Shown here in pieces: positions 1 through 64,000 of a stretch of DNA of 64,000 nucleotides (positions within the stretch are counted from its first letter, which is position 1; every line of letters begins with the position of its first letter). The position numbers and the translations under genes were made by a program. The notes below the pieces were generated by a model. The model was given only the letters and a program-made list of their open reading frames with translations. It was not told the origin of the DNA and made no database searches. Source of the stretch: an uncultured Gammaproteobacteria bacterium (lineage in GTDB: Bacteria; Patescibacteriota; Patescibacteriia; SG8-24; DYFX01); assembly GCA_964532415.1 (NCBI GenBank), contig CAZHHN010000003.1, positions 3,777 through 67,776 of the forward strand, in the 5' to 3' direction.

Positions 1-401
1 ATTCGATGGAGTTCGTTGCCAATCCGCGCAGGTCGACGGCGCCCGTCCGTCGTAAATTTCCGGGCAACACGACTACGTGCCAACGTCTTCGCAAAAGTGA
101 AGTCGGCGCTCGCTTCGGCGTTCGCGCCGTCCTTCGCTCCGGTCCTCGCCTAAGCGCGATTGACCCATCGCCCGGCAATATCTTCTAGCCGGATCCCGGT
201 GTCATAAGAAGGTCCGCCGCATGTTTCGCCCCGAGGCATGCGTTCCGGTTGGATCGGGGCGCGGACGCACGCCACTCGCCGCCTCTCTGCGTGTGCTCCG
301 GCCCGCGCCTTCGGGCGCGGCAAACCCGAGACGGCTATGCCTGTAGTGCGGAGTGTCCCATGAACCCCAGACGCGGGTGCGAATCCCGCCATCTCCACCA
401 G
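1..401 (+). ncRNA. ssrA: tmRNA (SsrA), 5' end cut by window edge
   Basis: 3' tRNA-like end at ~371-401: T-arm GCGGG-TGCGAAT-CCCGC, then acceptor strand CATCTCC, discriminator A, CCA (same layout as E. coli ssrA ...CCCCC-CGGCUCC-ACCA). Window starts ATTCGATGGAG, resembling the conserved AUUCGACGGG just 3' of the tmRNA 5' acceptor. ~400-nt length. Candidate tag reading frame ending ...FAPVLA-TAA near 92-154. Only junk ORFs otherwise. Confidence 0.55.
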
Positions 402-468
402 CAAAAATACCCATCGAAGATGGGTATTTTTGCCTGCACGATGGCTGCTCTCGCGACCATGATCTCCG

Positions 469-1101
469 TCATCGAACCGTTATTTTTCCCGTCGCCCGCT
501 CAGCGAAGACAACGAGCCGTTGGGAATACTGTCTGGCGCGCGTATCCCAGGTCCCGAAGCACGTGATCAGATTCAAACGCGCCTTGCCATCATTGGAAAG
601 AAAAACCTCCGTCGCATCGGCGGTGGCGGCGTACGTCCGTCTTTCGCGGACCGTGAAGGCCATGATCTTTCCCCGATCATCCTGCACGGAAATGACGTCG
701 CCCGGCCGCAACGCGTCCAGGCGTTTGAACACGGCATTCGCTCCATGCAGCCAATTCACGTGGCCGGCGAGCACGGCGCTCCCCTTCTCTCCCGGCTTGG
801 AACCCAACATGTACCAAGCGACGGCCCCGGGATCCTTAGGCACATCCATCGATCCGTCACCCGTCACCGTCACCTTCTCAATGGCCGCATCCACGCCGAC
901 AACGGGGATACTGAGGCGTGTGGGCATCCCGATGTCTTCCTGCGCGATGGATGCCGGCGGATTTTTGGCCGAGACGTGGAGCGGCGCCTCCATGCCGACC
1001 TCGACCCCGGAAACCGCTTTGCGGCGCAGAAAGAAACCAGAGAATATCAGGACGCCGCAGGCTGTCAGCATGCCGAGTACGACGGCTGTTTTTCGACGCA
1101 T
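469..1101 (-). CDS. sortase (Cys transpeptidase) with N-terminal membrane anchor
   Basis: 210 aa. N-terminal TM, conserved His (LAGHVNW), catalytic TLxTC motif (LNLITCFGTWD), downstream Arg (RLVVF). Last gene of a coupled surface-protein operon. Confidence 0.85.
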   Translation of the reverse strand: MRRKTAVVLGMLTACGVLIFSGFFLRRKAVSGVEVGMEAPLHVSAKNPPASIAQEDIGMPTRLSIPVVGVDAAIEKVTVTGDGSMDVPKDPGAVAWYMLGSKPGEKGSAVLAGHVNWLHGANAVFKRLDALRPGDVISVQDDRGKIMAFTVRERRTYAATADATEVFLSNDGKARLNLITCFGTWDTRARQYSQRLVVFAERATGKITVR

Positions 1102-1110
1102 CGGATCTTT

Positions 1111-3207
1111 TTACCGACGCGGCGCTTCCGTTTGTTCAGAAGCTTCGAGCTGATGTCGGCGTGACCGCAGCCGCGCCAGCGCATAGAGAAGGGCGGATAT
1201 CGAGATGAGGGGGAACGAAGTGATGAAAGCGTCCAGCGGTGTCGCGAACAGGCCGCGCGCGGCTTGCGCGAACGCCTGAAGGAACGTCGGCGGCCGTTCC
1301 GGTGCGGACGACGATCCGGCTTCCTCCCCGGTAGAGGTCGCGGGTTCCGTACCGGCCGTGGAAAGGGCCGGGAACGTCTTCGACGGGGGGATGAGCCTGG
1401 CCCGTGTCGTCAGGTCGAAAACGCCGCTCGACGGCAAGCCGACGCTTTTCTGATAGGCGGCGACAGCGAGACGCGTCAACGTCCCGAAATAACCCTTGGC
1501 GGCTCCGCGCGGCATTGTCAGTAAACCCTGCTGCTCAAGCGCCGTCTGAAGCTCGGTGACATCGCTGCCGGACGTACCGATGGCCAAAGACCGATGAGGC
1601 GCGGTGCCCACCCCAATCGTCCCATCATCTGTTAGGGCATCGGTGAAGACGACCCTCCGCAGGGGATAGACGCCGTTGACCTGGTTCCAGATGCCCTCGC
1701 ACGTGATGAGGTTCAGGTGCGCCAGCCCGTCATCAGAAGTGAAGACCGTCGTTGCGTCCGCATCGCGCTCGAACAGGGCAATCTTCCGTACCTTGAAGGC
1801 CAAGCGAGCGCCTTTGTCGTCGACGACGTACACCGCGTCGCCGATCTTGAGTTTATCCAAGTTGAAGAAGACGAAGGGTGTGCCGCTCTGGATCCCGAAA
1901 TGGCCGCCGATGACCGCGCTTCCTTCCTGCCCGGGATGGGGACCGAGCGCGAACCAAGCCACGTTCCTGGAACCTGCGGGCACGTCCATCCTCCCGTCCG
2001 GCGTCAACAGCGCGTCTTCGATCGCCGAATCCACGTTGATAGCCGGAATCCTGAGCCGCACCGGAAGTCCTTGAGGCAAGCCGCCGGGATCCCGTATATC
2101 GGAATAGGCAATGCTGTTCGGTCCGGTCATCGGGAACCTGGCGACCGGATATTTCCAGCCGGTTTCGAGGCTCAACCCGCCGTTTCGATGCAGCTCCGTC
2201 AGCGCCCGAGGATAAACTCCCGTAGCTAAAAGTCCGGCGCCGAGCAGCGCAAGGAACAGCCACTTCGCGCCGGTCATGCCTTTCTTCGGGGGAATACGCT
2301 TCGTCTTTTCCCGCGCCTCGAAGAAGCAGCCGAGCAGGAACGCCAGCATGACCGAAAGGATCCCCCAGATCACAATCTTCATACTCAGAACCTCGCCCGT
2401 TTCCGGGAATTTCGGACTGGCGGCGGCTGCAGTGGAAGTGGGAAAGGCGACCTTGACGGTGAGCGTGGCGCTGCCGATCGCCTTGAAGCCGTTGGCGTTA
2501 CCTCTGACGGTCACCGTGTTCGTCATGGTCCGTTTCAGGATCGTCGTACACGTGTAGATCCAGACTTCATGCGTGTCCAAAAGGCCGTTGCCGTTGACGT
2601 CGCCCAATTTACCCGACATGTCGCGACATTTATCGTCAATGACGGACACGTCCGCCAAGGGCACGTCGCCGGGATTACTGACCCGGTACGTAAACGTGAT
2701 CGGTCCGCCGTCGGTCGGCAGGGATAGGGGGTACGCGACTTTGGTGATGTTGATGATGCTGACCAGCGGCGGCGGGGTGTCCGAGCCAACGGCGACCGTT
2801 GTATAGGCCTCATGCTTCGCGACGATGCCGTTGGAGCTGCCCTTGGCCGTGGCCGTACTCCGCGTCGTCTCGGACAGCATGCTCGTGCAAACGTACCTCC
2901 AGGTTTCGCTCGATTCCAGCAGAGAGTTCCCGTTGTCGTCGCCGCCCGTGTAGACGAGCGGAGCGCAGGCGTTATCGACGACCTGCACGTCCGTCAAAGG
3001 CGCTTCTTCCAGAAAGCTTTTGACTGCGTAGTGATAAATGACTGCGCCCCCTTCCTTTGGCAACGCCAATGGTTCCGGCACTGACGTGATGCCTATCAGC
3101 GGAACGAACATGCCCGGACTCTCCTGGGCCAAAGCGCTTTTTGCGCCGAAGCACAGGATGATTGCGGCGATCAGGAGGAGAGCTCTGCCTTTGGTTTGAA
3201 TCGTCAT
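1111..3207 (-). CDS. DUF11-repeat surface protein with FPETG sorting signal, continuing in-frame into a sortase domain plus peptidoglycan-binding domain (possible fusion or missed stop)
   Basis: Start ATG at 3207 overlaps the upstream stop (ATGA). Signal peptide, two DUF11-type repeats (ITKVAYPLSLPTDGGPITFTYRVSNPGDVPL), then FPETG + hydrophobic stretch + REKTKR. With no stop it continues into a second TM, a sortase domain (LNLITCEGIWN), a PG_binding_1-like segment (GSDVTELQTALEQQGL...) and a C-terminal TM. Confidence 0.6.
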   Translation of the reverse strand: MTIQTKGRALLLIAAIILCFGAKSALAQESPGMFVPLIGITSVPEPLALPKEGGAVIYHYAVKSFLEEAPLTDVQVVDNACAPLVYTGGDDNGNSLLESSETWRYVCTSMLSETTRSTATAKGSSNGIVAKHEAYTTVAVGSDTPPPLVSIINITKVAYPLSLPTDGGPITFTYRVSNPGDVPLADVSVIDDKCRDMSGKLGDVNGNGLLDTHEVWIYTCTTILKRTMTNTVTVRGNANGFKAIGSATLTVKVAFPTSTAAAASPKFPETGEVLSMKIVIWGILSVMLAFLLGCFFEAREKTKRIPPKKGMTGAKWLFLALLGAGLLATGVYPRALTELHRNGGLSLETGWKYPVARFPMTGPNSIAYSDIRDPGGLPQGLPVRLRIPAINVDSAIEDALLTPDGRMDVPAGSRNVAWFALGPHPGQEGSAVIGGHFGIQSGTPFVFFNLDKLKIGDAVYVVDDKGARLAFKVRKIALFERDADATTVFTSDDGLAHLNLITCEGIWNQVNGVYPLRRVVFTDALTDDGTIGVGTAPHRSLAIGTSGSDVTELQTALEQQGLLTMPRGAAKGYFGTLTRLAVAAYQKSVGLPSSGVFDLTTRARLIPPSKTFPALSTAGTEPATSTGEEAGSSSAPERPPTFLQAFAQAARGLFATPLDAFITSFPLISISALLYALARLRSRRHQLEASEQTEAPRR

Positions 3208-5864
3208 ACGTGTGTCCGAAGAATGAAAGCGGACGCGAGCGCCGCAGCGAACGCTCCGAACATCGTCAGGAGCTTCCAAGTGGCGGCGCCCGGCTCGATG
3301 CCCGTATTCGGGAAGCCTGGGACGCTGCCGACCAAGACCCTGACAGTCGCGACATCGTACGCCCTCAGGAAGTTGCCCTCACCGCTGACCGAGATCGTGC
3401 TGGTCGTGCTCACTCGAAGCGTTTTGGTGCACGTATAGATCCAGGTCTCATCAATGCCGAGTTTCGCGTCGCCGTTAACGTCCCCGTTGACGTATTTCAC
3501 CGGACCGCAATCGTCATCGGAGACGCGCACGTTGCTCAGGGCCACGGCGCCAATGTTGGTGACGGCATGCGTATAGGTGACCGGTCCGCCACCGAAAGGC
3601 AGCGACAGGGGATCGGGTATCTTGGTGACGTGGATCAGCGGCGGGGGCAGGGCCGCGCCGACCACGACCGTGGCCTGAGCGCGATCAAGCGCCTTGAAGC
3701 CGTTGGCGACACCGGAGACGATGGCGACGTTCTGGGTCGTTTCCGACAGCATCGCATCGCATCGATACGTCCAGGTTTCGGCCGGATCGAGCTGCCCATC
3801 CGCATCGGCGTCGCCAGAGACCGGGCTTACGGCCGTGCATTTGTTGTCGACGAGCGTCACCCCGATCATCGGGATAGATCCCAGATTCTTGACGGTATAG
3901 GTGTAGGTCACCGGACCGGGTCCGGATGGCAAGGCTAATGGACTCGGAATCTTGGTCAGGCTGATCAAGGGCGATATAGACGCAGATCCCCCCCCGCCGC
4001 CTCCCCCACCCCCTCCGCCCGAAGATGGCGCAGGAACGGCGTTATCATTGTTAATAATCGTGCAGGTCTTGTGCTCGCCGATGGCCAGAGTGACGGTGCC
4101 GTTAGAATCGCAATCTCCGTCGATGCTCGAAGCGTAACCGGCGAAAAGATCTTCGCGAAGCGTATAGGCACCCGGAGCCAGGCCGTAGCTCGTTCCCGGA
4201 GCCAGTGCCCCTCCTGCCGGACTGCCGGCGACGTCGGCTCCGGCCAGCGTCACATGCACGATGAAACTCGGTGCCGTGGCGATGCCGCCGTCATCATTGA
4301 TGACAGCCGTGATGACCTTCAATGTGGCGGGGGGAGGCGTATCGATATCGGTAATCGTGCAGGTCTTGTGCTCGCCGGCGGCCAGCGTGACCGAGCCGCT
4401 CAGGTTGCAATCGCCGCTGACGCTTGAGGTATACCCCGGTAAGACGCTCTGGCTGACCGTATAGGTGCCCGGAACGAGTCCGAACGCCGTCCCGGGAGCC
4501 GGCGCTCCGGGACCCGGACTGCCGGCAATGTCCGCTCCGGAAAGTTTCACATGGACAGTGAAGCTTGAAGCTGTGGCGATGCCACCGTCATCATTGACGA
4601 CATTGGTGACGACATTCAAAGAGGCCGGGGATGGAGGCGTGGCTGGCGGACAAGCGGCACCGCCCACCGCACCGGTCATCTTATTGAAGCTCCATAGATA
4701 GCCGGCATCTCCCAAACCGTAGAAACATTCCCCGATCAGGGTATAGCCGTAGTCGAGCGTGTTGCCGCCGTTCACCGTCGGCCAAGTCTTAGGGCCGGTG
4801 AAATCCCGGCATTGGCTTTGCAGGGCGAAATCGTAACAGAATACGGCATTCTGCGTGGCGAAATACGTCCGCGTGCCATCCTGTACCTCTTCCCTGACGG
4901 ATCCCTGCGATCCGGCGCCGGCAAAAAGGCCGGGTGGTGGCGGCATTGGCGCCCGGGTGCCGATCTTCCAGCATGTCGCGCCTCCGGTGACCGTCGCCGC
5001 GACGCAGATGCCGGAGAGCGTGCCGGACGCGTCATAATTCCCGAAGATGGACGTGAAGCGCCTGGCGGCATCATTCGCTCCCAGGCTCGTCCAGCCATCG
5101 CAACGGGCGTTCGTCAGCGGATCGAAGCATGTCACGCGCGCGTTGTCGGCGATGATCGGCGATTGACCGCCGTAATTGACCAAAAGATAGATGCGCCCCT
5201 CGAGCACCTCCCGGATGACCAGGAAGGACGAGCCGGTATAGGCCGGCATGCCTTCTGTGGCGCCGATGATCGCGTAAGGCTGTCCCGGGCAGGCGGCCTG
5301 CGTCGCGGTGTCGAAGCAATAGGCCCGAAGGTCACGGCCGATCTCGTACAGGCGCGTGCCGGACTGCTCAAGCCCGTCGATCGTGGCCGTAAAGGTCCCG
5401 CCGACGCTCGGCAGGCTTCCGAGCCGGAAATAGCCGCAGTTGGTGCCAGTTTCAAGATCAAAGCAGCTGATTCCGTTATCGGTGGGACGCTGCGCGGCGT
5501 AATACAGCCGTGACGTGACCTGCACGTACCTGGGATGCGTCGAGGTTGAGATATCCGTCGGCCCCGTGTTCGACGTACCGGGCGCGGAACTGAAATATTT
5601 GGGATAGCCCCCGCACAGCTGATCCGTATGCGCGATGACGCAATTGATGTTATAAACGGGGGTCGGCGTGCCGCTCGGAGATTGGTGATGATAAATGGAG
5701 TAGATCCGTTCCTCGCCGCTCTGCATCGTATAGATGATCGGCGTATAGCCGTCCCCTCCCGTTGGGCTGTTGATATTGAAAGCGCGGGCGCCAATGACGC
5801 CCATCAAGCTGAATGCGATCGCTAAGAATACGACCCCTCCCGCCAGCCTTTTGATATAACGCAT
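3204..5864 (-). CDS. large sortase-substrate surface protein (signal peptide, Cys-repeat propeller-like region, two prealbumin/SpaA-like domains, poly-Gly linker, two DUF11 repeats, FPNTG sorting signal)
   Basis: 886 aa. N-terminal signal peptide. Repeated CFD...C segments. Duplicated VINDDGGIATA...GEHKTCTI domains. G13 linker. LTKIPSPLALPSGPGPVTYTYTVKN DUF11 motifs. C-terminal FPNTG + TM + RTHV. Confidence 0.7.
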   Translation of the reverse strand: MRYIKRLAGGVVFLAIAFSLMGVIGARAFNINSPTGGDGYTPIIYTMQSGEERIYSIYHHQSPSGTPTPVYNINCVIAHTDQLCGGYPKYFSSAPGTSNTGPTDISTSTHPRYVQVTSRLYYAAQRPTDNGISCFDLETGTNCGYFRLGSLPSVGGTFTATIDGLEQSGTRLYEIGRDLRAYCFDTATQAACPGQPYAIIGATEGMPAYTGSSFLVIREVLEGRIYLLVNYGGQSPIIADNARVTCFDPLTNARCDGWTSLGANDAARRFTSIFGNYDASGTLSGICVAATVTGGATCWKIGTRAPMPPPPGLFAGAGSQGSVREEVQDGTRTYFATQNAVFCYDFALQSQCRDFTGPKTWPTVNGGNTLDYGYTLIGECFYGLGDAGYLWSFNKMTGAVGGAACPPATPPSPASLNVVTNVVNDDGGIATASSFTVHVKLSGADIAGSPGPGAPAPGTAFGLVPGTYTVSQSVLPGYTSSVSGDCNLSGSVTLAAGEHKTCTITDIDTPPPATLKVITAVINDDGGIATAPSFIVHVTLAGADVAGSPAGGALAPGTSYGLAPGAYTLREDLFAGYASSIDGDCDSNGTVTLAIGEHKTCTIINNDNAVPAPSSGGGGGGGGGGGSASISPLISLTKIPSPLALPSGPGPVTYTYTVKNLGSIPMIGVTLVDNKCTAVSPVSGDADADGQLDPAETWTYRCDAMLSETTQNVAIVSGVANGFKALDRAQATVVVGAALPPPLIHVTKIPDPLSLPFGGGPVTYTHAVTNIGAVALSNVRVSDDDCGPVKYVNGDVNGDAKLGIDETWIYTCTKTLRVSTTSTISVSGEGNFLRAYDVATVRVLVGSVPGFPNTGIEPGAATWKLLTMFGAFAAALASAFILRTHV
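4040..4650. repeat. intragenic ~300-bp tandem duplication (two prealbumin-like domains) preceded by a G13-coding C/G-rich tract
   Basis: atcgtgcaggtcttgtgctcgccg...ccgtcatcattga blocks repeated at ~4040-4340 and ~4340-4640. C-rich run 3985-4030 includes a C7 homopolymer. Confidence 0.6.
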
Positions 5865-6124
5865 GCACTTCTTTATGAAATGCCGGCGGGAAATTAAAGT
5901 CCTCGGGCCGCGACAGCAACGTGTCTAAATAAGATGTAGAAGGAACTGCCTCCTCAGTGTATCACCTCTCCTCTATATAGCATACACCGGACAAAAGTCC
6001 GTCACGACCGGCTAGCGATTGACTACGCATTCCCCTATCGGGTGCCAATGTCCCGGCGGCATCTCCACCATCAAAAGAATCGCTCAAACAAGCGGTGCTT
6101 TTGTATCTCTGCAGATCGGAAGAT

Positions 6125-6394
6125 ATGGACCTCTCCCCTCCCATCCATTACGCTTCAGCCATGGACCCCATCAAACTCTCGCACGAAGAAATGAAGAAGC
6201 TCCTCTATGGCATCAAAAGCCTGGACGAGCAGCAGCGCGCGCTGATCGGGGAAACGCTCGCCGGACTCCTCAGACAGCATGGCCACATCTGGCCCGAAGA
6301 CCTGCATCGCGAACTCCGGCGCCTGCACGACGCGCACCGGATTTCCGACCTGGACCGGGAGAGCGTGACCGAAGCGTTGTTCCCGGCAAGCTAA
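6125..6394 (+). CDS. small hypothetical protein (89 aa)
   Basis: ATG at 6125 preceded by GGAAG. Lower-GC promoter region upstream. Followed immediately by a perfect hairpin terminator. No recognisable family. Confidence 0.4.
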   Translation: MDLSPPIHYASAMDPIKLSHEEMKKLLYGIKSLDEQQRALIGETLAGLLRQHGHIWPEDLHRELRRLHDAHRISDLDRESVTEALFPAS

Positions 6395-6417
6395 AAAGCC
6401 CCTCGCGGGGCTTTTCC
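6393..6417. terminator. bidirectional intrinsic terminator shared by convergent genes
   Basis: aaaaaGCCCCTCGCGGGGCttttc: perfect GC stem with A-run on one side and T-run on the other. Confidence 0.7.
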
Positions 6418-6428
6418 CGTCCTTCGTC

Positions 6429-9188
6429 TCAATGCCCCATGGCCGTCAGGCCTTCGGCATTGGTCACGACGCGGATGCCGGTCGATTGGATGTAGGCGAG
6501 GATCTGGGCGAGGATTTCGGGCGTGGTGCTGTACTGCAGGCCGCTGTGATCGATGTCATGGAGTTCGAGGATCAGCCAGGTCCGATCGGCCAGGGCCTGA
6601 TCGATCCAGCCCTTGATCTGGTCGATGGTCGTGTTCGATTCGACGTGCTGGTCTTCGAGTTCGAACGGGTTGGTGTTCCTGCTGTTGAAACCCTGACGCA
6701 CGCTGCGAGCGCCGCGGTAACCGGCAACGACGACGGCCTGCTCGACGGCGTTGTTGAATTCGCCGTACGGATAGGCGAAGGTCGAAGGATCCATGCCGAG
6801 CGCCGCCAGATCGCTGCGCGCGCCCGCCACCTCGGAGGTCACCTCGGCCGGCGCAAGCTGCGTCAGGTGCGCGTGCGTGCGGGTGTGCGAGCCGATCTCG
6901 TGACCGGCGGAGCGCATGGCGGCCGTCTGGCTCTGGTCGACGTTGCCGCTCAGACCAAAGCTGCCGGTAATGATGTACTGCGTGCTGCGGATGCCGGCGG
7001 CGTCGAGCAGCGGAACGGCGTTCTGATAGACGCTCGTGAGGCCGTCATCGAAGTCCAGCGAGATCATGCCGGCGTCGAACCGGCCGTCGGGCAGTTTTTT
7101 GAGCGAGAAGCTGTCGGTCGTCAATGTGCCGACGCTCTTGATCAAATGAATGGCCGTCATCGACACGGCGTGCGCAGGGACGACGAAACGATCGGCGGCC
7201 TTGGTCCATCCGTCGGCGGACGCAAGGTCCAGGAGATCGAGATAGTCATAATGCCCGTCGTCGAACAGGAACTGCAGCGTGACGAGGCTCGGCGCGGTCG
7301 CCTTGTATTCATCGGAAAACTCGTAGCTCGCGCCGGGCGTGACCGGCACGGGCTGGAAATACCACTTGGCGCCGGAGCCCGAAACGTACGACGTGACGTT
7401 CACCTGCGCCGCGGCCGCGCCGGACTGCCCCGAAACGGGATACGCAAAGCCGGCCTGCGTGCCCGGCGAAGCGGTCCTGAACCAAAAGGCCGGCAGGCCG
7501 GATGCACCAGCAGCGGGCGTCTCAAACGAAGCGTTGACGACGAGGTTATCTGGATCGACGGGCGGCGGCACGTACTGAACGAGCCGGTGCGCGTCGGTCG
7601 CGATCCATCCGACCGATTTGATGAGATGGAAAACGGTCAGCGCGGCGACCGGCGCAGCGTACGACGTCGGGACGGTGAAGGTGCGCGATAGCTCCGTCCA
7701 GACGGATGCGGCCGGCAGGTGCAGCGCGATGTCGGCATACTTGTAGGTGCCGTCCTGCAGGCGATATTGGACCGTCAGGGAGCTCTCGACATTCGACGTG
7801 TAGGCGTCGGAGAACGTGTAGGACTGCCCGCCCGTCACAGCGACCGGCTGAAAGTACCATTTGGCGTCGCCGTTCGTGTAGCCGGTGATTTCCGTTCTTA
7901 TGGCCTTGGCGCCGTCGAAGCCGGCGACCGGATAGGTCAACAGGCGCGTGTTGGCGCCCGAACCGCCTTTCAACCAGCCGACCGGCACGCCGGGAACGGA
8001 CGAAGCTGATTCGACCGAGGGATTCGCGATCAGGTTGGCCGCGGGAGTCAGGAGAGGCGCGATGTCGTCATTGACGATCGTGCACTGTTTGACCGCGTCC
8101 ATGGCGACGGAGACCGAACCGTCCGACGCGCAGTCGCCGGTCACGGTCGATGCGTAGCCGGCATCGGTGATTTCCGAGACGACGTGAGTGCCGGCCTCGA
8201 CAGAGTTCGGCGCTCCGCTCACGACGTTGGCCGCATCGATGAAAGTCGGAAACTCGGCGGCCGTTTTCACACCGCCGTCGTCGTTGATGACGGACACCTG
8301 CACGATGAGCGTGCCGCCGGCATGGTTGCGCGTCTCGACCTGAATCGGCGTGGAAGTCGCGCTGTTCATGGCGGCATCATGCGCCACGACGAACACGCTA
8401 TGGAGGCCGTCGTCTTCCCCACCCGTATCCCAGGCAAAAGCGTAGGGAGCCGAGCCGATTTCATTGCCCGTTTTCAGGCCATCAACGTACAACTGCACGC
8501 CGGTCACGCCGACGTCGTCGCTCGCGGTCGCCGACAGGACGATCACGCCGGTGGCGGGCTGCGGACTGACCGGGGCAAGTGTCACCGTCGGCGAAATCGT
8601 GTCGACGGTTTGCAGGCGGTAATTGTCGGTGACGACCCAGCCGACGGATTTGATCGCGTGGAAAATCGACACGTTCACGACCGGCGAACCGTAATTCTTC
8701 GGCACCGTGAAAGTTTTGGCAGCCTGAGTCCAGTTCGAAGCCGGCGGCAGTCCGGCAAAAAGAACGGGATAACGGTAAGTACCGTCCTGCAGCTGGTATT
8801 GGATCGTCACGACGGTCGTGGCGCTTGAGGTATACCAATCGGAGAAGGCCAGTGTTTGGCCGCCCGACACGCTGACCGGCTGGAAGTACCACTTGGCATC
8901 GCCGTCGGTGTAGCTCGCGATCTCCGTTTTCATCGCTTTGGCCCCATCGATGCCGGCGACCGGATAGGTCAGCGAACGGTTATTGGAACCGAAGCCGCCC
9001 TTCAGCCATGCCAACGGCAGTCCCGCTTTCGATGATGCCGTTTCCGCCGAAGCGTTGGCGATCAGGTTGGCGTCGGCGGCGCGGGCGGGCAAAGCGACGA
9101 ACATCCAAAAAAGAAACAGCGGACCGATGAGCACGCCGAGCGGGATGGACTGCCTTGTATGCCGCCACAGAGACGATCGGTTGCGCAT
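6429..9188 (-). CDS. secreted polysaccharide deacetylase (CE4/NodB domain) with three tandem CBM-like modules and prealbumin-like/Ig-like domains
   Basis: C-terminal NodB-like region (ISLDFDDGLTSVY...GHEIGSHTRTHAHL...AYPYGEF). Three ~190-aa repeats (LIANASAE...WLKGGFG...KWYFQPV...). One VINDDGGVKTA...CTIVNDD domain. Probable start at MRNRSS (9188) with signal/TM. Confidence 0.7.
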   Translation of the reverse strand: MRNRSSLWRHTRQSIPLGVLIGPLFLFWMFVALPARAADANLIANASAETASSKAGLPLAWLKGGFGSNNRSLTYPVAGIDGAKAMKTEIASYTDGDAKWYFQPVSVSGGQTLAFSDWYTSSATTVVTIQYQLQDGTYRYPVLFAGLPPASNWTQAAKTFTVPKNYGSPVVNVSIFHAIKSVGWVVTDNYRLQTVDTISPTVTLAPVSPQPATGVIVLSATASDDVGVTGVQLYVDGLKTGNEIGSAPYAFAWDTGGEDDGLHSVFVVAHDAAMNSATSTPIQVETRNHAGGTLIVQVSVINDDGGVKTAAEFPTFIDAANVVSGAPNSVEAGTHVVSEITDAGYASTVTGDCASDGSVSVAMDAVKQCTIVNDDIAPLLTPAANLIANPSVESASSVPGVPVGWLKGGSGANTRLLTYPVAGFDGAKAIRTEITGYTNGDAKWYFQPVAVTGGQSYTFSDAYTSNVESSLTVQYRLQDGTYKYADIALHLPAASVWTELSRTFTVPTSYAAPVAALTVFHLIKSVGWIATDAHRLVQYVPPPVDPDNLVVNASFETPAAGASGLPAFWFRTASPGTQAGFAYPVSGQSGAAAAQVNVTSYVSGSGAKWYFQPVPVTPGASYEFSDEYKATAPSLVTLQFLFDDGHYDYLDLLDLASADGWTKAADRFVVPAHAVSMTAIHLIKSVGTLTTDSFSLKKLPDGRFDAGMISLDFDDGLTSVYQNAVPLLDAAGIRSTQYIITGSFGLSGNVDQSQTAAMRSAGHEIGSHTRTHAHLTQLAPAEVTSEVAGARSDLAALGMDPSTFAYPYGEFNNAVEQAVVVAGYRGARSVRQGFNSRNTNPFELEDQHVESNTTIDQIKGWIDQALADRTWLILELHDIDHSGLQYSTTPEILAQILAYIQSTGIRVVTNAEGLTAMGH

Positions 9189-9317
9189 CTTACTGATGAG
9201 GATAAGTACCGCGAGGATAGCCCGGAACGGCCCTCTCGTCAAGCGCGCAGACCCGCCCGCGCCGTCAACCGAAAAAGCCCGGGCCAAAGGCCCGGACCTT
9301 TTCCGTCCTTCCGGTGC

Positions 9318-10532
9318 TTACGGCGCAGTCGTGAAGCTCCAGGAGAAGTGGCCGCCGGAAACGGCCATCCCGTTCGCGTCCCGGACGGCGTCCGTGAGCG
9401 TCACCGTATAGGTCGCGGCGGGTTGCAGGCTGGCGGCGGGGGTGAACGTCACGGTATTGCCGGAGACGGCGACAGTACCCGGAACCGGCACGCCCCCAAG
9501 AGTGAGCGTGAAGCTGTCAGCCTTCAGCGTGGAATTCGACATCGGCCCGCTGAAGGTCAGGGAGATCGGCGTCGAGACGGCGATGTTGCTCCCGCTGTCC
9601 GGCGGCGAGATCGAGACGACGGAGGTCATGCCCGTACCGGTCGAACCGGCGGTCGTGAAGGTCCAGGTGTAGTTTGAGGCGAGACCGTGATGGTCCGCGT
9701 CCTGCGCGCCGGTGGTGACGGTGGCGGTGTACGTGGTGCTGGGATCGAGCGTGACATTCGGCGTGAAGACGGCCGTATGGTCGGAAAGCGCGACGGTACC
9801 ATAGATCGGCGTGGCGGAACCCGAAGCGGTCAGGGTGAAGGTCGCGCCGTTCAGCGAGGTGGCCGCCATGGCCGCGTTGAAGGTGGCGGAAACCGGGGTC
9901 GAAACGGACACGCCGGTCGCGCCGGTCGCCGGCACGGTCGCGGTCACCTTCGGAACGTTCCCGCCGTTTTCGGTCACGGCGCTCATGTCATCGTTGAACG
10001 AGACGCTGGCGTGCTGCTCGCCCGCCGGATCGAAATCGGCACAGGAAGCGAGCGGCGTCCCGATCTTGTAGTTGACGAAGAAGGCGTCGGAGATGTCGTC
10101 GATCAGCGTGTTCCAGTTCTGTCCGTAAAGCGAGGCGGCACAGGCTTCATCGGGCACGAGGCGCAGCGTGCCGCCATGGCTGACGACATAGGTTTTCGGA
10201 TCGGACTGGATTTTGAGCATCTTGACGCCCGGCCGGTAGGTGACGTTGCCGCCGATCGTGATGGACGCGAGCTCGTCATCGGTGACCTGCTGGACGCCGG
10301 AGAAATCCCCGTACCACGTCATGTAGGCCTTGTCGTTCGTGAAGACGTAACGCTTGCCGTCGGCGCCGCAATAATAGACGGCGGAGAGCGAGCCTTTGAT
10401 GAGCGTGCCGCTCGGGCAGCCGGCAGCCTGCGCGGGCTTCGCGAGGAAGAGCGCGGAAAGGGACCAGACGGCAGCCGCGATCGCGAGCAGAGCCGCCGCT
10501 GTCGCGCGGCGGTACGTGATGGCCTGAGTCAT
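9318..10532 (-). CDS. secreted protein with tandem bacterial Ig-like (SbsA/Big_5-type) domains
   Basis: 404 aa. Signal peptide (AIAAAVWSLSALFLAKPAQA). Repeated ...TVTTGAQDADHHGLASNYTWTFTTA / ...TVTLTDAVRDANGMAVSGGHFSWSFTTAP Ig-like motifs. Confidence 0.5.
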   Translation of the reverse strand: MTQAITYRRATAAALLAIAAAVWSLSALFLAKPAQAAGCPSGTLIKGSLSAVYYCGADGKRYVFTNDKAYMTWYGDFSGVQQVTDDELASITIGGNVTYRPGVKMLKIQSDPKTYVVSHGGTLRLVPDEACAASLYGQNWNTLIDDISDAFFVNYKIGTPLASCADFDPAGEQHASVSFNDDMSAVTENGGNVPKVTATVPATGATGVSVSTPVSATFNAAMAATSLNGATFTLTASGSATPIYGTVALSDHTAVFTPNVTLDPSTTYTATVTTGAQDADHHGLASNYTWTFTTAGSTGTGMTSVVSISPPDSGSNIAVSTPISLTFSGPMSNSTLKADSFTLTLGGVPVPGTVAVSGNTVTFTPAASLQPAATYTVTLTDAVRDANGMAVSGGHFSWSFTTAP

Positions 10533-10613
10533 GAAAGGAAACGAAAAGAATAAACGCGCGTGCCATCGCTACGACGGGAGCGCGCGCGTCTTCTTACATG
10601 CTATGATGCCCGC

Positions 10614-11240
10614 ATGCGCACGGAAGCTTTCACGCGCGAAGAACGCGCCGTCCTCCGGCGGCTCGGCACGCCGGCAAAAATCCAGGATTTCCTGAACGCC
10701 ATTCCGGCCAACCGCGAGCCGGAAGGCGATACCTGCCTGTCGCCGCGCAGGGTGCTGCGCGAACGGCGCGCCCATTGCATCGAAGGCGCCATGCTGGCGG
10801 CGGCCGCTTTCCGTTTCCATGGCCGTCCGCCTTTGATCGTCGACATGGAAGCTTCGCCGGCGGACGACGACCACGTCATTGCCGTCTTCCGGCAGCGCGG
10901 ACACTGGGGCGCGATTTCAAAAACCAACCATCCCGTGCTGCGCTATCGCGAGCCGGTCTATCGCACCGTTCGCGAGCTCGTCATGTCGTATTTCCACGAA
11001 TATACGCCGGTCGGTGGCCGTCGGAAGACACTGCGCACCTATTCGCGCCCGGTCGACCTGTCGCGCTTCGACCGCATCGGCTGGATGACGCGCGAAGGCA
11101 GCGTCTGGGAGGTGCCGGAGTATCTCTGCGAGATCGGGCACTATCCGATCGTGACGCGCGCCCAGATTGCCGGACTGCGCAGACTCGATCCGATCGAAGT
11201 CGCATCGAGCAACATCGAGGAGTGGCCAAAACACCGCTGA
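10614..11240 (+). CDS. transglutaminase-like superfamily protein (putative Cys peptidase fold)
   Basis: RRAHCIEGAMLAAAAFRFHGRPPLIVDM resembles the transglutaminase-core Cys segment, with downstream His (DDHVIAV) and Asp. Start chosen at ATG 10614 with TATGAT 6 nt upstream (near-leaderless). Confidence 0.45.
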   Translation: MRTEAFTREERAVLRRLGTPAKIQDFLNAIPANREPEGDTCLSPRRVLRERRAHCIEGAMLAAAAFRFHGRPPLIVDMEASPADDDHVIAVFRQRGHWGAISKTNHPVLRYREPVYRTVRELVMSYFHEYTPVGGRRKTLRTYSRPVDLSRFDRIGWMTREGSVWEVPEYLCEIGHYPIVTRAQIAGLRRLDPIEVASSNIEEWPKHR

Positions 11241-11277
11241 TCGGATAGGCTGGAGCCATAACTCTTTCCAAGCGCGT

Positions 11278-11469
11278 ATGAGCATGGAGATGCCTGAGCA
11301 ACCGAAGACTCCCAGACAGCAGCGGATCGCGGAGTTGAAGCAGTTAATTGCGGCCAATTCTGGAGATCTCGAGACCGCGGGCGGACAAGATGCGATCGAC
11401 CACAATTACGCCGTCCAAAGCTACGCGAAAGAACTGGAGCAACTGGAACGGGAAGAACAGGGCAACTAG
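11278..11469 (+). CDS. small hypothetical protein (63 aa, coiled-coil-like)
   Basis: ORF MSMEMPEQPKTPRQQRIAELKQLIAANSG...; no clear SD. Weak support. Confidence 0.25.
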   Translation: MSMEMPEQPKTPRQQRIAELKQLIAANSGDLETAGGQDAIDHNYAVQSYAKELEQLEREEQGN

Positions 11470-11490
11470 CCCTGTTTTCGTTTTTGTTGT

Positions 11491-12666
11491 TCAGCGCAGC
11501 CGTCGTTCGAGACCGCGGCGGAACTTCCAGTCATTGAAACGGTTGGCGAAGATGACCGTCGCTCCGGCGGCGATGCTTTCGGTCGAGCCGACCAAGGCGA
11601 GAATCCAGCCGTTGTGCAGCCCGCCGAGCGCGGCGGCCAGCATGCCGACGAAAGGAGCGAGCACCGAACCGAGCAGCAGCCCCATACGCGCGGGGTTGGT
11701 GAAATCCTGACGGATCGCCTCCCGAAGTTCGGAGCGGCCGCTGGCGTGCGCATGCCACTTCCCTTCCCGCTTCAGGGCGCGTACCGATCCGAGATACAAT
11801 CCGACGCTTTGAACGGCGGTGGTGAGCGAAAGCGCCACGGCCGAGAAACCGAAGAGGGCGCCGGCGGCGAGCGTCCAGCCGCGTTCGAGCAGGGCTTCGA
11901 CATGAAATGCCCCATAGGTCGCGAGAGCGAAGATCGGAATCAGAATCAGGAAACGCCTGCGCAGCGTCTTCCAGGAGAATCCCGATCCGCGCAGCGCCAT
12001 GAGTTCGGCGGCTTCCCCGAGCAGATCGTCGGTTGAAGCCGCGAAGACCTTGCCGATGCCGCTTACCCATTTTTCCAAAAAATGCGCGATCGGCCCGATG
12101 ATAAGCAAGGCCTTCAGGATATCCTGGGCAATTTCGGTGCGTTCGTTGGCGTTGTCGATCAGCAGGCGGTAGACGATGTAGTCGACCGAGAGCGGATAGA
12201 GCGTTTCGGAAAGTTCGTTCATCAGACGGCGTTCCCCGCTTCCGATGCCGACGTTCTCCTCGTCGATGAGCACCAGCACCTTGAAAGAGAGGCGCGTCTC
12301 GAGGATGCAGCGGATGTCGGCATCCAGATCGTGCCCCTGGGCGCGGGCGGCGGCCCGGTCGGCTTCGGAAATATTCGGAGCGTGCTTTTCCCGCAGCAGC
12401 TCCGGCAGCCAGGTCAGGACGCAATTGTGCTGCGACAGAACGCTGACGCGGCTCACGGCTTCGAGCAGCCGTTCAGGCGCGCGTTCGACCGTACGCACGC
12501 CGATGGCGCGCCCGGAAGCGAGCAGCCCGCGGACCTTTTCTTTCGCGCTGGGATCCCGGGCAAAAACGAAACGGAGCTCGACCGGCAGACGCGCCGCACG
12601 ATCGAGCTCTTCGGGCAGCGAAACGACCTGGACGGAATAGGAGCCGAGCGGGTGGGGCATTTTCAA
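11491..12666 (-). CDS. hypothetical membrane protein (N-terminal soluble domain, C-terminal multi-TM region)
   Basis: 391 aa with varied composition unlike the R/A-rich antisense ORFs. Several predicted TM helices in the C-terminal half. No family recognised. Confidence 0.45.
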   Translation of the reverse strand: MKMPHPLGSYSVQVVSLPEELDRAARLPVELRFVFARDPSAKEKVRGLLASGRAIGVRTVERAPERLLEAVSRVSVLSQHNCVLTWLPELLREKHAPNISEADRAAARAQGHDLDADIRCILETRLSFKVLVLIDEENVGIGSGERRLMNELSETLYPLSVDYIVYRLLIDNANERTEIAQDILKALLIIGPIAHFLEKWVSGIGKVFAASTDDLLGEAAELMALRGSGFSWKTLRRRFLILIPIFALATYGAFHVEALLERGWTLAAGALFGFSAVALSLTTAVQSVGLYLGSVRALKREGKWHAHASGRSELREAIRQDFTNPARMGLLLGSVLAPFVGMLAAALGGLHNGWILALVGSTESIAAGATVIFANRFNDWKFRRGLERRLR

Positions 12667-13253
12667 ACGCTAGGTTTGGCAGGGATCGCGCAGGCCTCCG
12701 GCTCGGTGATCTTTTTCGCGATGCCGAAAATTGATCCGGTCACGACCACGATGCCGAGCCAGGTGAACTCCTGTCCGTGCAGGGGCAGCCAGCTCAGCGC
12801 GCCGACGGTCGCGCCCACGCCCAGCAGGCTGGTAAGAAACACCGAACCGCACGACGCGCAGCCGACGCCGAGCAGCCCGATCATCACGCCGACGGCGCTG
12901 GCGCCGGCCATGCGGTTCAACCGCACTTGGCGGCCCATGTAGTGCGCGATCAGCGCCGCATCCAAGCCAAAGAGGCCCGCCATGATCAGCGTCAACCAGC
13001 CGCCTTCGTGCAGGAAGATCAGGTGTCCGTTCCATACCACCCGCGCAGCCGTCATGAATTTCAGACGCGCATCAAAGGCTGGCTCGCGAAGGATAAAATC
13101 GAGCAGATTCAGGTTCGGAAGCAGCGCCGCGAGCGCGATCACGAAGAACGCGCCGAGAGCGGCCGCCAACCATCCGCGGGAATCAGAAAAGGCTTCCTGA
13201 ATGGCGGCGCGAAGATGGGTCAGCCGTTTCGACATGCCGGCATTATACACCAA
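12663..13253 (-). CDS. membrane protein with intramembrane CxxC motif (possible thiol-disulfide/redox membrane protein)
   Basis: 196 aa, 4-5 TM helices, GVGCASCGS motif. Last gene of the suf-associated operon. Confidence 0.45.
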   Translation of the reverse strand: MVYNAGMSKRLTHLRAAIQEAFSDSRGWLAAALGAFFVIALAALLPNLNLLDFILREPAFDARLKFMTAARVVWNGHLIFLHEGGWLTLIMAGLFGLDAALIAHYMGRQVRLNRMAGASAVGVMIGLLGVGCASCGSVFLTSLLGVGATVGALSWLPLHGQEFTWLGIVVVTGSIFGIAKKITEPEACAIPAKPSV

Positions 13254-13533
13254 GCATGGCGCGCAATTCCTCGCTCGGCTGCCAGGGCGGATCGAAAGTG
13301 ATTTCGATATCGACGACGCGCAGGCCGAGTCCGAGCAAGCCGCGTTTCAGGTCGCCGACCAGCTGCGGCCCGAACGGGCAGAGCGGCGTGGTGAAGGTCA
13401 TCTTTACGTTCAGGATTTCCTCGTCGTCCGACAACTCGAAGCCGTAGATCAGCCCGAGCGTCCAAATGTCGATATGCAGCTCGGGATCCTGCGTATGCTT
13501 GAAGACCTCGACGATTTTTTCTTTCATGGTCAT
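13243..13533 (-). CDS. sufT: Fe-S cluster assembly protein SufT-like (DUF59/MIP18 family)
   Basis: 96 aa. DUF59 features (V.D.E.HIDIWTLGLIY.....L.V.MT.TTP.CP). Overlaps the neighbouring genes. Confidence 0.7.
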   Translation of the reverse strand: MTMKEKIVEVFKHTQDPELHIDIWTLGLIYGFELSDDEEILNVKMTFTTPLCPFGPQLVGDLKRGLLGLGLRVVDIEITFDPPWQPSEELRAMLGV

Positions 13534-14018
13534 AGCATGTGTTCAAGGGCGATATCGAGACAGGGTTGGAAATCAAACTTGAAAGTCCGGAACTCCTCGG
13601 GAGTGAAGAATGCCATTTCAACGGATTCAGAATGGTTTGGGATCGACCGCTGATCGATGACGCGTCCTGCATACCATAATCCGTAATTTGTCGGAAATGG
13701 GTAGGGACGGCCATCGCGTTCGTGCGGTTTCGCATGATCCACCCGATGCACGGCGATCATTTCCAGATCGCCGACGATCAGACCCGTTTCTTCATACGTC
13801 TCGCGGCGTATGGCTTCTTCCATGGATTCACCGCGTTCGGCGTGGCCGCCCGGAATGTCCCAACCGCGATGATGACGCGTGAGAGCGATTTTCCCATCTT
13901 TGAAGGCAAAACAAAAGGCGGTGCTGCACAATGCGCGCGCCGGAACGGGATGATCGGCATAGAGCCGCCAGCGCATCTCAGGCGACCATGGCTTGTCAGC
14001 GAGAAGGCGCGGCATCAT
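13530..14018 (-). CDS. NUDIX hydrolase
   Basis: Nudix box GGHAERGESMEEAIRRETYEETGL. Confidence 0.75.
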   Translation of the reverse strand: MMPRLLADKPWSPEMRWRLYADHPVPARALCSTAFCFAFKDGKIALTRHHRGWDIPGGHAERGESMEEAIRRETYEETGLIVGDLEMIAVHRVDHAKPHERDGRPYPFPTNYGLWYAGRVIDQRSIPNHSESVEMAFFTPEEFRTFKFDFQPCLDIALEHML

Positions 14019-14739
14019 AACCTTCTTTCCCGATGCGCGCGGCCAATTCTTTTCCGCCTTCGGCGACGATCTTCCCCTCTTTCATAACGTGCACGACGTC
14101 GGGAGCGAGCGCTTCCAGCATTTTGGGATTATGGCTGATAACGAGAATGCCGATGTCCGGCCCGCGCAGGCGCGAGAGACCGTCGGTCACGATTTTGAGC
14201 GCGTCGACGTCCAGGCCGGAATCGGTCTCGTCCAGCACGGCATAGGCCGGACTGAGCACTGAGAGTTGCAGCACCTCGGCGCGTTTCTTTTCGCCGCCGG
14301 AGAAGCCGGCGTTCAGGTGCCGACGCGCGAAGAGCGGATCGATCTTCAGGTCTTCCATGCGCGCCTGAAGCAGCGCCTGGAATTCCAGAACGCCGAGCGG
14401 CTCCGACTTCACCGCGTTGAAAGCCGTGCGCAGGAAGTTCGAAAGCGTCACGCCGGGAATTTCCGGAGTGGATTGCATCGAGAGGAAGAGGCCGGCCTTC
14501 GCGCGCTCATGCGGCGCGGCGCGGGTGATGTCGGCGCCATCGAGCGCGATCGTGCCGGAAGTGATTTCGCAGGACGGATGCCCGGCGAGCGCGTTGGCGA
14601 AGGTCGATTTGCCGGAACCGTTCGGCCCCATGAGCGCATGAACTTCGCCTTTTTCGATCTCGAGCGAAACGCCTTTGACGATTTCCTTGCCGCCACGCGC
14701 CACCTGCAGGTTGTGGATCTTGAGGGAATGCATAGTCAT
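13996..14739 (-). CDS. sufC: Fe-S cluster assembly ATPase SufC
   Basis: Walker A GPNGSGKST, ABC signature FSGGEKKR, SufC-like length. ATGA overlap with sufU stop. Confidence 0.9.
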   Translation of the reverse strand: MTMHSLKIHNLQVARGGKEIVKGVSLEIEKGEVHALMGPNGSGKSTFANALAGHPSCEITSGTIALDGADITRAAPHERAKAGLFLSMQSTPEIPGVTLSNFLRTAFNAVKSEPLGVLEFQALLQARMEDLKIDPLFARRHLNAGFSGGEKKRAEVLQLSVLSPAYAVLDETDSGLDVDALKIVTDGLSRLRGPDIGILVISHNPKMLEALAPDVVHVMKEGKIVAEGGKELAARIGKEGYDAAPSR

Positions 14740-15107
14740 TTTTTGTTTGCGAGCGCGGACCTGAGCGTCTTGAGCGGGAGCATCGCGCATTTCATGCGCA
14801 TCGGGCCGACCGCGATGCCGAGCAGTTCGAGCATCGCTTTTTCGTCAATCGCCATCGCTTCTGCCAGCGACCGGCCTTTGAGACGCTCGGTCAGCATCGA
14901 GACGCCGGCTTGGCTGATGGCGCAGCCACGACCTTCAAACTTCACGTCTTCCACACGGTCACAAGCATCAAGTTTCAAGAATATCTCAATCGCATCGCCG
15001 CAGGAAGGGTTGAGTTCCCTTGCCTGGAGCATAGCACCCTCAAGCCGACCCGCGTTGCGCGGGTGCCTGTAGTGGTCGAGGATGTTTTCCATGTAGAGGT
15101 CTTCCAT
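14736..15107 (-). CDS. sufU: Fe-S cluster scaffold SufU/IscU-like (NifU N-terminal domain)
   Basis: LNPSCGDAIEI ... GRGCAISQA ... MKCAMLPL conserved Cys motifs. Confidence 0.8.
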   Translation of the reverse strand: MEDLYMENILDHYRHPRNAGRLEGAMLQARELNPSCGDAIEIFLKLDACDRVEDVKFEGRGCAISQAGVSMLTERLKGRSLAEAMAIDEKAMLELLGIAVGPMRMKCAMLPLKTLRSALANKK

Positions 15108-15208
15108 ACTGTTTTGGCATCGTCTGAACGGGTCCTGTCACCTCTCGGCGACATCCCCGTTCGGCGCTGGCGCGCGCCTCAGGGGATATCGCCTGCGGTG
15201 CCACCCGT

Positions 15209-16429
15209 TCAGGCATTCAACCGCAAAGTTTTTTTCGCTTTTTCGATCCCTTCAACGAGCGCTTCAACATCGTGTTCATCATTATAGAGAGAGAAGCTGG
15301 CGCGCGTCGTGCCGGTCAGGCCCAGCCGCGCCATCAGCGGCATGGTGCAGTGATGGCCGCCGCGCACCGCCACTCCTTCGCGGTCGAGCAGCGTGGCGAG
15401 ATCGTGCGGATGCGCGCCGTCGATCGTGAAGGAAATCGCGCCGATGCGCTCTCCCGTTTTCGGTCCGATGATCATCAGCCCCTGAATCGCCGAAAGCCGT
15501 GCGATCGCATACGTCGCCAGCGTGCGATCATGCGCCGCGACGTTTTCCATGCCGATCGCCTGCAGGTACCCGATCGCCGCGCCGAGACCGATCACGCCGG
15601 CAATGTTGGGCGTGCCGGCTTCGAATTTCCACGGCAGATCGTTCCAGGTCGCGGATTCCGGCGTGACTTCGCGGATCATGTCGCCGCCGTACTGGACCGG
15701 CTCCATCTTTTCCAACAGCGCCTTCCTGCCCCAGAGCACGCCGACGCCGGTCGGTCCGAGCATCTTGTGCGCCGAGAAGGCCAGGAAATCGCAGTCGAGT
15801 TCCCGGACATCCACCTGCATGTGCGGAACCGACTGCGCCGCGTCGAGAATCAGGAGCGCCCCGGCGGCATGCGCCAGCACCGCGAATTCCCTGACGGGAT
15901 TGACCGTACCGAGCGCGTTGGAGGCGTGCGCAATCGAGACGATTTTCGTATGCGCTCCGATAAGCGCGCGGGCAGCATCCATGTCGAGCGTGAAATCATC
16001 CTTCATCGGAATGAACCTGAGCGCGAAGCCGTGACGTTTGGCGGCTTGCTGCCACGGCACCAGGTTGGCGTGATGTTCCATTTCGCTCAATACGACCTCA
16101 TCGCCGGGTTTCAGGTTCCGGCCCAGCGAGGCGGCCAGCAGGTTGAGGGCGGCGGTCGTCCCGGACGTGAAGACGACTTCTTCCGGCGCGGAAGCATTCA
16201 AAAAGCTCGCAGCCATCGCACGCACGGCCTCGTAGCGTGCGGTCGCTTCTCCCGCCGTCGCGTACATGCCGCGATGGACGTTGGCGCGACATTCCCGATA
16301 GTAGGCGTCCATGGCCTCGAGCACCGGCTCCGGCGTCAAAGATGACGCGGCCGAGTCCAAGTAGGCCCGCATGCCCATGGCATGGAGGGAGGGAAAATCT
16401 TTCAAGATGTCGGCCGGCAGTTTTTTCAT
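15209..16429 (-). CDS. sufS: cysteine desulfurase SufS (class V aminotransferase)
   Basis: PLP-lysine region SAHKMLGPTGVGVLWG, catalytic loop GHHCTMPL. Start at MKKLPADI. Confidence 0.9.
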   Translation of the reverse strand: MKKLPADILKDFPSLHAMGMRAYLDSAASSLTPEPVLEAMDAYYRECRANVHRGMYATAGEATARYEAVRAMAASFLNASAPEEVVFTSGTTAALNLLAASLGRNLKPGDEVVLSEMEHHANLVPWQQAAKRHGFALRFIPMKDDFTLDMDAARALIGAHTKIVSIAHASNALGTVNPVREFAVLAHAAGALLILDAAQSVPHMQVDVRELDCDFLAFSAHKMLGPTGVGVLWGRKALLEKMEPVQYGGDMIREVTPESATWNDLPWKFEAGTPNIAGVIGLGAAIGYLQAIGMENVAAHDRTLATYAIARLSAIQGLMIIGPKTGERIGAISFTIDGAHPHDLATLLDREGVAVRGGHHCTMPLMARLGLTGTTRASFSLYNDEHDVEALVEGIEKAKKTLRLNA

Positions 16430-16430
16430 A

Positions 16431-17315
16431 TCAGGAAAGTTTGGCGGCGATCGTTTCGGCCAGCGCAGCACGCAGCGTCTCGTCGGCAAGAGACGACAGG
16501 AACGGCTCGATGAACGCCCCGATCAGCATCCATTCGGCGGCGGCACGGTCGAGGCCGCGCGACATCAGGTAAAACATTTTTTCCCCGTCGATCCGCCCGA
16601 TCGAAGCGGCATGGCCGCAGCGCACGTCCGGGTTTTCTATCTCGAGATTCGGCACGGCGTCGATCTCGGCATGTTCCGAAAGCAGCAACGTCTCTTCGCG
16701 CTGGAAACCCGTGCATCCGGACGCCTCCTTCCCGACGCGTACCAAGCCGCGGACGATCGCCTTGGCTTCATCTTTCAGCAGCGCGCGAATGTTCAAATCC
16801 GAGACGGTGCGCGGAGCCGCGTGCCGGATCTCGTGCCAGGCGTCGTAGCGCTGGCGACCGGTTCCGATCAGGAGCGCGGTCGCGGCCACTTCGGCCTGCT
16901 CCCCTTCCAGATGCGTCACGAATGCCGCGCGCGCGAACTCCGGCGAAAGGCAGGCATCGATCCAGCGCAACTTGGCGTTCTTGGCGAGATGCGCTTCGCG
17001 CCGCACGGATTCATACCGGGTATCCCCGACGACGGAAAGGTATTCGACCTGCGCGCCTTCGCCGAGCGAAAGTTCCACCCGCAGCTCACGGGCACCGCGT
17101 GACATTTCAATGAAACGGGCGCGGCTGCCGGCGCCGAGAACGATGCGAAGAACGGCGCGTCCGCCCGGAGCCTCCAGCACGATCAATCCCGCATCCTCCC
17201 CGGCCGGGATATCGACCGACTTCGGCCCGACCTCAACCAAGCCGGAAGGATCGAAGCCTTCGGGCACCTCCGGCATGAAAATGCCGATGCCGTATTTGAG
17301 AAGTTTCTGGGTCAT
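16431..17315 (-). CDS. sufD: Fe-S cluster assembly protein SufD
   Basis: SufB/D family C-terminal region (EIDAVPNLEIENPDVRCGHAASIGRIDGEKMFYLMSRGL). Placed between sufB and sufS. Confidence 0.8.
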   Translation of the reverse strand: MTQKLLKYGIGIFMPEVPEGFDPSGLVEVGPKSVDIPAGEDAGLIVLEAPGGRAVLRIVLGAGSRARFIEMSRGARELRVELSLGEGAQVEYLSVVGDTRYESVRREAHLAKNAKLRWIDACLSPEFARAAFVTHLEGEQAEVAATALLIGTGRQRYDAWHEIRHAAPRTVSDLNIRALLKDEAKAIVRGLVRVGKEASGCTGFQREETLLLSEHAEIDAVPNLEIENPDVRCGHAASIGRIDGEKMFYLMSRGLDRAAAEWMLIGAFIEPFLSSLADETLRAALAETIAAKLS

Positions 17316-17316
17316 A

Positions 17317-18708
17317 TCAGCCGACGGAACCTTCCATTTCGAGTTCGATCAACTTGTTCAGCTCGACGGCGTATTCGAGCGGCAGCGCTTTCACGATCGG
17401 TTCGACGAAGCCGCTCACGATCAGGCGCGTCGCTTCTTCCCGTGAAAGTCCGCGCGACATCAGGTAGAAAAGTTCCTCTTCGCCGATCTTGCCGACGGTC
17501 GCCTCGTGCGCGATTTCGACGTCGTCGTTCGCGATCTTCATCGAAGGATAGGTGTTCGAAACGGAGCCGTCGTCGATCAGCAGCGCATCGCAGCTCACGC
17601 TCGATGTGGCGTGCGCGGCCGCCGGCGTCGCCGTGACGTAGCCGCGATAGGTAGAAACGCCGCCGCCTTTCGAAATGCTCTTGGCGCGGATCGTCGAGGT
17701 CGTGTGCGGCGCGGCATGGATGACTTTCGAGCCGGTGTCCTGATTCTGGCCGGGACCGGCGAAGGCCACGCCGAGCGCATGCGATTGCGCACGTTCGCCG
17801 CGCAAAATCGAACAGGGGTAGAGCATGGTCGTGCCCGAACCCATGTTGCCGTTGATCCATTCGACCACGCCCTTGGCGTCGACGACGGCGCGCTTGGTGT
17901 TGAGATTGTACGTGTTCTTGCTCCAGTTTTCGACGCTGGAATAACGGATGCGCGCGCCGGTCAGCACGTGCAGCTCGACGCAGCCGGCGTGGATCGAGCT
18001 GGCGTTGTAGCGCGGCGCCGAGCAGCCCTCGATGTACTGCACCTCGCTTCCTTCGTCGGCGATGATGAGCGTGTGTTCGAACTGGCCGCCGCGCTCGGCG
18101 TTCATGCGGAAATAGGCCTGGAGCGGCACGTTCACCTTCACGCCCCTGGGAACGTAGATGAAAGTGCCGCCGCTCCAGACCGCGGCGTGCAGCATGATGA
18201 ACTTGTGGTCGTGCGACGGGATGCAGTCCGTCATGAAGTATTTCTTCACGAGTTCCGGGTATTTCCGCACCGCCTCGTCCATGTTCTCGAAGATCACGCC
18301 CTTGTCTTCCCATTCCTTCTTCAGATTGTGATAGACGACTTCGGAATCGTACTGCGCGCCGACGCCCGAAAGCGCGTGGCGCTCCGCCTCCGGAATGCCG
18401 AGCTTCTCGAAGGTTTCGCGGATCTTGTCCGGCACGGTCGCCCACGACTGCGATTCTTCGGCGTCGGGCCGCACGAAATAGGTGATCTGATCAAGATCGA
18501 GCTTCGAGAGATCCGGACCCCATGACGGCATCGGCGTGCGTTTGAACATGGCGAACGCTTTGAGACGCAGATCGAGCATCCACTCCGGTTCCTGCTTGGA
18601 CGCCGAAATTTCCCGAACCACCCCTTCGGCAAGTCCGAGCCCGGCCGCATGGCGCGTCACGCCTTCGGCGGCTTTGTCGTAGACGTCACGAAACTTGGCG
18701 TCGTCCAT
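17317..18708 (-). CDS. sufB: Fe-S cluster assembly protein SufB
   Basis: Highly conserved SufB sequence (GTTMLYPCSILRGERAQSHALGVAFAG...EVEWINGNMGSG). Confidence 0.92.
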   Translation of the reverse strand: MDDAKFRDVYDKAAEGVTRHAAGLGLAEGVVREISASKQEPEWMLDLRLKAFAMFKRTPMPSWGPDLSKLDLDQITYFVRPDAEESQSWATVPDKIRETFEKLGIPEAERHALSGVGAQYDSEVVYHNLKKEWEDKGVIFENMDEAVRKYPELVKKYFMTDCIPSHDHKFIMLHAAVWSGGTFIYVPRGVKVNVPLQAYFRMNAERGGQFEHTLIIADEGSEVQYIEGCSAPRYNASSIHAGCVELHVLTGARIRYSSVENWSKNTYNLNTKRAVVDAKGVVEWINGNMGSGTTMLYPCSILRGERAQSHALGVAFAGPGQNQDTGSKVIHAAPHTTSTIRAKSISKGGGVSTYRGYVTATPAAAHATSSVSCDALLIDDGSVSNTYPSMKIANDDVEIAHEATVGKIGEEELFYLMSRGLSREEATRLIVSGFVEPIVKALPLEYAVELNKLIELEMEGSVG

Positions 18709-18709
18709 A

Positions 18710-19096
18710 TCAGGCGATTTCGGCAATCGAGGTATTCATGAGCGTCGCCATCACCTGGCCCTGCACCTTGGTGATGATGCCGGGGTGGGCGTGATCGTGC
18801 GCATGGGCCGTGCAAGCCCCGATTGCGATCGGGCCTTCGGCGGCATGCAGCACCTCGGCGACGGTGATCGACTTCGCCTCGCGTTTCAGGCGATAGCCGC
18901 CCACCGCGCCGCGCACACCTTCGATCAAGCCGGCTTTACGGAGCTCGCCAGCGACCTGTTCCAGGAACTTGCGGGAAGCGCCGGTCTTCCTGGAAATGAC
19001 CTCGAGCGAAACCAGCTCTCCTGTGTGGAGAGCCAATTCGGAAACGAGGAGCAAGCCGAGTTCGGCTTGGCGGGTGACCTTAAGGAGGGATTTCAT
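18710..19096 (-). CDS. Rrf2-family transcriptional regulator (IscR/SufR-like)
   Basis: 128 aa. Winged-HTH Rrf2 N-terminus, Cys cluster GACTAHAHDHAHP. AAGGAGG SD. First gene of the suf operon. Confidence 0.85.
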   Translation of the reverse strand: MKSLLKVTRQAELGLLLVSELALHTGELVSLEVISRKTGASRKFLEQVAGELRKAGLIEGVRGAVGGYRLKREAKSITVAEVLHAAEGPIAIGACTAHAHDHAHPGIITKVQGQVMATLMNTSIAEIA

Positions 19097-19125
19097 CCAA
19101 ATCCTAGTAGCTTACTGGGAATTGA
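19097..19125. promoter_or_regulatory. pseudo-palindromic candidate Rrf2 operator upstream of the suf operon
   Basis: AATCCTAGTAGCTTACTGGGAATT immediately upstream of the Rrf2 gene start. Imperfect dyad (AATCC/GGAATT, TAGTA/TACTG). Confidence 0.3.
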
Positions 19126-19295
19126 TATCACGATAATAAAATGAGGTCAAGGTCTGGGAATCCAGCTTGACAAAAATACTTTTTTCTGGTACCGTTATGC
19201 GTCCGATAATTCCTGCCTGTATGGGGAGGTCGGCCGCAAGGCTCAAGGGTCGTCTCTGCCCTACCAGAGATATGTTCCTGTTAAGGAGGCGACAC

Positions 19296-19595
19296 GTGGA
19301 CCCGCATAATGTTCCGGACTTGAGCGCTGAAATCATCGATGGACCTTCTCCGGATGCACTGTTCGAGGCACCCGAGGACGCCCGCGGCTCCGAATTGACA
19401 TTCACCCTGAAGTGCGATGCCACGGGCAAGGTTTACCAAGTGACGGGGATCGTCAATAGCATGAAGATCGAGGGCAAGAGCTGGACCATTGAAGGCAGCC
19501 TCACGGCCCCGATTCCGGGTGGCAAGCATGAACGACCGAAGTTCAAGGCATGGTATGACCCCACACCTCCCTCGGGGTGGCTCTCGACAAACTGA
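19296..19595 (+). CDS. small hypothetical protein (99 aa)
   Basis: GTG start 8 nt after AAGGAGG. Followed by a strong intrinsic terminator. No family recognised. Confidence 0.45.
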   Translation: MDPHNVPDLSAEIIDGPSPDALFEAPEDARGSELTFTLKCDATGKVYQVTGIVNSMKIEGKSWTIEGSLTAPIPGGKHERPKFKAWYDPTPPSGWLSTN

Positions 19596-19610
19596 CAGAC
19601 GCACCCGCGC

Positions 19611-19653
19611 AAAAGAGCACCCCTCGCTCTCGCATCCGGGTGCTCTTTATTTG
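19611..19653 (+). terminator. intrinsic terminator (copy A of repeated element)
   Basis: aaAGAGCACCCctcgctctcgcatccGGGTGCTCTttatttg. Confidence 0.65.
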
Positions 19654-19766
19654 CGGGCGATCAACGCGCGGCCGCATGAGTGATGCCCTCAGGCAGTTGA
19701 CAAGATCGCGTTCGGGACGTAAAGTTCCGGGCTCGAAACCGATGCCTATCCCCCAAGGAGCTTGCC

Positions 19767-20075
19767 ATGCTGTTGCACGCATTCGACCTTTCCCCCGTGG
19801 TACTGAAAGCCCTTCTCTGCCGTTGCGTCGATAATGCCGCGTCCGGCCAGGGGAAGACGGATCATCTGATCGTTCAAACGGCGCACTATGACGCACACGG
19901 GCGTCCGGATATGAAGACACGGGAGCCATTATTGATTGACTGCGGCCATATTGAAATCGGGCCCGACGGGAATAATGCGCTCATCATTCAAGGGGAAGCG
20001 ACGATAGCAGGGCGCCCGAGAGCCGTACGACTCAGCTACCGCCTCGCCGAAGAGGCCGGACAAATCAGTTACTGA
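19767..20075 (+). CDS. small hypothetical protein (102 aa)
   Basis: ATG 7 nt after AAGGAG. Followed by copy B of the same terminator element. Confidence 0.45.
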   Translation: MLLHAFDLSPVVLKALLCRCVDNAASGQGKTDHLIVQTAHYDAHGRPDMKTREPLLIDCGHIEIGPDGNNALIIQGEATIAGRPRAVRLSYRLAEEAGQISY

Positions 20076-20101
20076 AGAGTGCTTCAAGCACCCGCGACGC
20101 A

Positions 20102-20146
20102 AAGAGCACCCCTCGCTCTCGCGTCGCGGGTGTTCTTTGTTCTCGC
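20102..20146 (+). terminator. intrinsic terminator (copy B of repeated element)
   Basis: aaAGAGCACCCctcgctctcgcgtcgcGGGTGTTCTttgttctcg, ~90% identical to the element at 19611. Confidence 0.6.
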
Positions 20147-20148
20147 CA

Positions 20149-20430
20149 TCAGGAGGCCAGCGCGTTCGCCTCGCGCAGTTCCGCCCGCAGGTCCCCCACG
20201 GCTTTATTGACCGTCCGGTCGGTGTGGTCCATCAGTTCGTGCCGCATGCTTCGCATTTCCCCGCGGAGTTCGGCACCCAAGGCGGCCGCCTCCGCTTTGC
20301 CGGCCGTCATTTCGAAACCTTCCCGTATCGCTTCAAGAACCGGTTCAAGCTTCTCGTCGAATGCATTGTCGATCTTCTCATCCACGATCGCACCGATGGC
20401 GTGCAGGTCGGCTTCGGAGAGCATAGGCAT
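20149..20430 (-). CDS. small helical hypothetical protein (93 aa)
   Basis: ORF with plausible composition (E/A/L-rich helices). Convergent with the small + strand genes. Confidence 0.4.
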   Translation of the reverse strand: MPMLSEADLHAIGAIVDEKIDNAFDEKLEPVLEAIREGFEMTAGKAEAAALGAELRGEMRSMRHELMDHTDRTVNKAVGDLRAELREANALAS

Positions 20431-20535
20431 ATCTTTTTAAGAATACGCCGACGGCTTGCCGGAAGTCGAACCGAGATGTCAAGCGCGGATGGTCATACCC
20501 CCGACCGCGCCGTCCCATTACGGCGTCTGGAAGGA

Positions 20536-20577
20536 TTTTGAGGGCGTAAAAATGCAGCGCCCGCGACCATGAGAAGG
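20536..20577 (-). terminator. intrinsic terminator downstream of the His-rich peptide gene
   Basis: minus strand CGCCCGCGgcccttctcatggtCGCGGGCG followed by ctgcatttttac. Confidence 0.45.
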
Positions 20578-20696
20578 GCCGCGGGCGATGAGTTGAGGGT
20601 GAGATAGTGCAGTCGATAGGCTAGAGCGTCCACCGCGCGAGTCGCCGGTCCGAACGACCGGTCGGCCCGACGCAAGCGAGCGCCGGTGCGTCAGGG

Positions 20697-20864
20697 CTAG
20701 CCGCCGCTGCCGCCGTTGAGTGGAACGAGGTTGCCGGTGTTCGTGGAGATATGGTTGCTCGTCCCGGACGCGCTTCCGGGGTTGTCGAGCGGGCCGCTCG
20801 CATGGTGGGTGTGGTGCGTCGCGGTGATGCTGCCGAACGTGGTGCTCTGACTCGGATCCTTCAT
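20697..20864 (-). CDS. 55-aa His/Thr/Ser/Gly-rich peptide (below ORF-track size cutoff)
   Basis: Hand translation: MKDPSQSTTFGSITATHHTHHASGPLDNPGSASGTSNHISTNTGNLVPLNGGSGG. GGGAGAAG SD 8 nt upstream of ATG (20864). Own terminator downstream. Confidence 0.4.
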   Translation of the reverse strand: MKDPSQSTTFGSITATHHTHHASGPLDNPGSASGTSNHISTNTGNLVPLNGGSGG

Positions 20865-21053
20865 CTTTCGCTTCTCCCGTTGTTGTGTGTCCCGTGCTCT
20901 CGCCCGCGAACGGGCGAATCAGATCGACGACCTGACCGCAGCCAACGTAACATGCGCCAAGAAGTCGCGTCAAACGCGGCCTGAATCTTGCCTGTTTTAA
21001 GCGATTCGGCTATAGTGGCTCCCGTAATCCATCTTCCCGCGATCCGACCCAAA

Positions 21054-21605
21054 ATGCGCATTCACCCCAAGAAGTTCCGCCGCCCCGTCGAGACCGCCCC
21101 GCTCTACCGGGCCAATCAGCAGATCCTGTCTCCGGACGTCCGCGTCATCGACGAAAACGGCGTGAACCTTGGCGTCATATCCACCCTGCAGGCCGTCGGT
21201 ATCGCCCAGGAACGCGGCTACGACCTGGTGGAGGTCGACCCGCGCCCGCAGCCGCCTATCTGCAAGATCCTGAATCTCGGCCAGTTCAAGTACGAACGCG
21301 AACGCGAGATGCGCAAGCAGAAGGCCAAAGCCAAACAGGTCGAGGTCAAGGGCATCCGGCTCTCCCCCCGTATCGGCGCGCACGACCGGGAGACCCGCCT
21401 GCGCCTGGCCGAACGTTTCCTGGAAGAGGGCGACAAGCTCCGGATCGAAATCATCCTGCGAGGCCGGGAAAAAGCCCATGCCGAGCTGGCCAAGGGCGTG
21501 ATCGCGGGCTTCGTCAGCCAGCTTTCGCAGAAATTCCCACTGACGACCGAGCAGCCGATCCAAGTCCAGGGCGGACAGTTGACAACCATCGTCGGAAAGA
21601 AGTAA
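21054..21605 (+). CDS. infC: translation initiation factor IF-3
   Basis: Conserved IF-3 N- and C-domains (VRVIDENGVNLGVIS...YDLVEVDPRPQPPICKILNLGQFKYE...IEIILRGREKAH). Confidence 0.9.
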   Translation: MRIHPKKFRRPVETAPLYRANQQILSPDVRVIDENGVNLGVISTLQAVGIAQERGYDLVEVDPRPQPPICKILNLGQFKYEREREMRKQKAKAKQVEVKGIRLSPRIGAHDRETRLRLAERFLEEGDKLRIEIILRGREKAHAELAKGVIAGFVSQLSQKFPLTTEQPIQVQGGQLTTIVGKK

Positions 21606-21617
21606 TCTACGCGCACT

Positions 21618-21818
21618 ATGAAAGCCAAGACGAAGAAGGCCTTCGCTAAGCGCATCAAAGTGACCAAAAACGGCAAGCTGCTCAAGCGCCATGCCGGCCA
21701 GGACCACTTCAACGCGCGCGACACCGGCAAGGTCACCAAAAAGAAACGCCGGGACACGAGCATGTCGGAATCCTACCGGCATTCGCTGAAGTCCCTGCTG
21801 CCTAACCACACCGTCTGA
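21618..21818 (+). CDS. rpmI: 50S ribosomal protein L35
   Basis: MKAKTKKAFAKRIKVTKNGKLLKRHAG, typical bL35. Confidence 0.9.
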   Translation: MKAKTKKAFAKRIKVTKNGKLLKRHAGQDHFNARDTGKVTKKKRRDTSMSESYRHSLKSLLPNHTV

Positions 21819-21819
21819 T

Positions 21820-22179
21820 ATGCCGCGCGTCAAACGAGGCAAAGTCCGCGCCCGCAAGCGCGCCCGTGTCCTGAAACGGACGAAGGGCATGATGTGGGGC
21901 CGCAAGAACAAGATCAAGTTGGCCAAAACCGCCGCCACCAAGGCCGGCGCCTATGCCTATCGCGACCGTCGCACCAAAAAACGCAACTTCCGCAGCCTCT
22001 GGCTGATCCGCCTGAACGCCGCTCTGCGTGAAAATGGCCTCTCCTATAGCAAGTTCGCCGGGATGCTGGGCAAGGCCAAAATCGGACTGGATCGCAAAGT
22101 ACTGGCCGAACTGGCTATGAACCACCCGGCGGTGTTCAAAGCCCTGGTCGAGACGGCCTCAAAAATGGCCCAGAAATAA
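21820..22179 (+). CDS. rplT: 50S ribosomal protein L20
   Basis: MPRVKRGKVRARKRARVLKRTKG...FRSLWLIRLNAA, typical bL20. Overlaps the rpmI stop (TGATATG). Confidence 0.92.
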   Translation: MPRVKRGKVRARKRARVLKRTKGMMWGRKNKIKLAKTAATKAGAYAYRDRRTKKRNFRSLWLIRLNAALRENGLSYSKFAGMLGKAKIGLDRKVLAELAMNHPAVFKALVETASKMAQK

Positions 22180-22209
22180 GGCGGAAAAACCGGTCAAAAA
22201 GAAGGTCGA

Positions 22210-22254
22210 GGATTTGTCAAAAATCCTTGACTTTTTTAGTTTTTCATGCTACGC
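22210..22254 (+). promoter_or_regulatory. operator palindrome overlapping a sigma70-like promoter
   Basis: GGATTTgtcaaAAATCC perfect dyad (22210-22226) abutting TTGACT. 17-nt spacer. TACGCT at 22249-22254. ~100-nt leader with CCCCTgaagtgAGGGG hairpin before the ATG at 22356. Confidence 0.4.
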
Positions 22255-22355
22255 TGTGGCGTCCCCTGAAGTGAGGGGGATTCCGTCCGATTCCGGCCGG
22301 AGACCGCCCCTTGACAATTCCATCAACCCGTTTGCCCCGCTTGAGGAGGACCGTC

Positions 22356-23375
22356 ATGATTACCCATGAACAGTGTGTCGCTGCGGTTGCAGCGATCTGC
22401 GAACAGACGTGCGCGCAATGTAATGGGCCCCTGATTTCGGTGCACCACAGGCTCGTCGATGACGAAGGCCATGTCGGTTGCTGTCATCCCGATCCGCTGC
22501 CGGAGACAGATCTGAAACTAATAGAGTTTCTCGTAAGAGAGCAGCTCGACAATCTGAGCATCGATCCCCCGCCGCCACCAGCCGACGCAGTCTCGCCCAA
22601 CCGGAGCCTGCCGGGCCAGGCGGGCGACGATGTCATCCGAGGCCAAGCTCTGGCGAGGGATCTGGCCAGAAAGATCGGCGAGATTGAGGACGCCCACCGG
22701 AGGGCTTTGTCCGAAATGGAGGCCGCTCACAGAGAGGCTCTGGCCGTCGCGCGCGCCGAAGGCGTCGCCGCGGGCATGCAAGCCCGGGAAGATCGCGCCG
22801 CGGAGGTCGAGCGTCTGCTGCAAGATGCGGCGGCACAACGGGAGCATGACCGGGAGCGCGTGCGGGAAGCTGATCTCGCCGCCGCGGGCCATAAGGCCGG
22901 GGTGCTTCTCGCAGAGCAGCAGGTCGAAATGCTCAACCAAACCCTGAACACGCTGCGCACGCTGGTGAGCACGCTGCCGACGCTCCAAGGGAGCGACGCT
23001 CAGACGGTACTGCTCGCCATACTGAACATGGCACCGCCGCCTCAACCGGCAGTGCCTCCCGTCACACCGCCCGTACCCGATCCGCCCACGACACCGCCGT
23101 CGGCGCCAGCTCAGACCGTGGATACCGCTCCGGCTCATCAGAAGTGCCGGGCTAAGTGCCCGAGGATGGCCCACCTGACGCAGCAGTATGTCTGGAAAGA
23201 CGGCAAGCCGCCGTTGGAGCTGTACGCCTGCGGGCCCGGGCATGACGAACTGTTCTTCAGGGCCCTGACAACCAATCCGAAGTACGTCGGCAAGCTCGAG
23301 ACCCCACCAACCAGCGTTGATGATCTCACCGCCAGATGGGTGTCCATCGCTCCGGCCACAACCACCAACCCATAA
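22356..23375 (+). CDS. hypothetical protein: N-terminal Cys/His cluster, coiled-coil, Pro-rich linker, C-terminal Cys cluster
   Basis: GAGGAGG SD 6 nt before ATG 22356. CAQCNGPLISVHHRLVDDEGHVGCCHPD N-term. KCRAKCPRMAH...YACGPGHDE C-term. Mixed (less GC3-biased) codon usage. Confidence 0.5.
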   Translation: MITHEQCVAAVAAICEQTCAQCNGPLISVHHRLVDDEGHVGCCHPDPLPETDLKLIEFLVREQLDNLSIDPPPPPADAVSPNRSLPGQAGDDVIRGQALARDLARKIGEIEDAHRRALSEMEAAHREALAVARAEGVAAGMQAREDRAAEVERLLQDAAAQREHDRERVREADLAAAGHKAGVLLAEQQVEMLNQTLNTLRTLVSTLPTLQGSDAQTVLLAILNMAPPPQPAVPPVTPPVPDPPTTPPSAPAQTVDTAPAHQKCRAKCPRMAHLTQQYVWKDGKPPLELYACGPGHDELFFRALTTNPKYVGKLETPPTSVDDLTARWVSIAPATTTNP

Positions 23376-23382
23376 GGGGGAA

Positions 23383-23913
23383 ATGATGTCCGCAACGAGA
23401 CGCGTAGTCAGGCATACGATCGCCGTACCACCGCCGGTGGTCGATGACCCATCGAAGATGATGACCATCACCCCACAAACGCCCCGCCGATCGCGGCTGC
23501 CGTGGATCATCCTGGCATGTGTCATCCTGCTCGGCGCCGGCGCGGCGGCGGTCTTCCTCCCGATGGGAGGAGATCGCTCCAAGCTGCGCCGGAACGCAGT
23601 CGCCGGACTGGCGAGCGCAGCGGGCGATGCCGTGCAGGTCGTGCCCGCTGCCGATCCGGCAGCAACGGCCGGCCAGCCGGACGTGCTGACCGCATGGTAT
23701 CAGGCACGGATTGCACCGCTGGTCACGGCGGTGAATGAAAAAGCCAGGCTGCAGGATGCAGCAATCGCCGAGCTCAGGCGACAGAACGAAGCGCAGGCAC
23801 GGGAGATTGAGTTCCTGCAGGCGCCGTACGGCGTGCCCAACTGGGCATGGCTGGCGTCCGGGTGCCTCCTCAGCCTGGTCGCGATCGCGCTGGCGCTTCG
23901 ACGACGCCCTTAG
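23383..23913 (+). CDS. hypothetical bitopic membrane protein with central coiled-coil
   Basis: AAGGGGG SD then ATGATG. N-terminal TM (WIILACVILLGAGAAAVFL), coiled-coil (QDAAIAELRRQNEAQAREIEFLQ), C-terminal TM. Followed by terminator. Confidence 0.5.
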   Translation: MMSATRRVVRHTIAVPPPVVDDPSKMMTITPQTPRRSRLPWIILACVILLGAGAAAVFLPMGGDRSKLRRNAVAGLASAAGDAVQVVPAADPAATAGQPDVLTAWYQARIAPLVTAVNEKARLQDAAIAELRRQNEAQAREIEFLQAPYGVPNWAWLASGCLLSLVAIALALRRRP

Positions 23914-23934
23914 CCGTTCCTCTGTACTCCGCAC

Positions 23935-23987
23935 GGGATCCGACCGGTGTCAGTTCATGACACTGCCGGATCCCTTTCTTTTTTTAC
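23935..23987 (+). terminator. intrinsic terminator
   Basis: GGGATCCGaccggtgtcagttcatgacactgCCGGATCCC followed by tttctttttttac. Confidence 0.6.
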
Positions 23988-25387
23988 ACCTGGACCGGCG
24001 GCAACGCCTCGGGAACGGTCACGAAGCCCTGCAGTGGCGCGCCCGCACGGCCGTAGGCCGGCGTTTCGTCGGCCCAGGCATATCCGGCACGGCGGCCGTC
24101 GAGCCCGTAGGCGGCGAAAAGCGGGCGCCCGCCGAATTCGCGGCTGAGCGGATCGAACGCCAGGTAGCCGACCAGCGCACCGGACGCGTCCGCGACCGCC
24201 CGGCAGCGGACCGACCGTCCATGTTTGCCCCGGCAGATCCGCGGGGCACTCCAGCGGCCTTTCGGCGCGGCATCGAACAGGCGTCCGGGAGCGAATACGG
24301 CCGTACGCAGCGGGCCCGGGTCAAAGCCGAGCGCATCGGCGAAAGAAATGCGGCGCGCGCCCGCACGATGCCCGGCGAGCTGGGCGGCTCCGATAGCCAA
24401 GGCGCGCTCCGTCTCATCGATGCGCGGATCGGCGGAATGCCGGTGAAGCTCGGCGGCCACGGCCGCGGCCGTCAGATGGCCGTAGCGTTCTTTCCAGGCT
24501 TCCGGTAGGAGTTCGGATGAAAACCAGGCGGGTGCAGCGGAAGATTCCCGGAAACGCAGATTCCCTTTCCCGAAGGCGGCGCACGCCGAAGCGGCGCCGA
24601 GCAGGCGTGCTTCCCCGGAAGTCAGCTCATACATCGACAAGCGCAGCGCGTTGCCGGAGACAGCGTCCGCAGCCAGACGCAGCGCCGCAGATGTCTGGCG
24701 GGAAACGGCCGGAATCGATCCCTGCTTCAGCAGGACCGAAGCAGCCGCGCCGAGCATATGCGACAGCGCGACCCTGTCCGCGGCACGCCCGGTCAGCGCG
24801 GCGGCGGCAACAAGCGACGCGCGCGCGGCGGCCTCGCGTTCCAACCCATGATTCCGGGCATTCCGCGCGAATTCCGGAAGCAGCGGACGAAGCGCCCGCT
24901 CCCAGATGGCGACGCCGTGACGTTCCCGAGCGAACGCAACCTGTGCCTCCCCTCCCAGTCTGGATTGGGCTTCCGAGATGCCCGGTATCGTGATCTCGCG
25001 GATGGCGACGCAGAGCGCCTGGGCAACGGCATGACCATCCGTCAGATCGACGGGTGGAAGTGCCTTTCTTTCCTGCCGATGGAATGCGAGGCTGCCCGCC
25101 GCGCGCAGGCATCCGGCATGCGCAAGCCACTCGGCATGGGCCCGACCACGGCGATACCACGCCGCATCGGCCGCGGCCGCGTGCAGAGGCGCGGGAAACG
25201 TTTCGGTCGGCGCGAGCAGACGCGCCGAGCGGACGGCGATCCGATCGCGCACGTCTTTTGAAAATTTGGGCAGCGTTCCTTCCCGGCCGAGCCGATCGAG
25301 GAGCGCGCGGAATCCGGCATCGGCATCGTGCATCAGCGCCGCGAGGTCGGCGTCGGTAAAATGCCTGCGCAGTTCCCGCGCGTTCAT
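23984..25387 (-). CDS. hypothetical protein (467 aa, Ala/Arg-rich, soluble)
   Basis: Start ATG 25387 overlaps upstream stop (ATGA). Long ORF with no recognisable domain. Confidence 0.4.
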   Translation of the reverse strand: MNARELRRHFTDADLAALMHDADAGFRALLDRLGREGTLPKFSKDVRDRIAVRSARLLAPTETFPAPLHAAAADAAWYRRGRAHAEWLAHAGCLRAAGSLAFHRQERKALPPVDLTDGHAVAQALCVAIREITIPGISEAQSRLGGEAQVAFARERHGVAIWERALRPLLPEFARNARNHGLEREAAARASLVAAAALTGRAADRVALSHMLGAAASVLLKQGSIPAVSRQTSAALRLAADAVSGNALRLSMYELTSGEARLLGAASACAAFGKGNLRFRESSAAPAWFSSELLPEAWKERYGHLTAAAVAAELHRHSADPRIDETERALAIGAAQLAGHRAGARRISFADALGFDPGPLRTAVFAPGRLFDAAPKGRWSAPRICRGKHGRSVRCRAVADASGALVGYLAFDPLSREFGGRPLFAAYGLDGRRAGYAWADETPAYGRAGAPLQGFVTVPEALPPVQV

Positions 25388-25743
25388 AGGCCGAGCTCGG
25401 CGCGAAGTGCAACGGCCCGTTCGAGACATTCCCGACCGAAGGCGTCGAGCGCCGTCCGGACGCGCGTTTCGGCATCGGGCAGGCGCACGTCGAAGAAAGC
25501 CGCCAGCTCCTCTTCAGAAGCTTCGTCCGCCGCCAGCTGCCGAAATGCCCGGAGCGAATGCGGATCGAGCGCCCCGGCCAGCTCCAGACCGACGCGGCGC
25601 TCGGCTTCAGCCGTGAGCGTCGTGACCGCCTCGGCGCGCTCCAGTTCCGGCGCGTGCGCGAAGCCGGCCCTGGCCAGCAAAGCTTCGACATAGGCGCGGA
25701 CCGGATCGTGCGCGAGCGTCGGGATCGGCGGGAGGCTCTCCAT
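25384..25743 (-). CDS. small acidic helical hypothetical protein (119 aa)
   Basis: ATG 25743 lies 9 nt downstream of a TATACT -10-like box (near-leaderless). Coupled to the downstream 467-aa gene. Confidence 0.4.
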   Translation of the reverse strand: MESLPPIPTLAHDPVRAYVEALLARAGFAHAPELERAEAVTTLTAEAERRVGLELAGALDPHSLRAFRQLAADEASEEELAAFFDVRLPDAETRVRTALDAFGRECLERAVALRAELGL

Positions 25744-25757
25744 GCCCTGACAGTATA

Positions 25758-25796
25758 AGAGAAAAAGAAAAGCCCGTCATCCAGAGGAGGACGGGC
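25758..25796 (-). terminator. intrinsic terminator after the 1104-aa lipoprotein gene
   Basis: minus strand GCCCGTCctcctctggatGACGGGC followed by ttttctttttctc. Confidence 0.65.
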
Positions 25797-25818
25797 CGTG
25801 ACAGAGTTCTGGAACGGA

Positions 25819-28800
25819 CTACGGGCAGGCCGGCGGACCGATTGGAGTTGTCATATCCACGGAAACTTGGTTCCCCGTCAGAGCGGCATAGTACACCCGG
25901 ACGTTGTCGATCAGGCCCCAGAACATGAATCCCGACGAGTCGCGTCCGATATTGAAGGCCGTGCCGGCGGCCGGTTCCGCGAACGACGCCGGAATGACGG
26001 TCGTTTCGCCCGTCATCGTGCCGTTACTCAGAAGGCCGTCGACGTAGATATCGAGCCTCCTGGGCACGGACGTCCCGTCGTAGACGCAGGTGACATGATG
26101 CGATTCGCCCAGATGGCGAATGGCCACGCTGTTTATCTGGATCGTGCCGCTGTTGCCCAACAGCAGCTCGCAGGCGTAATGCGGCTGGGTCGGATCGTGC
26201 CCGACGTCCGGGCTGGTCTTGATGCGCCACCCCTTCGTACTCGTCGCCCGCGCGGCAATCACCCCGTCCTCGCCGCCGGCCGGATTCGTCGTCGCATTGG
26301 TCCATGCGCTCAATGTCAGTTTCGACCGGTTCGTCGAGGTCGGGAAGGTATTGCTTTGAACGCTGTCCTTCTTGCCGTCCCGGAACCTCAGCGCCTTGCC
26401 GAACGAGGAACCGGCCGGCGACGACGTGACCCACTGTGCACCGTTGATCGTGCCGTTGTGATGGCACGTACTGTCGGCCGCGACGCTGCCGCTGCCGGCA
26501 TCGAAGGCGTAGGCCGCTTCCGCAGCCGGAAGCGTCACGACTTCGCAGGCGTCGCCGATGCCGTTGCCGTTCGAATCCTGTTGGCCGGGATTCGGGACCG
26601 TCGGACAGTTGTCCACACAGTTTGGTACGCCATCTCCGTCCCCATCCGTATCCGCTACCCCGCAACCACACGTACCTGGCGCCGTCTTGTTGGGATCGCT
26701 GGCGCAGGCGTCATGACAGTCGGCCGTACCATCGCCGTCAGTATCCGTATCGGCCACACCGCAGCCACACTGGCCTGGTGCAGTCTTATTCGGATCCACA
26801 GGGCAGGCGTCATGACAATTCGGCGTCCCGTCATTGTCACTGTCCGTATCCGCCACGCCGCAACCGCACTGACCGGGAACGGTCTTCGCGGGGTCGGCGG
26901 GACAGGCATCAATGCAATCGGGGAATCCGTCGCCATCGCCGTCGAGATCGGCCGTGCCGCAGCCGCAAACGCCTGGAGCGATCTTGAATGGATCGAGCGG
27001 GCAGGTATCATGGCAATCCGCAGTCCCATCGCCATCCGTATCGACATCGGAAACGCCGCAGCCGCATTGGCCCGGCACGGTCTTAGCCGGATCGATTGGA
27101 CACGCGTCGATGCAATTCGGAAATCCATCGCCATCCGTATCGGTATCCGCTACGCCGCAACCACACGTGCCTGGAGCCGTCTTATTGGGATCGCTGGCGC
27201 AGGCGTCATGACAGTCGGCCGTACCGTCGCCGTCAGTATCCGTATCGGCCACACCGCAGCCACACTGGCCTGGTGCAGTCTTATTCGGATCGGTGGCACA
27301 CGCATCGTGGCAATCGGGAGTCCCATCGCCATCGCCGTCGGCATCCGAAACGTCGCAGCCGCAGACGCCAGGAACCGTCTTGCCCGGATCTGTGTCGCAC
27401 TCGTCATTGCAGTCCGCGGTTCCGTCCGCATCCGTATCGACATCGGAAACGCCGCAGCCACATTGGCCCGCGCTGACCGACTTGGCCGGATCGAGCGGAC
27501 AGGCATCGACCCCATCCCTGACGCCATCGCCGTCGCTGTCGGCGGTATAGAGGCCATCCTTCACCAAGCAAACCTGTGCCGGCGTGAGCGCGACTCTGAA
27601 GAATGACATATCCTGCAGCTGGCTGGCCGGTCCGGTCGTAAAGACCATGCCGTTCAGGTTCGTGACGTTGGCGGCGACATGCACGAGCGATGCCACCTGG
27701 ACGCAATCAAGGTAGAGACGAAGCGTTCCGTCGGCTTCGCGGACGGCGGCGACATGCTTCCAGCCGGCACCGACGAGCGTCGGGACGGTGGCATGCACTT
27801 CATCCGTGCCCGCCAAGCCTGCCAAGAAACCGATGTCGGTCCCAGATGCACCCAGGCTGATCTTGATGCTGTTCCCCAACGGAAGGAGGCCGGTCTTGGA
27901 AAACCAGTCCCGCCCGTTGGACGTTCCGACATTGGCGCGAAAGGCGATCGAGAAAGCTCCCTGACCGACATGGTTTTCGCGCCGATCCGGAATGCCGGGC
28001 GGCCCGACGACGGTCGTCCAAGTGGGACTGCCCGAAACCATCGAACCGGCCGCGCCGGTGAAACCGGGAGAACCCGGTCCCCACGGGCTACCCGGCAAGG
28101 CGGCGCCGTTCGGTCCCAGAGAGGAACCGGTGGGCGTATCCCGATCATGCAGGACGTTCGTGGTGTTCCCACTTGACGCTTCGTCGAGCCGCCAACGATT
28201 GACCAAGCCATCGATGCCCGGCCGTTCGATCTGGCAGACGGAGTTGCATCCGTCGCCGTCCACGAGATTACCATCGTCGCACTCCTCGGAAGCGCCGATG
28301 CTGGTCGCTGTGACGACACCATCGCCGCATTGGTTCATGGTCGAAAGCCGGCACATACCATGTTCGGCCGACGTCCAGATGTCATCGATCTTTGCAACCG
28401 TCAGCGCGCGGCCGACGGTTGGTTCGTCGATATCGATGCCGGGACTCGAACGGCGGTTGCAGGCGAGGCTGTCGACGTCCGATGCTTGCGTATTGGACTG
28501 GTACTCGACCAGGTCGGCGTGGGCATCCACCGCATTGTCGACATACACGTCAACCGGACCGGCTGCGTTCCCGTTGACCATGCCCAGCTTGTTGGGCAGG
28601 TTCAGAACCACGAAGTGCCATGCGCCGTCGGCGACATTGGTCGCGCCCTCGACGGTGACGACCGGTACCGAGTTGACCCGGTAGACCAGGTGACCGGCCG
28701 CGTTGACATAGAACTCGAAGTGCCGATTGGCACCGTGGAATTCCATGATGCTTTGGTCTCCGGTACCTCCCGGCATCCGCCGAACCCAAGCCATCAACGA

Positions 28801-29133
28801 GCAATCGCTCGTATTGGCACAGGTGGCGGAATCGCCTCCGGCGGCAAGTGCGTAGTTACGGCCATCGAAGTGGAATGCTTGGATGGCCTTGCCGGCGACG
28901 TAATCGCCGCCGTCATAGACCAGGTCCATCGATCCACTCGAGTGCCCGGGGAAACCGTCGCCGGTCCACCAGACCTTGGTACCGAGCGGCACCGTCGCGC
29001 AGGAACCGGCCAAGTATGTATTGGTGATGCCGGGCGCCGGAGCGGTGCCGACGGAAGCGTCCGGGGCTTCGGCCGATCCGGGCCCGACGTCTCCCGCACA
29101 GGCCATGGCGCCCAAGGCGAAGGCGAAAGCCAT
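25819..29133 (-). CDS. giant secreted lipoprotein: LamG/ConA-like domain, Myxococcus-type Cys-rich repeat, ~9 thrombospondin type-3 Ca-binding repeats, C-terminal LamG-like domain
   Basis: Start at MAFAFALGAMAC (lipobox-like). QCGDGVVTATSIGASEECDDGNLVDGDGCNSVC repeat. Repeated DxDxDGxxDCxDACxxDPxKTxPGxCGCGVxD units ending in CVDNCPTVPNPGQQDSNGNGIGDACE. Confidence 0.75.
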   Translation of the reverse strand: MAFAFALGAMACAGDVGPGSAEAPDASVGTAPAPGITNTYLAGSCATVPLGTKVWWTGDGFPGHSSGSMDLVYDGGDYVAGKAIQAFHFDGRNYALAAGGDSATCANTSDCSLMAWVRRMPGGTGDQSIMEFHGANRHFEFYVNAAGHLVYRVNSVPVVTVEGATNVADGAWHFVVLNLPNKLGMVNGNAAGPVDVYVDNAVDAHADLVEYQSNTQASDVDSLACNRRSSPGIDIDEPTVGRALTVAKIDDIWTSAEHGMCRLSTMNQCGDGVVTATSIGASEECDDGNLVDGDGCNSVCQIERPGIDGLVNRWRLDEASSGNTTNVLHDRDTPTGSSLGPNGAALPGSPWGPGSPGFTGAAGSMVSGSPTWTTVVGPPGIPDRRENHVGQGAFSIAFRANVGTSNGRDWFSKTGLLPLGNSIKISLGASGTDIGFLAGLAGTDEVHATVPTLVGAGWKHVAAVREADGTLRLYLDCVQVASLVHVAANVTNLNGMVFTTGPASQLQDMSFFRVALTPAQVCLVKDGLYTADSDGDGVRDGVDACPLDPAKSVSAGQCGCGVSDVDTDADGTADCNDECDTDPGKTVPGVCGCDVSDADGDGDGTPDCHDACATDPNKTAPGQCGCGVADTDTDGDGTADCHDACASDPNKTAPGTCGCGVADTDTDGDGFPNCIDACPIDPAKTVPGQCGCGVSDVDTDGDGTADCHDTCPLDPFKIAPGVCGCGTADLDGDGDGFPDCIDACPADPAKTVPGQCGCGVADTDSDNDGTPNCHDACPVDPNKTAPGQCGCGVADTDTDGDGTADCHDACASDPNKTAPGTCGCGVADTDGDGDGVPNCVDNCPTVPNPGQQDSNGNGIGDACEVVTLPAAEAAYAFDAGSGSVAADSTCHHNGTINGAQWVTSSPAGSSFGKALRFRDGKKDSVQSNTFPTSTNRSKLTLSAWTNATTNPAGGEDGVIAARATSTKGWRIKTSPDVGHDPTQPHYACELLLGNSGTIQINSVAIRHLGESHHVTCVYDGTSVPRRLDIYVDGLLSNGTMTGETTVIPASFAEPAAGTAFNIGRDSSGFMFWGLIDNVRVYYAALTGNQVSVDMTTPIGPPACP
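26590..27550. repeat. intragenic tandem DNA repeats (~114-nt units) encoding the TSP3 array
   Basis: Near-identical blocks, e.g. 26690-26800 vs 27170-27290 (ggcgcaggcgtcatgacagtcggccgtacc...cacactggcctggtgcagtcttattcggatc). Confidence 0.7.
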
Positions 29134-29391
29134 CGCCGTCAGGCATGGACGTAATAATCGCTTGCAGTTTCGCAGATGTAACACGAGAATCTCCTTTTTC
29201 TTGCGACGTTCCTGGGGAATACGACGAGAGATAAGCCAGACGATGTCAATGTACGGTGCAGCTTTGCCAGAAGGGTGTTTCGCACCCTTATTGCCTCCTG
29301 GCGACATGAAGTCCCGCGAACCTGAAGCCCGCGGGACGTTCAAAAAATACGCTGATTCGGACGGCGCGTCAAGCGGTCGTGGATGGGTCGC

Positions 29392-29685
29392 TCAAACTGT
29401 TTTGGTGGCCGTGCCGATGCTGTCCGAAACGGTGATCGAGACGGTCGAATCGGGCTTCACGTCCACGCGCGCATAGATGTCCCACGGATAGAAGGTGAAA
29501 GTCTTCGATCCGGTGAACGAACCCGACCAGTAGGGCGGAATGGCGACGCCATACCGGCGATATTTGATCCGGACGGACGGGTTCGCGGCGGTCAATGTCA
29601 TCGTCCAGCTGACGCCGATCGCGACACGCCAATAGGCGTTGGTCCACGTTCCTCCTGCGGCCATACAGAAGCTTGCGTGAGTCAA
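29392..29685 (-). CDS. small hypothetical protein (97 aa), possibly secreted
   Basis: ORF with high GC3 and W/Y-rich composition between two minus-strand genes. No family recognised. Confidence 0.3.
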   Translation of the reverse strand: MTHASFCMAAGGTWTNAYWRVAIGVSWTMTLTAANPSVRIKYRRYGVAIPPYWSGSFTGSKTFTFYPWDIYARVDVKPDSTVSITVSDSIGTATKTV

Positions 29686-29703
29686 TTCAGGGAGCCTCGA
29701 AGT

Positions 29704-30558
29704 TCAACCGGCAATCTCAGAGGGAGCGGGTTGCCACCAAGGCAACGAATTCCCGCTCGACAAAGCGACGACTTCCTGCGGGCTCTTCGGCAAAAACCAA
29801 TCCCGCAACTTCAGAGGGCGTCCGATCACGACCAAGAGGGCGAGCGGAGCGGCGATGTTGCCGAATCGCTCCACGAACTCCCAGACCGGCTCACTGACCA
29901 ACAGGCGGGCGAACGGATCGAAACACAGGAAAATAAGCGCGAGCAGGACCGGACCCCGGGCCGGCCGGAGCAGAATGATGGCTCCGAGCGCCATTTCAAT
30001 CCAGCCGAAGGTCTTGATCATATGATAGGCATCGACGAAGGCATGGTCGAAGCCGTAGGCGGCCATGTAGGTGTACCACAGCTTTTTGGCAACGATGGCA
30101 CCATAGGCCCCGTGCCCGAGAAAATGGACGGCGGTTCCGAGCACCAGGCACCAGGAAATGAAGCGCAATCTCTTTGACTTATCGATCGCCGTTTTCAGAT
30201 AGAAGGGGCTCGGGAATTGCATGAACAGGAACGCCAACGGGACGATCCAGTTCGGAAACCGCTCGAAGAATTCGGCCCAGCCCTCGCCGGCGAGCGGACG
30301 AAGCAAGGCGGTCCAAAACCCCCAGCTGACCATGTAATACAAGGCGGGCCGCGAAGGCCTGAGAAGGATGGAGATGGCGATGCTGACATCGAAAATGCCG
30401 ATGGCACGCATGAGCGGCCAGGCAATGGCCGGCGTGATGCCGACGGCCGCAAAATACGGAAGCCAGCCGACTTTTCCTCCGATCACCCCGAACATGCCGT
30501 GCCCGATGAAGATACCCGCGGTCCCGATCCGAAGGATCCAATGAAGGGTTTTGTGCAT
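29704..30558 (-). CDS. polytopic membrane protein with internally duplicated DoxX-like halves
   Basis: 284 aa, ~8 TM helices. Repeated (I/L)GTAxxFxGHGxxG motif (RIGTAGIFIGHGMFGV / VLGTAVHFLGHGAYGA). Confidence 0.45.
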   Translation of the reverse strand: MHKTLHWILRIGTAGIFIGHGMFGVIGGKVGWLPYFAAVGITPAIAWPLMRAIGIFDVSIAISILLRPSRPALYYMVSWGFWTALLRPLAGEGWAEFFERFPNWIVPLAFLFMQFPSPFYLKTAIDKSKRLRFISWCLVLGTAVHFLGHGAYGAIVAKKLWYTYMAAYGFDHAFVDAYHMIKTFGWIEMALGAIILLRPARGPVLLALIFLCFDPFARLLVSEPVWEFVERFGNIAAPLALLVVIGRPLKLRDWFLPKSPQEVVALSSGNSLPWWQPAPSEIAG

Positions 30559-30650
30559 AGTATCTTCATGATACTACATACGCGCGCAAATGCATAAAGA
30601 CGCCCGGATCGGGTTAATCTTACAATATTCCCTGGTCACAAACCGCGTCT

Positions 30651-30686
30651 ATGGAAAATCCCCCAGCGCAAGGCTGGAGGATTTTC
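30651..30686. repeat. perfect nested inverted repeat (15-bp stem hairpin) abutting direct repeat L
   Basis: GGAAAATCC-CCCAGC-gcaag-GCTGG-a-GGATTTTCC. No flanking T-run. Confidence 0.6.
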
Positions 30687-30761
30687 CATGGCGGCCCTTG
30701 GCGTACGAACTTCGAACCTTCTTTACGGCCAATAGAGTCTTTGTACCGGCCTTTGCCTAGC
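30682..30761. repeat. direct repeat L (~80 bp) flanking the copper cassette
   Basis: ttccatggcggcccttggcGtaCgaacttcgaaccttctttacggccaaTagAgtctttgtaccGGcctttgcctagc. ~92% identical to 35026-35105. Confidence 0.8.
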
Positions 30762-30772
30762 CGTTTATGGCG

Positions 30773-31162
30773 TTATCCCTGTACGTCTAAGGCAAACCGA
30801 TACATCCCCATCCCGCAGGTTCCTTGGAGTGACCCCTCTTGGAGTGTCCCGAGCGCGATATCAGTCGTGCCGGTGGGCGGAAGCATCTTGTCCACACCGA
30901 GGCTCGGAATGCGGACTTGCGACGAGCAGTCATACGTGGCATTCGTCTCGAACCTCAAGACGGTCGGCATGCCCGCTTTCACCGTGCTCGTTCCCGGCTG
31001 GTAGCCGCCTTTCACCTTGATGCGCACGATCTGTGTTGCATCGACGACCGACACGTTCGTTCCGGTCGGTGCAGTGACGGCGGGCTGGGACGGTCCGCCA
31101 CGGAAAAGGACGAAAGCGCCAATGACGATGACTGCCGCAGCGAGAATCGTAGTTGGTTTCAT
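30773..31162 (-). CDS. cupredoxin-like (Cupredoxin_1/EfeO-N-like) secreted protein, putative Cu-binding
   Basis: 129 aa. Signal/TM anchor, then VKGGYQPGTSTVKAGMPTVLRFETNATYDCSSQ...GTCGMGMY, a beta-sandwich cupredoxin-like pattern with Cys/Met ligand candidates. Last gene of the cop operon. Confidence 0.5.
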   Translation of the reverse strand: MKPTTILAAAVIVIGAFVLFRGGPSQPAVTAPTGTNVSVVDATQIVRIKVKGGYQPGTSTVKAGMPTVLRFETNATYDCSSQVRIPSLGVDKMLPPTGTTDIALGTLQEGSLQGTCGMGMYRFALDVQG

Positions 31163-31166
31163 GGGG

Positions 31167-32189
31167 TTAGATGTTGAAGAAGGGAGGGATGTAACCGGCC
31201 GCGACGAGGGCGTTCAGGATAGTGAACAGGGCGAATAGGATCACGATGATTCCGGCCGTCTTGAAGAAGACGCCCTTGTTGCGGCTTTTCTCGACGCTGA
31301 ACGAGCTGAAGCTGATGAGCGCGAGGACCGGGAACGTCCCAAGCGCGAACGCCAGCATCGTCAGGCCGCCTTTCAGAAAGCTGCCGGTCGTGAGGGCATA
31401 GAGCTGCATCGACTGCGTGAAACCGCACGGCAGGAAGAACGTGGCGACGCCGACCAAGAGCGGCGTGAGCGTGTGGTTGAGCTTCGAGATGCCGAACGCA
31501 TGCTTGGAGAAAGCCCTGGGCATCGCGGGCTGGAACCTCTTGGTCCAATCGAAGACGTCCAGCAGATTGATGCCGAGGATGAACATGACGATGCCGACGA
31601 TGACGCCCAAGACGAGAGTGGCGGAAGCGTTCAGCCGGAACGCCGAGCCCGCCACGCCGATTGCTCCCCCGAGCACGAAGAACGAGACGATCCGCCCGGC
31701 GTGGAACATCATCTGCGGCCTCGTCCTGTCGCCTTCCTTGGCGAAGGTAGCCGACATCGAGAGCACCAATCCGCCCACGACCGCCAGGCAGGTGGACAGC
31801 GAGGCGACGGCGCCGATCACGAAGGCGGTGCCATACGTAACATTGCTGCCCGTAATGAGGTTGACCAAGCCCGCCTTTTGGAGGGCGAGGAACCCGATCA
31901 TGATCGCCGCCGCGATCGGAAGTGCGTACTGGAACTCTCTCCAGTTCTTTTTCCGCAGCGGCTTGTCGACCGAGAGCGTGTAGCTGTATTTTTCAAGGAT
32001 GGCAGTCAGGTCGCCCGCAATCGCCACGGTTTCTTTGCCTCCAAAATCCCCGGTCACTTCGACGGTATGCGTCTTCAGGCTCGATTTCGCCCGGATAATA
32101 TACGGCACGTCCTGCAATTCGCTCTCGGTCATAAGAATGCAGGCGTCGCAGTGCATCCCCGTAATGTGGAAGAGAAGTGTCTTTTCCAT
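31167..32189 (-). CDS. HMA-domain (MxCxxC) fused to DsbD_2/TauE-like polytopic membrane protein
   Basis: N-terminal HITGMHCDACI heavy-metal-associated motif. ~8 TM helices with conserved Cys (LSTCLAV, FFLPCGF). Confidence 0.65.
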   Translation of the reverse strand: MEKTLLFHITGMHCDACILMTESELQDVPYIIRAKSSLKTHTVEVTGDFGGKETVAIAGDLTAILEKYSYTLSVDKPLRKKNWREFQYALPIAAAIMIGFLALQKAGLVNLITGSNVTYGTAFVIGAVASLSTCLAVVGGLVLSMSATFAKEGDRTRPQMMFHAGRIVSFFVLGGAIGVAGSAFRLNASATLVLGVIVGIVMFILGINLLDVFDWTKRFQPAMPRAFSKHAFGISKLNHTLTPLLVGVATFFLPCGFTQSMQLYALTTGSFLKGGLTMLAFALGTFPVLALISFSSFSVEKSRNKGVFFKTAGIIVILFALFTILNALVAAGYIPPFFNI

Positions 32190-32192
32190 ACG

Positions 32193-34460
32193 TCATAGCT
32201 TCTTCGTCTTCAGCCGGAGCGAATTGCCGACGACCGAAAAACTGGAGAAAGCCATCGCCAGCCCCGCGAAGACAGGGCTCAGCAGCCAGCCGAAGATCGG
32301 ATAGAACAGCCCGGCCGCGAGCGGGATACCCACCGTGTTATAGATGAAGGCCCAGAACAGGTTTTGCCTGATCCCGCGCATGGTCATCTTCGAGAGCCGG
32401 ATCGCTTTCACGAGGCGGGAGATGTCGCCGTGGAGCAGCGTGATCCCGGCCGATTCGATGGCGACGTCCGTGCCGGTCGCCATGGCGATGCCGACGTCTG
32501 CTTTGGCGAGCGCCGGAGCGTCGTTCACACCGTCTCCGGCCATGGCGACGACGCGACCGTCCGACTGCAAGCTCTTGATCTTGTCGAGCTTGCCCTCGGG
32601 CAGGACTTCCGCGACGATCTCGTCCACGCCCGCCTGTCTGCCGATGAACTCGGCCGTGTTTCTGTCGTCGCCGGTCAGCATGACGACCTTGATGCCAAGC
32701 GCGTGGAGGCTTGAGACGGCTTCCGCCGCCCCTTCCCGCAGCGCATCAGCAACCATGACGACCGCCAGTACGCCCCGCGCTGTCGCAAGCAGCACCGGCG
32801 TCTTACCTTCCGAGGTTTCTGCTTGAAGGCAGGCGGCGTCGAATCGCAGCTTGAGCGCTGTAATGAGCTTAGCATTGCCTGCGTAGTATTCAGTGCCGTT
32901 CACGGTTCCTTTCACGCCTTGACCCTTGATCGCCTCGAAACTATCGACGGGCAGAAGAGCAATCTTCTTGCCTTCGGCATACGCCTCGATCGCGTGCGCG
33001 ATGGGATGTTCCGATTTCTTCTCCAACGAGGCCAGAATCGCAACGAGCTCCCGCTCGTCCGTATCGACGAAGCGGCGAAGAGAGACGAGTTCCGGCTTGC
33101 CCTTGGTCAGGGTGCCCGTCTTGTCGATTACGACCGTATCGACCTCGTGCAGCCGTTCGAGCGTCGCCGCATCTTTAATAAGGATGCCTTCCTTCGCGCC
33201 CTTGCCGACGCCCACAATGATGGCCGTCGGCGTAGCGAGGCCGAGCGCGCACGGGCAGGCGATAACGAGCACGCCCACGAAGGAGACGAGGCCGTTCGAA
33301 AGCGCCTGCGAGAAGCCGAGGGGCTGCGTGCCGAAAACGAGCCAAGCGGCCAAGGTCACGAATGCCACGACAAGGACGCCCGGCACGAAAACGGCCGAAA
33401 TCCTGTCCGCAAGGGCCTGGATCGGCGCGCGGCTCCCTTGGGCTTCCTCCACCATCTTGATGATGCGCGAAAGCATCGTTTCCGCCCCGACTTTGGTTGC
33501 CTTGAACGTGAAGGAGCCGGTCGTATTCATGGTTCCCGAAACGACCGCATCTCCGGCCGATTTCTTCACGGGCATCGGCTCCCCTGTGACGACGGCCTCA
33601 TCCACGTAGGACGATCCTTCAACGACGGTGCCGTCGACGGGAAGGCGTCCTGCAGGTTTCACGACGATCAGATCGCCGTGCACGACCCGATCAACAGACA
33701 GTTCCTGCTCCTTGCCGTCACGGACGACGAGCGCGGTCTTCACCTGGAGGTTCAGCAGCTTCTCAATGGCGTCGCCGGTCCTGAGCTTCGAGCGGGCTTC
33801 AAGATACTTGCCGAGCGCGATGAAGGTGATGACGACGATCGTGACGTCGTAGTAGGTGTGCTCGACGTTCATGAAGGGCTTGAGCACATCCTCGAACGCC
33901 GACACGGCGAAACTGTAGAGATACGCAGCCGCGGTGCCGAGGCCGATCAGCGTATCCATGTTCGCCTTGCCATAGCGCAGGAAGCGGTACAGGCCGAGCA
34001 GATACGGTTTGCCGACGACGAAGAGGGTGTAGGTCGCCATCAGCGGGAGCAGGTGGTGAGAGAACTCGTCCCAAAGATACGGAATCGCCGGGACAGCGCC
34101 GAGCTGCGTGGCGATCTCCCAGCCCATGACGAAAACACTGAACGCGGCGAGCGGGATGATTGAAAGCACCTGGCCCCGCATTTCGGCGATCTCCGCGAGC
34201 TTCTCGTTTTTTGACTGGTTCGTACCTGCGTGTCTGGAGTGGTCCTCCGGCATCATCAATTTGTATCCGAGATGTTCGATGTGTTTCGAAAGCTGTTCCG
34301 GGCTGGTTTTCGAGGCGTCGAAAGCGAGCTTGGCGGTCTCGGTACCATAGTTCACCTCGGCCGAGACGACGCCTACCGTTTTCTTGAGCGTCTTTTCGAT
34401 GATGCCCGCGCAGGAAGCGCAGTGCATACCCTTGATCTTGTAGATTGTTGTTCCATCCAT
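32193..34460 (-). CDS. copA: copper-translocating P1B-type ATPase CopA
   Basis: N-terminal GMHCASC HMA. CPC (ACPCALGLATP). Phosphorylation DKTGTLT. HP and GDGVNDAPAL motifs. 755 aa. Confidence 0.92.
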   Translation of the reverse strand: MDGTTIYKIKGMHCASCAGIIEKTLKKTVGVVSAEVNYGTETAKLAFDASKTSPEQLSKHIEHLGYKLMMPEDHSRHAGTNQSKNEKLAEIAEMRGQVLSIIPLAAFSVFVMGWEIATQLGAVPAIPYLWDEFSHHLLPLMATYTLFVVGKPYLLGLYRFLRYGKANMDTLIGLGTAAAYLYSFAVSAFEDVLKPFMNVEHTYYDVTIVVITFIALGKYLEARSKLRTGDAIEKLLNLQVKTALVVRDGKEQELSVDRVVHGDLIVVKPAGRLPVDGTVVEGSSYVDEAVVTGEPMPVKKSAGDAVVSGTMNTTGSFTFKATKVGAETMLSRIIKMVEEAQGSRAPIQALADRISAVFVPGVLVVAFVTLAAWLVFGTQPLGFSQALSNGLVSFVGVLVIACPCALGLATPTAIIVGVGKGAKEGILIKDAATLERLHEVDTVVIDKTGTLTKGKPELVSLRRFVDTDERELVAILASLEKKSEHPIAHAIEAYAEGKKIALLPVDSFEAIKGQGVKGTVNGTEYYAGNAKLITALKLRFDAACLQAETSEGKTPVLLATARGVLAVVMVADALREGAAEAVSSLHALGIKVVMLTGDDRNTAEFIGRQAGVDEIVAEVLPEGKLDKIKSLQSDGRVVAMAGDGVNDAPALAKADVGIAMATGTDVAIESAGITLLHGDISRLVKAIRLSKMTMRGIRQNLFWAFIYNTVGIPLAAGLFYPIFGWLLSPVFAGLAMAFSSFSVVGNSLRLKTKKL

Positions 34461-34509
34461 ATGTTCAGGTAAATGAAAACCAAGCGGGGGCCAAAGCCGA
34501 CGCTTGGTT

Positions 34510-34884
34510 TCAATTACGCAAGATGATGGTGGAGAGATTTTGATGCAAAAGGAGTTTTCCTATGCCCGAACGCCAGCGAGGATGAACGCGCTCAACGCGA
34601 CCGACTTCCGCAAGCCGCTCGTGGAGAAAGAGGATGAGCAGCGCCAACACGAAAACGGCGAAGGGAAAAAGCGGCGCGGGACTTGAGGCCGGGATAGCGG
34701 AGAGGCAGTGGCTCAGGCATTCCATGCCAGACATGTCGCCGGGCATCGAATCGCAGACGGAGCCGATGCAGGTGCCGTGATCCGTGGCCATTCCAGAACC
34801 CATGCCGAAAAATGCCAGTCCCGCGAACGTCGTGACGAAGAGGACAAGCGAGGCGATCAGGAATGAAAGGAGGGTGCGGCGCAT
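34510..34884 (-). CDS. small membrane protein with Met/Cys/His-rich periplasmic segment (putative Cu-binding)
   Basis: 124 aa. TM, then GMGSGMATDHGTCIGSVCDSMPGDMSGMECLSHC, then TM. First gene of the cop operon. Confidence 0.45.
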   Translation of the reverse strand: MRRTLLSFLIASLVLFVTTFAGLAFFGMGSGMATDHGTCIGSVCDSMPGDMSGMECLSHCLSAIPASSPAPLFPFAVFVLALLILFLHERLAEVGRVERVHPRWRSGIGKLLLHQNLSTIILRN

Positions 34885-34912
34885 ACCAATTAGAACGATA
34901 GCACCGAAGATG

Positions 34913-34927
34913 TCTCTTGGAAAGAGA
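34913..34927. promoter_or_regulatory. palindrome TCTCTTggaAAGAGA upstream of the cop operon (candidate operator)
   Basis: Perfect 6-bp arms, 3-bp spacer, ~30-45 nt upstream of ATG 34884. Confidence 0.3.
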
Positions 34928-35025
34928 GACCAGTATTTCTGCTGCTCCCTCTGTGCACGCTGGCCTCAATACTTCGGCGCCACAAGCGTGACCTGAATGC
35001 AAAACGCCCAGGACTTGCCTGAGCG

Positions 35026-35105
35026 TTCCACATGGCGGCCCTTGGCTTATGAACTTCGAACCTTCTTTACGGCCAACAGGGTCTTTGTACCAACCTTTGC
35101 CTAGC
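35026..35105. repeat. direct repeat R (~80 bp) flanking the copper cassette
   Basis: Same sequence as 30682-30761 with 6 substitutions. Contains GGTTCGAAG and GGGCCGCCA (minus-strand sense), reminiscent of a tRNA T-loop and 3' end. Confidence 0.8.
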
Positions 35106-35174
35106 TCCGCCTCATACTTTGGCCATTCGGGTCTGCCGGTACGGAGTTGTAGCTGCAGGGCATTTGCGAGGATG

Positions 35175-36221
35175 TTAGAACTTGTGCGCTTCCAGCCATG
35201 CGAAAAGCTCAATCCAAACTTGGAGAAGCGCTGCCTTTTCTTTTTCTTCCCCCTTCTTCCATTCGCTCGCGCCCAAATCCAGCATGACGGTGTTCATCGC
35301 GAAGTTCAGCAGATTGAACCAATATTGCTGATCTTCGGAAGGATCACGACCAAGTACTCCCGTACTCCACAGATTTGTCCACTCTTCAATGCGCCGCACG
35401 ATGGAAGCCAGAGTAACATGCTCATCGCGGGTATGCATGATATCGACCCACATCGGAAAAGCGAGTTCATAGTGCCGTGGGCGATACGACCAATACAGAT
35501 TCGCAAGGAGGGTGAAGCCGTCGATTGTCTCGTCGTATTTGACGTCGAATCCCGAGAGATGCCCGTGGGTGAAGTGAATATCGCCTAGCTGGCATCGATC
35601 AAGAACGGCGAAGTAGCGTGACCGCAAATCCTCAACGATATACCTTTCGACATGTTGATTGGCTGACGCCGCGGCAATCTCCGAAAAGTGCGCGTGGGCT
35701 TCCCGATACCTTTCCTGCATTGTCCCCTTTGGCATCGGAAGCCACGGATCGGCCGGGAGCATGAGATCGAAGAACTCTTTGAGAAAATCGGCGTGACGTT
35801 CTTGCTCACGAGAAGTTGGTCGCTGACCCTCCCAGAGATTAGGAAGTCCTGACAGATCTTCAAAAATGATGAAACCGTACCCATCCTTTTCGTTCCATGC
35901 CTTGTCAATCAGCATTCCCGGCAGCCTAATACGCGCACTACGGTTGTGCTCGCTCACGTGTCGGATAATAAAACCTTCATCGAACGGCAACGGCCGAAGT
36001 TGAAGTTTTACCACCGCGCGAGTTTCGCCTTTCTGCGCTCGAACGATAAAACTCCCTACCTTTTGGCTGTCGTAATAGACGCCAGAAAAAAGACGGTTGT
36101 TGACGTCGGTTTTCCATCCATACTGCGATTCAATTTCGCTTAACGCGCGTGCCATCAACTCCTTGCCATCATTGGCAGAAAGCGCATTATCCGTAATTCT
36201 ATTGCCGTATTCCTTTGCCAT
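35175..36221 (-). CDS. phosphotransferase-family kinase (APH/choline-kinase-like fold)
   Basis: 348 aa. Brenner-like motif IHFTHGHLSGFDVKYD. Lower-GC codon usage than the surrounding core genes. Confidence 0.4.
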   Translation of the reverse strand: MAKEYGNRITDNALSANDGKELMARALSEIESQYGWKTDVNNRLFSGVYYDSQKVGSFIVRAQKGETRAVVKLQLRPLPFDEGFIIRHVSEHNRSARIRLPGMLIDKAWNEKDGYGFIIFEDLSGLPNLWEGQRPTSREQERHADFLKEFFDLMLPADPWLPMPKGTMQERYREAHAHFSEIAAASANQHVERYIVEDLRSRYFAVLDRCQLGDIHFTHGHLSGFDVKYDETIDGFTLLANLYWSYRPRHYELAFPMWVDIMHTRDEHVTLASIVRRIEEWTNLWSTGVLGRDPSEDQQYWFNLLNFAMNTVMLDLGASEWKKGEEKEKAALLQVWIELFAWLEAHKF

Positions 36222-36313
36222 TTTTACATGGTGGCATAGTCCGCTTCCTTATGAAAGGACGGCGATTCCAAGCATCCCGACAAAAACACCTCTCGTTTGA
36301 GAGGTGTTCTTGC

Positions 36314-36391
36314 TGGCGGGCCGGACGGGATTCGAACCCGCGATTTCCTCCGTGACAGGGAGGCGCGATAACCGGGCTTCGCTACCGGCCC
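36314..36391 (-). tRNA. tRNA-Asp (anticodon GTC)
   Basis: Minus-strand sequence GGGCCGGTAGCGAAGCCCGGTTATCGCGCCTCCCTGTCACGGAGGAAATCGCGGGTTCGAATCCCGTCCGGCCCGCCA. 7-bp acceptor, anticodon loop CTGTCAC, T-loop GGTTCGAATCC, encoded CCA. Confidence 0.85.
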
Positions 36392-36451
36392 AGATTGGAC
36401 TGCCCCAATGTAGCAGAAGAGCCCGGGCCTGGCAAGACCGGCCGGCCGGAT

Positions 36452-37327
36452 TCATGCGGTGAAGATTTCCCCGGGAAACCCGGGGGATTTCCGGACGCTG
36501 CGATCGGGGAAAAGCAGCAGGTAGTCGAAATCGAAATGCGGCAGCAGCGCTTCGGGCGCCGTGAAATACAGAGCGGTCGCCATGGCGTCGGCCAAGAGCG
36601 TCGTCCCGGCCACCGCCCAGACGGCTGCCAAATGCCGAGGCGATTCAAGCGTCCGCGGATCCATGATGTGGTGGAAGCGGCTCCAAGCGCGGCGATTGCC
36701 GGCCGATCCGCAAATGCTGCGGTTGGCGATCCCGGCCACGCCGATCGCCTTGGACGCGTCGGCCGGATCTTCCAAGCCGACCCGAAGCTCCGCGCCGGAC
36801 GGATCGCGTTCGCGGATGTCCCCGCCCGCGTCGATGCAATAAGATCGCACGCCCCGCGCCTCCAAAAGTTCGCCGATAAGATCGATCAGATACCCCTTGC
36901 CGAGCGCGCCGAAATCGAGCAGAGCCGGCTGCCTGAGCCGAAGTTTCGGATACGTATATTCAAGCGCATCCTCCCAGCGCGGAGGCGTTTTCAACCGGCC
37001 CGGCTGCAGCGAATACTCCGCATCGTACCCGGCATCCGAAAGTAGCTGCCCGATGAGCGGCGTCATGGCGCCGTTCGTCAAATCGTACAGCCGTCTGTAG
37101 AGATCGAGCATCGGCTTGGCGTCCGCGGGCAGATCGAATTCCTCCGCGCGCCGCGCCATCTCGGCCACGAGCGAATCTTCCCGGAAACGGGAGTAGTGCC
37201 GGTCGAAAACGCCGATGCGATCCGAAACGAGACGAAGGAGAAGCTCCTTCGTCTCGTCGGCCAGCGTTTCCCGGATGTCGATCTGCCATCGCGTGCCGAT
37301 GGCTTCGAAGGCCAGGGACGTCCCCAT
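36452..37327 (-). CDS. apbE: FAD:protein FMN transferase ApbE
   Basis: ApbE family signature regions (GAMTPLIGQ...FGALGKGYLIDL...IDAGGDI...SICGSAGN...HHIMDPRT). Start at MGTSLAFEAIGTRWQ. Confidence 0.8.
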   Translation of the reverse strand: MGTSLAFEAIGTRWQIDIRETLADETKELLLRLVSDRIGVFDRHYSRFREDSLVAEMARRAEEFDLPADAKPMLDLYRRLYDLTNGAMTPLIGQLLSDAGYDAEYSLQPGRLKTPPRWEDALEYTYPKLRLRQPALLDFGALGKGYLIDLIGELLEARGVRSYCIDAGGDIRERDPSGAELRVGLEDPADASKAIGVAGIANRSICGSAGNRRAWSRFHHIMDPRTLESPRHLAAVWAVAGTTLLADAMATALYFTAPEALLPHFDFDYLLLFPDRSVRKSPGFPGEIFTA

Positions 37328-37331
37328 GCCT

Positions 37332-37853
37332 TCAGGCCCTGGCCTGCGCCTTGATCTTGGCGACGGCGTCGTTGAAACCCATCGGGGTGCGCGAGGAGCC
37401 GGAGACCTTTCCCAGATTGAGTTCGTCGAGGTTCTTGCCGATGACAAGCGGCTTGTAGTTATCGGCGAACATCTTCATGAAGTTGCCGGAGATGGCGACT
37501 TTCGGGGTTCCCACGAACTGGCTGTCGACGACGACACCGTTCTTGAGCGTCAGCGTGACGGTCACCTCCTCGGAGCCGCTGTGATAGGTGTAGTCCCCCT
37601 TGGCGGTGTAGGTGCCGTCCCTGTAGGACGATTTCCCGTCGGGCGGCATGGTGGCGGGAGTCGGCGGCTCGGGCGGCGGCGTGGACGGCGCGGGAGTCGG
37701 CACGACCTGAACGTCGACCTTGGCGCCGGTATCGGTTTGAACGCTCACGGGCGGCTGCTGGGTGCAGCCGGCGCCGAGCGCGATCAGCGTAGCGGCGGCT
37801 CCGATCAAGCCAGTCATGAACAAGGAGGCACGTTTCGTTTCGTGTTGCGGCAT
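37332..37853 (-). CDS. FMN-binding-domain lipoprotein (extracytoplasmic flavoprotein, ApbE substrate candidate)
   Basis: Signal peptide with lipobox LGAGC. Pro/Thr-rich linker. C-terminal FMN_bind-like segment (KVSGSSRTPMGFNDAVAKIKAQ) with Ser/Thr flavinylation candidates. Confidence 0.6.
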   Translation of the reverse strand: MPQHETKRASLFMTGLIGAAATLIALGAGCTQQPPVSVQTDTGAKVDVQVVPTPAPSTPPPEPPTPATMPPDGKSSYRDGTYTAKGDYTYHSGSEEVTVTLTLKNGVVVDSQFVGTPKVAISGNFMKMFADNYKPLVIGKNLDELNLGKVSGSSRTPMGFNDAVAKIKAQARA

Positions 37854-37998
37854 AGAAAATGAGGTAATGATCATTGAATTTTAATACCGGCGACAGGAGC
37901 TGTCAAACCGCCAAGCGATCCGAGATAATACGATGCTGCGCGCGTCTTTGGTGCATCATGCGTGGTCCATCAAAAAAGACCGCCCAGCGCCTGAACGG

Positions 37999-38946
37999 TC
38001 AATCGTCCCAGTCTCCCCCGCCCGTCCATGCCTGCACCTGACCGACTCTCTCAGCTTCACCATGCAACCAGCGCTGTCCGGTAACCACATCAATGATCTC
38101 GGAACGCGCCCCGCGCCTCACTTCGAATCGCATATTGTTCGGATGGTGACGCCCGTGGAGAGAGATCCAGTCGAAGCCCTCATCCGGCGTGCAGATGCCG
38201 TCTGCGCGACGAACAATGTACCAATTTTCTCCCTTCATCGCGATCGAAAACGGATGCCGCAACCGATCGTCCAAATCGTCGTAGACGCCGTTTCCAATAC
38301 GCCGACCTCCGGTATCGACCAGCATCCAGCCCTCCGACATCCGAACCCAGGCGCGCTGCGCATAGAAATCCAGAGCCTCCAGGCACGTTCCGCTCCAAGC
38401 CTGCTCGCCTGCCGGCGTCAGGAACAGGAACTGATCGGCTGTCTGGATCAAGGCAAGACCATCGGAAAAATCGTAGGCTTCGGTAATTCCGGGCGGCCCG
38501 ATCAGCTCTCCGGCGGCATTCAGAAGGCGCCAATGCCCCATCTCGAATGTGCTGCCCAGTCGGCGTACCCAACGGACCTCTCCGTAGGCACGATGGGCAA
38601 TCTCTGAGAATTCGCCGAGCACTTTGCCGTCGGGCAGAATCGCCGTACCGCCCCGGTCATCCTTGTCCAGCGGACCGGCCCAAACGATCCCGCCCGGTCC
38701 ATCCTCATGCTTTTTCCGGTGGCCTTTGAGAAACGCATCGCCGATCTTCACGCCACACACGTCAATGAGCCAGTTTGAGCCGCTCCATGGTTCTTCAACC
38801 TCGGCAACGAGCGGTTTCTCGCAGACCCAGATCCAGCTGTACGGTTGGCCGATCTGCGTTCCTTTGGCATCAAGGTGATGCCACCAGCGGCCGCGCCTGA
38901 CGAATCGAGTCGTGCCGAACGGCACATCTTCTTCATTCCGATTCAT
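37999..38946 (-). CDS. WG/KWG-like beta-repeat protein
   Basis: Repeated ...AYDFSDGLALIQ..., ...WRLLNAAGELIGP... motifs typical of WG-containing repeat proteins. 315 aa. Confidence 0.4.
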   Translation of the reverse strand: MNRNEEDVPFGTTRFVRRGRWWHHLDAKGTQIGQPYSWIWVCEKPLVAEVEEPWSGSNWLIDVCGVKIGDAFLKGHRKKHEDGPGGIVWAGPLDKDDRGGTAILPDGKVLGEFSEIAHRAYGEVRWVRRLGSTFEMGHWRLLNAAGELIGPPGITEAYDFSDGLALIQTADQFLFLTPAGEQAWSGTCLEALDFYAQRAWVRMSEGWMLVDTGGRRIGNGVYDDLDDRLRHPFSIAMKGENWYIVRRADGICTPDEGFDWISLHGRHHPNNMRFEVRRGARSEIIDVVTGQRWLHGEAERVGQVQAWTGGGDWDD

Positions 38947-39046
38947 GAAAAGATCCGCCTTTCTGGAGACAGCACAAACCTAGCAGAAACCGCCGTCCGA
39001 GGCAAGGTTGGTGGAACAAAAAACGGGGTTGCGCCCCGTTTGTCTT

Positions 39047-39310
39047 TCATTTTGCGGTCGCCCAGCTTTTGAGCTTCTCGTAATCGACCGCGCCGCAGAT
39101 TTTCGCTCCGGTCTCCTCGTTCACGAAGAACGGCACGCCGCCGCAGGCCCCGCCTGCGTCTTTTTCGGCACGTAGCTTTTCGTTGGCCTCGTCGTGCCAC
39201 GTTTCGAATTTCTTCACTTCAACGCCGAGCTCCTTCTCCAGCTGTTCGATCAAGGGGGCCATCCGGACGCAATGCGGGCATTCCTTGCCGTAGAATTCAA
39301 GCAGGGCCAT
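39047..39310 (-). CDS. thioredoxin/glutaredoxin-like small redox protein
   Basis: 87 aa. CPHC active-site motif in FYGKECPHCVRMAP. Confidence 0.75.
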   Translation of the reverse strand: MALLEFYGKECPHCVRMAPLIEQLEKELGVEVKKFETWHDEANEKLRAEKDAGGACGGVPFFVNEETGAKICGAVDYEKLKSWATAK

Positions 39311-39439
39311 GAGCGTCGTTTATGAATCAAGACTGGCCTGAATGTACCACGCATGGCCGGGACGTTCCAACCGCGTCGGCCATTGGACAGGGCCGCGCGG
39401 CACCGATAGAGTGAAGGCAGGCCCACCAGGAGATGTCAG

Positions 39440-39892
39440 ATGACCGAGGAGTCCCTTCAACACCCGACGATCGCCGAAGCAAGCAGCAAAGGCGCCTTCA
39501 TCATGAGCTCGCTCTTTTCGATCTTCCATCTCGCCATGATGGGAGATGCCTTCTGGAACGGGGGTCCCGCGCCGCCGCGCGAAATGATCGCCATGCATTC
39601 GGCCCTGGTCGGGCTGCTGTATGTCGTACCCAAGGAATTGGCGCGCTGGACCAACGGCCCCAAATTTCTCTCGAGCCGTCCGGGCCATGCGCTGGTCTGG
39701 ATGTGGATCGCGGCCTTCACGGGCATGTGCGGCATCCAGCACTTCGGCCGGGAAGCGCATACGTTGCCCGACGGCATGCTCAAAATGACGCTCATCCTGG
39801 CGGGCACGCTCACCGCCACGGCCGTCTCCAAAGCGATCCAGGCACGCAAGGCTCACGCCGCCAAGCCCCCTTTCGAAAAGACGTCCCCCTGA
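39440..39892 (+). CDS. hypothetical 4-TM membrane protein
   Basis: 150 aa with 4 hydrophobic helices. Antisense ORF 39320-39856 is Arg-rich junk. Confidence 0.4.
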   Translation: MTEESLQHPTIAEASSKGAFIMSSLFSIFHLAMMGDAFWNGGPAPPREMIAMHSALVGLLYVVPKELARWTNGPKFLSSRPGHALVWMWIAAFTGMCGIQHFGREAHTLPDGMLKMTLILAGTLTATAVSKAIQARKAHAAKPPFEKTSP

Positions 39893-39904
39893 CAGGGACG
39901 CTTT

Positions 39905-41053
39905 TTATGACCGGGCCGCCGGCAGCCTGACGGTGAAGACAGTCGGCGCGCCGGGAGCGCTCTCGAAAGAGATCGCGCCGCTCATGCCTTCGACCAGGCG
40001 CTTGGTGATGAACAGCCCCAGCCCGCTGCCTTCGATGCCGGTGACGTTCTTGGAGCGCCAGAATTTCTCGAAGAGATGGCCCTGTTCTTCGGGCGGGATG
40101 CCGGGACCGTCGTCGATCACGTCGTAGCGCAGGTACGGGTCTTCCCGGCCGATTTTAACGGTGACGTGTCCGCCGACCCGGTTGTATTTGACGGCGTTGG
40201 CGATCAGGTTGACCAGCACTTCGTTGACGCGGCGTCCGTCGGCCAGCGCAATGGCGATCAGCGCCTCGGGCGCCTCGACCCGTATGTCGATCCGCTTTTT
40301 CTGGGCGATCGATGCGACCTGCTGGATGGCCGTCTGGGCCGCCTCGATCAGATTGACAAACTCCTTCTTGAACGGAATGCGCTTGGCGTCGAGCCGGGCC
40401 ATGTTGAGGAGATCTTCAACGAGCGTTCCCAGGCTCCTGCCGGCGTTCATGGCATCTTCAAAAGCCTGATGGATTTCGGGGGACATTTTCCGGTCGGCCA
40501 CCGATTCCAGGCTCCAGCGGATCGAGGTGACCGGGGTGCGCAGTTCGTGCGCGGCCACGAACAGGAATTCGTCCTTGAGGCGCAGCACTTCATTTTGGCG
40601 TTCGAGTTCCTTCCGCTGGGCGGCCTCCAGGTCGCGGGTGCGTTCACGGACCTTGTTTTCAAGCGACTGGCGTTCGGCTTTGATCGTCGCCGCCATCGAA
40701 GCGAAGCGGTCGGCGAGGACTTCGAGCTCGTCGCCCGTTTTGACCTGCAGCCGCACGTCCAGGTTGCCGCGCATGATCTCCTCGGTCCCCTTCGTCAGGA
40801 TCGAGACGGGATTAAAGATGCGGGTGATGATCATGTAGGTCAGATAACCGGCCAGGACGAGCGTCGAGATGAGCACGACCGCGACCAGATACTGATGCCG
40901 CAGGTTGATGGCGCGCAGGAACGACTGCTCGTCGAGCAGGAAATTCGTGACGAGGCTGTAGGCCAACAGCATCAAAAGCTCGAAGAAGATGACCATGGCG
41001 GCCACCTTGAGCCCGACGTTCAGCCTGAATTTCAGGAACCTCCGCGCGCCCAT
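39905..41053 (-). CDS. sensor histidine kinase (2 TM, HAMP-like, HisKA, HATPase_c)
   Basis: H-box FVAAHELRTPVTSI. N, G1, G2 boxes (NLIANAVKYN, DDGPGI, GSGLGL). No response regulator adjacent. Confidence 0.85.
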   Translation of the reverse strand: MGARRFLKFRLNVGLKVAAMVIFFELLMLLAYSLVTNFLLDEQSFLRAINLRHQYLVAVVLISTLVLAGYLTYMIITRIFNPVSILTKGTEEIMRGNLDVRLQVKTGDELEVLADRFASMAATIKAERQSLENKVRERTRDLEAAQRKELERQNEVLRLKDEFLFVAAHELRTPVTSIRWSLESVADRKMSPEIHQAFEDAMNAGRSLGTLVEDLLNMARLDAKRIPFKKEFVNLIEAAQTAIQQVASIAQKKRIDIRVEAPEALIAIALADGRRVNEVLVNLIANAVKYNRVGGHVTVKIGREDPYLRYDVIDDGPGIPPEEQGHLFEKFWRSKNVTGIEGSGLGLFITKRLVEGMSGAISFESAPGAPTVFTVRLPAARS

Positions 41054-41091
41054 ACTCCATCACTATACACTTTCGGCGGAAGCTTGGCAGC

Positions 41092-42486
41092 TCAATGAAG
41101 CTCGCGGATATCGAAAGGGGCGTCCGTCGACGGATCGCCGGCGATCGCCAGACGATCGCCGGGCGCGAGCAGCCGTTCGGTTGTGAGCCGCCCGATCGCG
41201 CGATCGCGATACACCGCCGCGTCACCGGAAGGTTCGAGCAGGAACGGCCGGATACCCCATGACACGCTAAGCTGCCGGCACGCACGCGCGTCGGCGACGG
41301 CCGCGTAGACGGGCCGTTCGGTCCGGGCCTGACTGAGGCGCGATGCGGCTTCGACGGAAAGGGCCAGAAACGCCTTGATCCGCGGATCGCGGGCGAGCAC
41401 CTCGGCTACGGCACCTTCCGGGCCGACGTCATCGTAAGCGGAGCGCTCGGTCTCGCGGATGACCTCCGCCATGACCGCCGCGGCCGCGACGGGATGCCGG
41501 CCGCCGGCCGTTTCGCCCGAGAGCATGACGGCGTCGGCGTGATCGATGACGGCGTTGGCCACGTCCGACACTTCGGCGCGGGTCGGGCGCGGATTGCGGA
41601 TCATCGAATCGAGCATCTGGGTGGCGACGATGACCGGCTTGCCGGCCGCGCGGCAGGCGGCGATCAGGTCCTTCTGGATGACCGGCACGCGCGCGGCCAC
41701 CATTTCGATGCCGAGATCGCCGCGGGCGACCATGATGGCGTCGACGGCCTCGAGAATCTCCGTGATCGCTCCAACCGCTTCGGCCTTCTCGATCTTGGCG
41801 ATCGTGCGGATCGCCGTCGCCGGTCGGTCGGCGCCGAGCGCCCGTTCATGTTCTTCGATCAGTTCACGCAGCTCATGCGCCTCCCGGCCCGTGCGGACGA
41901 ACGAAAGCGCCACCCAATCGACCCGCTGCGCCACGCCAAATGCCAGATCGGCTTTGTCCTTTTCGGTGATGGGAGAGACGCCGAGGCGGGATTCCGGGAA
42001 GTTCACGCCTTTATGCGACGTGAGCGTTCCTCCGTCCACGACTTCGCAGACGACATCGCGGCCTTCGACGCTTAAAATCTTGGCGGAAAGCAGGCCGTCA
42101 TCGAGCAAAATGCGTTCGCCGGGTTTCACGTCCTGCGACAGCCGGTCATAGGTCACGTGCAGCCGCCGTGTCGCGGGATCGCCCGCATCGGCCGTGAAAA
42201 CGACGCGCGCACCCGCCTCCAATGTGACGCCGGCGTCGGGCAGGACGCCGACGCGGATTTTCGGACCTTGGAGATCCTGCAGGATGGCCACCTGGCGACC
42301 GGCAGCGTCGGCGGCCGAACGGATCCGGCGGATCAATTCGGCGTGCTCGTCGTAGGTACCGTGCGAAAAATTCAGCCGGGCGACGTCCATCCCGGCTTCG
42401 ATCAACGCGGCGATCGTTTCACTGGAAGCGGAGGCCGGCCCGATCGTGCAGACGATCTTGGTGCGCTTGGCGTCGAAAGAAAGCAT
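41092..42486 (-). CDS. pyk: pyruvate kinase
   Basis: TKIVCTIGPAS...MDVARLNFSHG...ILQDLQGPKIRVG...MVARGDLGIE. Start at MLSFDAK (ATG 42486). The longer ORF-track N-terminus overlaps htrA and is rejected. Confidence 0.9.
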   Translation of the reverse strand: MLSFDAKRTKIVCTIGPASASSETIAALIEAGMDVARLNFSHGTYDEHAELIRRIRSAADAAGRQVAILQDLQGPKIRVGVLPDAGVTLEAGARVVFTADAGDPATRRLHVTYDRLSQDVKPGERILLDDGLLSAKILSVEGRDVVCEVVDGGTLTSHKGVNFPESRLGVSPITEKDKADLAFGVAQRVDWVALSFVRTGREAHELRELIEEHERALGADRPATAIRTIAKIEKAEAVGAITEILEAVDAIMVARGDLGIEMVAARVPVIQKDLIAACRAAGKPVIVATQMLDSMIRNPRPTRAEVSDVANAVIDHADAVMLSGETAGGRHPVAAAAVMAEVIRETERSAYDDVGPEGAVAEVLARDPRIKAFLALSVEAASRLSQARTERPVYAAVADARACRQLSVSWGIRPFLLEPSGDAAVYRDRAIGRLTTERLLAPGDRLAIAGDPSTDAPFDIRELH

Positions 42487-42496
42487 GGTGCGCGGA

Positions 42497-43741
42497 TTAC
42501 GGAGCCGCCGGCAATTCTTCCAACAGGACCTGCGCGGTGTGGCGCGCCTTGTCGCGCAGGTAGACGACGGTGACGCCCTGTCCGGCCCGCTTCTTGGCCA
42601 CAAGGCTGGAGAGCGCATGTGCGTCGTCGATCGGCACGCCGTCGACCTCGAGCAGCACGTCACCGGCTTTGAGACCGGCCTTGTCGGCCGGGGAATTCCT
42701 GACGACGGCCGGACCGCCATCACCGGCAGCGATCAGCGCGCCGGCCGAAACGTCCAGACCGCCCGCCTTGGCCGACTCGGGCGTCAGCATCACGTAGCGC
42801 ACGCCCAGCCACGGTCGGACGATGCGTCCCTGGGATTTGACGCTGTCAATCACGACCTTGGCGGCATCGATCGGGATGGCGAAACCGATCGACTGGCCGG
42901 AGCGGTTGACCGCCGTGTTCATTCCGATCACCTTGCCGTTCAAATCGATGAGCGGTCCTCCGGAATTGCCGGGATTGATGGCAGCATCGGTCTGGAGCGC
43001 TTCTTCGAGCACCTCGGACGTTCCGGCGCCGTCGCCGGCCACCACGTGGCGGTTGATGCCGGAGATGACGCCTTTCGTGACGGTGTTGCGGTATTCGGAG
43101 AGCGCGTTGCCGATGGCGATGACCGTCTCTCCCGCCTCGAGCGTGTCGGAATCGCCGAGCGTCGGCACGGGAAGATTGGTGGCATCGATCCTGAGGACGG
43201 CGACATCGAGGATCGAATCGGTCGCGAGGACTTTGGCGGCATACGATTTGCCGTCGTTCATCACCACCTGATACTCGGCGTCGGCATCGGCCACCACGTG
43301 GCGGTTGGTCAGGATCAACCCGTCCGAAGAGATGACGAAGCCCGTGCCGCCGCCGATGACTTCCTTCTGGCCCGGTTGGGCCGGCTGGCGCTGCAAATTT
43401 GGCGGCGCGATGCCAAAATACTCCTCGAACGGGAAGGCGCCCGTGGCGTTGTAGAGCCTTGAAACGTCCTTGGAAATGACGACGCTGACGACCGACGGCG
43501 AGACCTTGCGGACGGCCTCGATCACCTGGCGATCGTCCTGTGAAACGGGCCGCGGGGCCGTGGCCGCATCCGGCTGGCCGCGCCACGGATAATATTTTTG
43601 ATTGAGCGAGATCGCGAACAGCACGCCGAAGGCGGCGCCCGAAAAGCTTCCGAGCAGGAAACTTACGAGAATGGCATACGCGAGCGGTTTGCGCGTTTTT
43701 CCGGCAACGGCGACGGGCAGGTCCTCCATAGCGGCGTTCAA
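42497..43741 (-). CDS. htrA: HtrA/DegP-family serine protease with PDZ domain
   Basis: Catalytic triad context (TNRHVV, DVAVLRI, GNSGGPL). C-terminal PDZ. N-terminal TM. TTG 43741 overlapping nrdR stop, or ATG 43729. Confidence 0.88.
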   Translation of the reverse strand: MNAAMEDLPVAVAGKTRKPLAYAILVSFLLGSFSGAAFGVLFAISLNQKYYPWRGQPDAATAPRPVSQDDRQVIEAVRKVSPSVVSVVISKDVSRLYNATGAFPFEEYFGIAPPNLQRQPAQPGQKEVIGGGTGFVISSDGLILTNRHVVADADAEYQVVMNDGKSYAAKVLATDSILDVAVLRIDATNLPVPTLGDSDTLEAGETVIAIGNALSEYRNTVTKGVISGINRHVVAGDGAGTSEVLEEALQTDAAINPGNSGGPLIDLNGKVIGMNTAVNRSGQSIGFAIPIDAAKVVIDSVKSQGRIVRPWLGVRYVMLTPESAKAGGLDVSAGALIAAGDGGPAVVRNSPADKAGLKAGDVLLEVDGVPIDDAHALSSLVAKKRAGQGVTVVYLRDKARHTAQVLLEELPAAP

Positions 43742-44253
43742 AGTTTTTTCTTGGCAAGGCGTTCCCTGCGACGCGGGCGCGCCACAGGCTTGGCCGGCCG
43801 GGTGGAGGACGTGAGATGCGCCAGCGCTTCCTGAAACGTCCTGACGTCCTCAAAGGCGCGGTAGACCGAAGCGAAGCGGATATAGGCCACCGTATCGACG
43901 TGTTTCAGGCGGTTCATGACGATCTCGCCGACCTCGCGGGTGGTCACCTCGCTTTTGCGGCGCTTCTGCAGGTCGCGTTCGACCTGATTGACCAGATCCT
44001 TGAAAGCCTCGGCGGTGATCGGACGCTTTTGCAGCGCCTTGCGCAGTCCGACTTCAAGCTTCTCGCGCATATAGGCCTCACGGCGTCCATCGCGCTTGAC
44101 GACCGTCAGGTCAAGGATTTCGCTCTCCTCCACCGTCGAAAAACGGAAATGGCATTTCAGGCACTGGCGGCGCCGGCGGATGCTCATCCCTCCCTGCGAA
44201 AGGCGCGAGTCGACGACCTTGGTGTCCTTATGGTTGCAGGCGGCGCACCTCAC
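43738..44253 (-). CDS. nrdR: transcriptional repressor NrdR
   Basis: Zn-ribbon [17 protein letters not shown]...CLKC plus ATP-cone. GTG start overlapping the ftsZ stop. Confidence 0.88.
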
Positions 44254-45494
44254 AGCATCTTCTTGCGGATGAAGGCCGGGATGTCGAGCTCCTCCTCTTC
44301 CGCCCGCGGTTGGACCGGCGCCGTCGCGGCCGGACGGAAGCGCTGCGGCTCGGTGTCGATCGATTTGACGCGCTTCGGCAGAACCGGAGCTTTGGACGCT
44401 TCGAACGCGTCGCGCTCGGCCGGTTCGTCCTGATGTTCCTGTTTCGCTTCGGTCGGACGGGCAAACGGCGCGCTCCGGGGCGACGAAACGGCGCCGGCCG
44501 ACAGGATGCTCTTCATCGAAGCGCTCATCTGCGAACGCTCCTGCCCGTCAAAGCCGGTCGCCACGACCGTCACCTTGATTTCGTCTTTCATCGTTTCGTC
44601 GATCACGGTGCCGAAGATGACCGTGGCGCCTTCGTCGGCCTTTTCGGTCACGACCTTGGCGGCTTCGGCGACCTCGAGCATGCCCAGATTCGGTCCGCCG
44701 GTGACGTTCATCAGGATGCCGCGGGCGCCCTCGATCGAAACTTCCAGGAGCGGGCTGGCGATCGCCTGCTTGGCGGCGGCGGCGGCACGACTTTCTCCGG
44801 ACGCCCGGCCGATGCCCATGAGCGCCGAGCCCTGGCCGTGCATGATTTTCTTGACGTCGGCGAAGTCGACGTTGACCAAGCCGGGCACGGTGATGAGTTC
44901 GCTGATGCCCTGCACGCCCTGACGCAGCACGTCGTCGACAATCTTGAAGGCATCCAGCAGCGAGGTGCTCTTGTCGATCAGGCCGAGCACACGGTCGTTC
45001 GGAATGGTGACGATCGTGTCGAGCTGTTCTTTGAGATTGCGATAGCCGGTCTCGGCGATCTCGCGGCGCTTGGCGCCCTCGAAGCCGAAAGGCCGCGTGA
45101 CGACGGCGACCGTCAGCGCGCCGAGGTCACGGGCGATCTGCGCCACGATCGGCGCCGCGCCGGTGCCGGTGCCGCCGCCCAAGCCGCAGGTCACGAAGAC
45201 CATGTCGGCGTCCTTGAGCGCTTCGCGCAACTCGTTGGCGCTTTCTTCGGCCGCGTGCTTGCCGACTTCCGGGTCCATGCCGGCGCCGAGGCCGCGCGTG
45301 ACGGTTTTGCCGATGTGGATTTTCACCGGCGCGTGCGAATGATGAAGCGCCTGCACGTCGGTGTTGACCGCGATGAACTCGACCCCCCGGATTTTGGAGA
45401 GGATCATGCGGTTGATCGCCGAGTTGCCGGAGCCGCCGACGCCCACGACTTTGATTTTGGCGAACGTTTCGACGGCCGGTTTCACTTCGCCCAT
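44250..45494 (-). CDS. ftsZ: cell division GTPase FtsZ
   Basis: GGGTGTG tubulin signature. NTD (T7 loop) motifs. C-terminal conserved peptide DIPAFIRKK. Confidence 0.95.
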
Positions 45495-45536
45495 AGGTGA
45501 TGAATTCCGTTTAGCGCTTTAAAGCTTTCATCCACC

Positions 45537-45569
45537 GTACAAAAAAAAGAAAACCGTATCAAGGGTTTT
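45537..45569 (-). terminator. weak AT-rich hairpin + T-run between ftsA and ftsZ (attenuator/terminator; ftsZ promoter region)
   Basis: minus strand AAAACCcttgatacGGTTTT followed by cttttttttgt. Intergenic region is markedly AT-rich with TTGAAC-like box. Confidence 0.3.
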
Positions 45570-45602
45570 TGAACATAAAAATTGTTCAATTTATGCCCAC
45601 GT

Positions 45603-46853
45603 TCAGGGCAGCAGCGAACGCAGCAATTTTTTGAGCTTGCCGGCGACCTGAAGCTGTCCGAGCTTGCCGCCCTGAGCCCGCGCCGTTTCCGACACATGAT
45701 GACCCCAGAGCACCAGCCCGACCGCCGTCGAAAAAGCGATGTCGTTGGTGCGGTCCGTGATGCTTGAAACGTTGACTGGATAGCCGAGCGCGGCCGGCAG
45801 CCGCAGCTGCGTCTTGGCCATGTCGACCAGGCCGTTCAGCTTGGCTCCCCCGCCGGTCAGGATGACGCCGGCCGGCAGCCGCCCGCTGCGATCGATCCTT
45901 TTCAGCTCCTTGTCGATCCTCGAAAAAATTTCCTCGATGCGTGCCTCGATGATTTCGGCGACGAACTTTTTGCTGACGACCTCGTCTTCCTCCGCACCCA
46001 GGTCGGCCAGACGAATGTCTTCCTTCCTGACATCGCGGGTCGAGGCGATGCCGTGTTCGATCTTGACGCGTTCGGCGACGTCGATTGAAGTGCGCAGCCC
46101 GATAGCCACGTCGGAGGTGATATGCTCGCTGCCGATCGGCAGGACGACCGTACGGAGCACGTCGCCTTCTTCATACACGGCCAGCGAAGTCGTTGACGCG
46201 CCAATCGAAACGACCGCCACGCCCAGGTCCTTTTGACGCGGGCTGGCGACCGCCTCGGCGGCGGCGAGGATGCCGAGCACGACGTCGTCGATTTCGATGC
46301 CGGTGCGATAGACGCACTTCGACAGGTTCTTGAGCTGGGAAGAGAGGCTCTGGATGATCTGGGCGTCGACCTCCAGGCGGATGCCGGTCATGCCGACCGG
46401 ATCCTTGATGCCCGACTGCCCGTCGACGATGAAGCTTTTGGGCAGCACGTGCAGGATCTCGTAATTGAGCGGCGTCGCCACGGTCCGGGCGGCCTCGAGC
46501 GCGCGTTCGACGTCCTCTTCCCGGATTTCGCCGTCGGAACGGGAGACCGCCACCACGCCTTTGGATTCCTGGGACACGACATGGCTGCCGGAAATGCCGA
46601 TGAAGGCCCGGTCAATCTGGACGCCCGTCATCCGCTCGACCTTTTCAAGGCAGGTGGAAACGGACGAGATGGCGTCTTCGATCGAAGTAATGATGCCCTT
46701 GCTGACGCCGGCGGAAGGCGTTTCGGCGGCCCCGATGATCTGGATCGATTCGCGACCGGATCCTGGGGCGGAACGCTGGCCGACGACAGCACGCACCGAC
46801 GAAGAGCCGATGTCGAGTCCGGTGATAATGTCACTCTGGGTGGATTTCGCCAT
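45603..46853 (-). CDS. ftsA: cell division protein FtsA (actin-like ATPase)
   Basis: N-term MAKSTQSDIITGLDIGSSSVRAVVG matches FtsA. Full-length actin-fold domains. Confidence 0.9.
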   Translation of the reverse strand: MAKSTQSDIITGLDIGSSSVRAVVGQRSAPGSGRESIQIIGAAETPSAGVSKGIITSIEDAISSVSTCLEKVERMTGVQIDRAFIGISGSHVVSQESKGVVAVSRSDGEIREEDVERALEAARTVATPLNYEILHVLPKSFIVDGQSGIKDPVGMTGIRLEVDAQIIQSLSSQLKNLSKCVYRTGIEIDDVVLGILAAAEAVASPRQKDLGVAVVSIGASTTSLAVYEEGDVLRTVVLPIGSEHITSDVAIGLRTSIDVAERVKIEHGIASTRDVRKEDIRLADLGAEEDEVVSKKFVAEIIEARIEEIFSRIDKELKRIDRSGRLPAGVILTGGGAKLNGLVDMAKTQLRLPAALGYPVNVSSITDRTNDIAFSTAVGLVLWGHHVSETARAQGGKLGQLQVAGKLKKLLRSLLP

Positions 46854-46858
46854 GAAAG

Positions 46859-47227
46859 TCACGTGAACGCGGAAAAGACGTGCGGCCAGAACACCAAGAT
46901 GCCCACGATGGCGGCGCCGACGGAACTGACCAAGACCGCGGCGGCCATCATGTCCTTGATCTGCTCCGCGTAGGCATGCATGCGCGGCTTGAAGAGATCG
47001 ACCAGCCGCTCGACCGCGCCGTTTAGCAATTCTAGCACGAGCGTGAAGGCCGCGACAACGACAAGAAGCGCCGTTTCGCCGCGTGACAGGCGGAAGACGG
47101 CGATCAGGACCGCGAGCAGCGCCGCGGCCATGAGCTGGATACGAAAACTCTGCTCCTCGCGGGCCAGCGTGGCGATGCCGTTCCAGGCGAAGCGCAGGCT
47201 GCGGAAAAAACGGCGGATATCAAGCAT
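46859..47227 (-). CDS. dgkA: diacylglycerol kinase (DgkA family)
   Basis: 121 aa, 3 TM. Conserved EExxxR / AAxxLV..E..NxAxE-like motifs (LLNGAVERLVDL). Confidence 0.7.
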   Translation of the reverse strand: MLDIRRFFRSLRFAWNGIATLAREEQSFRIQLMAAALLAVLIAVFRLSRGETALLVVVAAFTLVLELLNGAVERLVDLFKPRMHAYAEQIKDMMAAAVLVSSVGAAIVGILVFWPHVFSAFT

Positions 47228-47663
47228 AGCCGAGCCGTTTCAAGACGCGGGACTGGAGCGCGAACATCGCCTTTTCCTCCCGCGGAGAGACATGATCGTA
47301 GCCGAGCAGATGAAGCGTGCCATGGACGAGCATCAGGGCGATCTCGCGACGGACGGGCTTGGCGGCCGCCTTGGCCTGACGGGTCACCTGTGGCATCGAG
47401 ATTACGAGATCCCCCAGAAGGTTCGGACTCTCATCGCCCACCCAGACGCCGTCGTTGCCGAACGACAGGACGTCCGTCGTTGCAGGCTTGCCGCGCCAGG
47501 CGGCGTTCAGACGCGTCATTTCGGCGTCGCCGACGAAGACGACACCGACTTCTTCGACGCTGTGCACCTTTACGGCCCTCAGCGTCGCCACAACGACGCG
47601 CTTTACCCACGCATCGCCGACCGGCGCCTCGACGCGGCGGACGACGGATACGCCGGTGTTCAT
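47220..47663 (-). CDS. ybeY: rRNA maturation endoribonuclease YbeY
   Basis: HGTLHLLGYDH metal-binding motif. Confidence 0.9.
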   Translation of the reverse strand: MNTGVSVVRRVEAPVGDAWVKRVVVATLRAVKVHSVEEVGVVFVGDAEMTRLNAAWRGKPATTDVLSFGNDGVWVGDESPNLLGDLVISMPQVTRQAKAAAKPVRREIALMLVHGTLHLLGYDHVSPREEKAMFALQSRVLKRLGYA

Positions 47664-48607
47664 GGCTTTGCGCCAAAGCTGTTCAGGACCATCGTGAAGG
47701 TTGTGGAGAACAGCGTTTTATAGGTGGGATTGGCCTGAAGCTGCGGTCCGATCGCGATCACATACATCTTTCCGCCCAACGGAATATCGGCGGACAGGCC
47801 GTCTTGGGCAAGAACGCCTTCCAAGCCGGATTTGGTCATGAAGGTTTGGATCGGCAGGCCCGCAAGCTGGGAATGGCCGCTGAGATAGAAGTCGGAAGCG
47901 GACTTCCCTCCCGGGTTATCCTGTACCTGCACCGACAGCACCTCCTGGCCCTGGTTCGAGACGAACGCCGTCTGCCCGGGCAGCTGCGTCCATTGGGTCG
48001 GGATCAGGATCTGCCACTGTCCATCGGCCGGACTGAACGTTTTGACCAAGCCGGCTTCGACCAGTTTGGTGGGTTTGAAGCCGGCTGGGTTGTAGAGATT
48101 CGTGACTTCGAGCGCATCCGAATAGCCGTCGGAGTCGGAGTCGGCGATGGACGGCGAAGTGCCGTAGAGCGCTTCCTCGGCGTTCGTCAGGCCGTCGGCA
48201 TCGTTATCGGCTTCCGGTCCCGGGGTCGGAGGCGTCTCGGTTGTCGTCGTGGCCGATGCCGGTTCGGGCACGGAGCCCGGTGCAGACGGCGGTGCTTCGG
48301 GCTGCGGCGCAGGCAATGTCACGGACGGGGCAGGAGGCACGGGCGTGGTTTTCGGCAGCAGGAAACGCCAGGCGATGAAGCCAAGGCCGACCAAAAGCAG
48401 CAGCGCGAAGACGGGGATCAGCAGCCATTTCCTGCTTTGGGCGGTTTGCGGATGCGGAGCCGGTCCGGCCACAGCGGACACGGGCGGCGATCCTTCCTTC
48501 GGGAGATTCGCCCGCGCCGCCAAGCCGTAAAACTGCTCGGGGATCGTGTAGATCACCGGCTCCTGCGTTTTGATCGGCGCGGTCGTTTGTACGGGCTGTT
48601 CCGACAT
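47660..48607 (-). CDS. bitopic membrane protein with thrombospondin type-3-like Ca-binding repeats (paralog 1 of 3)
   Basis: N-terminal TM (WLLIPVFALLLLVGLGFIAW). Pro-rich linker. DNDADGLTNAEE / DSDSDGYSD motifs. C-terminal beta-rich domain. Confidence 0.6.
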   Translation of the reverse strand: MSEQPVQTTAPIKTQEPVIYTIPEQFYGLAARANLPKEGSPPVSAVAGPAPHPQTAQSRKWLLIPVFALLLLVGLGFIAWRFLLPKTTPVPPAPSVTLPAPQPEAPPSAPGSVPEPASATTTTETPPTPGPEADNDADGLTNAEEALYGTSPSIADSDSDGYSDALEVTNLYNPAGFKPTKLVEAGLVKTFSPADGQWQILIPTQWTQLPGQTAFVSNQGQEVLSVQVQDNPGGKSASDFYLSGHSQLAGLPIQTFMTKSGLEGVLAQDGLSADIPLGGKMYVIAIGPQLQANPTYKTLFSTTFTMVLNSFGAKP

Positions 48608-48621
48608 GCAGCAATCGTGAT

Positions 48622-49266
48622 TTATGGATTCGTGGGAAGTTGGAGCAGTTTGCCCGGTCCATTGGGATTGTAGCCGTTCTTGACTTCGTCCCCATCCTTG
48701 AAAGAATCGCCGTCGGTGTCGGCACGCAGAGGATCGGTCTTGTAGACTTCGACTTCCTCCCGGTCGGTCAGGCCGTCACCGTCGGTGTCGACTTTGGTGG
48801 GGTCGGTTCCGGCAGAAATTTCCTGCGCTTCAGTCAGACCGTCACCATCCCTATCCTCATCGGCTCCTATGGTGGGACCGCCTCCACCGCGATCGGCACC
48901 GGAATCATCCGTGGTCGATGGCACGACCGGCGTGGCAGGGGCGACGGGTTCGGTGGGAACCTGCGGCTGGGGCGTTTCGGGCGTCGACGTGGCGGCAGGG
49001 ACGGGAGCGACCGAGCCCTTGGCACGGAAAAAGAGGAGATACGCCGCCGTACCGGCGCCTCCCACGAACAGGACGATCAACAGGATGAAGACCCATTTCT
49101 TCCCGAACGGCGCCCGTTCGAGAATGACCCCCGATTCCCCGACTGGCAGCGGCGTCGTGCCGGCCGTCGGAGAAACAGGAGAAGAAGGCGCTCCGGGCGC
49201 TTTTTCGGACGGAATCTCAGCGAAGATGTCGGCCGGCTCGTTTTTGTCGTCGAAGAGGAAAATCAT
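48622..49266 (-). CDS. bitopic membrane protein with TSP3-like Ca-binding repeats (paralog 2 of 3)
   Basis: TM (WVFILLIVLFVGGAG). DEDRDGDGLTEAQE, DTDGDGLTDREE, DTDGDSFKDGDE motifs. Confidence 0.6.
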   Translation of the reverse strand: MIFLFDDKNEPADIFAEIPSEKAPGAPSSPVSPTAGTTPLPVGESGVILERAPFGKKWVFILLIVLFVGGAGTAAYLLFFRAKGSVAPVPAATSTPETPQPQVPTEPVAPATPVVPSTTDDSGADRGGGGPTIGADEDRDGDGLTEAQEISAGTDPTKVDTDGDGLTDREEVEVYKTDPLRADTDGDSFKDGDEVKNGYNPNGPGKLLQLPTNP

Positions 49267-49709
49267 AGATTGAACTTTTCATGACCCTCGATAGTCGCGG
49301 GCGTGCTGGCTTTATTCTTCGGATCTGAACCGTATTTCAGGACTTCGTCGCCGTCGCTATAGCCGTCCCCGTCCGTGTCTTTTTTGTCGGGATCGGTTCG
49401 GTAGACCGTCTCGGCGGCATCCGTGAGGCCATCGCCGTCCCGATCCTTGCCTTTGGTAAAGTCCGGCGTCGCGTTTTTGACGCCGCTCACGCCGGAGGGC
49501 GGCGGCGTCGTCTCACCTTTCCCGCCGGTTCCCGCACGCGTGGTGGAAGTTCCGGTGGCGCTGGTCGCAGTCGGCGGTGGAGCGTTACCCGATTCAGGCG
49601 ATGGAAAAGCGAAGCGGGCACGCCAGGCAAGGATGGCGACAAGGATCAATCCTACCAGAACCGCGCCGATGCTTCCAGCGATAACGAGTTGTTTGAAGCG
49701 CTGGTCCAT
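49263..49709 (-). CDS. bitopic membrane protein with TSP3-like Ca-binding repeats (paralog 3 of 3)
   Basis: TM (LVIAGSIGAVLVGLILVAIL). DRDGDGLTDAAE, DTDGDGYSDGDE motifs. Confidence 0.6.
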   Translation of the reverse strand: MDQRFKQLVIAGSIGAVLVGLILVAILAWRARFAFPSPESGNAPPPTATSATGTSTTRAGTGGKGETTPPPSGVSGVKNATPDFTKGKDRDGDGLTDAAETVYRTDPDKKDTDGDGYSDGDEVLKYGSDPKNKASTPATIEGHEKFNL

Positions 49710-49712
49710 AGG

Positions 49713-52700
49713 CTAGGGCGAGATGGGGGTGAAGGTATTGACGTTCACGATCGTCGGAGCCGCGTCCGCACCGCCGTAGAAGTCGAAGACATGCCAATAC
49801 GCATTGTTGCCGTTTGATCCGGCCGTGAAGGTCCGGCCGCAGTCGGCGTTGTTCGGTTTGGTGGCATCGTACGTGCAAATCGTGACCTTCGTACCGACCA
49901 TGCCGCTCACGCCACTGCTGAATTGATGGACGAAGAACTTGTACGGGTCGCCGGCGCTGCTCGGCCAGTACGCTCCATCGGTGCGCCAGTTGATCGTCAT
50001 GATTTCAAGGCCGTACGGGACCGGGAAGCCGTCACGCCCCGAGTTGTCGCCCAGCTGGGCATTCGTATCATCCCACGACAGCCAGACATGCGGATCCTGG
50101 GTGGCGGAACCCTTGTTGAGATAATAGATTTGCTGACTTGAACCGTAGACCGGCAGTTTGACGTGCGCATCGATATCCCGCGTGTCCGGCGGATTCTTCC
50201 AGGCAATGCGGATGCGCACGTCGCCGGGACTGAGCGGGCCGTCCGAACAGCCACCGCCGTAAAGCGTACAGCTCTTGGCGCAGGCGACCGCACCGGCCGT
50301 GCCCCAACCCATGCTGGTGCAGGATGGCGCGCCGCCGTTGCCGGTGTCCGCTGTGTAATCAGACCCGTCGCAAGCTTCGACTGTGCCGCCCTGCATGATG
50401 CCATCGCCGCAGTAGCCGCTGGCGGCGTCGTACGAACAGTCGCCGGAGCAGCCGTAATACGATCCGCTGCCGGACGGACCGGTGGCATTGGGATCGCCGA
50501 CGACTTCGCACTGCTCGCCGAACTGCGGCTGGACGGTTTTGTCGCCGCAATAATTCGGGCTCTTATTGGTCAGGCCAACGCAGGCATTCGAACAGGACGT
50601 GCAGCTGCCGTCGAAATAATGTGCCGAACCCGGAGCGCCCTGGGTGTCGCTGTACGGTTCCGGCCGGCACTGAATATTGTAGGAGAGGCACTGTCCTTCC
50701 CCGCCCTGGCAAAACTGCGACGCGGTGCAATCCGAAGAGCTGTGACAGGGCGTGGCGGTCACGACCCCGCCGACATACTCGCGGCAGACGCCCGGCAGGC
50801 AGTCGGAGTTGGAAGCGCAGCTCTTCACATGGCTGCTGTCGTTCGGATTCGTGTACGTGCGGCTGCACCACGACGAGACCGGACCCGGATCGCAGCTTTC
50901 GGGAGGCGACTGGACGGTCTTGTCGCCGCAGAAGGCGCCGGACACGGTTTCGATCGAGCAATCGGTTTTGCAGTAGTTGCAGGTCAGGCCGTACTGGGGC
51001 GAGCAGCGTACGCCGTCGGCAGCCCCGTTGTCGCACTGTTCGACACCGGGCAGAAGGAAGCCGTCATTGCAGACATTCTTCCTGCAGGTCGTCAGACAGG
51101 CACCGGTCGTCGAATTGGCGGTGCCGTTGTCGCATTCTTCCGATCCTTCAACCTTGCCGTTGCCGCAGGCTCCCGAAGGCTTGCAGGCGGACCAGGCATC
51201 GAAGGTACAGGCCTGCCCAGCCGGGGCGGTGGCCGGGAAACAGCCCTTGATGCGCGTCTGCGGCAAGCCGCCCGTCGCGACGGCGCAGAGCGCGCAGGTC
51301 ATGCCGGAACCGCAATCCGAATTTTTCGCGCAGGACTGTGTGGCGCCGGCGATGGTCGCGGAATCGGCCAGGGTCGAGCCCGAAGGCACGCAAACGCCCG
51401 GAGCGTCCTGACGATCGCCGTCGCAGGCTTCGGCACCGTTCACGAGGTTGTCGCCGCAGCGCGGTCCCGCTCCGCGGCAATCCCAGGCGCAGAAACCGTA
51501 TTCGCCGTTCCTGGCGCCGTCATCGCAAAGTTCGGGTCCGTTCTTCACGCCGTCGCCGCAGAAATTCATGCGGTCGGTGCAGACGGACAACGCGCCGAAA
51601 CCGGCGCAATCGGCGTTGGTGCTGCAGATCGGACCGAGGTCGCAGCTGCCGTCGGCGCAATTGCCGTCGAAGCTGGCGCGCGGCGTCGTGTTGACGCAGC
51701 GTGCGACACAGCCATAACTGCCGCTCCGGCAGCGTCCATACTGGCCGGTCTGGGAACCGTCATCGCAGGTTTCGCCGGCGTAGCTTTCAAGCGCGCCGTT
51801 GCCGCAGGCCGCCGCCCCGGGACAGGCCTGCACGACTTCCCATTGACAGGAAGAACCGCAGCGTTCCCCGTCCTGACCGCCCGATGCGCAGGCGACATTG
51901 TGCTCCTGGCCGATTTCGCAGGTTTCGCCGCTTTCGATCAGGCCGTTACCGCAGGCCGGCGATGCGGCCGGACCGACGAGCGGAACGCCCGCGGGGACGC
52001 ATTGATCCCTGACGCCGCAGTGGGCCGAATCGGTGCAGGCCGCTCCGGTCGCCAGGCATTTGTCGGTTCCGTCGGTGAACAGTCCGGCACAGACCGGCGT
52101 GACGCTGACGCGGGTCTGGCAGACGCCGGAAACGGGTCCGTTCGGCAACCACGAGCAGCCGATGCCGGTCCGGCAGGAGGCTTCGCTCGTGCGCGCGGCA
52201 CAGCTGGAACCGAGCCAGGAATACGCGGTGTATTCGAGATCGACCGACAGGCGGTAATCGACGCCGCCGAGCGAACGGTACTGATACACATGGGAGGCGG
52301 CCGGGCAGGCGAAAACGCCGGCACGGTCGTCGTAGCAGGTTTCGGCCTCAAACTTCGTTCGGCAGACGTCTCCCGATCCGTTGCAATCGGTGTCGGAAGC
52401 GCAGACCTTGCCGCTCAGGCTGCATTCGGAACCGAAGGCGTCGCAGCGGTTGAACGCGTTGAGCGGATCGACGATCATTCCAGCCGGCCCGAGCTGCTGA
52501 CTCCACGACGGCCATTTTGAGGTCGAGAAGCCGCGCACGAACGTTCCCGACTCGAGCTTCGGATAGAAACCGGTGCTGTCGTGAATGGTTTCGAGCGCCT
52601 GGGCGATGCCGCGGACGTCCTGCCAGCGATGCAGGTCGCGCCGGATTTTGTCTTTGTCGGCATCGCAGTGCAGCCCGGTCGGCGGAGCGGCGAAGGTATG

Positions 52701-55700
52701 GAAGCAGTCGAGGTCGCTACTGCAGGCCGCCAGCGCGTTCTTTCCCGCGAGCATCAACACGGCGCCCGTTCCGTCCTTGCAGACGCCAACCGCCTGGTCG
52801 GAAGCGGCCAGATTGGTATTGAAACGCACGTTCTTGATCAGGCGATTGAAGATTTCAGCAGTACGCGCGTCAGCCTTGTCGTTGAATGCGAAGACGTAGA
52901 CGTACGACTGCAACCCCGGGTCGCCGTATTTATCGGCGGCCGTCACGTAGACAGTGCGTTCATCCTTGATGGCGGCATACCCGTCGACCGTCGCGGCCTG
53001 GATCGATCCGGAAAAGTGCTGCGCCTGGAACCAGTCGGCGGGCGCCAGGCGTTCGGGGTTGGCGTAGACGCGCACGCCGATCGCATCGCTCAGTTTTTCT
53101 TCCGGAGCGAACTGGAAGAACAGGTCTTTCGAGAGGCAGCCGTCGCCGGCGCGGCAGTCAGCCGAAGTGAAGCAGGCCTTGGGCTGGCTGCCGTCGAGCG
53201 TGGCGGCGCAGAAGCGCAGCAGGTTTCCGCCCGGACCGGACTGTCCCTGAACCGGCAGCGCCTGCAGTTCCGGCAGCGGTGCCTTATCGTTGTCGCGGCA
53301 ATAGAAGAATTCGAAATGCGTGGACGGATCGACATACGGCGCCCAGGCGCCCGTGACCGTATCGCGCTCCGGCCAGGGCCGTTCGCACAGCAGGATCGTG
53401 AGATCGGAGCGCCCGGTCTTTTGATGCCCGACCGTCGATGGCGAAAATTGCGTATCGGCCGTGATGGTGGCGATCGCCAATACCTGTTCTGTCCCGTTCT
53501 GCCCTTTGTTGGCCTGCACGCTGGCGGACGGGGTGTTCGAAGCCGTCAGCGTCAGCAGCGAACCGGGTGGCGTCGCTTCCGGCACGGTCGACCAGTTCCA
53601 GCTCCAGTCGTAGACCCCCGGCAACGGGGCGATCGGCTCGAGTTGACCGGCGCGGTTGGTCATGGGCGTGGCGACGATCGTGAGCGGCGTGGCGGAATCC
53701 TGAATAAGATCGGCGGCCGGATTCATCTGCACCGTATCGAAGCTGCAGATGTCATTGCCGGTGCTGAATTCCTGGATGAAATCTGGCCCGGCCGGATACC
53801 CCACACCCTTCACGCTCTTGACGCCGCCCGGCCCGACCTTGACCGTCACGCGATATTTCCGCTTGGCATCGAACGCCTGCCTGGGAGTGAAGACCGAAGT
53901 CGTGCGGGCGCCGCCTGCCATCTGATCTTTCAGGTGCGTGAAATTCCCTTCGACCGGAGCGCAGGGACCGGCCGCCGTGGCCCGTCGTCCAATGAGCGAG
54001 CGCAGAAACTCTCCAGTCCGCGCCAACCAACTGGCTGGTCCGGATTTCACGGCCACCGCGCCACAGGCTTCGACAATCAGCCCACCTTGGAGCGAACCGG
54101 GCTCCATCTCTTCGCCGAAGGTCACGCTGATCTGGGCATTCCGGCATTCGTTGCCGCCTTTCGGCTGGATGTCCGGGGGGGCGGGGCGCGGGTAGCAGCA
54201 GGCGCCGGCGCCGCATGAGAGACTGAGGCCGGACGCCGCGCCGAAAGCCGCGCAATCGGCGTCCGTGCGGCAGGAACATTCGACACTGACGCCCGCCTGG
54301 CCGGAAACCGGACCGACGGCGGCAGCGACCGAGGCCGTGCAGCTGTTCTTCGCATCGCATTGATTCTGCGCCTCAAGCACCTGCGTTGCATCGATGTTCG
54401 CATCGAGCGTCAGCGCTTCGCATTCCTCTCCTCCCCCGTTCTGGACGCCGTTCAGCGGATCCATCGGCTTGACGGTCACGACGGTGTCGCCGCAGAAAGC
54501 GCGCAAAGCCGGATCGGAACCGGTCTTGGTGCACGCCGACGAGCAGCCCGAACCGGGCTGACCGTTGTCGGAACCGGCATCGCACCCTTCGCCTTTGCCG
54601 TAATCGATGACGCCGTTGCCGCAGCAAGAGCTGCCGGAGGCGCACGAGACATGATTGCCGCGCAGGAGACACGACGGGGAACAGGCGAAGCCGGGCTTGG
54701 TCGGGTTCTGCTCATCGCCCGGTCCGAACGTGATCGGCGCGTGATTCGGCAGAAGCAGGCGCGTCGCAAGGCCGCCGGCCCCCAGTTGATACTCGCATTC
54801 TTCTCCCAGCTCGAGCCTGCCGTTGCCGCAGACGTAGACATTCTGTCCCGAACCTTCGAGCAGGCAGCGGGAACCGCAGCCGTCGCCATCGGTCGTGTTG
54901 CCGTCATCACAGGCTTCGCCGACGCCGACCGATCCGTTGCCGCAGGCCGAAACGCCCGGCGTGGATCTGGAAAAAAGGCAGGCGGTCGTGCAGCCGGAAA
55001 CCGCTTTTCCATTGTCGGGCCCGGCATCGCATTCTTCGCCGCGGTCGGGTTGGACCGTGCCGTCGCCGCAACCGTTGGTCACGGTATTGCCGGTCCGCTG
55101 GCAATTCTGATTGCAGCCGTTCAATCCGGGCGTGTCGCAGGCTTCGCCGTGCTCGAGCACGCCGTTGCCGCAGGCCGGGGTACCCGCCGGCTTGCTGCCG
55201 GTCATGAGACAGGACGAGGAACAACCCGGCGGCAGGGCCGGATTCGTGTTGAGCAACGCTCCCGGAGGAACATCCGGCAGGAAATGGAAGGCGGAAGGGC
55301 TGGCCGGCGCCTGGGTGCGCGCCCATGACCAGTTGAAGCTGTCCGCGTTCAAGATCTGTCCACCGGCCGCACACTTGTCCGGCGAGCTGAGCGGCAGCGC
55401 CGAAACCGAAGCGACCTGCCCGATGTATCGGAGCGTCGTCTGTCCCGGCTGGACTGTCACCGTCTGCGGGCCGCAGGGATTGGCGCTGGTGCGGGTACGG
55501 AACGTCCAGCTGAAGGCCGTATCGTTATAGTTCAAACCGGTCAGCGGAGCCTGGCTGGTGCTGCGTGCCGTTCCGAAAATCACCGCGCGGTAATACGTGT
55601 CCGGCACCAGATCGGGGTTACCGAACGTCAGCAGGTTGCTCGACGGCTGATAAACGGGCGTGATCGGTACTTCCCCGTCGAAGGCCAGGCAGGACTCGTT

Positions 55701-58700
55701 GCGGCAACGGTACAATTTGACGTTCGCAAGCAGACTGTCGGCGCCGGAAACCGACATCGGAGTGTTGAAAGAAGCGAAGGCGACCGCGTTGATGCAGGCT
55801 TCGGTGCAATCATGCGGGCCATACCCCGTCACGCGGGGATTGGCGTAATCGATCGTCAGGTCGCCCTGATCGTTCTTGCCGTCAACGATGACGCGAATAT
55901 GGACCGGGGGACCCGGATCCGTTTCGGAGACCGGTGAGGCCAATGCCTGACAGTTGTCGCCGGCCGGCACCGTCCCGACGGTGGCCTTAGACATGTCGGA
56001 GGAGTTCCAATCGACGATCCGGCCGGCGCACGAAAGGATGATACAGCGGTCGGAAAGCGGGAAAGCCTGATACGGCTCCTGCTGATCGGCGGCGGAAATC
56101 AGGCCCTGAGCCGGATCGACATGCACGCCCGCCAGGACGCACGATCCCGCTCCGGTCTTGAACGTCGTGACATAGTCGCCGCCGGCACGGCCGTCGAAAT
56201 TCCCGTCGAGCGGCTGCGCGGCGAGATTCGCCACACGGAGGCTCTTGATCTGGTCTCTGAGCGTCAGCCGATACCACGTATTCGGCTGGAGACTGCCGAC
56301 GGGCAGCGTCATCAGGCTGTGATCCTGAGGATTGTACGGCACGATCGTCGGCGCGCCGGTTCCGGCCACGGCCGTGCAGTTCGCGGAGGCGGAAGCGCCG
56401 GTGCCGCAGGCTTCAAGCTTCACCGATCCGGCGTTGAACGTCGAGGAATCCATCGCCAGGCTGAAGCGCACGGCGATCGCCCCGGTGTCGGTACAGACGT
56501 TTTGCGCGCCCTTGTACGGGTTCGGGCTCGGCATCGAGGTCGGCGGCGAAAGCTGGCAGGTGGCATTTTCGATGACGACCGGGAAAACCGGAATCGGACC
56601 GGTCGAGAACTGCCAGGCAAAGCCTCCGGCGCCAACCGATCCGCCGCAGTTTGCACGGCAGGCGCCGTCGCCGCAGCAGGCGCGGCCACTTCCGCAGGCG
56701 GCGTCTCCCCCGTTCTGGCGACAGTCGCTCACGCGGAAACTCACCCCGTTCGAGGAGAGAGGCGCGGGACCGGAGAACGTTTTGATTGCGACCGGACCGG
56801 TCACGGCGGCATCGGGCACGGTGGCCGTGATGCCGGAGGCGCGCCACTGGCCGATCGAAGCGGCATTCTTACCGTCATGGAAGACGACCGCGTCGGGATG
56901 CTGCGCCGTGAAGGCCGGCAAATCGCCTGAAGCGATGTCGCCGAAGCCTTCACCGTAGAGCGATACGGCGGTGCCGGCCGGACCGTTGTCGGGATCGACG
57001 CGGCACAGACCGGGAGCGAGCGGCGAGGTGTCGGCGGCGAACGACTGCGCGTTCGACGTGCGTCCGTCCGAGCGCACGACCGTGACGGCATAGGTACCGA
57101 GCTGGATGGCGGTGTTGGCGGGCGTGGTAAAGCGGGCGGGCACTTTGACCGTCACGCTCGCGTCCGTCCAATAGCCGGCCGCGCACTGCGCCGGGAAACT
57201 GATGTCGCCGATCGCCTCGCCGGCGGCATTCTTGAAACGCACCGTTCCGCCCGCGCCGAAGTTGGCGCCGAAGACGGAAAGATAGGTGCCGACCGAACCG
57301 GACGTCGGCGTCACGAAATCGATGCGCGGATCGGTGCCGGCCGCCGGCGGCTCGACCCGCACACAGGCGGTATTCGATGGCTGGCCGCCGACCAAAACCC
57401 GCATCAGATATTCCGCGCCGTCGGCGCCGGTTTCCACATTGGGCACGACCGGCTGCAGACTGGTGTCGCCCCACGGCGAAACCTGAGGCGCATCGGCGGC
57501 CGACGACCAATCCTGCACCTGCGTGCAGTCGGCGGCGGAGTGCGCGAACTGCACGCGCGAATCGCCCTGGGCGGCGCCGAAGGCGTTGCCGGTGACGGTG
57601 AGCGACTGCCCGGTTTTGACGGAAACCGGAGAAACGCCGCAGATGCCCGGACGCGCCGTATCATTGATTTGGAAATCCGTGACGATCGGACCGAAGGCAT
57701 CGTTGGTGGCGTCTTTCTTGCCAGCGGAGGTGGTGACCTGGACCGGGCCGGTGGCGGCGCCGGCCGGCACGACGATCACGATGCGGCTGTCCGACCAGGC
57801 GCCGCCACAGGAAGCCAGAGCGGCGTCTTTTTCGTCGCCGGAGGCGGCCGCGCCGAGAAACGTCACCTTGCCGGGATTCGTGCCGAAATGCGTACCGGTG
57901 ACCGTGACGAGATTGCCGGGCTTGCCGTCGCGCAACTGGACGTCGACGATGCGCGGCGCCTCGACGCAGACGCCGTTCTGGCATTCGCCGGAGCTGCAAT
58001 CGGCGTTGTTCGTGCAGGTCGCGCCCGTGCAGGCCCCGCAGGAGCCGCCGCAGTCGACGCCGACTTCATCGCCGTCCTTCACGTGGTTAAAACAGGCGGC
58101 CGGGCGAACGGTCACGCGCACCGGCGCCGAAGACGCCACATCGCCGTCGATATTGGTGGCACGCGCCGTGAGCGTGACCGTTTTGACCGGCACGACGGGG
58201 GCGTTATCCCAAACCGCCTGACTCGAATAGGTATTGGCGGCGATCGGCTGCGCAGCGCCGTCGGCGGCGAAAAACGCGCCGTCGGCCGAATATTCGACGC
58301 TGGCGATGCCGTTCTTATCGCCGGCCACGGCCTGTAGCGCCACCAGGCTTCCGGCCGGGACGGAGGCGCCGTCCGATGGCGCGGTCAGGCTGACGGTCGG
58401 CGCCGCCGTGTCGACCGTTGCGCCGGTCCGGAAGGTCTGCGAACAGCTGGCGCCGATCCCGCAATTGACCGTACGGGGGTCGGTTGTCGAAGCGTTCTTC
58501 AGCCCAGAACGGACGGTGACCTGATAGTCTTGGTTCGGCTCAAGGCAGTGCCGGTCATCGTTCGGCGGCGGGCAGGTCTGCACCGGCTGGAGGCGGATGG
58601 TGGCGTTCTGGACGACGGGATCGTAATCGACCGGCGTCCGCGCAGAGCCGGCCACCTTTTCAAGCAGGAGGTTGGCTTTGATGTTGGCCGCGTCGTCGGT

Positions 58701-59252
58701 CGGAGCGATGTTGAAAGTGACGGCGGCGACCACGTCGACCTTCGCCAACGAGCCGCGCGGCTGGATGGCTGTGGGACGGAAGCTTCCGCCCGGTCCGCCT
58801 CCCAAGCCACCGCCGCCCGGTCCACCACCGCCGCCCGGTCCACCGGCTCCTCCACCCGTCGTGGCATTCAGCAGAGCGCTCAGGATGAAGGAGACGATCG
58901 CGAAGGATGTCAGAATGATGATGAGTCCGATGACCGCCGCCGTGATGGTCTGCTTGGCGCGCTCGATCTTTCTTTCTTCACCCGCCGCCGTCATCCAGAC
59001 GAAGCCGCCGTAGAGAATGAGCAGCAGGGCGATCGTACCGAGAACGCCAAGCGCGATCCGCACGATGCGGGCGATGGTGATGCGGACGTCGGTCGTGCCG
59101 GTGCCGATGGCGGTGCCGACTTGGCTCGGCAACAGCTCATTGGCGGTTACGCCCTGGGCATGGACGCCGTGCGCCGACGCCAACCACAGACAGGGCGCGA
59201 CGAGCGCCAGGGTGAGAAGCAGGAAGCGGTGGCGGCGGAAAAACATCCTCAT
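49713..59252 (-). CDS. giant (3179 aa) Cys-rich extracellular protein with VirB2/TrbC-pilin-like N-terminal hairpin anchor, IPT/TIG-like and Ig-like domains and many Myxococcus-type Cys-rich repeats
   Basis: Signal peptide ...ASAHGVHAQ. Then TANELLPSQVGTAIGTGTTDVRITIARIVRIALGVLGTIALLLILYGGFVWMTAAGEERKIERAKQTITAAVIGLIIILTSFAIVSFILSALL (TM1, basic loop, TM2) and a Gly-rich linker. CGNGxxExGEACDxG...C repeats throughout. ~8% Cys. Confidence 0.8.
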   Translation of the reverse strand: MRMFFRRHRFLLLTLALVAPCLWLASAHGVHAQGVTANELLPSQVGTAIGTGTTDVRITIARIVRIALGVLGTIALLLILYGGFVWMTAAGEERKIERAKQTITAAVIGLIIILTSFAIVSFILSALLNATTGGGAGGPGGGGGPGGGGLGGGPGGSFRPTAIQPRGSLAKVDVVAAVTFNIAPTDDAANIKANLLLEKVAGSARTPVDYDPVVQNATIRLQPVQTCPPPNDDRHCLEPNQDYQVTVRSGLKNASTTDPRTVNCGIGASCSQTFRTGATVDTAAPTVSLTAPSDGASVPAGSLVALQAVAGDKNGIASVEYSADGAFFAADGAAQPIAANTYSSQAVWDNAPVVPVKTVTLTARATNIDGDVASSAPVRVTVRPAACFNHVKDGDEVGVDCGGSCGACTGATCTNNADCSSGECQNGVCVEAPRIVDVQLRDGKPGNLVTVTGTHFGTNPGKVTFLGAAASGDEKDAALASCGGAWSDSRIVIVVPAGAATGPVQVTTSAGKKDATNDAFGPIVTDFQINDTARPGICGVSPVSVKTGQSLTVTGNAFGAAQGDSRVQFAHSAADCTQVQDWSSAADAPQVSPWGDTSLQPVVPNVETGADGAEYLMRVLVGGQPSNTACVRVEPPAAGTDPRIDFVTPTSGSVGTYLSVFGANFGAGGTVRFKNAAGEAIGDISFPAQCAAGYWTDASVTVKVPARFTTPANTAIQLGTYAVTVVRSDGRTSNAQSFAADTSPLAPGLCRVDPDNGPAGTAVSLYGEGFGDIASGDLPAFTAQHPDAVVFHDGKNAASIGQWRASGITATVPDAAVTGPVAIKTFSGPAPLSSNGVSFRVSDCRQNGGDAACGSGRACCGDGACRANCGGSVGAGGFAWQFSTGPIPVFPVVIENATCQLSPPTSMPSPNPYKGAQNVCTDTGAIAVRFSLAMDSSTFNAGSVKLEACGTGASASANCTAVAGTGAPTIVPYNPQDHSLMTLPVGSLQPNTWYRLTLRDQIKSLRVANLAAQPLDGNFDGRAGGDYVTTFKTGAGSCVLAGVHVDPAQGLISAADQQEPYQAFPLSDRCIILSCAGRIVDWNSSDMSKATVGTVPAGDNCQALASPVSETDPGPPVHIRVIVDGKNDQGDLTIDYANPRVTGYGPHDCTEACINAVAFASFNTPMSVSGADSLLANVKLYRCRNESCLAFDGEVPITPVYQPSSNLLTFGNPDLVPDTYYRAVIFGTARSTSQAPLTGLNYNDTAFSWTFRTRTSANPCGPQTVTVQPGQTTLRYIGQVASVSALPLSSPDKCAAGGQILNADSFNWSWARTQAPASPSAFHFLPDVPPGALLNTNPALPPGCSSSCLMTGSKPAGTPACGNGVLEHGEACDTPGLNGCNQNCQRTGNTVTNGCGDGTVQPDRGEECDAGPDNGKAVSGCTTACLFSRSTPGVSACGNGSVGVGEACDDGNTTDGDGCGSRCLLEGSGQNVYVCGNGRLELGEECEYQLGAGGLATRLLLPNHAPITFGPGDEQNPTKPGFACSPSCLLRGNHVSCASGSSCCGNGVIDYGKGEGCDAGSDNGQPGSGCSSACTKTGSDPALRAFCGDTVVTVKPMDPLNGVQNGGGEECEALTLDANIDATQVLEAQNQCDAKNSCTASVAAAVGPVSGQAGVSVECSCRTDADCAAFGAASGLSLSCGAGACCYPRPAPPDIQPKGGNECRNAQISVTFGEEMEPGSLQGGLIVEACGAVAVKSGPASWLARTGEFLRSLIGRRATAAGPCAPVEGNFTHLKDQMAGGARTTSVFTPRQAFDAKRKYRVTVKVGPGGVKSVKGVGYPAGPDFIQEFSTGNDICSFDTVQMNPAADLIQDSATPLTIVATPMTNRAGQLEPIAPLPGVYDWSWNWSTVPEATPPGSLLTLTASNTPSASVQANKGQNGTEQVLAIATITADTQFSPSTVGHQKTGRSDLTILLCERPWPERDTVTGAWAPYVDPSTHFEFFYCRDNDKAPLPELQALPVQGQSGPGGNLLRFCAATLDGSQPKACFTSADCRAGDGCLSKDLFFQFAPEEKLSDAIGVRVYANPERLAPADWFQAQHFSGSIQAATVDGYAAIKDERTVYVTAADKYGDPGLQSYVYVFAFNDKADARTAEIFNRLIKNVRFNTNLAASDQAVGVCKDGTGAVLMLAGKNALAACSSDLDCFHTFAAPPTGLHCDADKDKIRRDLHRWQDVRGIAQALETIHDSTGFYPKLESGTFVRGFSTSKWPSWSQQLGPAGMIVDPLNAFNRCDAFGSECSLSGKVCASDTDCNGSGDVCRTKFEAETCYDDRAGVFACPAASHVYQYRSLGGVDYRLSVDLEYTAYSWLGSSCAARTSEASCRTGIGCSWLPNGPVSGVCQTRVSVTPVCAGLFTDGTDKCLATGAACTDSAHCGVRDQCVPAGVPLVGPAASPACGNGLIESGETCEIGQEHNVACASGGQDGERCGSSCQWEVVQACPGAAACGNGALESYAGETCDDGSQTGQYGRCRSGSYGCVARCVNTTPRASFDGNCADGSCDLGPICSTNADCAGFGALSVCTDRMNFCGDGVKNGPELCDDGARNGEYGFCAWDCRGAGPRCGDNLVNGAEACDGDRQDAPGVCVPSGSTLADSATIAGATQSCAKNSDCGSGMTCALCAVATGGLPQTRIKGCFPATAPAGQACTFDAWSACKPSGACGNGKVEGSEECDNGTANSTTGACLTTCRKNVCNDGFLLPGVEQCDNGAADGVRCSPQYGLTCNYCKTDCSIETVSGAFCGDKTVQSPPESCDPGPVSSWCSRTYTNPNDSSHVKSCASNSDCLPGVCREYVGGVVTATPCHSSSDCTASQFCQGGEGQCLSYNIQCRPEPYSDTQGAPGSAHYFDGSCTSCSNACVGLTNKSPNYCGDKTVQPQFGEQCEVVGDPNATGPSGSGSYYGCSGDCSYDAASGYCGDGIMQGGTVEACDGSDYTADTGNGGAPSCTSMGWGTAGAVACAKSCTLYGGGCSDGPLSPGDVRIRIAWKNPPDTRDIDAHVKLPVYGSSQQIYYLNKGSATQDPHVWLSWDDTNAQLGDNSGRDGFPVPYGLEIMTINWRTDGAYWPSSAGDPYKFFVHQFSSGVSGMVGTKVTICTYDATKPNNADCGRTFTAGSNGNNAYWHVFDFYGGADAAPTIVNVNTFTPISP

Positions 59253-59253
59253 A

Positions 59254-61035
59254 TCACGGCTGGAGGAAACCGCAGGCGGTTTGCGACGGCAGGCCGTTGC
59301 AGCAGAACGGCTCGCTGCCGGTGCAGACGGCCTGACCGTTGGCCGGCGCGAAGCAGTTCTGGTGCAAATCGCGGAGCGCCGGCGTCAGGTCGGCGGCGTA
59401 GCCCTGATTGACGCTGAACAGATCGTGATTGAAGAACGCCTGGGTCTGGTCTGGCGTGCCGCCGGAGGTCGAGGAAACTTCCTGGCTGCTCACCGCGTAG
59501 TTGGTGGGTGCGCCCTGCGGACCGGGCAGCAGGCGCATAGCATCCGTCGTGATACTGGTCGCGCTCATCAGTTTCGAGAACGTCACCGACATCCGGGCAT
59601 CGCGCGGGATATCGCCCTGGAGAATGGCGGGATCCTGCGAAACGACCTTGGGCGGCGTGAGATCGATCTGGTTGCCGGTCGAAAACGCGAACCCGTAATC
59701 GTCGGCGGGGCCGCCTTGGGCAGTGCCGTTGCCGTTGCCGTCAAGCGAGTTGCCGGCCATGTCCGTCACGCCGTTGGCCGGAAAAACGCCGGCCGGCGGA
59801 GCGGTCGTGAGCGCATCGGCCCTGATCTTCACGGAGATGTCCTGATTGGCAGGCAGGCAATACACCTGTTCGCCGCAGGAATTGGTGCCGCAGACCTGAC
59901 TCGTGCGGAATTCGACCGTACGATAGGCGTTGCCGATCGTCTGCGTGCCCTGCACGACGTTGCCGCCGGTACGCGTCACCGAAAGGCCGGCATTCAGACT
60001 GACCGGATCGACCGGCTCGCTGAACGTCGCCTGGATGAGCGAATTGCGCGCCACGCCGTTGGCGCCGTCGGGGGGCTGCACCGATTCGACCGTCGGCGGC
60101 GTGACGTCGAGCTGCGTTGACACTTGGAATTCCCAAAGGTAGCCGGAGCTGAACGTGCCGGAAAACGCGGCGGCGCCGCCTTCTTTTTTAACGCCGCCCG
60201 ACCCTCCACGAAGCACCACGGTATAAAAGACGTTCTCCGACGGGCTTCCGAAACAGTCGGTCGGGCAGTTCTTCTGCAGGAAGACGAAGGTCTTTCCGTC
60301 GCCCGCCGGCGCGATGTCGATGGCGGCCGATGTCAGGCTCTGGGCGAATTTTTGCGGGAACTGATTGGAATTTCCGGCGATCTGCGAGGATTTCAGGATG
60401 GCGACGGACCCGTCGGGCCCCACCGCCAGCGAGGCCGGATCGATCTTCTCTTTGAAGGTGACGGCGATGCGGGTGTTGCGCGGGACGCCGGTGGCATTGC
60501 GGGCGGGATAATGGCTTTCGACGATGCCATTGCCGAGCGCGCCGGCCGGACAGGTGGCCGAGAGACCGATGCAGGCCTGATCGTCGCCGGCGCTGCCGCC
60601 GCCCGTTCCCGGCCCCCCGCCTTCGCTCGCGCCGAGCAGCCGGCTGATGATGAACGAGGTGATGCCGAAAGCCGCCAAGATGATCACCAAGCCGATGATG
60701 GCGCTCGCCAGCGTGCTTTTGGCGCGCCGGACTTTTTCCTCATCGCCGGCGGCCGTCATCCAGAGGAAACCGGCGTAGAGAACGAGGAGCAGCGCAATCG
60801 TGCCGAGGAGCCCGAACGCGATCCGCACGATGCGGGCGACGGTGATGCGGATGTCAGTCGTGCCGGTGCCGATCTCCGCGCCGAGCTGATCCGGCAGAAG
60901 TTCGTTGGTCGTCACCGCCTGGGCATGCGCCAGATGAACGAAGCCCAGGCACGCAAAAGCCGCCAGCACGAAACCCATGGCCGTGCAGGCGGCTTTTGCG
61001 AACCGTCGGGAACGTGGCGCTCTTCCTGAAAGCAT
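59254..61035 (-). CDS. 593-aa surface protein with the same VirB2/TrbC-pilin-like N-terminal anchor plus SbsA/Big_5-like Ig domains
   Basis: N-terminal ~135 aa ~70% identical to the giant protein N-terminus (TTNELLPDQLGAEIGTGTTDIRITVARIVRIAFGLLGTIALLLVLYAGFLWMTAAGDEEKVRRAKSTL...). Gly-rich linker. Repeated ...TPPTVESVQPPDGANGV... Ig-like units. Confidence 0.8.
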   Translation of the reverse strand: MLSGRAPRSRRFAKAACTAMGFVLAAFACLGFVHLAHAQAVTTNELLPDQLGAEIGTGTTDIRITVARIVRIAFGLLGTIALLLVLYAGFLWMTAAGDEEKVRRAKSTLASAIIGLVIILAAFGITSFIISRLLGASEGGGPGTGGGSAGDDQACIGLSATCPAGALGNGIVESHYPARNATGVPRNTRIAVTFKEKIDPASLAVGPDGSVAILKSSQIAGNSNQFPQKFAQSLTSAAIDIAPAGDGKTFVFLQKNCPTDCFGSPSENVFYTVVLRGGSGGVKKEGGAAAFSGTFSSGYLWEFQVSTQLDVTPPTVESVQPPDGANGVARNSLIQATFSEPVDPVSLNAGLSVTRTGGNVVQGTQTIGNAYRTVEFRTSQVCGTNSCGEQVYCLPANQDISVKIRADALTTAPPAGVFPANGVTDMAGNSLDGNGNGTAQGGPADDYGFAFSTGNQIDLTPPKVVSQDPAILQGDIPRDARMSVTFSKLMSATSITTDAMRLLPGPQGAPTNYAVSSQEVSSTSGGTPDQTQAFFNHDLFSVNQGYAADLTPALRDLHQNCFAPANGQAVCTGSEPFCCNGLPSQTACGFLQP

Positions 61036-61059
61036 GGGACAGGATGAGGTTTCTCCGAG

Positions 61060-61512
61060 CTAGGATTTTTGCAGGAACGTCTTGACCGCCTTGCCGACCG
61101 CTCCCCCGTCGGCTTTGCCTTTCAGCTCTTTCATCATCTCGCCCATCAGGCGTCCGTAGGCCGCTTCGCCGGACAGGCCCAGCGCGGCGGCCTTGACGGC
61201 GACGGCAGAATCGATTTCCATCTCCGACATCTGCACGGGCAGGAAGCGTGAGAGCAGCGCGACTTCGGAGGCGGTCTGGGTGGCGAGGTCCTGACGTCCG
61301 GCCTTCTCGAAGTCGGCCAGGGCGTCTTTCAGTTTCTTGACCTCGCGCCCGACGACTTCGAGCGTCCGTGCGTCGTCCATCTCTTCGCCGCGCCGCTCGA
61401 TCTCGGCGTTCTTGAGCGCCGCCCGGAGCATGCGCAGCGCGGAAATCGCCGGGGCGTCCTTGGCCTTCATCGCCTCCAGGTACGTGGATTCGATCTCGTT
61501 TCTGAGGGGCAT
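61060..61512 (-). CDS. yqeY: GatB/YqeY-domain protein
   Basis: N-terminal LRNEIESTYLEAMKAKD and C-terminal GatB_Yqey-like helical region. Confidence 0.75.
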   Translation of the reverse strand: MPLRNEIESTYLEAMKAKDAPAISALRMLRAALKNAEIERRGEEMDDARTLEVVGREVKKLKDALADFEKAGRQDLATQTASEVALLSRFLPVQMSEMEIDSAVAVKAAALGLSGEAAYGRLMGEMMKELKGKADGGAVGKAVKTFLQKS

Positions 61513-61541
61513 GGGAGATGCGGGCTTCCCCGCCACAAGAC

Positions 61542-61793
61542 TTATCCGCGCGGGCTCCTGCGCTTGCCGAACTCTTCTTCCTTCAACTTGCCGCTCTTGA
61601 GCAGGTATTCGCGGCGGGCGCTCAGGAACTGGCGGCGGAGCGCGGCGTCACGCTGGGCGTTCTTGTTCTTCTCGGCATGATGGAAACGGACTTTCTTCGC
61701 CTGAAGCACGCGTCCGCTCTGCTGGATGCGTCGGCTGAAGCGCCGGAGCAGGGCTTCGAAGCTTTCCCCTTTTTTGCGCTTGACTTCAACCAC
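61542..61793 (-). CDS. rpsU: 30S ribosomal protein S21
   Basis: MVEVKRKKGESFEALLRRFSRRIQQSG...; basic, 83 aa. Confidence 0.85.
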   Translation of the reverse strand: MVEVKRKKGESFEALLRRFSRRIQQSGRVLQAKKVRFHHAEKNKNAQRDAALRRQFLSARREYLLKSGKLKEEEFGKRRSPRG

Positions 61794-61968
61794 AACAGGT
61801 CACCTTCCTTTCTACTTAAAAATTTTGAGACGATGGTCTCATCGGCAGGATAGCAGGCCTTTCCGGCAGGGTCAACTGCCCCAGGGACCGTTTCGGAAGA
61901 TAGAGAAAAGCGCCGGACTGTCAGTGCGACAGGCGGCGCGGAGTGCTGGGGTGGGGGCGGTCGGGCGG

Positions 61969-63045
61969 TCAGCGGATCTTGAGCAGGTTCTCGGCGGTGC
62001 CGACGGTCACCGTCTGCCATGAAGCACCGTTCCAATGGAGGACGGCGCCTTCGGCGCCAACCGCCCAGACGGAACTGGACGAACGGACCGAGACGGCCGC
62101 CAGTCTGGCGCTGACCATCGAGGCCGGCATTGTTACAGGAGCCCAGGCGCTTCCGTTCCAATGCATGACTGCGGCGGTCGAGGTGGAGCCCGACTGGGAA
62201 TTGCCGACGATCCAGGCGTCTTCGCCGCCGCCGATCCCTGCGTAGGTGAACGGCGTCGAGACCGAGACCGACATCCATCCGCCCGCCATCCGCTGCAACA
62301 GCAGCGGTGACCGGTGGAAGCTGTCGTAGGCGATGGCCCAAGCGTGGGCCGATCCGCCGGTGAAGCCGGTCGTCGTGATGTTGTCCATGTGGAAGTCGCG
62401 GGTGACCGTGTTGCCGTCGAAACGCAGAATGCTGTTCTGCGCGCCGAAGTAGACTTCGGTGGACGAGCGTGCCCAGATCGAGGTGATGGAAAAGATCTCG
62501 TTCCGGGCGGCAGTCGCCTCGGTCCAAGCCGTGCCGTTCCAGTGGAACAGGCGCGCCTTGGCGCTGAGCCCGAGGCCGTCGTCGCCACCGACCCAGAAGT
62601 CGGAAGCGCTCGTCCCGCCGACCACCCAGAGATTGACGTCGGGGAAGGTCTGCATCATCGTCCAGTGGCCGTCTTTCCACTGCAGGACGGCCGACAACAC
62701 GCCGGTGCCGTCGAACGAGGGCGAAACGGCGAAGGCGCCGTCGCCGGCGGGGAAGACATCCCGTACTTGGGCGAAACTTCTGGTCGTGCCGGAGTCGACA
62801 ACCGGGAGACCCTCGGTCTCCGCGTGCCAGCTACCGTTCGGCGTCTGGTGATGCGTGAGATCGGTGCCGACGATCCAGAGCGAATCCGCGTTACCGGAAC
62901 CGGAGCCAGAACCAGATCCGCTACCCGATCCCGAACCCGACCCGGACCCGTCGTCATCGCCGCCGGGCGGCGACATGCTGCCACCCGAACAGGCAAGCAA
63001 CATGGACATGAAGGAAATACCGATGAAATGAGCGTGCGTGCGCAT
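61969..63045 (-). CDS. lipoprotein with (GS)n linker and WNG-repeat beta-propeller-like domain
   Basis: Start MRTHAHFIGISFMSMLLACSG (lipobox) with GAGGAG SD. GSGSGSGSGSGSGSGSG linker. Repeated LHWNGTAWT / MHWNGSAWAPV / LHWNGASWQTV blades. Confidence 0.6.
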   Translation of the reverse strand: MRTHAHFIGISFMSMLLACSGGSMSPPGGDDDGSGSGSGSGSGSGSGSGSGNADSLWIVGTDLTHHQTPNGSWHAETEGLPVVDSGTTRSFAQVRDVFPAGDGAFAVSPSFDGTGVLSAVLQWKDGHWTMMQTFPDVNLWVVGGTSASDFWVGGDDGLGLSAKARLFHWNGTAWTEATAARNEIFSITSIWARSSTEVYFGAQNSILRFDGNTVTRDFHMDNITTTGFTGGSAHAWAIAYDSFHRSPLLLQRMAGGWMSVSVSTPFTYAGIGGGEDAWIVGNSQSGSTSTAAVMHWNGSAWAPVTMPASMVSARLAAVSVRSSSSVWAVGAEGAVLHWNGASWQTVTVGTAENLLKIR

Positions 63046-63109
63046 TGCGATTCTCCTCGGAAGCTCCATGCCTTTCGGCGTGGAAGGTGGTGGAAGTTCA
63101 ACCTTTTGC

Positions 63110-63145
63110 CTCCTTATAATACACGAAAAGGGGTATTTTGTCAAG
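63110..63145 (-). promoter_or_regulatory. near-consensus sigma70-type promoter for the lipoprotein gene
   Basis: minus strand TTGACA (63144-63139), 17 nt, TATTAT (~63121-63116). Confidence 0.5.
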
Positions 63146-63156
63146 ACCCCCGCCCC

Positions 63157-63192
63157 TAAAACGAAACATCCGCCCCATGAAGGAGCGGATGT
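63157..63192 (-). terminator. intrinsic terminator after hisS
   Basis: minus strand AACATCCGCtccttcatggggGCGGATGTT followed by tcgtttta. Confidence 0.6.
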
Positions 63193-63199
63193 TCTTTAT

Positions 63200-64000
63200 T
63201 CAGCCGCGATGTTTCTTTTTCGGCTCCTCGGTCGGCGGTTCTTCCTCATTCTCCGCCGCCAAAGGCGGTTCGGCCAAGAGCGGATCATCTTCGGCCGGCG
63301 GGGCCGGCGCGGGCGGAGCGACCTTGGGCGGGGCCGGCTGGGAGAGTTTTTTGCGGAGTTCGGCCGCGCACTTCTTGAAGTCGACGATCTCCTGGATACC
63401 GGAGTCCATGTCGCGGATCAGGGCGGTGCCGTCGAGCACTTCCTTTTGGCCGAGGATGACGGTATAGCGCACGCCCAGCCGGTTGGCGATTTCGAGCTGT
63501 TGCTTAAGGGCGTCGCGCGAGAAACTTTCGGCCACGTGCACGCCGTCCTTGCGCAGGCTGTTGAAAAGCGCGAGCGTCTTGCGACGGGCCGGTTCGCCGA
63601 GCTGCGCGACGAAGACCTCGGCCGCGGGCAATTCCGGCACGACGACGCCTTTATCTTTGAGGCAGAGGATGATGCGCTCCACGCCCCAGGCGAAACCGAC
63701 GGCCGGCGTCGGCATGCCGCCCAGAATTTCGACCAAACCGTCGTAGCGGCCGCCGGCCGCCAGGGCGGAATGCTTGTCGGCTTCATCGGCTGGCACGATC
63801 TCAAAGACGGTGTGGCTGTAGTAATCCAGACCGCGCACCAGATGCGGCTGGAGCTGGTACGGCACCTCGAGTTCATCGAGATATTCCAGGACGCGGATGA
63901 AGTGGTTTTTCGATTCCTCGTTCAGGAAGTCGACGATCTGCGGCGCTTCGGCTTTGACGGCCTGGCAGCCTTCCTCTTTGCAGTCGAGGACGCGCAGCGG
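63200..64000 (-). CDS. hisS: histidyl-tRNA synthetase, C-terminal part (continues past window end)
   Basis: Reading frame runs to the window edge (PLRVLDCKEEGCQ... class II HisRS motifs, GGRYDGL, anticodon-binding domain). C-terminal Pro/Ala/Glu-rich ~50-aa extension. Confidence 0.85.
   Translation of the reverse strand, partial: PLRVLDCKEEGCQAVKAEAPQIVDFLNEESKNHFIRVLEYLDELEVPYQLQPHLVRGLDYYSHTVFEIVPADEADKHSALAAGGRYDGLVEILGGMPTPAVGFAWGVERIILCLKDKGVVVPELPAAEVFVAQLGEPARRKTLALFNSLRKDGVHVAESFSRDALKQQLEIANRLGVRYTVILGQKEVLDGTALIRDMDSGIQEIVDFKKCAAELRKKLSQPAPPKVAPPAPAPPAEDDPLLAEPPLAAENEEEPPTEEPKKKHRG

Follow-up and report, generated by a model that had tools for sequence, protein, structure and literature searches.

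Introduction

In Bacillus subtilis the gene order is rpsU-yqeY ... phoH-pgpH-ybeY-dgkA-cdd-era. Across Terrabacteria, ybeY, phoH, dagK and era are recurrent neighbours (reviewed in PMC10582724). Here we describe a 64,000-nt stretch of DNA, the window (CAZHHN010000003.1, positions 3,777-67,776), from an ultra-small CPR/Patescibacteria bacterium; feature coordinates are window positions. The locus resembles the Terrabacterial ybeY neighbourhood (phoH-ybeY-dgkA-cdd-era) in keeping rpsU-yqeY and the overlapping ybeY-dgkA adjacency, but it is without phoH and era, and it has a 14 kb surface module before ybeY and ftsA-ftsZ after dgkA. As at the end of the dcw cluster (ftsQ-ftsA-ftsZ), ftsA and ftsZ are adjacent and separated by a putative regulatory spacer with separate predicted ftsZ promoter(s), whereas no mur, ftsW, ftsI or ftsQ gene lies upstream and ybeY-dgkA and surface-protein genes stand in their place. 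We found no published description of a surface module joined to ybeY-dgkA-ftsA. This previously undescribed arrangement is conserved in dozens of related species, and its function we can only infer.

Results

Gene content and packing of the block

The block from 43738 to 61035 (17.3 kb) is 99.3% coding, with 126 of its 17,298 bases (0.7%) non-coding. Its junctions measure 1, 3, −4, 14, −4, −8, −4, 108, −4 and −4 nt, making five overlaps of 4 nt and one of 8 nt, and the near-absence of intergenic space reported in an earlier note on this DNA is thereby borne out. The genes which that note named are present on the minus strand at the coordinates given below, and every gene call is backed by Pfam. 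They do share one strand, as it said, but this is not special to the block: the minus strand holds ~90% of the genes and nearly all credible ORFs across the 64 kb window, so co-orientation is a window-wide property. The packing itself exceeds chance; identical junction overlaps recur in independent species.

All features with coordinates below lie on the minus strand. Downstream of hisS is an S21-like ribosomal protein gene (rpsU-like, 83 aa, 61542..61793), assigned from a profile match under the curated cut-offs (Pfam 19 bits versus 27; NCBIfam 19.7 versus 28.95) together with its conserved position, which is the same in relatives (41-87% identity). It is followed by yqeY (GatB/YqeY-domain protein, 61060..61536, Pfam YqeY 130.7 bits), an adjacency common to the relatives. 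Beyond the surface genes lie ybeY (endoribonuclease/ribosome maturation factor, 47220..47663, Pfam YbeY 118 bits), dgkA (prokaryotic diacylglycerol/undecaprenol kinase family, 46859..47227, Pfam DAGK_prokar 95.6 bits) and ftsA (45603..46862, Pfam FtsA and SHS2_FTSA), whose homologues in Patescibacteria are 59-100% identical. The dgkA/ftsA junction is −4 nt with a GTG ftsA start and +5 nt with the ATG three codons on. Next come ftsZ (44250..45494, Pfam Tubulin and FtsZ_C), nrdR (43738..44253, Pfam Zn_ribbon_NrdR and ATP-cone), which overlaps ftsZ by 4 nt, and an htrA-type serine protease gene with a PDZ domain (42497..43741), which overlaps nrdR by 4 nt. The last gene is pyk (pyruvate kinase, 41092..42486, Pfam PK 390.7 bits). 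Its true start is probably near 42486, ~10 nt after htrA; in the longest ORF the Pfam match does not begin until residue 86, and the proteins of relatives are 478-480 aa long.

The surface proteins

The first surface gene encodes a 593-aa protein (59254..61035) with a signal peptide, a VirB2-like two-helix membrane anchor (Pfam T4SS_pilin, 41.6 bits; cut-off 26.6) and three Ig-like Big_5 domains. In 27 loci its orthologue immediately precedes the giant gene (median gap 5 nt), and the anchors of the two proteins are 67% identical across 108 residues. The giant protein (3179 aa, 49713..59252; Pfam T4SS_pilin, Big_7, TIG, Big_5 and DUF4215) begins with a signal peptide, the T4SS_pilin anchor (aa 59-123), a Gly-rich linker, Big_7, four TIG domains and Big_5, and continues with Cys-rich repeats, an unassigned conserved core, further Cys-rich repeats and a C-terminal tip; it contains 169 Cys residues. 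It is collinear with its orthologues at 27-68% identity.

The conserved core (aa 1945-2350, 52203..53420) carries the motifs FxFYCRD, DAIGVRVxN, SKWPSWS, DPxNxF and CPxxSxVYxY. At 50% identity its family falls into 1,364 clusters, and most of these proteins are 3,000-4,700 aa long. The core sequence has no match in Pfam, NCBIfam or the PDB, and its AF2 model (pLDDT 71.6) has no Foldseek match in the PDB below E 1e-3. The membrane-distal tip (aa ~2800-3179, 49716..50855) is variable: of 22 distant orthologues, 71-100% align along aa 1-2800 but only 0-12% along aa 2800-3179, and the last 190 residues (aa ~2990-3179) match nothing in Pfam or the PDB. This tip is the sole feature of the giant that would fit an adhesin-like role.

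Three membrane proteins with thrombospondin type 3 (TSP3) repeats follow. The 148-aa protein (49263..49709) is signal-anchored through one TM segment (aa 8-26) and carries TSP3 calcium-binding repeats. The 214-aa single-pass protein (48622..49266) carries the motif FDDKNEPADIF in its cytoplasmic N-tail, followed by a single TM segment, a Pro-rich linker and TSP3 repeats; the corresponding family motif, MFDDxKxEPEDIF[AS], is kept at the N-terminus across orders and within the window is found here only. The 315-aa single-pass protein (47660..48607; 131 homologues, AF2 pLDDT 84.8) has a cytoplasmic motif (EPVIYTIPEQFYG), a TM segment (aa 60-82), a Pro-rich linker, TSP3 repeats (aa 134-170) and a PsbP/Mog1/DcrB-like C-terminal domain that matches CyanoP in Foldseek (2xb3, E 2e-5). 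Two of the three pass the Pfam TSP3_bac cut-off of 25, at 65.6 and 48.6 bits (the latter being the 148-aa protein); the remaining one reaches 23 bits, yet PF18884 is present in its homologues and its Asp/Glu columns are invariant.

Gene order in related lineages

We compared gene order in two samples, five FtsA-anchored relatives (FtsA identity 62-87%) and 41 species loci mapped via the giant protein core. All five relatives show the same recurring order, hisS-rpsU-yqeY-[593-aa]-[giant]-[2-3 TSP3]-ybeY-dgkA-ftsA-ftsZ-nrdR-htrA, which is also found in Uhrbacteria and on Magasanikbacteria- and Buchananbacteria-type contigs. Of the mapped loci, 25 extend 7 kb or more downstream of the giant gene, and 23 of these keep the order, with ftsA on that side; rpsU-yqeY precedes the surface module wherever the flank permits. 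Because the order recurs so widely across these species loci, the arrangement is ancient and not a recent insertion, to which, according to the earlier note, absence of the synteny from relatives would have pointed; the comparison decisively shows the synteny to be present. Surface genes upstream of ftsA/ftsZ are unusual by the standard of model bacteria, as that note held, but are the usual state within this clade.

The junctions are conserved as well as the order. The median gap between the giant and TSP3 genes is 9 nt; the 315-aa gene stop and the ybeY start overlap by 4 nt in the window, and the last TSP3 gene and ybeY are separated by 0 nt or less in 20/25 loci, mostly with an identical 4-nt overlap. 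The 8-nt dgkA/ybeY overlap of the window likewise corresponds to a junction of 0 nt or less in 20/23 loci, whereas the ftsA-ftsZ gap is never below 45 nt among the mapped loci. Komeilibacteria keep the module with ybeY-dgkA but without ftsA/ftsZ, and in a further lineage (L032) the surface module adjoins clpP/secDF without ybeY. To judge from these gene orders, the module's link to the division genes is not obligatory, and ybeY-dgkA, via the 4-nt overlaps, is its tightest conserved partner. Outside the block the flanks differ, with HK or PPDK after pyk and an extra 391-aa gene after hisS.

Promoter- and terminator-like signals

In this genome a long transcription unit probably begins at a promoter-like site (TTGACC-17-TATCCT, 61847..61875) that precedes the S21-like gene. 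Related sites (TTGACC/TTGACA-17-TAnnnT) precede rpsU in 12/17 related loci, where promoter-like density is 5.8 sites per kb, compared with 0.06-0.24 per kb in coding sequence. Between this site and the ribosome-binding site lies a hairpin followed by a T-run (TGAGACC-AT-CGTCTCA, 61826..61841), a possible leader or attenuator; a GAGAC..GTCTC hairpin with TATTTTTA occupies the same place in two close relatives (L008 and L014).

The second concentration of signals is the ftsA-ftsZ spacer (45495..45602, 35% GC), which contains a perfect palindrome (TTGAACA-N7-TGTTCAA, 45569-45589), a T-run (45540-45552) 3′ of a degenerate hairpin and a weak promoter candidate (TTGATA-18-TACGGT, 45533-45562). In relatives, 16/22 loci have a TTGACA-type promoter-like site in this spacer, and 9 have a terminator-like hairpin there. 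Terminator-like hairpins occur at 3.0 per kb in ftsA|ftsZ, 1.9 in hisS|rpsU and 1.35 in yqeY|593-aa. Most coding sequence has just 0.03-0.16 per kb; T-rich genes for membrane proteins, dgkA among them, reach as much as 0.58. Signals therefore cluster upstream of rpsU, in the ftsA-ftsZ spacer and, in some lineages (Uhrbacteria-type genomes), after yqeY.

Between the giant gene and ftsA there are almost no promoter- or terminator-like signals. Across loci, no terminator-like hairpin was found at TSP3|TSP3, TSP3|ybeY, ybeY|dgkA or dgkA|ftsA, but a 9-of-12 match inside dgkA in the window (47058-47029) exemplifies possible promoters within coding sequence, which would weigh against a single transcript. 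Because promoter and terminator prediction found no conserved signals between the surface genes and ybeY or ftsA, their co-transcription with ybeY-dgkA-ftsA is the simplest reading. The unit probably ends at ftsA, with ftsZ at least partly autonomous, because the spacer of at least 45 nt carries promoter- and terminator-like signals. The proposal that surface genes are co-expressed with division genes is thus supported in part, as far as ftsA and not for ftsZ, and the signals suggest a single transcript through ftsA with ftsZ under its own promoter.

Discussion

We give roughly an even chance to the following explanation as a whole: the block would be an operon-like unit of ancient origin, passed on vertically within one clade of Patescibacteria (Uhrbacteria, Magasanikbacteria, Buchananbacteria and relatives), that makes a growth-coupled contact fibre. 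Its surface module is self-contained, with the 593-aa protein, a giant whose length is ~3,000-4,800 aa and either two or three membrane proteins of the TSP3 type. Old housekeeping pairs flank the module, rpsU-yqeY on one side and ybeY-dgkA, with ftsA following, on the other. In this genome a single transcript would start at the rpsU promoter, cover the surface genes together with ybeY and dgkA, and reach ftsA, and ftsZ-nrdR-htrA-pyk would be read mainly from a separate promoter. After Sec export, the VirB2-like two-helix hairpins would hold the 593-aa and giant proteins in the membrane, from which a long chain of Ig-like and Cys-rich domains, rich in disulphides and with a conserved body and a lineage-variable distal tip, may extend outwards. 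The single-pass TSP3 proteins, probably partners or organisers of the fibre, would bind calcium on the outer side of the membrane and display their short conserved motifs in the cytoplasm. Its most likely role would be constitutive, growth-coupled contact with other cells or surfaces. Such wiring into a housekeeping unit would make expression proportional to growth and need not imply a specific mechanistic tie to septation. We infer a contact fibre from domain types and the variable tip only, because neither the core nor the tip of the giant matches any known fold or family.

Conserved order is insufficient proof of a functional link, because hisS, nrdR, htrA and pyk also belong to the conserved block. 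The module may instead have entered the slot between yqeY and ybeY in a single ancestral event, with no functional meaning or division link, and have persisted through a reliable housekeeping promoter and small genomes that rarely rearrange the region. We regard this as possible, though on the unlikely side. The unrelated genes of the hisS-to-pyk block, the strand bias of the window and the separation of the module from ftsA/ftsZ (Komeilibacteria) and ybeY (L032) without loss agree with it. Against it, the flanks beyond the block do vary, and the 4-nt overlap of the last TSP3 gene with ybeY persists across lineages whose proteins are only ~30-40% identical, which implies that the junction, or at the least co-transcription, has stayed under selection.

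The reading of the earlier note, a host-attachment apparatus co-expressed with ftsA/ftsZ that coordinates epibiont attachment with division, we consider improbable. It draws on the probable co-transcription with ftsA, on the variable tip and the Ig-like/TIG domains typical of adhesins, and on the epibiotic habit of cultivated Patescibacteria (PMC10633639, PMC11623550). However, ftsZ has its own predicted promoter and in many relatives follows a terminator-like hairpin; the fts link is dispensable in Komeilibacteria; and conservation of the giant body across orders extends through 2,800 residues, in contrast to adhesins that evolve fast and are host-specific. We know of no cultured member of the clade with an epibiotic lifestyle and of no host.

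Clade-wide presence, the conserved giant body and an apparently constitutive, rpsU promoter-driven unit would also suit a cell-envelope coat, in which the giant and its 593-aa paralogue build, as part of the monoderm CPR envelope, a surface layer or scaffold that depends on calcium, the TSP3 proteins act as membrane tethers and the dgkA/ftsA linkage reflects envelope growth. Calcium-binding repeats in three putative tethers and the membership of dgkA in an envelope-lipid enzyme family point the same way. We nevertheless find this as improbable as the host-attachment reading: the domain search detected no SLH or other known S-layer domain, and lattice-forming S-layer proteins are not typically 3,000-4,800 aa long with a variable tip.

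Very improbable is a CPR-specific link between ring and surface, in which TSP3 cytoplasmic motifs bind FtsA/FtsZ and the ectodomains bind the giant: short motifs (EPEDIF, IxTMPExF) are kept across orders and unique within the window, TSP3 genes lie immediately upstream of ftsA in most lineages and PsbP/Mog1-like domains are protein-binding scaffolds, but the motifs match no FtsA- or FtsZ-binding peptide known to us, the ectodomain fold of the 315-aa protein is not FtsQ/POTRA-like by Foldseek, and Komeilibacteria and L032 hold TSP3 genes away from ftsA.

Comparison with known surface systems

The components of the proposed fibre have separate counterparts elsewhere. The anchors share their Pfam family, a signal peptide and two N-terminal hydrophobic helices with the T4SS VirB2/TrbC-like pilins of Patescibacteria (PF18895; PMC12102498, PMC10633639). 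Those pilins are small and often arrayed beside virB4, whereas the hairpin at this locus carries fused passengers of ~460 and ~3,050 residues and no VirB4-like ATPase is present among the seven window ORFs of at least 590 aa. Bacterial TSP3 calcium-binding repeats also occur in Myxococcus CglD and MtsD; the NCBIfam matches are weak, spanning the repeats only (37 bits against a cut-off of 400), those proteins differ in size and architecture, and gliding machinery is absent here. With giant adhesins (LapA/SiiE-type RTX proteins and sortase-anchored LPXTG fibres), the giant shares several thousand residues of tandem Ig-like domains, a variable distal end and a calcium dependence suggested here by its partner proteins. 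Unlike them, its locus has no RTX repeats, LPXTG motif or adjacent type I secretion genes; instead the giant has an N-terminal pilin-like hairpin anchor and a conserved body, at a locus that keeps its place in a housekeeping unit and does not vary.

Gene content and packing of the block

Pfam searches over 43738-61035 of the minus strand bear out the identities of nrdR, ftsZ, ftsA, dgkA and ybeY. The same block encodes three membrane proteins carrying TSP3 repeats of the bacterial type (Pfam), a 3179-aa protein (the giant, 49713-59252) with Pfam matches to T4SS_pilin, Big_7, TIG, Big_5 and DUF4215, and, directly upstream of the giant, a 593-aa protein (59254-61035) with T4SS_pilin and three Big_5 domains. 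This gene list matches that of the earlier note exactly. Successive junctions measure 1, 3, −4, 14, −4, −8, −4, 108, −4 and −4 nt, leaving 126 of the 17,298 bases of the block (0.7%) non-coding. Nearly all credible genes of the 64 kb window lie on the minus strand in a GC3-guided ORF map, so the shared orientation is no special feature of the block.

Downstream of the block lie htrA, pyk and then a histidine kinase gene; upstream lie yqeY, an S21-like gene (rpsU, 61542-61793), a 391-aa ORF and the 3′ part of hisS. The 391-aa ORF (61969-63144, minus strand) separates hisS from the rpsU promoter-like site and has no convincing family match. Because hisS leads directly to rpsU in relatives, the close L008 and L014 loci among them (gap 30-140 nt), this gene is an apparent lineage-specific insertion.

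Other minus-strand regions of the window also encode surface proteins. At 469-5864 are two proteins with sortase domains, of which one also has a peptidoglycan-binding domain, together with an 886-aa pilus-like protein of SpaA_2/DUF11 type; a 1174-aa protein combining TSP_3, DUF4215 and Laminin_G_3 domains lies apart from these at 25819-29343. A 404-aa Big_5 protein (9318-10532) adjoins a 952-aa protein (6429-9287) with Big_7, CBM_4_9 and polysaccharide deacetylase domains; both are further extracellular proteins with Ig-like domain types in common with the giant. The RNA genes are a tmRNA cut by the window start (1-400, plus strand, Rfam 65.7 bits) and a single tRNA-Asp(GTC) (36314-36391, minus strand).

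Architecture of the surface proteins

The surface proteins of the block are membrane-anchored, extracellular, disulphide-rich and calcium-associated, with a variable tip. At the start of both large proteins, a signal peptide precedes two hydrophobic helices matching the VirB2-like T4SS_pilin family (PF18895; 41.6 bits for the 593-aa protein and 30.9 bits for the giant, cut-off 26.6), while the NCBIfam pilin model scores under its cut-off. Each carries three hydrophobic segments, and the two anchors are 67% identical. After its anchor the giant continues with a Gly-rich linker, Big_7, four TIG domains, Big_5, Cys-rich acidic repeats, an unassigned core (aa 1945-2350), further Cys-rich repeats and a C-terminal region; its Cys content is 169. 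Coverage by 22 distant orthologues is 71-100% per 100-residue bin over residues 1-2800 and 0-12% over residues 2800-3179; the body is thus conserved and the membrane-distal tip variable.

An exhaustive HMMER search with the core yielded a family of 1,364 clusters at 50% identity, mostly 3,000-4,700 aa in length, whose named members are annotated solely as hypothetical, IPT/TIG, DUF4215 or cysteine-rich repeat proteins. Foldseek returned no significant PDB neighbour for the AF2 model of the core (pLDDT 71.6, best E 0.03), nor did a sequence search of PDB give a match. Two candidate assignments were rejected: a type IV pilin/pseudopilin-like core, suggested by motifs, for which neither Foldseek nor the PDB sequence search returned a pilin, and a DUF2135/YfaP-like tip, which had no Pfam or PDB match, permissive thresholds included.

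The three small TSP3 proteins follow the giant in the order 148 aa (49263-49709), 214 aa (48622-49266) and 315 aa (47660-48607), each with one TM segment. The TSP3 repeats (PF18884, DxDxDG-type, calcium-binding) score 65.6 bits in the 214-aa and 48.6 bits in the 148-aa protein, above the cut-off of 25, and 23 bits, under that cut-off, in the 315-aa protein, where D134, D136, D138, D156, D158 and D160 are invariant across 58 homologues. The second and third TSP3 proteins carry the cytoplasmic motifs MFDDxKxEPEDIF[AS] and [IV]x[TV][IM]PExF[YR], respectively, both kept across orders and each occurring once in the window.

The 315-aa protein, with a family of 131 homologues, runs from a cytoplasmic tail through a TM helix, a proline-rich linker and the TSP3 repeats to a C-terminal domain. 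Its AF2 model (pLDDT 84.8 overall, >90 over aa 130-315) matches CyanoP 2xb3 in Foldseek (E 2e-5, probability 1.0, TM 0.50 on target), PF01789 is present in two homologues, and the C-terminal domain is predicted to be a PsbP/Mog1/DcrB-like alpha-beta sandwich. An FtsQ analogue was also considered and rejected, the fold being PsbP/Mog1-like and not POTRA. A longer subfamily (430-540 aa, P0181-P0236) has an inserted fibronectin type III domain, and the Komeilibacteria copy of the TSP3/PsbP-like protein measures 539 aa.

Conservation of the arrangement in relatives

The GC content of the window is 62%, and the best named relatives of its FtsA come from Uhrbacteria, Magasanikbacteria, Buchananbacteria and 'Patescibacteria group' MAGs. 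NCBI lists the first three as separate candidate phyla within the Parcubacteria group; GTDB unites them in one class, ABY1. This Patescibacteria-type locus is contained in many MAG records with third-party annotation whose title reads 'uncultured Gammaproteobacteria bacterium' (L008, L009, L013, L015, L017, L019, L022 and others), with FtsA up to 87% identical to that of the window; these titles are evidently generic or wrong.

Synteny was compared in a first set of five contigs with FtsA homologues at 87, 72, 65, 63 and 62% identity. All five carry a giant (T4SS_pilin/Big/TIG), two to three small TSP3 genes, ybeY, dgkA, ftsA and ftsZ in that order, with nrdR, htrA and pyk next as far as the contig extends. 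Collinearity of the giants over 1,800-2,300 residues, with 29-66% identity, marks them as true orthologues. A broader locus search was anchored on the core, the best-conserved non-repetitive part of the giant; the six sequences of the core alignment were too divergent, and the alignment became usable once one was dropped. This search gave 41 loci, one per species genome, which were mapped by tblastn and ORF chaining. Among the loci, L016 and L026 belong to the Uhrbacteria MAGs nzgw360 and nzgw366 from a New Zealand groundwater study (PMC9938205), and L011 to the complete genome CP129476.1.

The earlier note had allowed that the surface genes might be a recent insertion, to be recognized by lack of this synteny in relatives. 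The synteny is present: of the 25 loci having at least 7 kb of sequence downstream of the giant gene, 23 carry ftsA on that side, and rpsU-yqeY and the 593-aa gene lie upstream wherever the flank is long enough. Given the order kept across relatives, the arrangement is ancient and vertically inherited, and recent insertion is excluded.

The linkage to the division genes is less constant than the linkage within the surface module (the 593-aa, giant and TSP3 genes), whose members occur together in every locus with enough flank. A Komeilibacteria genome has the giant, a 1142-aa protein, a TSP3 protein, a 315-like protein, ybeY and dgkA followed by unrelated genes, with no ftsA or ftsZ after dgkA, and in the L032 lineage the module is followed by clpP and secDF. 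The linkage is therefore hierarchical: the module stays together in all of these loci, is usually joined to ybeY-dgkA, and is usually also joined to ftsA-ftsZ. Conserved order alone is not proof of a functional tie, because hisS, nrdR, htrA and pyk belong to the block too. Two further loci have paralogue-like core matches beside htrA only. Core matches in L033, L041 and L048 adjoin an htrA-like gene, with no rpsU, ybeY or fts neighbours, which suggests paralogous core-containing proteins elsewhere in some genomes.

Predicted transcription units

Across the clade, gene order is tight, overlaps are conserved and predicted regulatory signals are all but confined to the block edges. Median gaps across species are 5 nt from the 593-aa gene to the giant, 9 nt from the giant to TSP3 and 11.5 nt between TSP3 genes. 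The gap between TSP3 and ybeY is absent in 20 of 25 loci, mostly through an exact 4-nt overlap, and ybeY overlaps dgkA in 20 of 23. Longer spacing is found from ftsA to ftsZ (median 107 nt, minimum 45 nt) and at the yqeY-593aa and hisS-rpsU junctions (median 85 nt at each).

Terminator-like sites were mapped comparatively across loci with a purpose-written hairpin-plus-T-run scan. They reach 6.3 per kb at the ftsZ-nrdR junction, 3.0 at ftsA-ftsZ, 1.9 at hisS-rpsU and 1.35 at yqeY-593aa (seven loci, mostly Uhrbacteria-type), against 0.03-0.16 per kb in most coding sequence and at most 0.58 in T-rich membrane-protein genes such as dgkA. The same scan of the related loci found none at the junctions from the first TSP3 gene to ftsA. 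TTGACA-type promoter-like sites are present in the ftsA-ftsZ spacer of 16/22 loci and upstream of rpsU in 12/17 (coding background 0.06-0.24 per kb). The promoter-like site of rpsU in the window lies at 61875-61847, and the yqeY-593aa gap there measures 24 nt, without a hairpin.

The simplest reading of these signals is that this genome has one unit from rpsU through ftsA and a second starting at ftsZ. In Uhrbacteria-type genomes, a unit start at the 593-aa gene is suggested because a terminator follows yqeY and is itself followed by an ATCCACA...TACAAT element. The yqeY-593aa spacers of L020, L023, L026, L038 and L039 have a clear terminator and then a common, DnaA-box-like [CT]ATCCACA element; a TACAAT −10-like hexamer lies ~40-60 nt past it, upstream of the 593-aa gene. 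The subgroup of the window has the 24-nt gap in place of this spacer type. Co-transcription of the surface genes with ybeY-dgkA-ftsA is thus probable from the predicted signals. Co-expression with division genes, as the earlier note proposed, is likely for ftsA; strict coupling to ftsZ is unlikely, and some lineages do without the link.

Between the rpsU promoter-like site and a strong ribosome-binding site, a GAGAC..GTCTC hairpin followed by a T-run is found at 61826-61841 and at the same position in L008 and L014. It is kept in these close relatives with a changed loop, has no Rfam match at gathering score, and is a candidate leader or attenuator for the unit headed by rpsU.

The ftsA-ftsZ spacer (45495-45602) also contains a perfect palindrome, TTGAACA-N7-TGTTCAA (45569-45589), kept in L001, L006, L007/L038, L010-L012, L014, L021, L022 and L042. 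Its exact core, TGAACA-N7-TGTTCA, occurs once per locus, always in this spacer apart from L042, which has it directly before ftsA, and was not found elsewhere in ~0.8 Mb of related loci. The palindrome is probably an operator for a regulator of ftsZ. A LexA or NrdR box appears unlikely, the GAACA-N7-TGTTC spacing fitting neither.

Interpretation

The arrangement is real and more general than the earlier note could know, and its tie to division is looser than was suggested there. We rate the locus as a predicted operon for a giant surface fibre, in which the anchor, the partners and the genomic wiring are all unusual. We infer that the five surface proteins associate with one another and form a constitutively made contact fibre or coat; host attachment by the module is a hypothesis. 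A far more ambitious reading is a lineage-defining envelope machine, in which the VirB2-anchored pair co-assembles via near-identical hairpins and the TSP3 cytoplasmic motifs couple it to FtsA/FtsZ, linking fibre placement to division and replacing missing FtsQ-type periplasmic parts; we consider this a long shot.

To our knowledge, almost nothing is known of the Patescibacteria cell surface and division machinery outside a few cultured Saccharibacteria. The analysis defines a clade-wide set of five uncharacterised envelope proteins with a fixed genomic address and a predicted transcription unit in common with ybeY-dgkA-ftsA, and the conserved cytoplasmic motifs, variable tip and conserved palindrome before ftsZ offer handles for experiments. 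Should the proteins make up the principal fibre or coat of the cell surface, they would be first-rank candidates for partner contact by uncultured CPR bacteria, and imaging and proteomics could use them as markers; contact with the divisome, if it exists, would represent a new way of coupling envelope and division.

Comparison with known systems

A full-text literature search found no published description of the cluster. Motif and domain tests exclude the RTX, LPXTG and SLH classes of surface protein for the giant and 593-aa proteins: the GGxGxD motif, RTX Pfam match and transport-gene neighbours of RTX/type I-secreted giant adhesins are all absent, neither protein has the LPxTG of sortase-anchored fibres, and no SLH or other known S-layer domain was detected (Pfam, NCBIfam). 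VirB2-like pilins are a common, essential part of T4SS clusters in Patescibacteria (PMC12102498, PMC10633639), and both large proteins resemble them in the signal peptide and two-helix hairpin that score above the PF18895 cut-off. Unlike T4SS pilins, which are small subunits (about 100 aa) encoded beside virB4, the hairpins here anchor proteins of 593 and 3179 aa, and no VirB4-like protein is found among the large ORFs of the window.

In B. subtilis the corresponding gene order is rpsU-yqeY ... phoH-pgpH-ybeY-dgkA-cdd-era. The block resembles the terrabacterial rpsU-yqeY / phoH-ybeY-dgkA-era neighbourhood in having ybeY then dgkA, an adjacency kept at 23 related junctions, and rpsU then yqeY, kept at 16. 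It differs in the absence of phoH, the slot before ybeY being taken by the surface module with a TSP3 gene adjoining, and of era, with ftsA in its place after dgkA. Both pairs are old terrabacterial neighbours (PMC10582724). As in the dcw cluster, ftsZ directly follows ftsA on the same strand, an order kept in relatives; in contrast to that cluster, the genes directly upstream of ftsA are not ftsQ, mur/ftsW/ftsI but dgkA, ybeY and those of the surface proteins.
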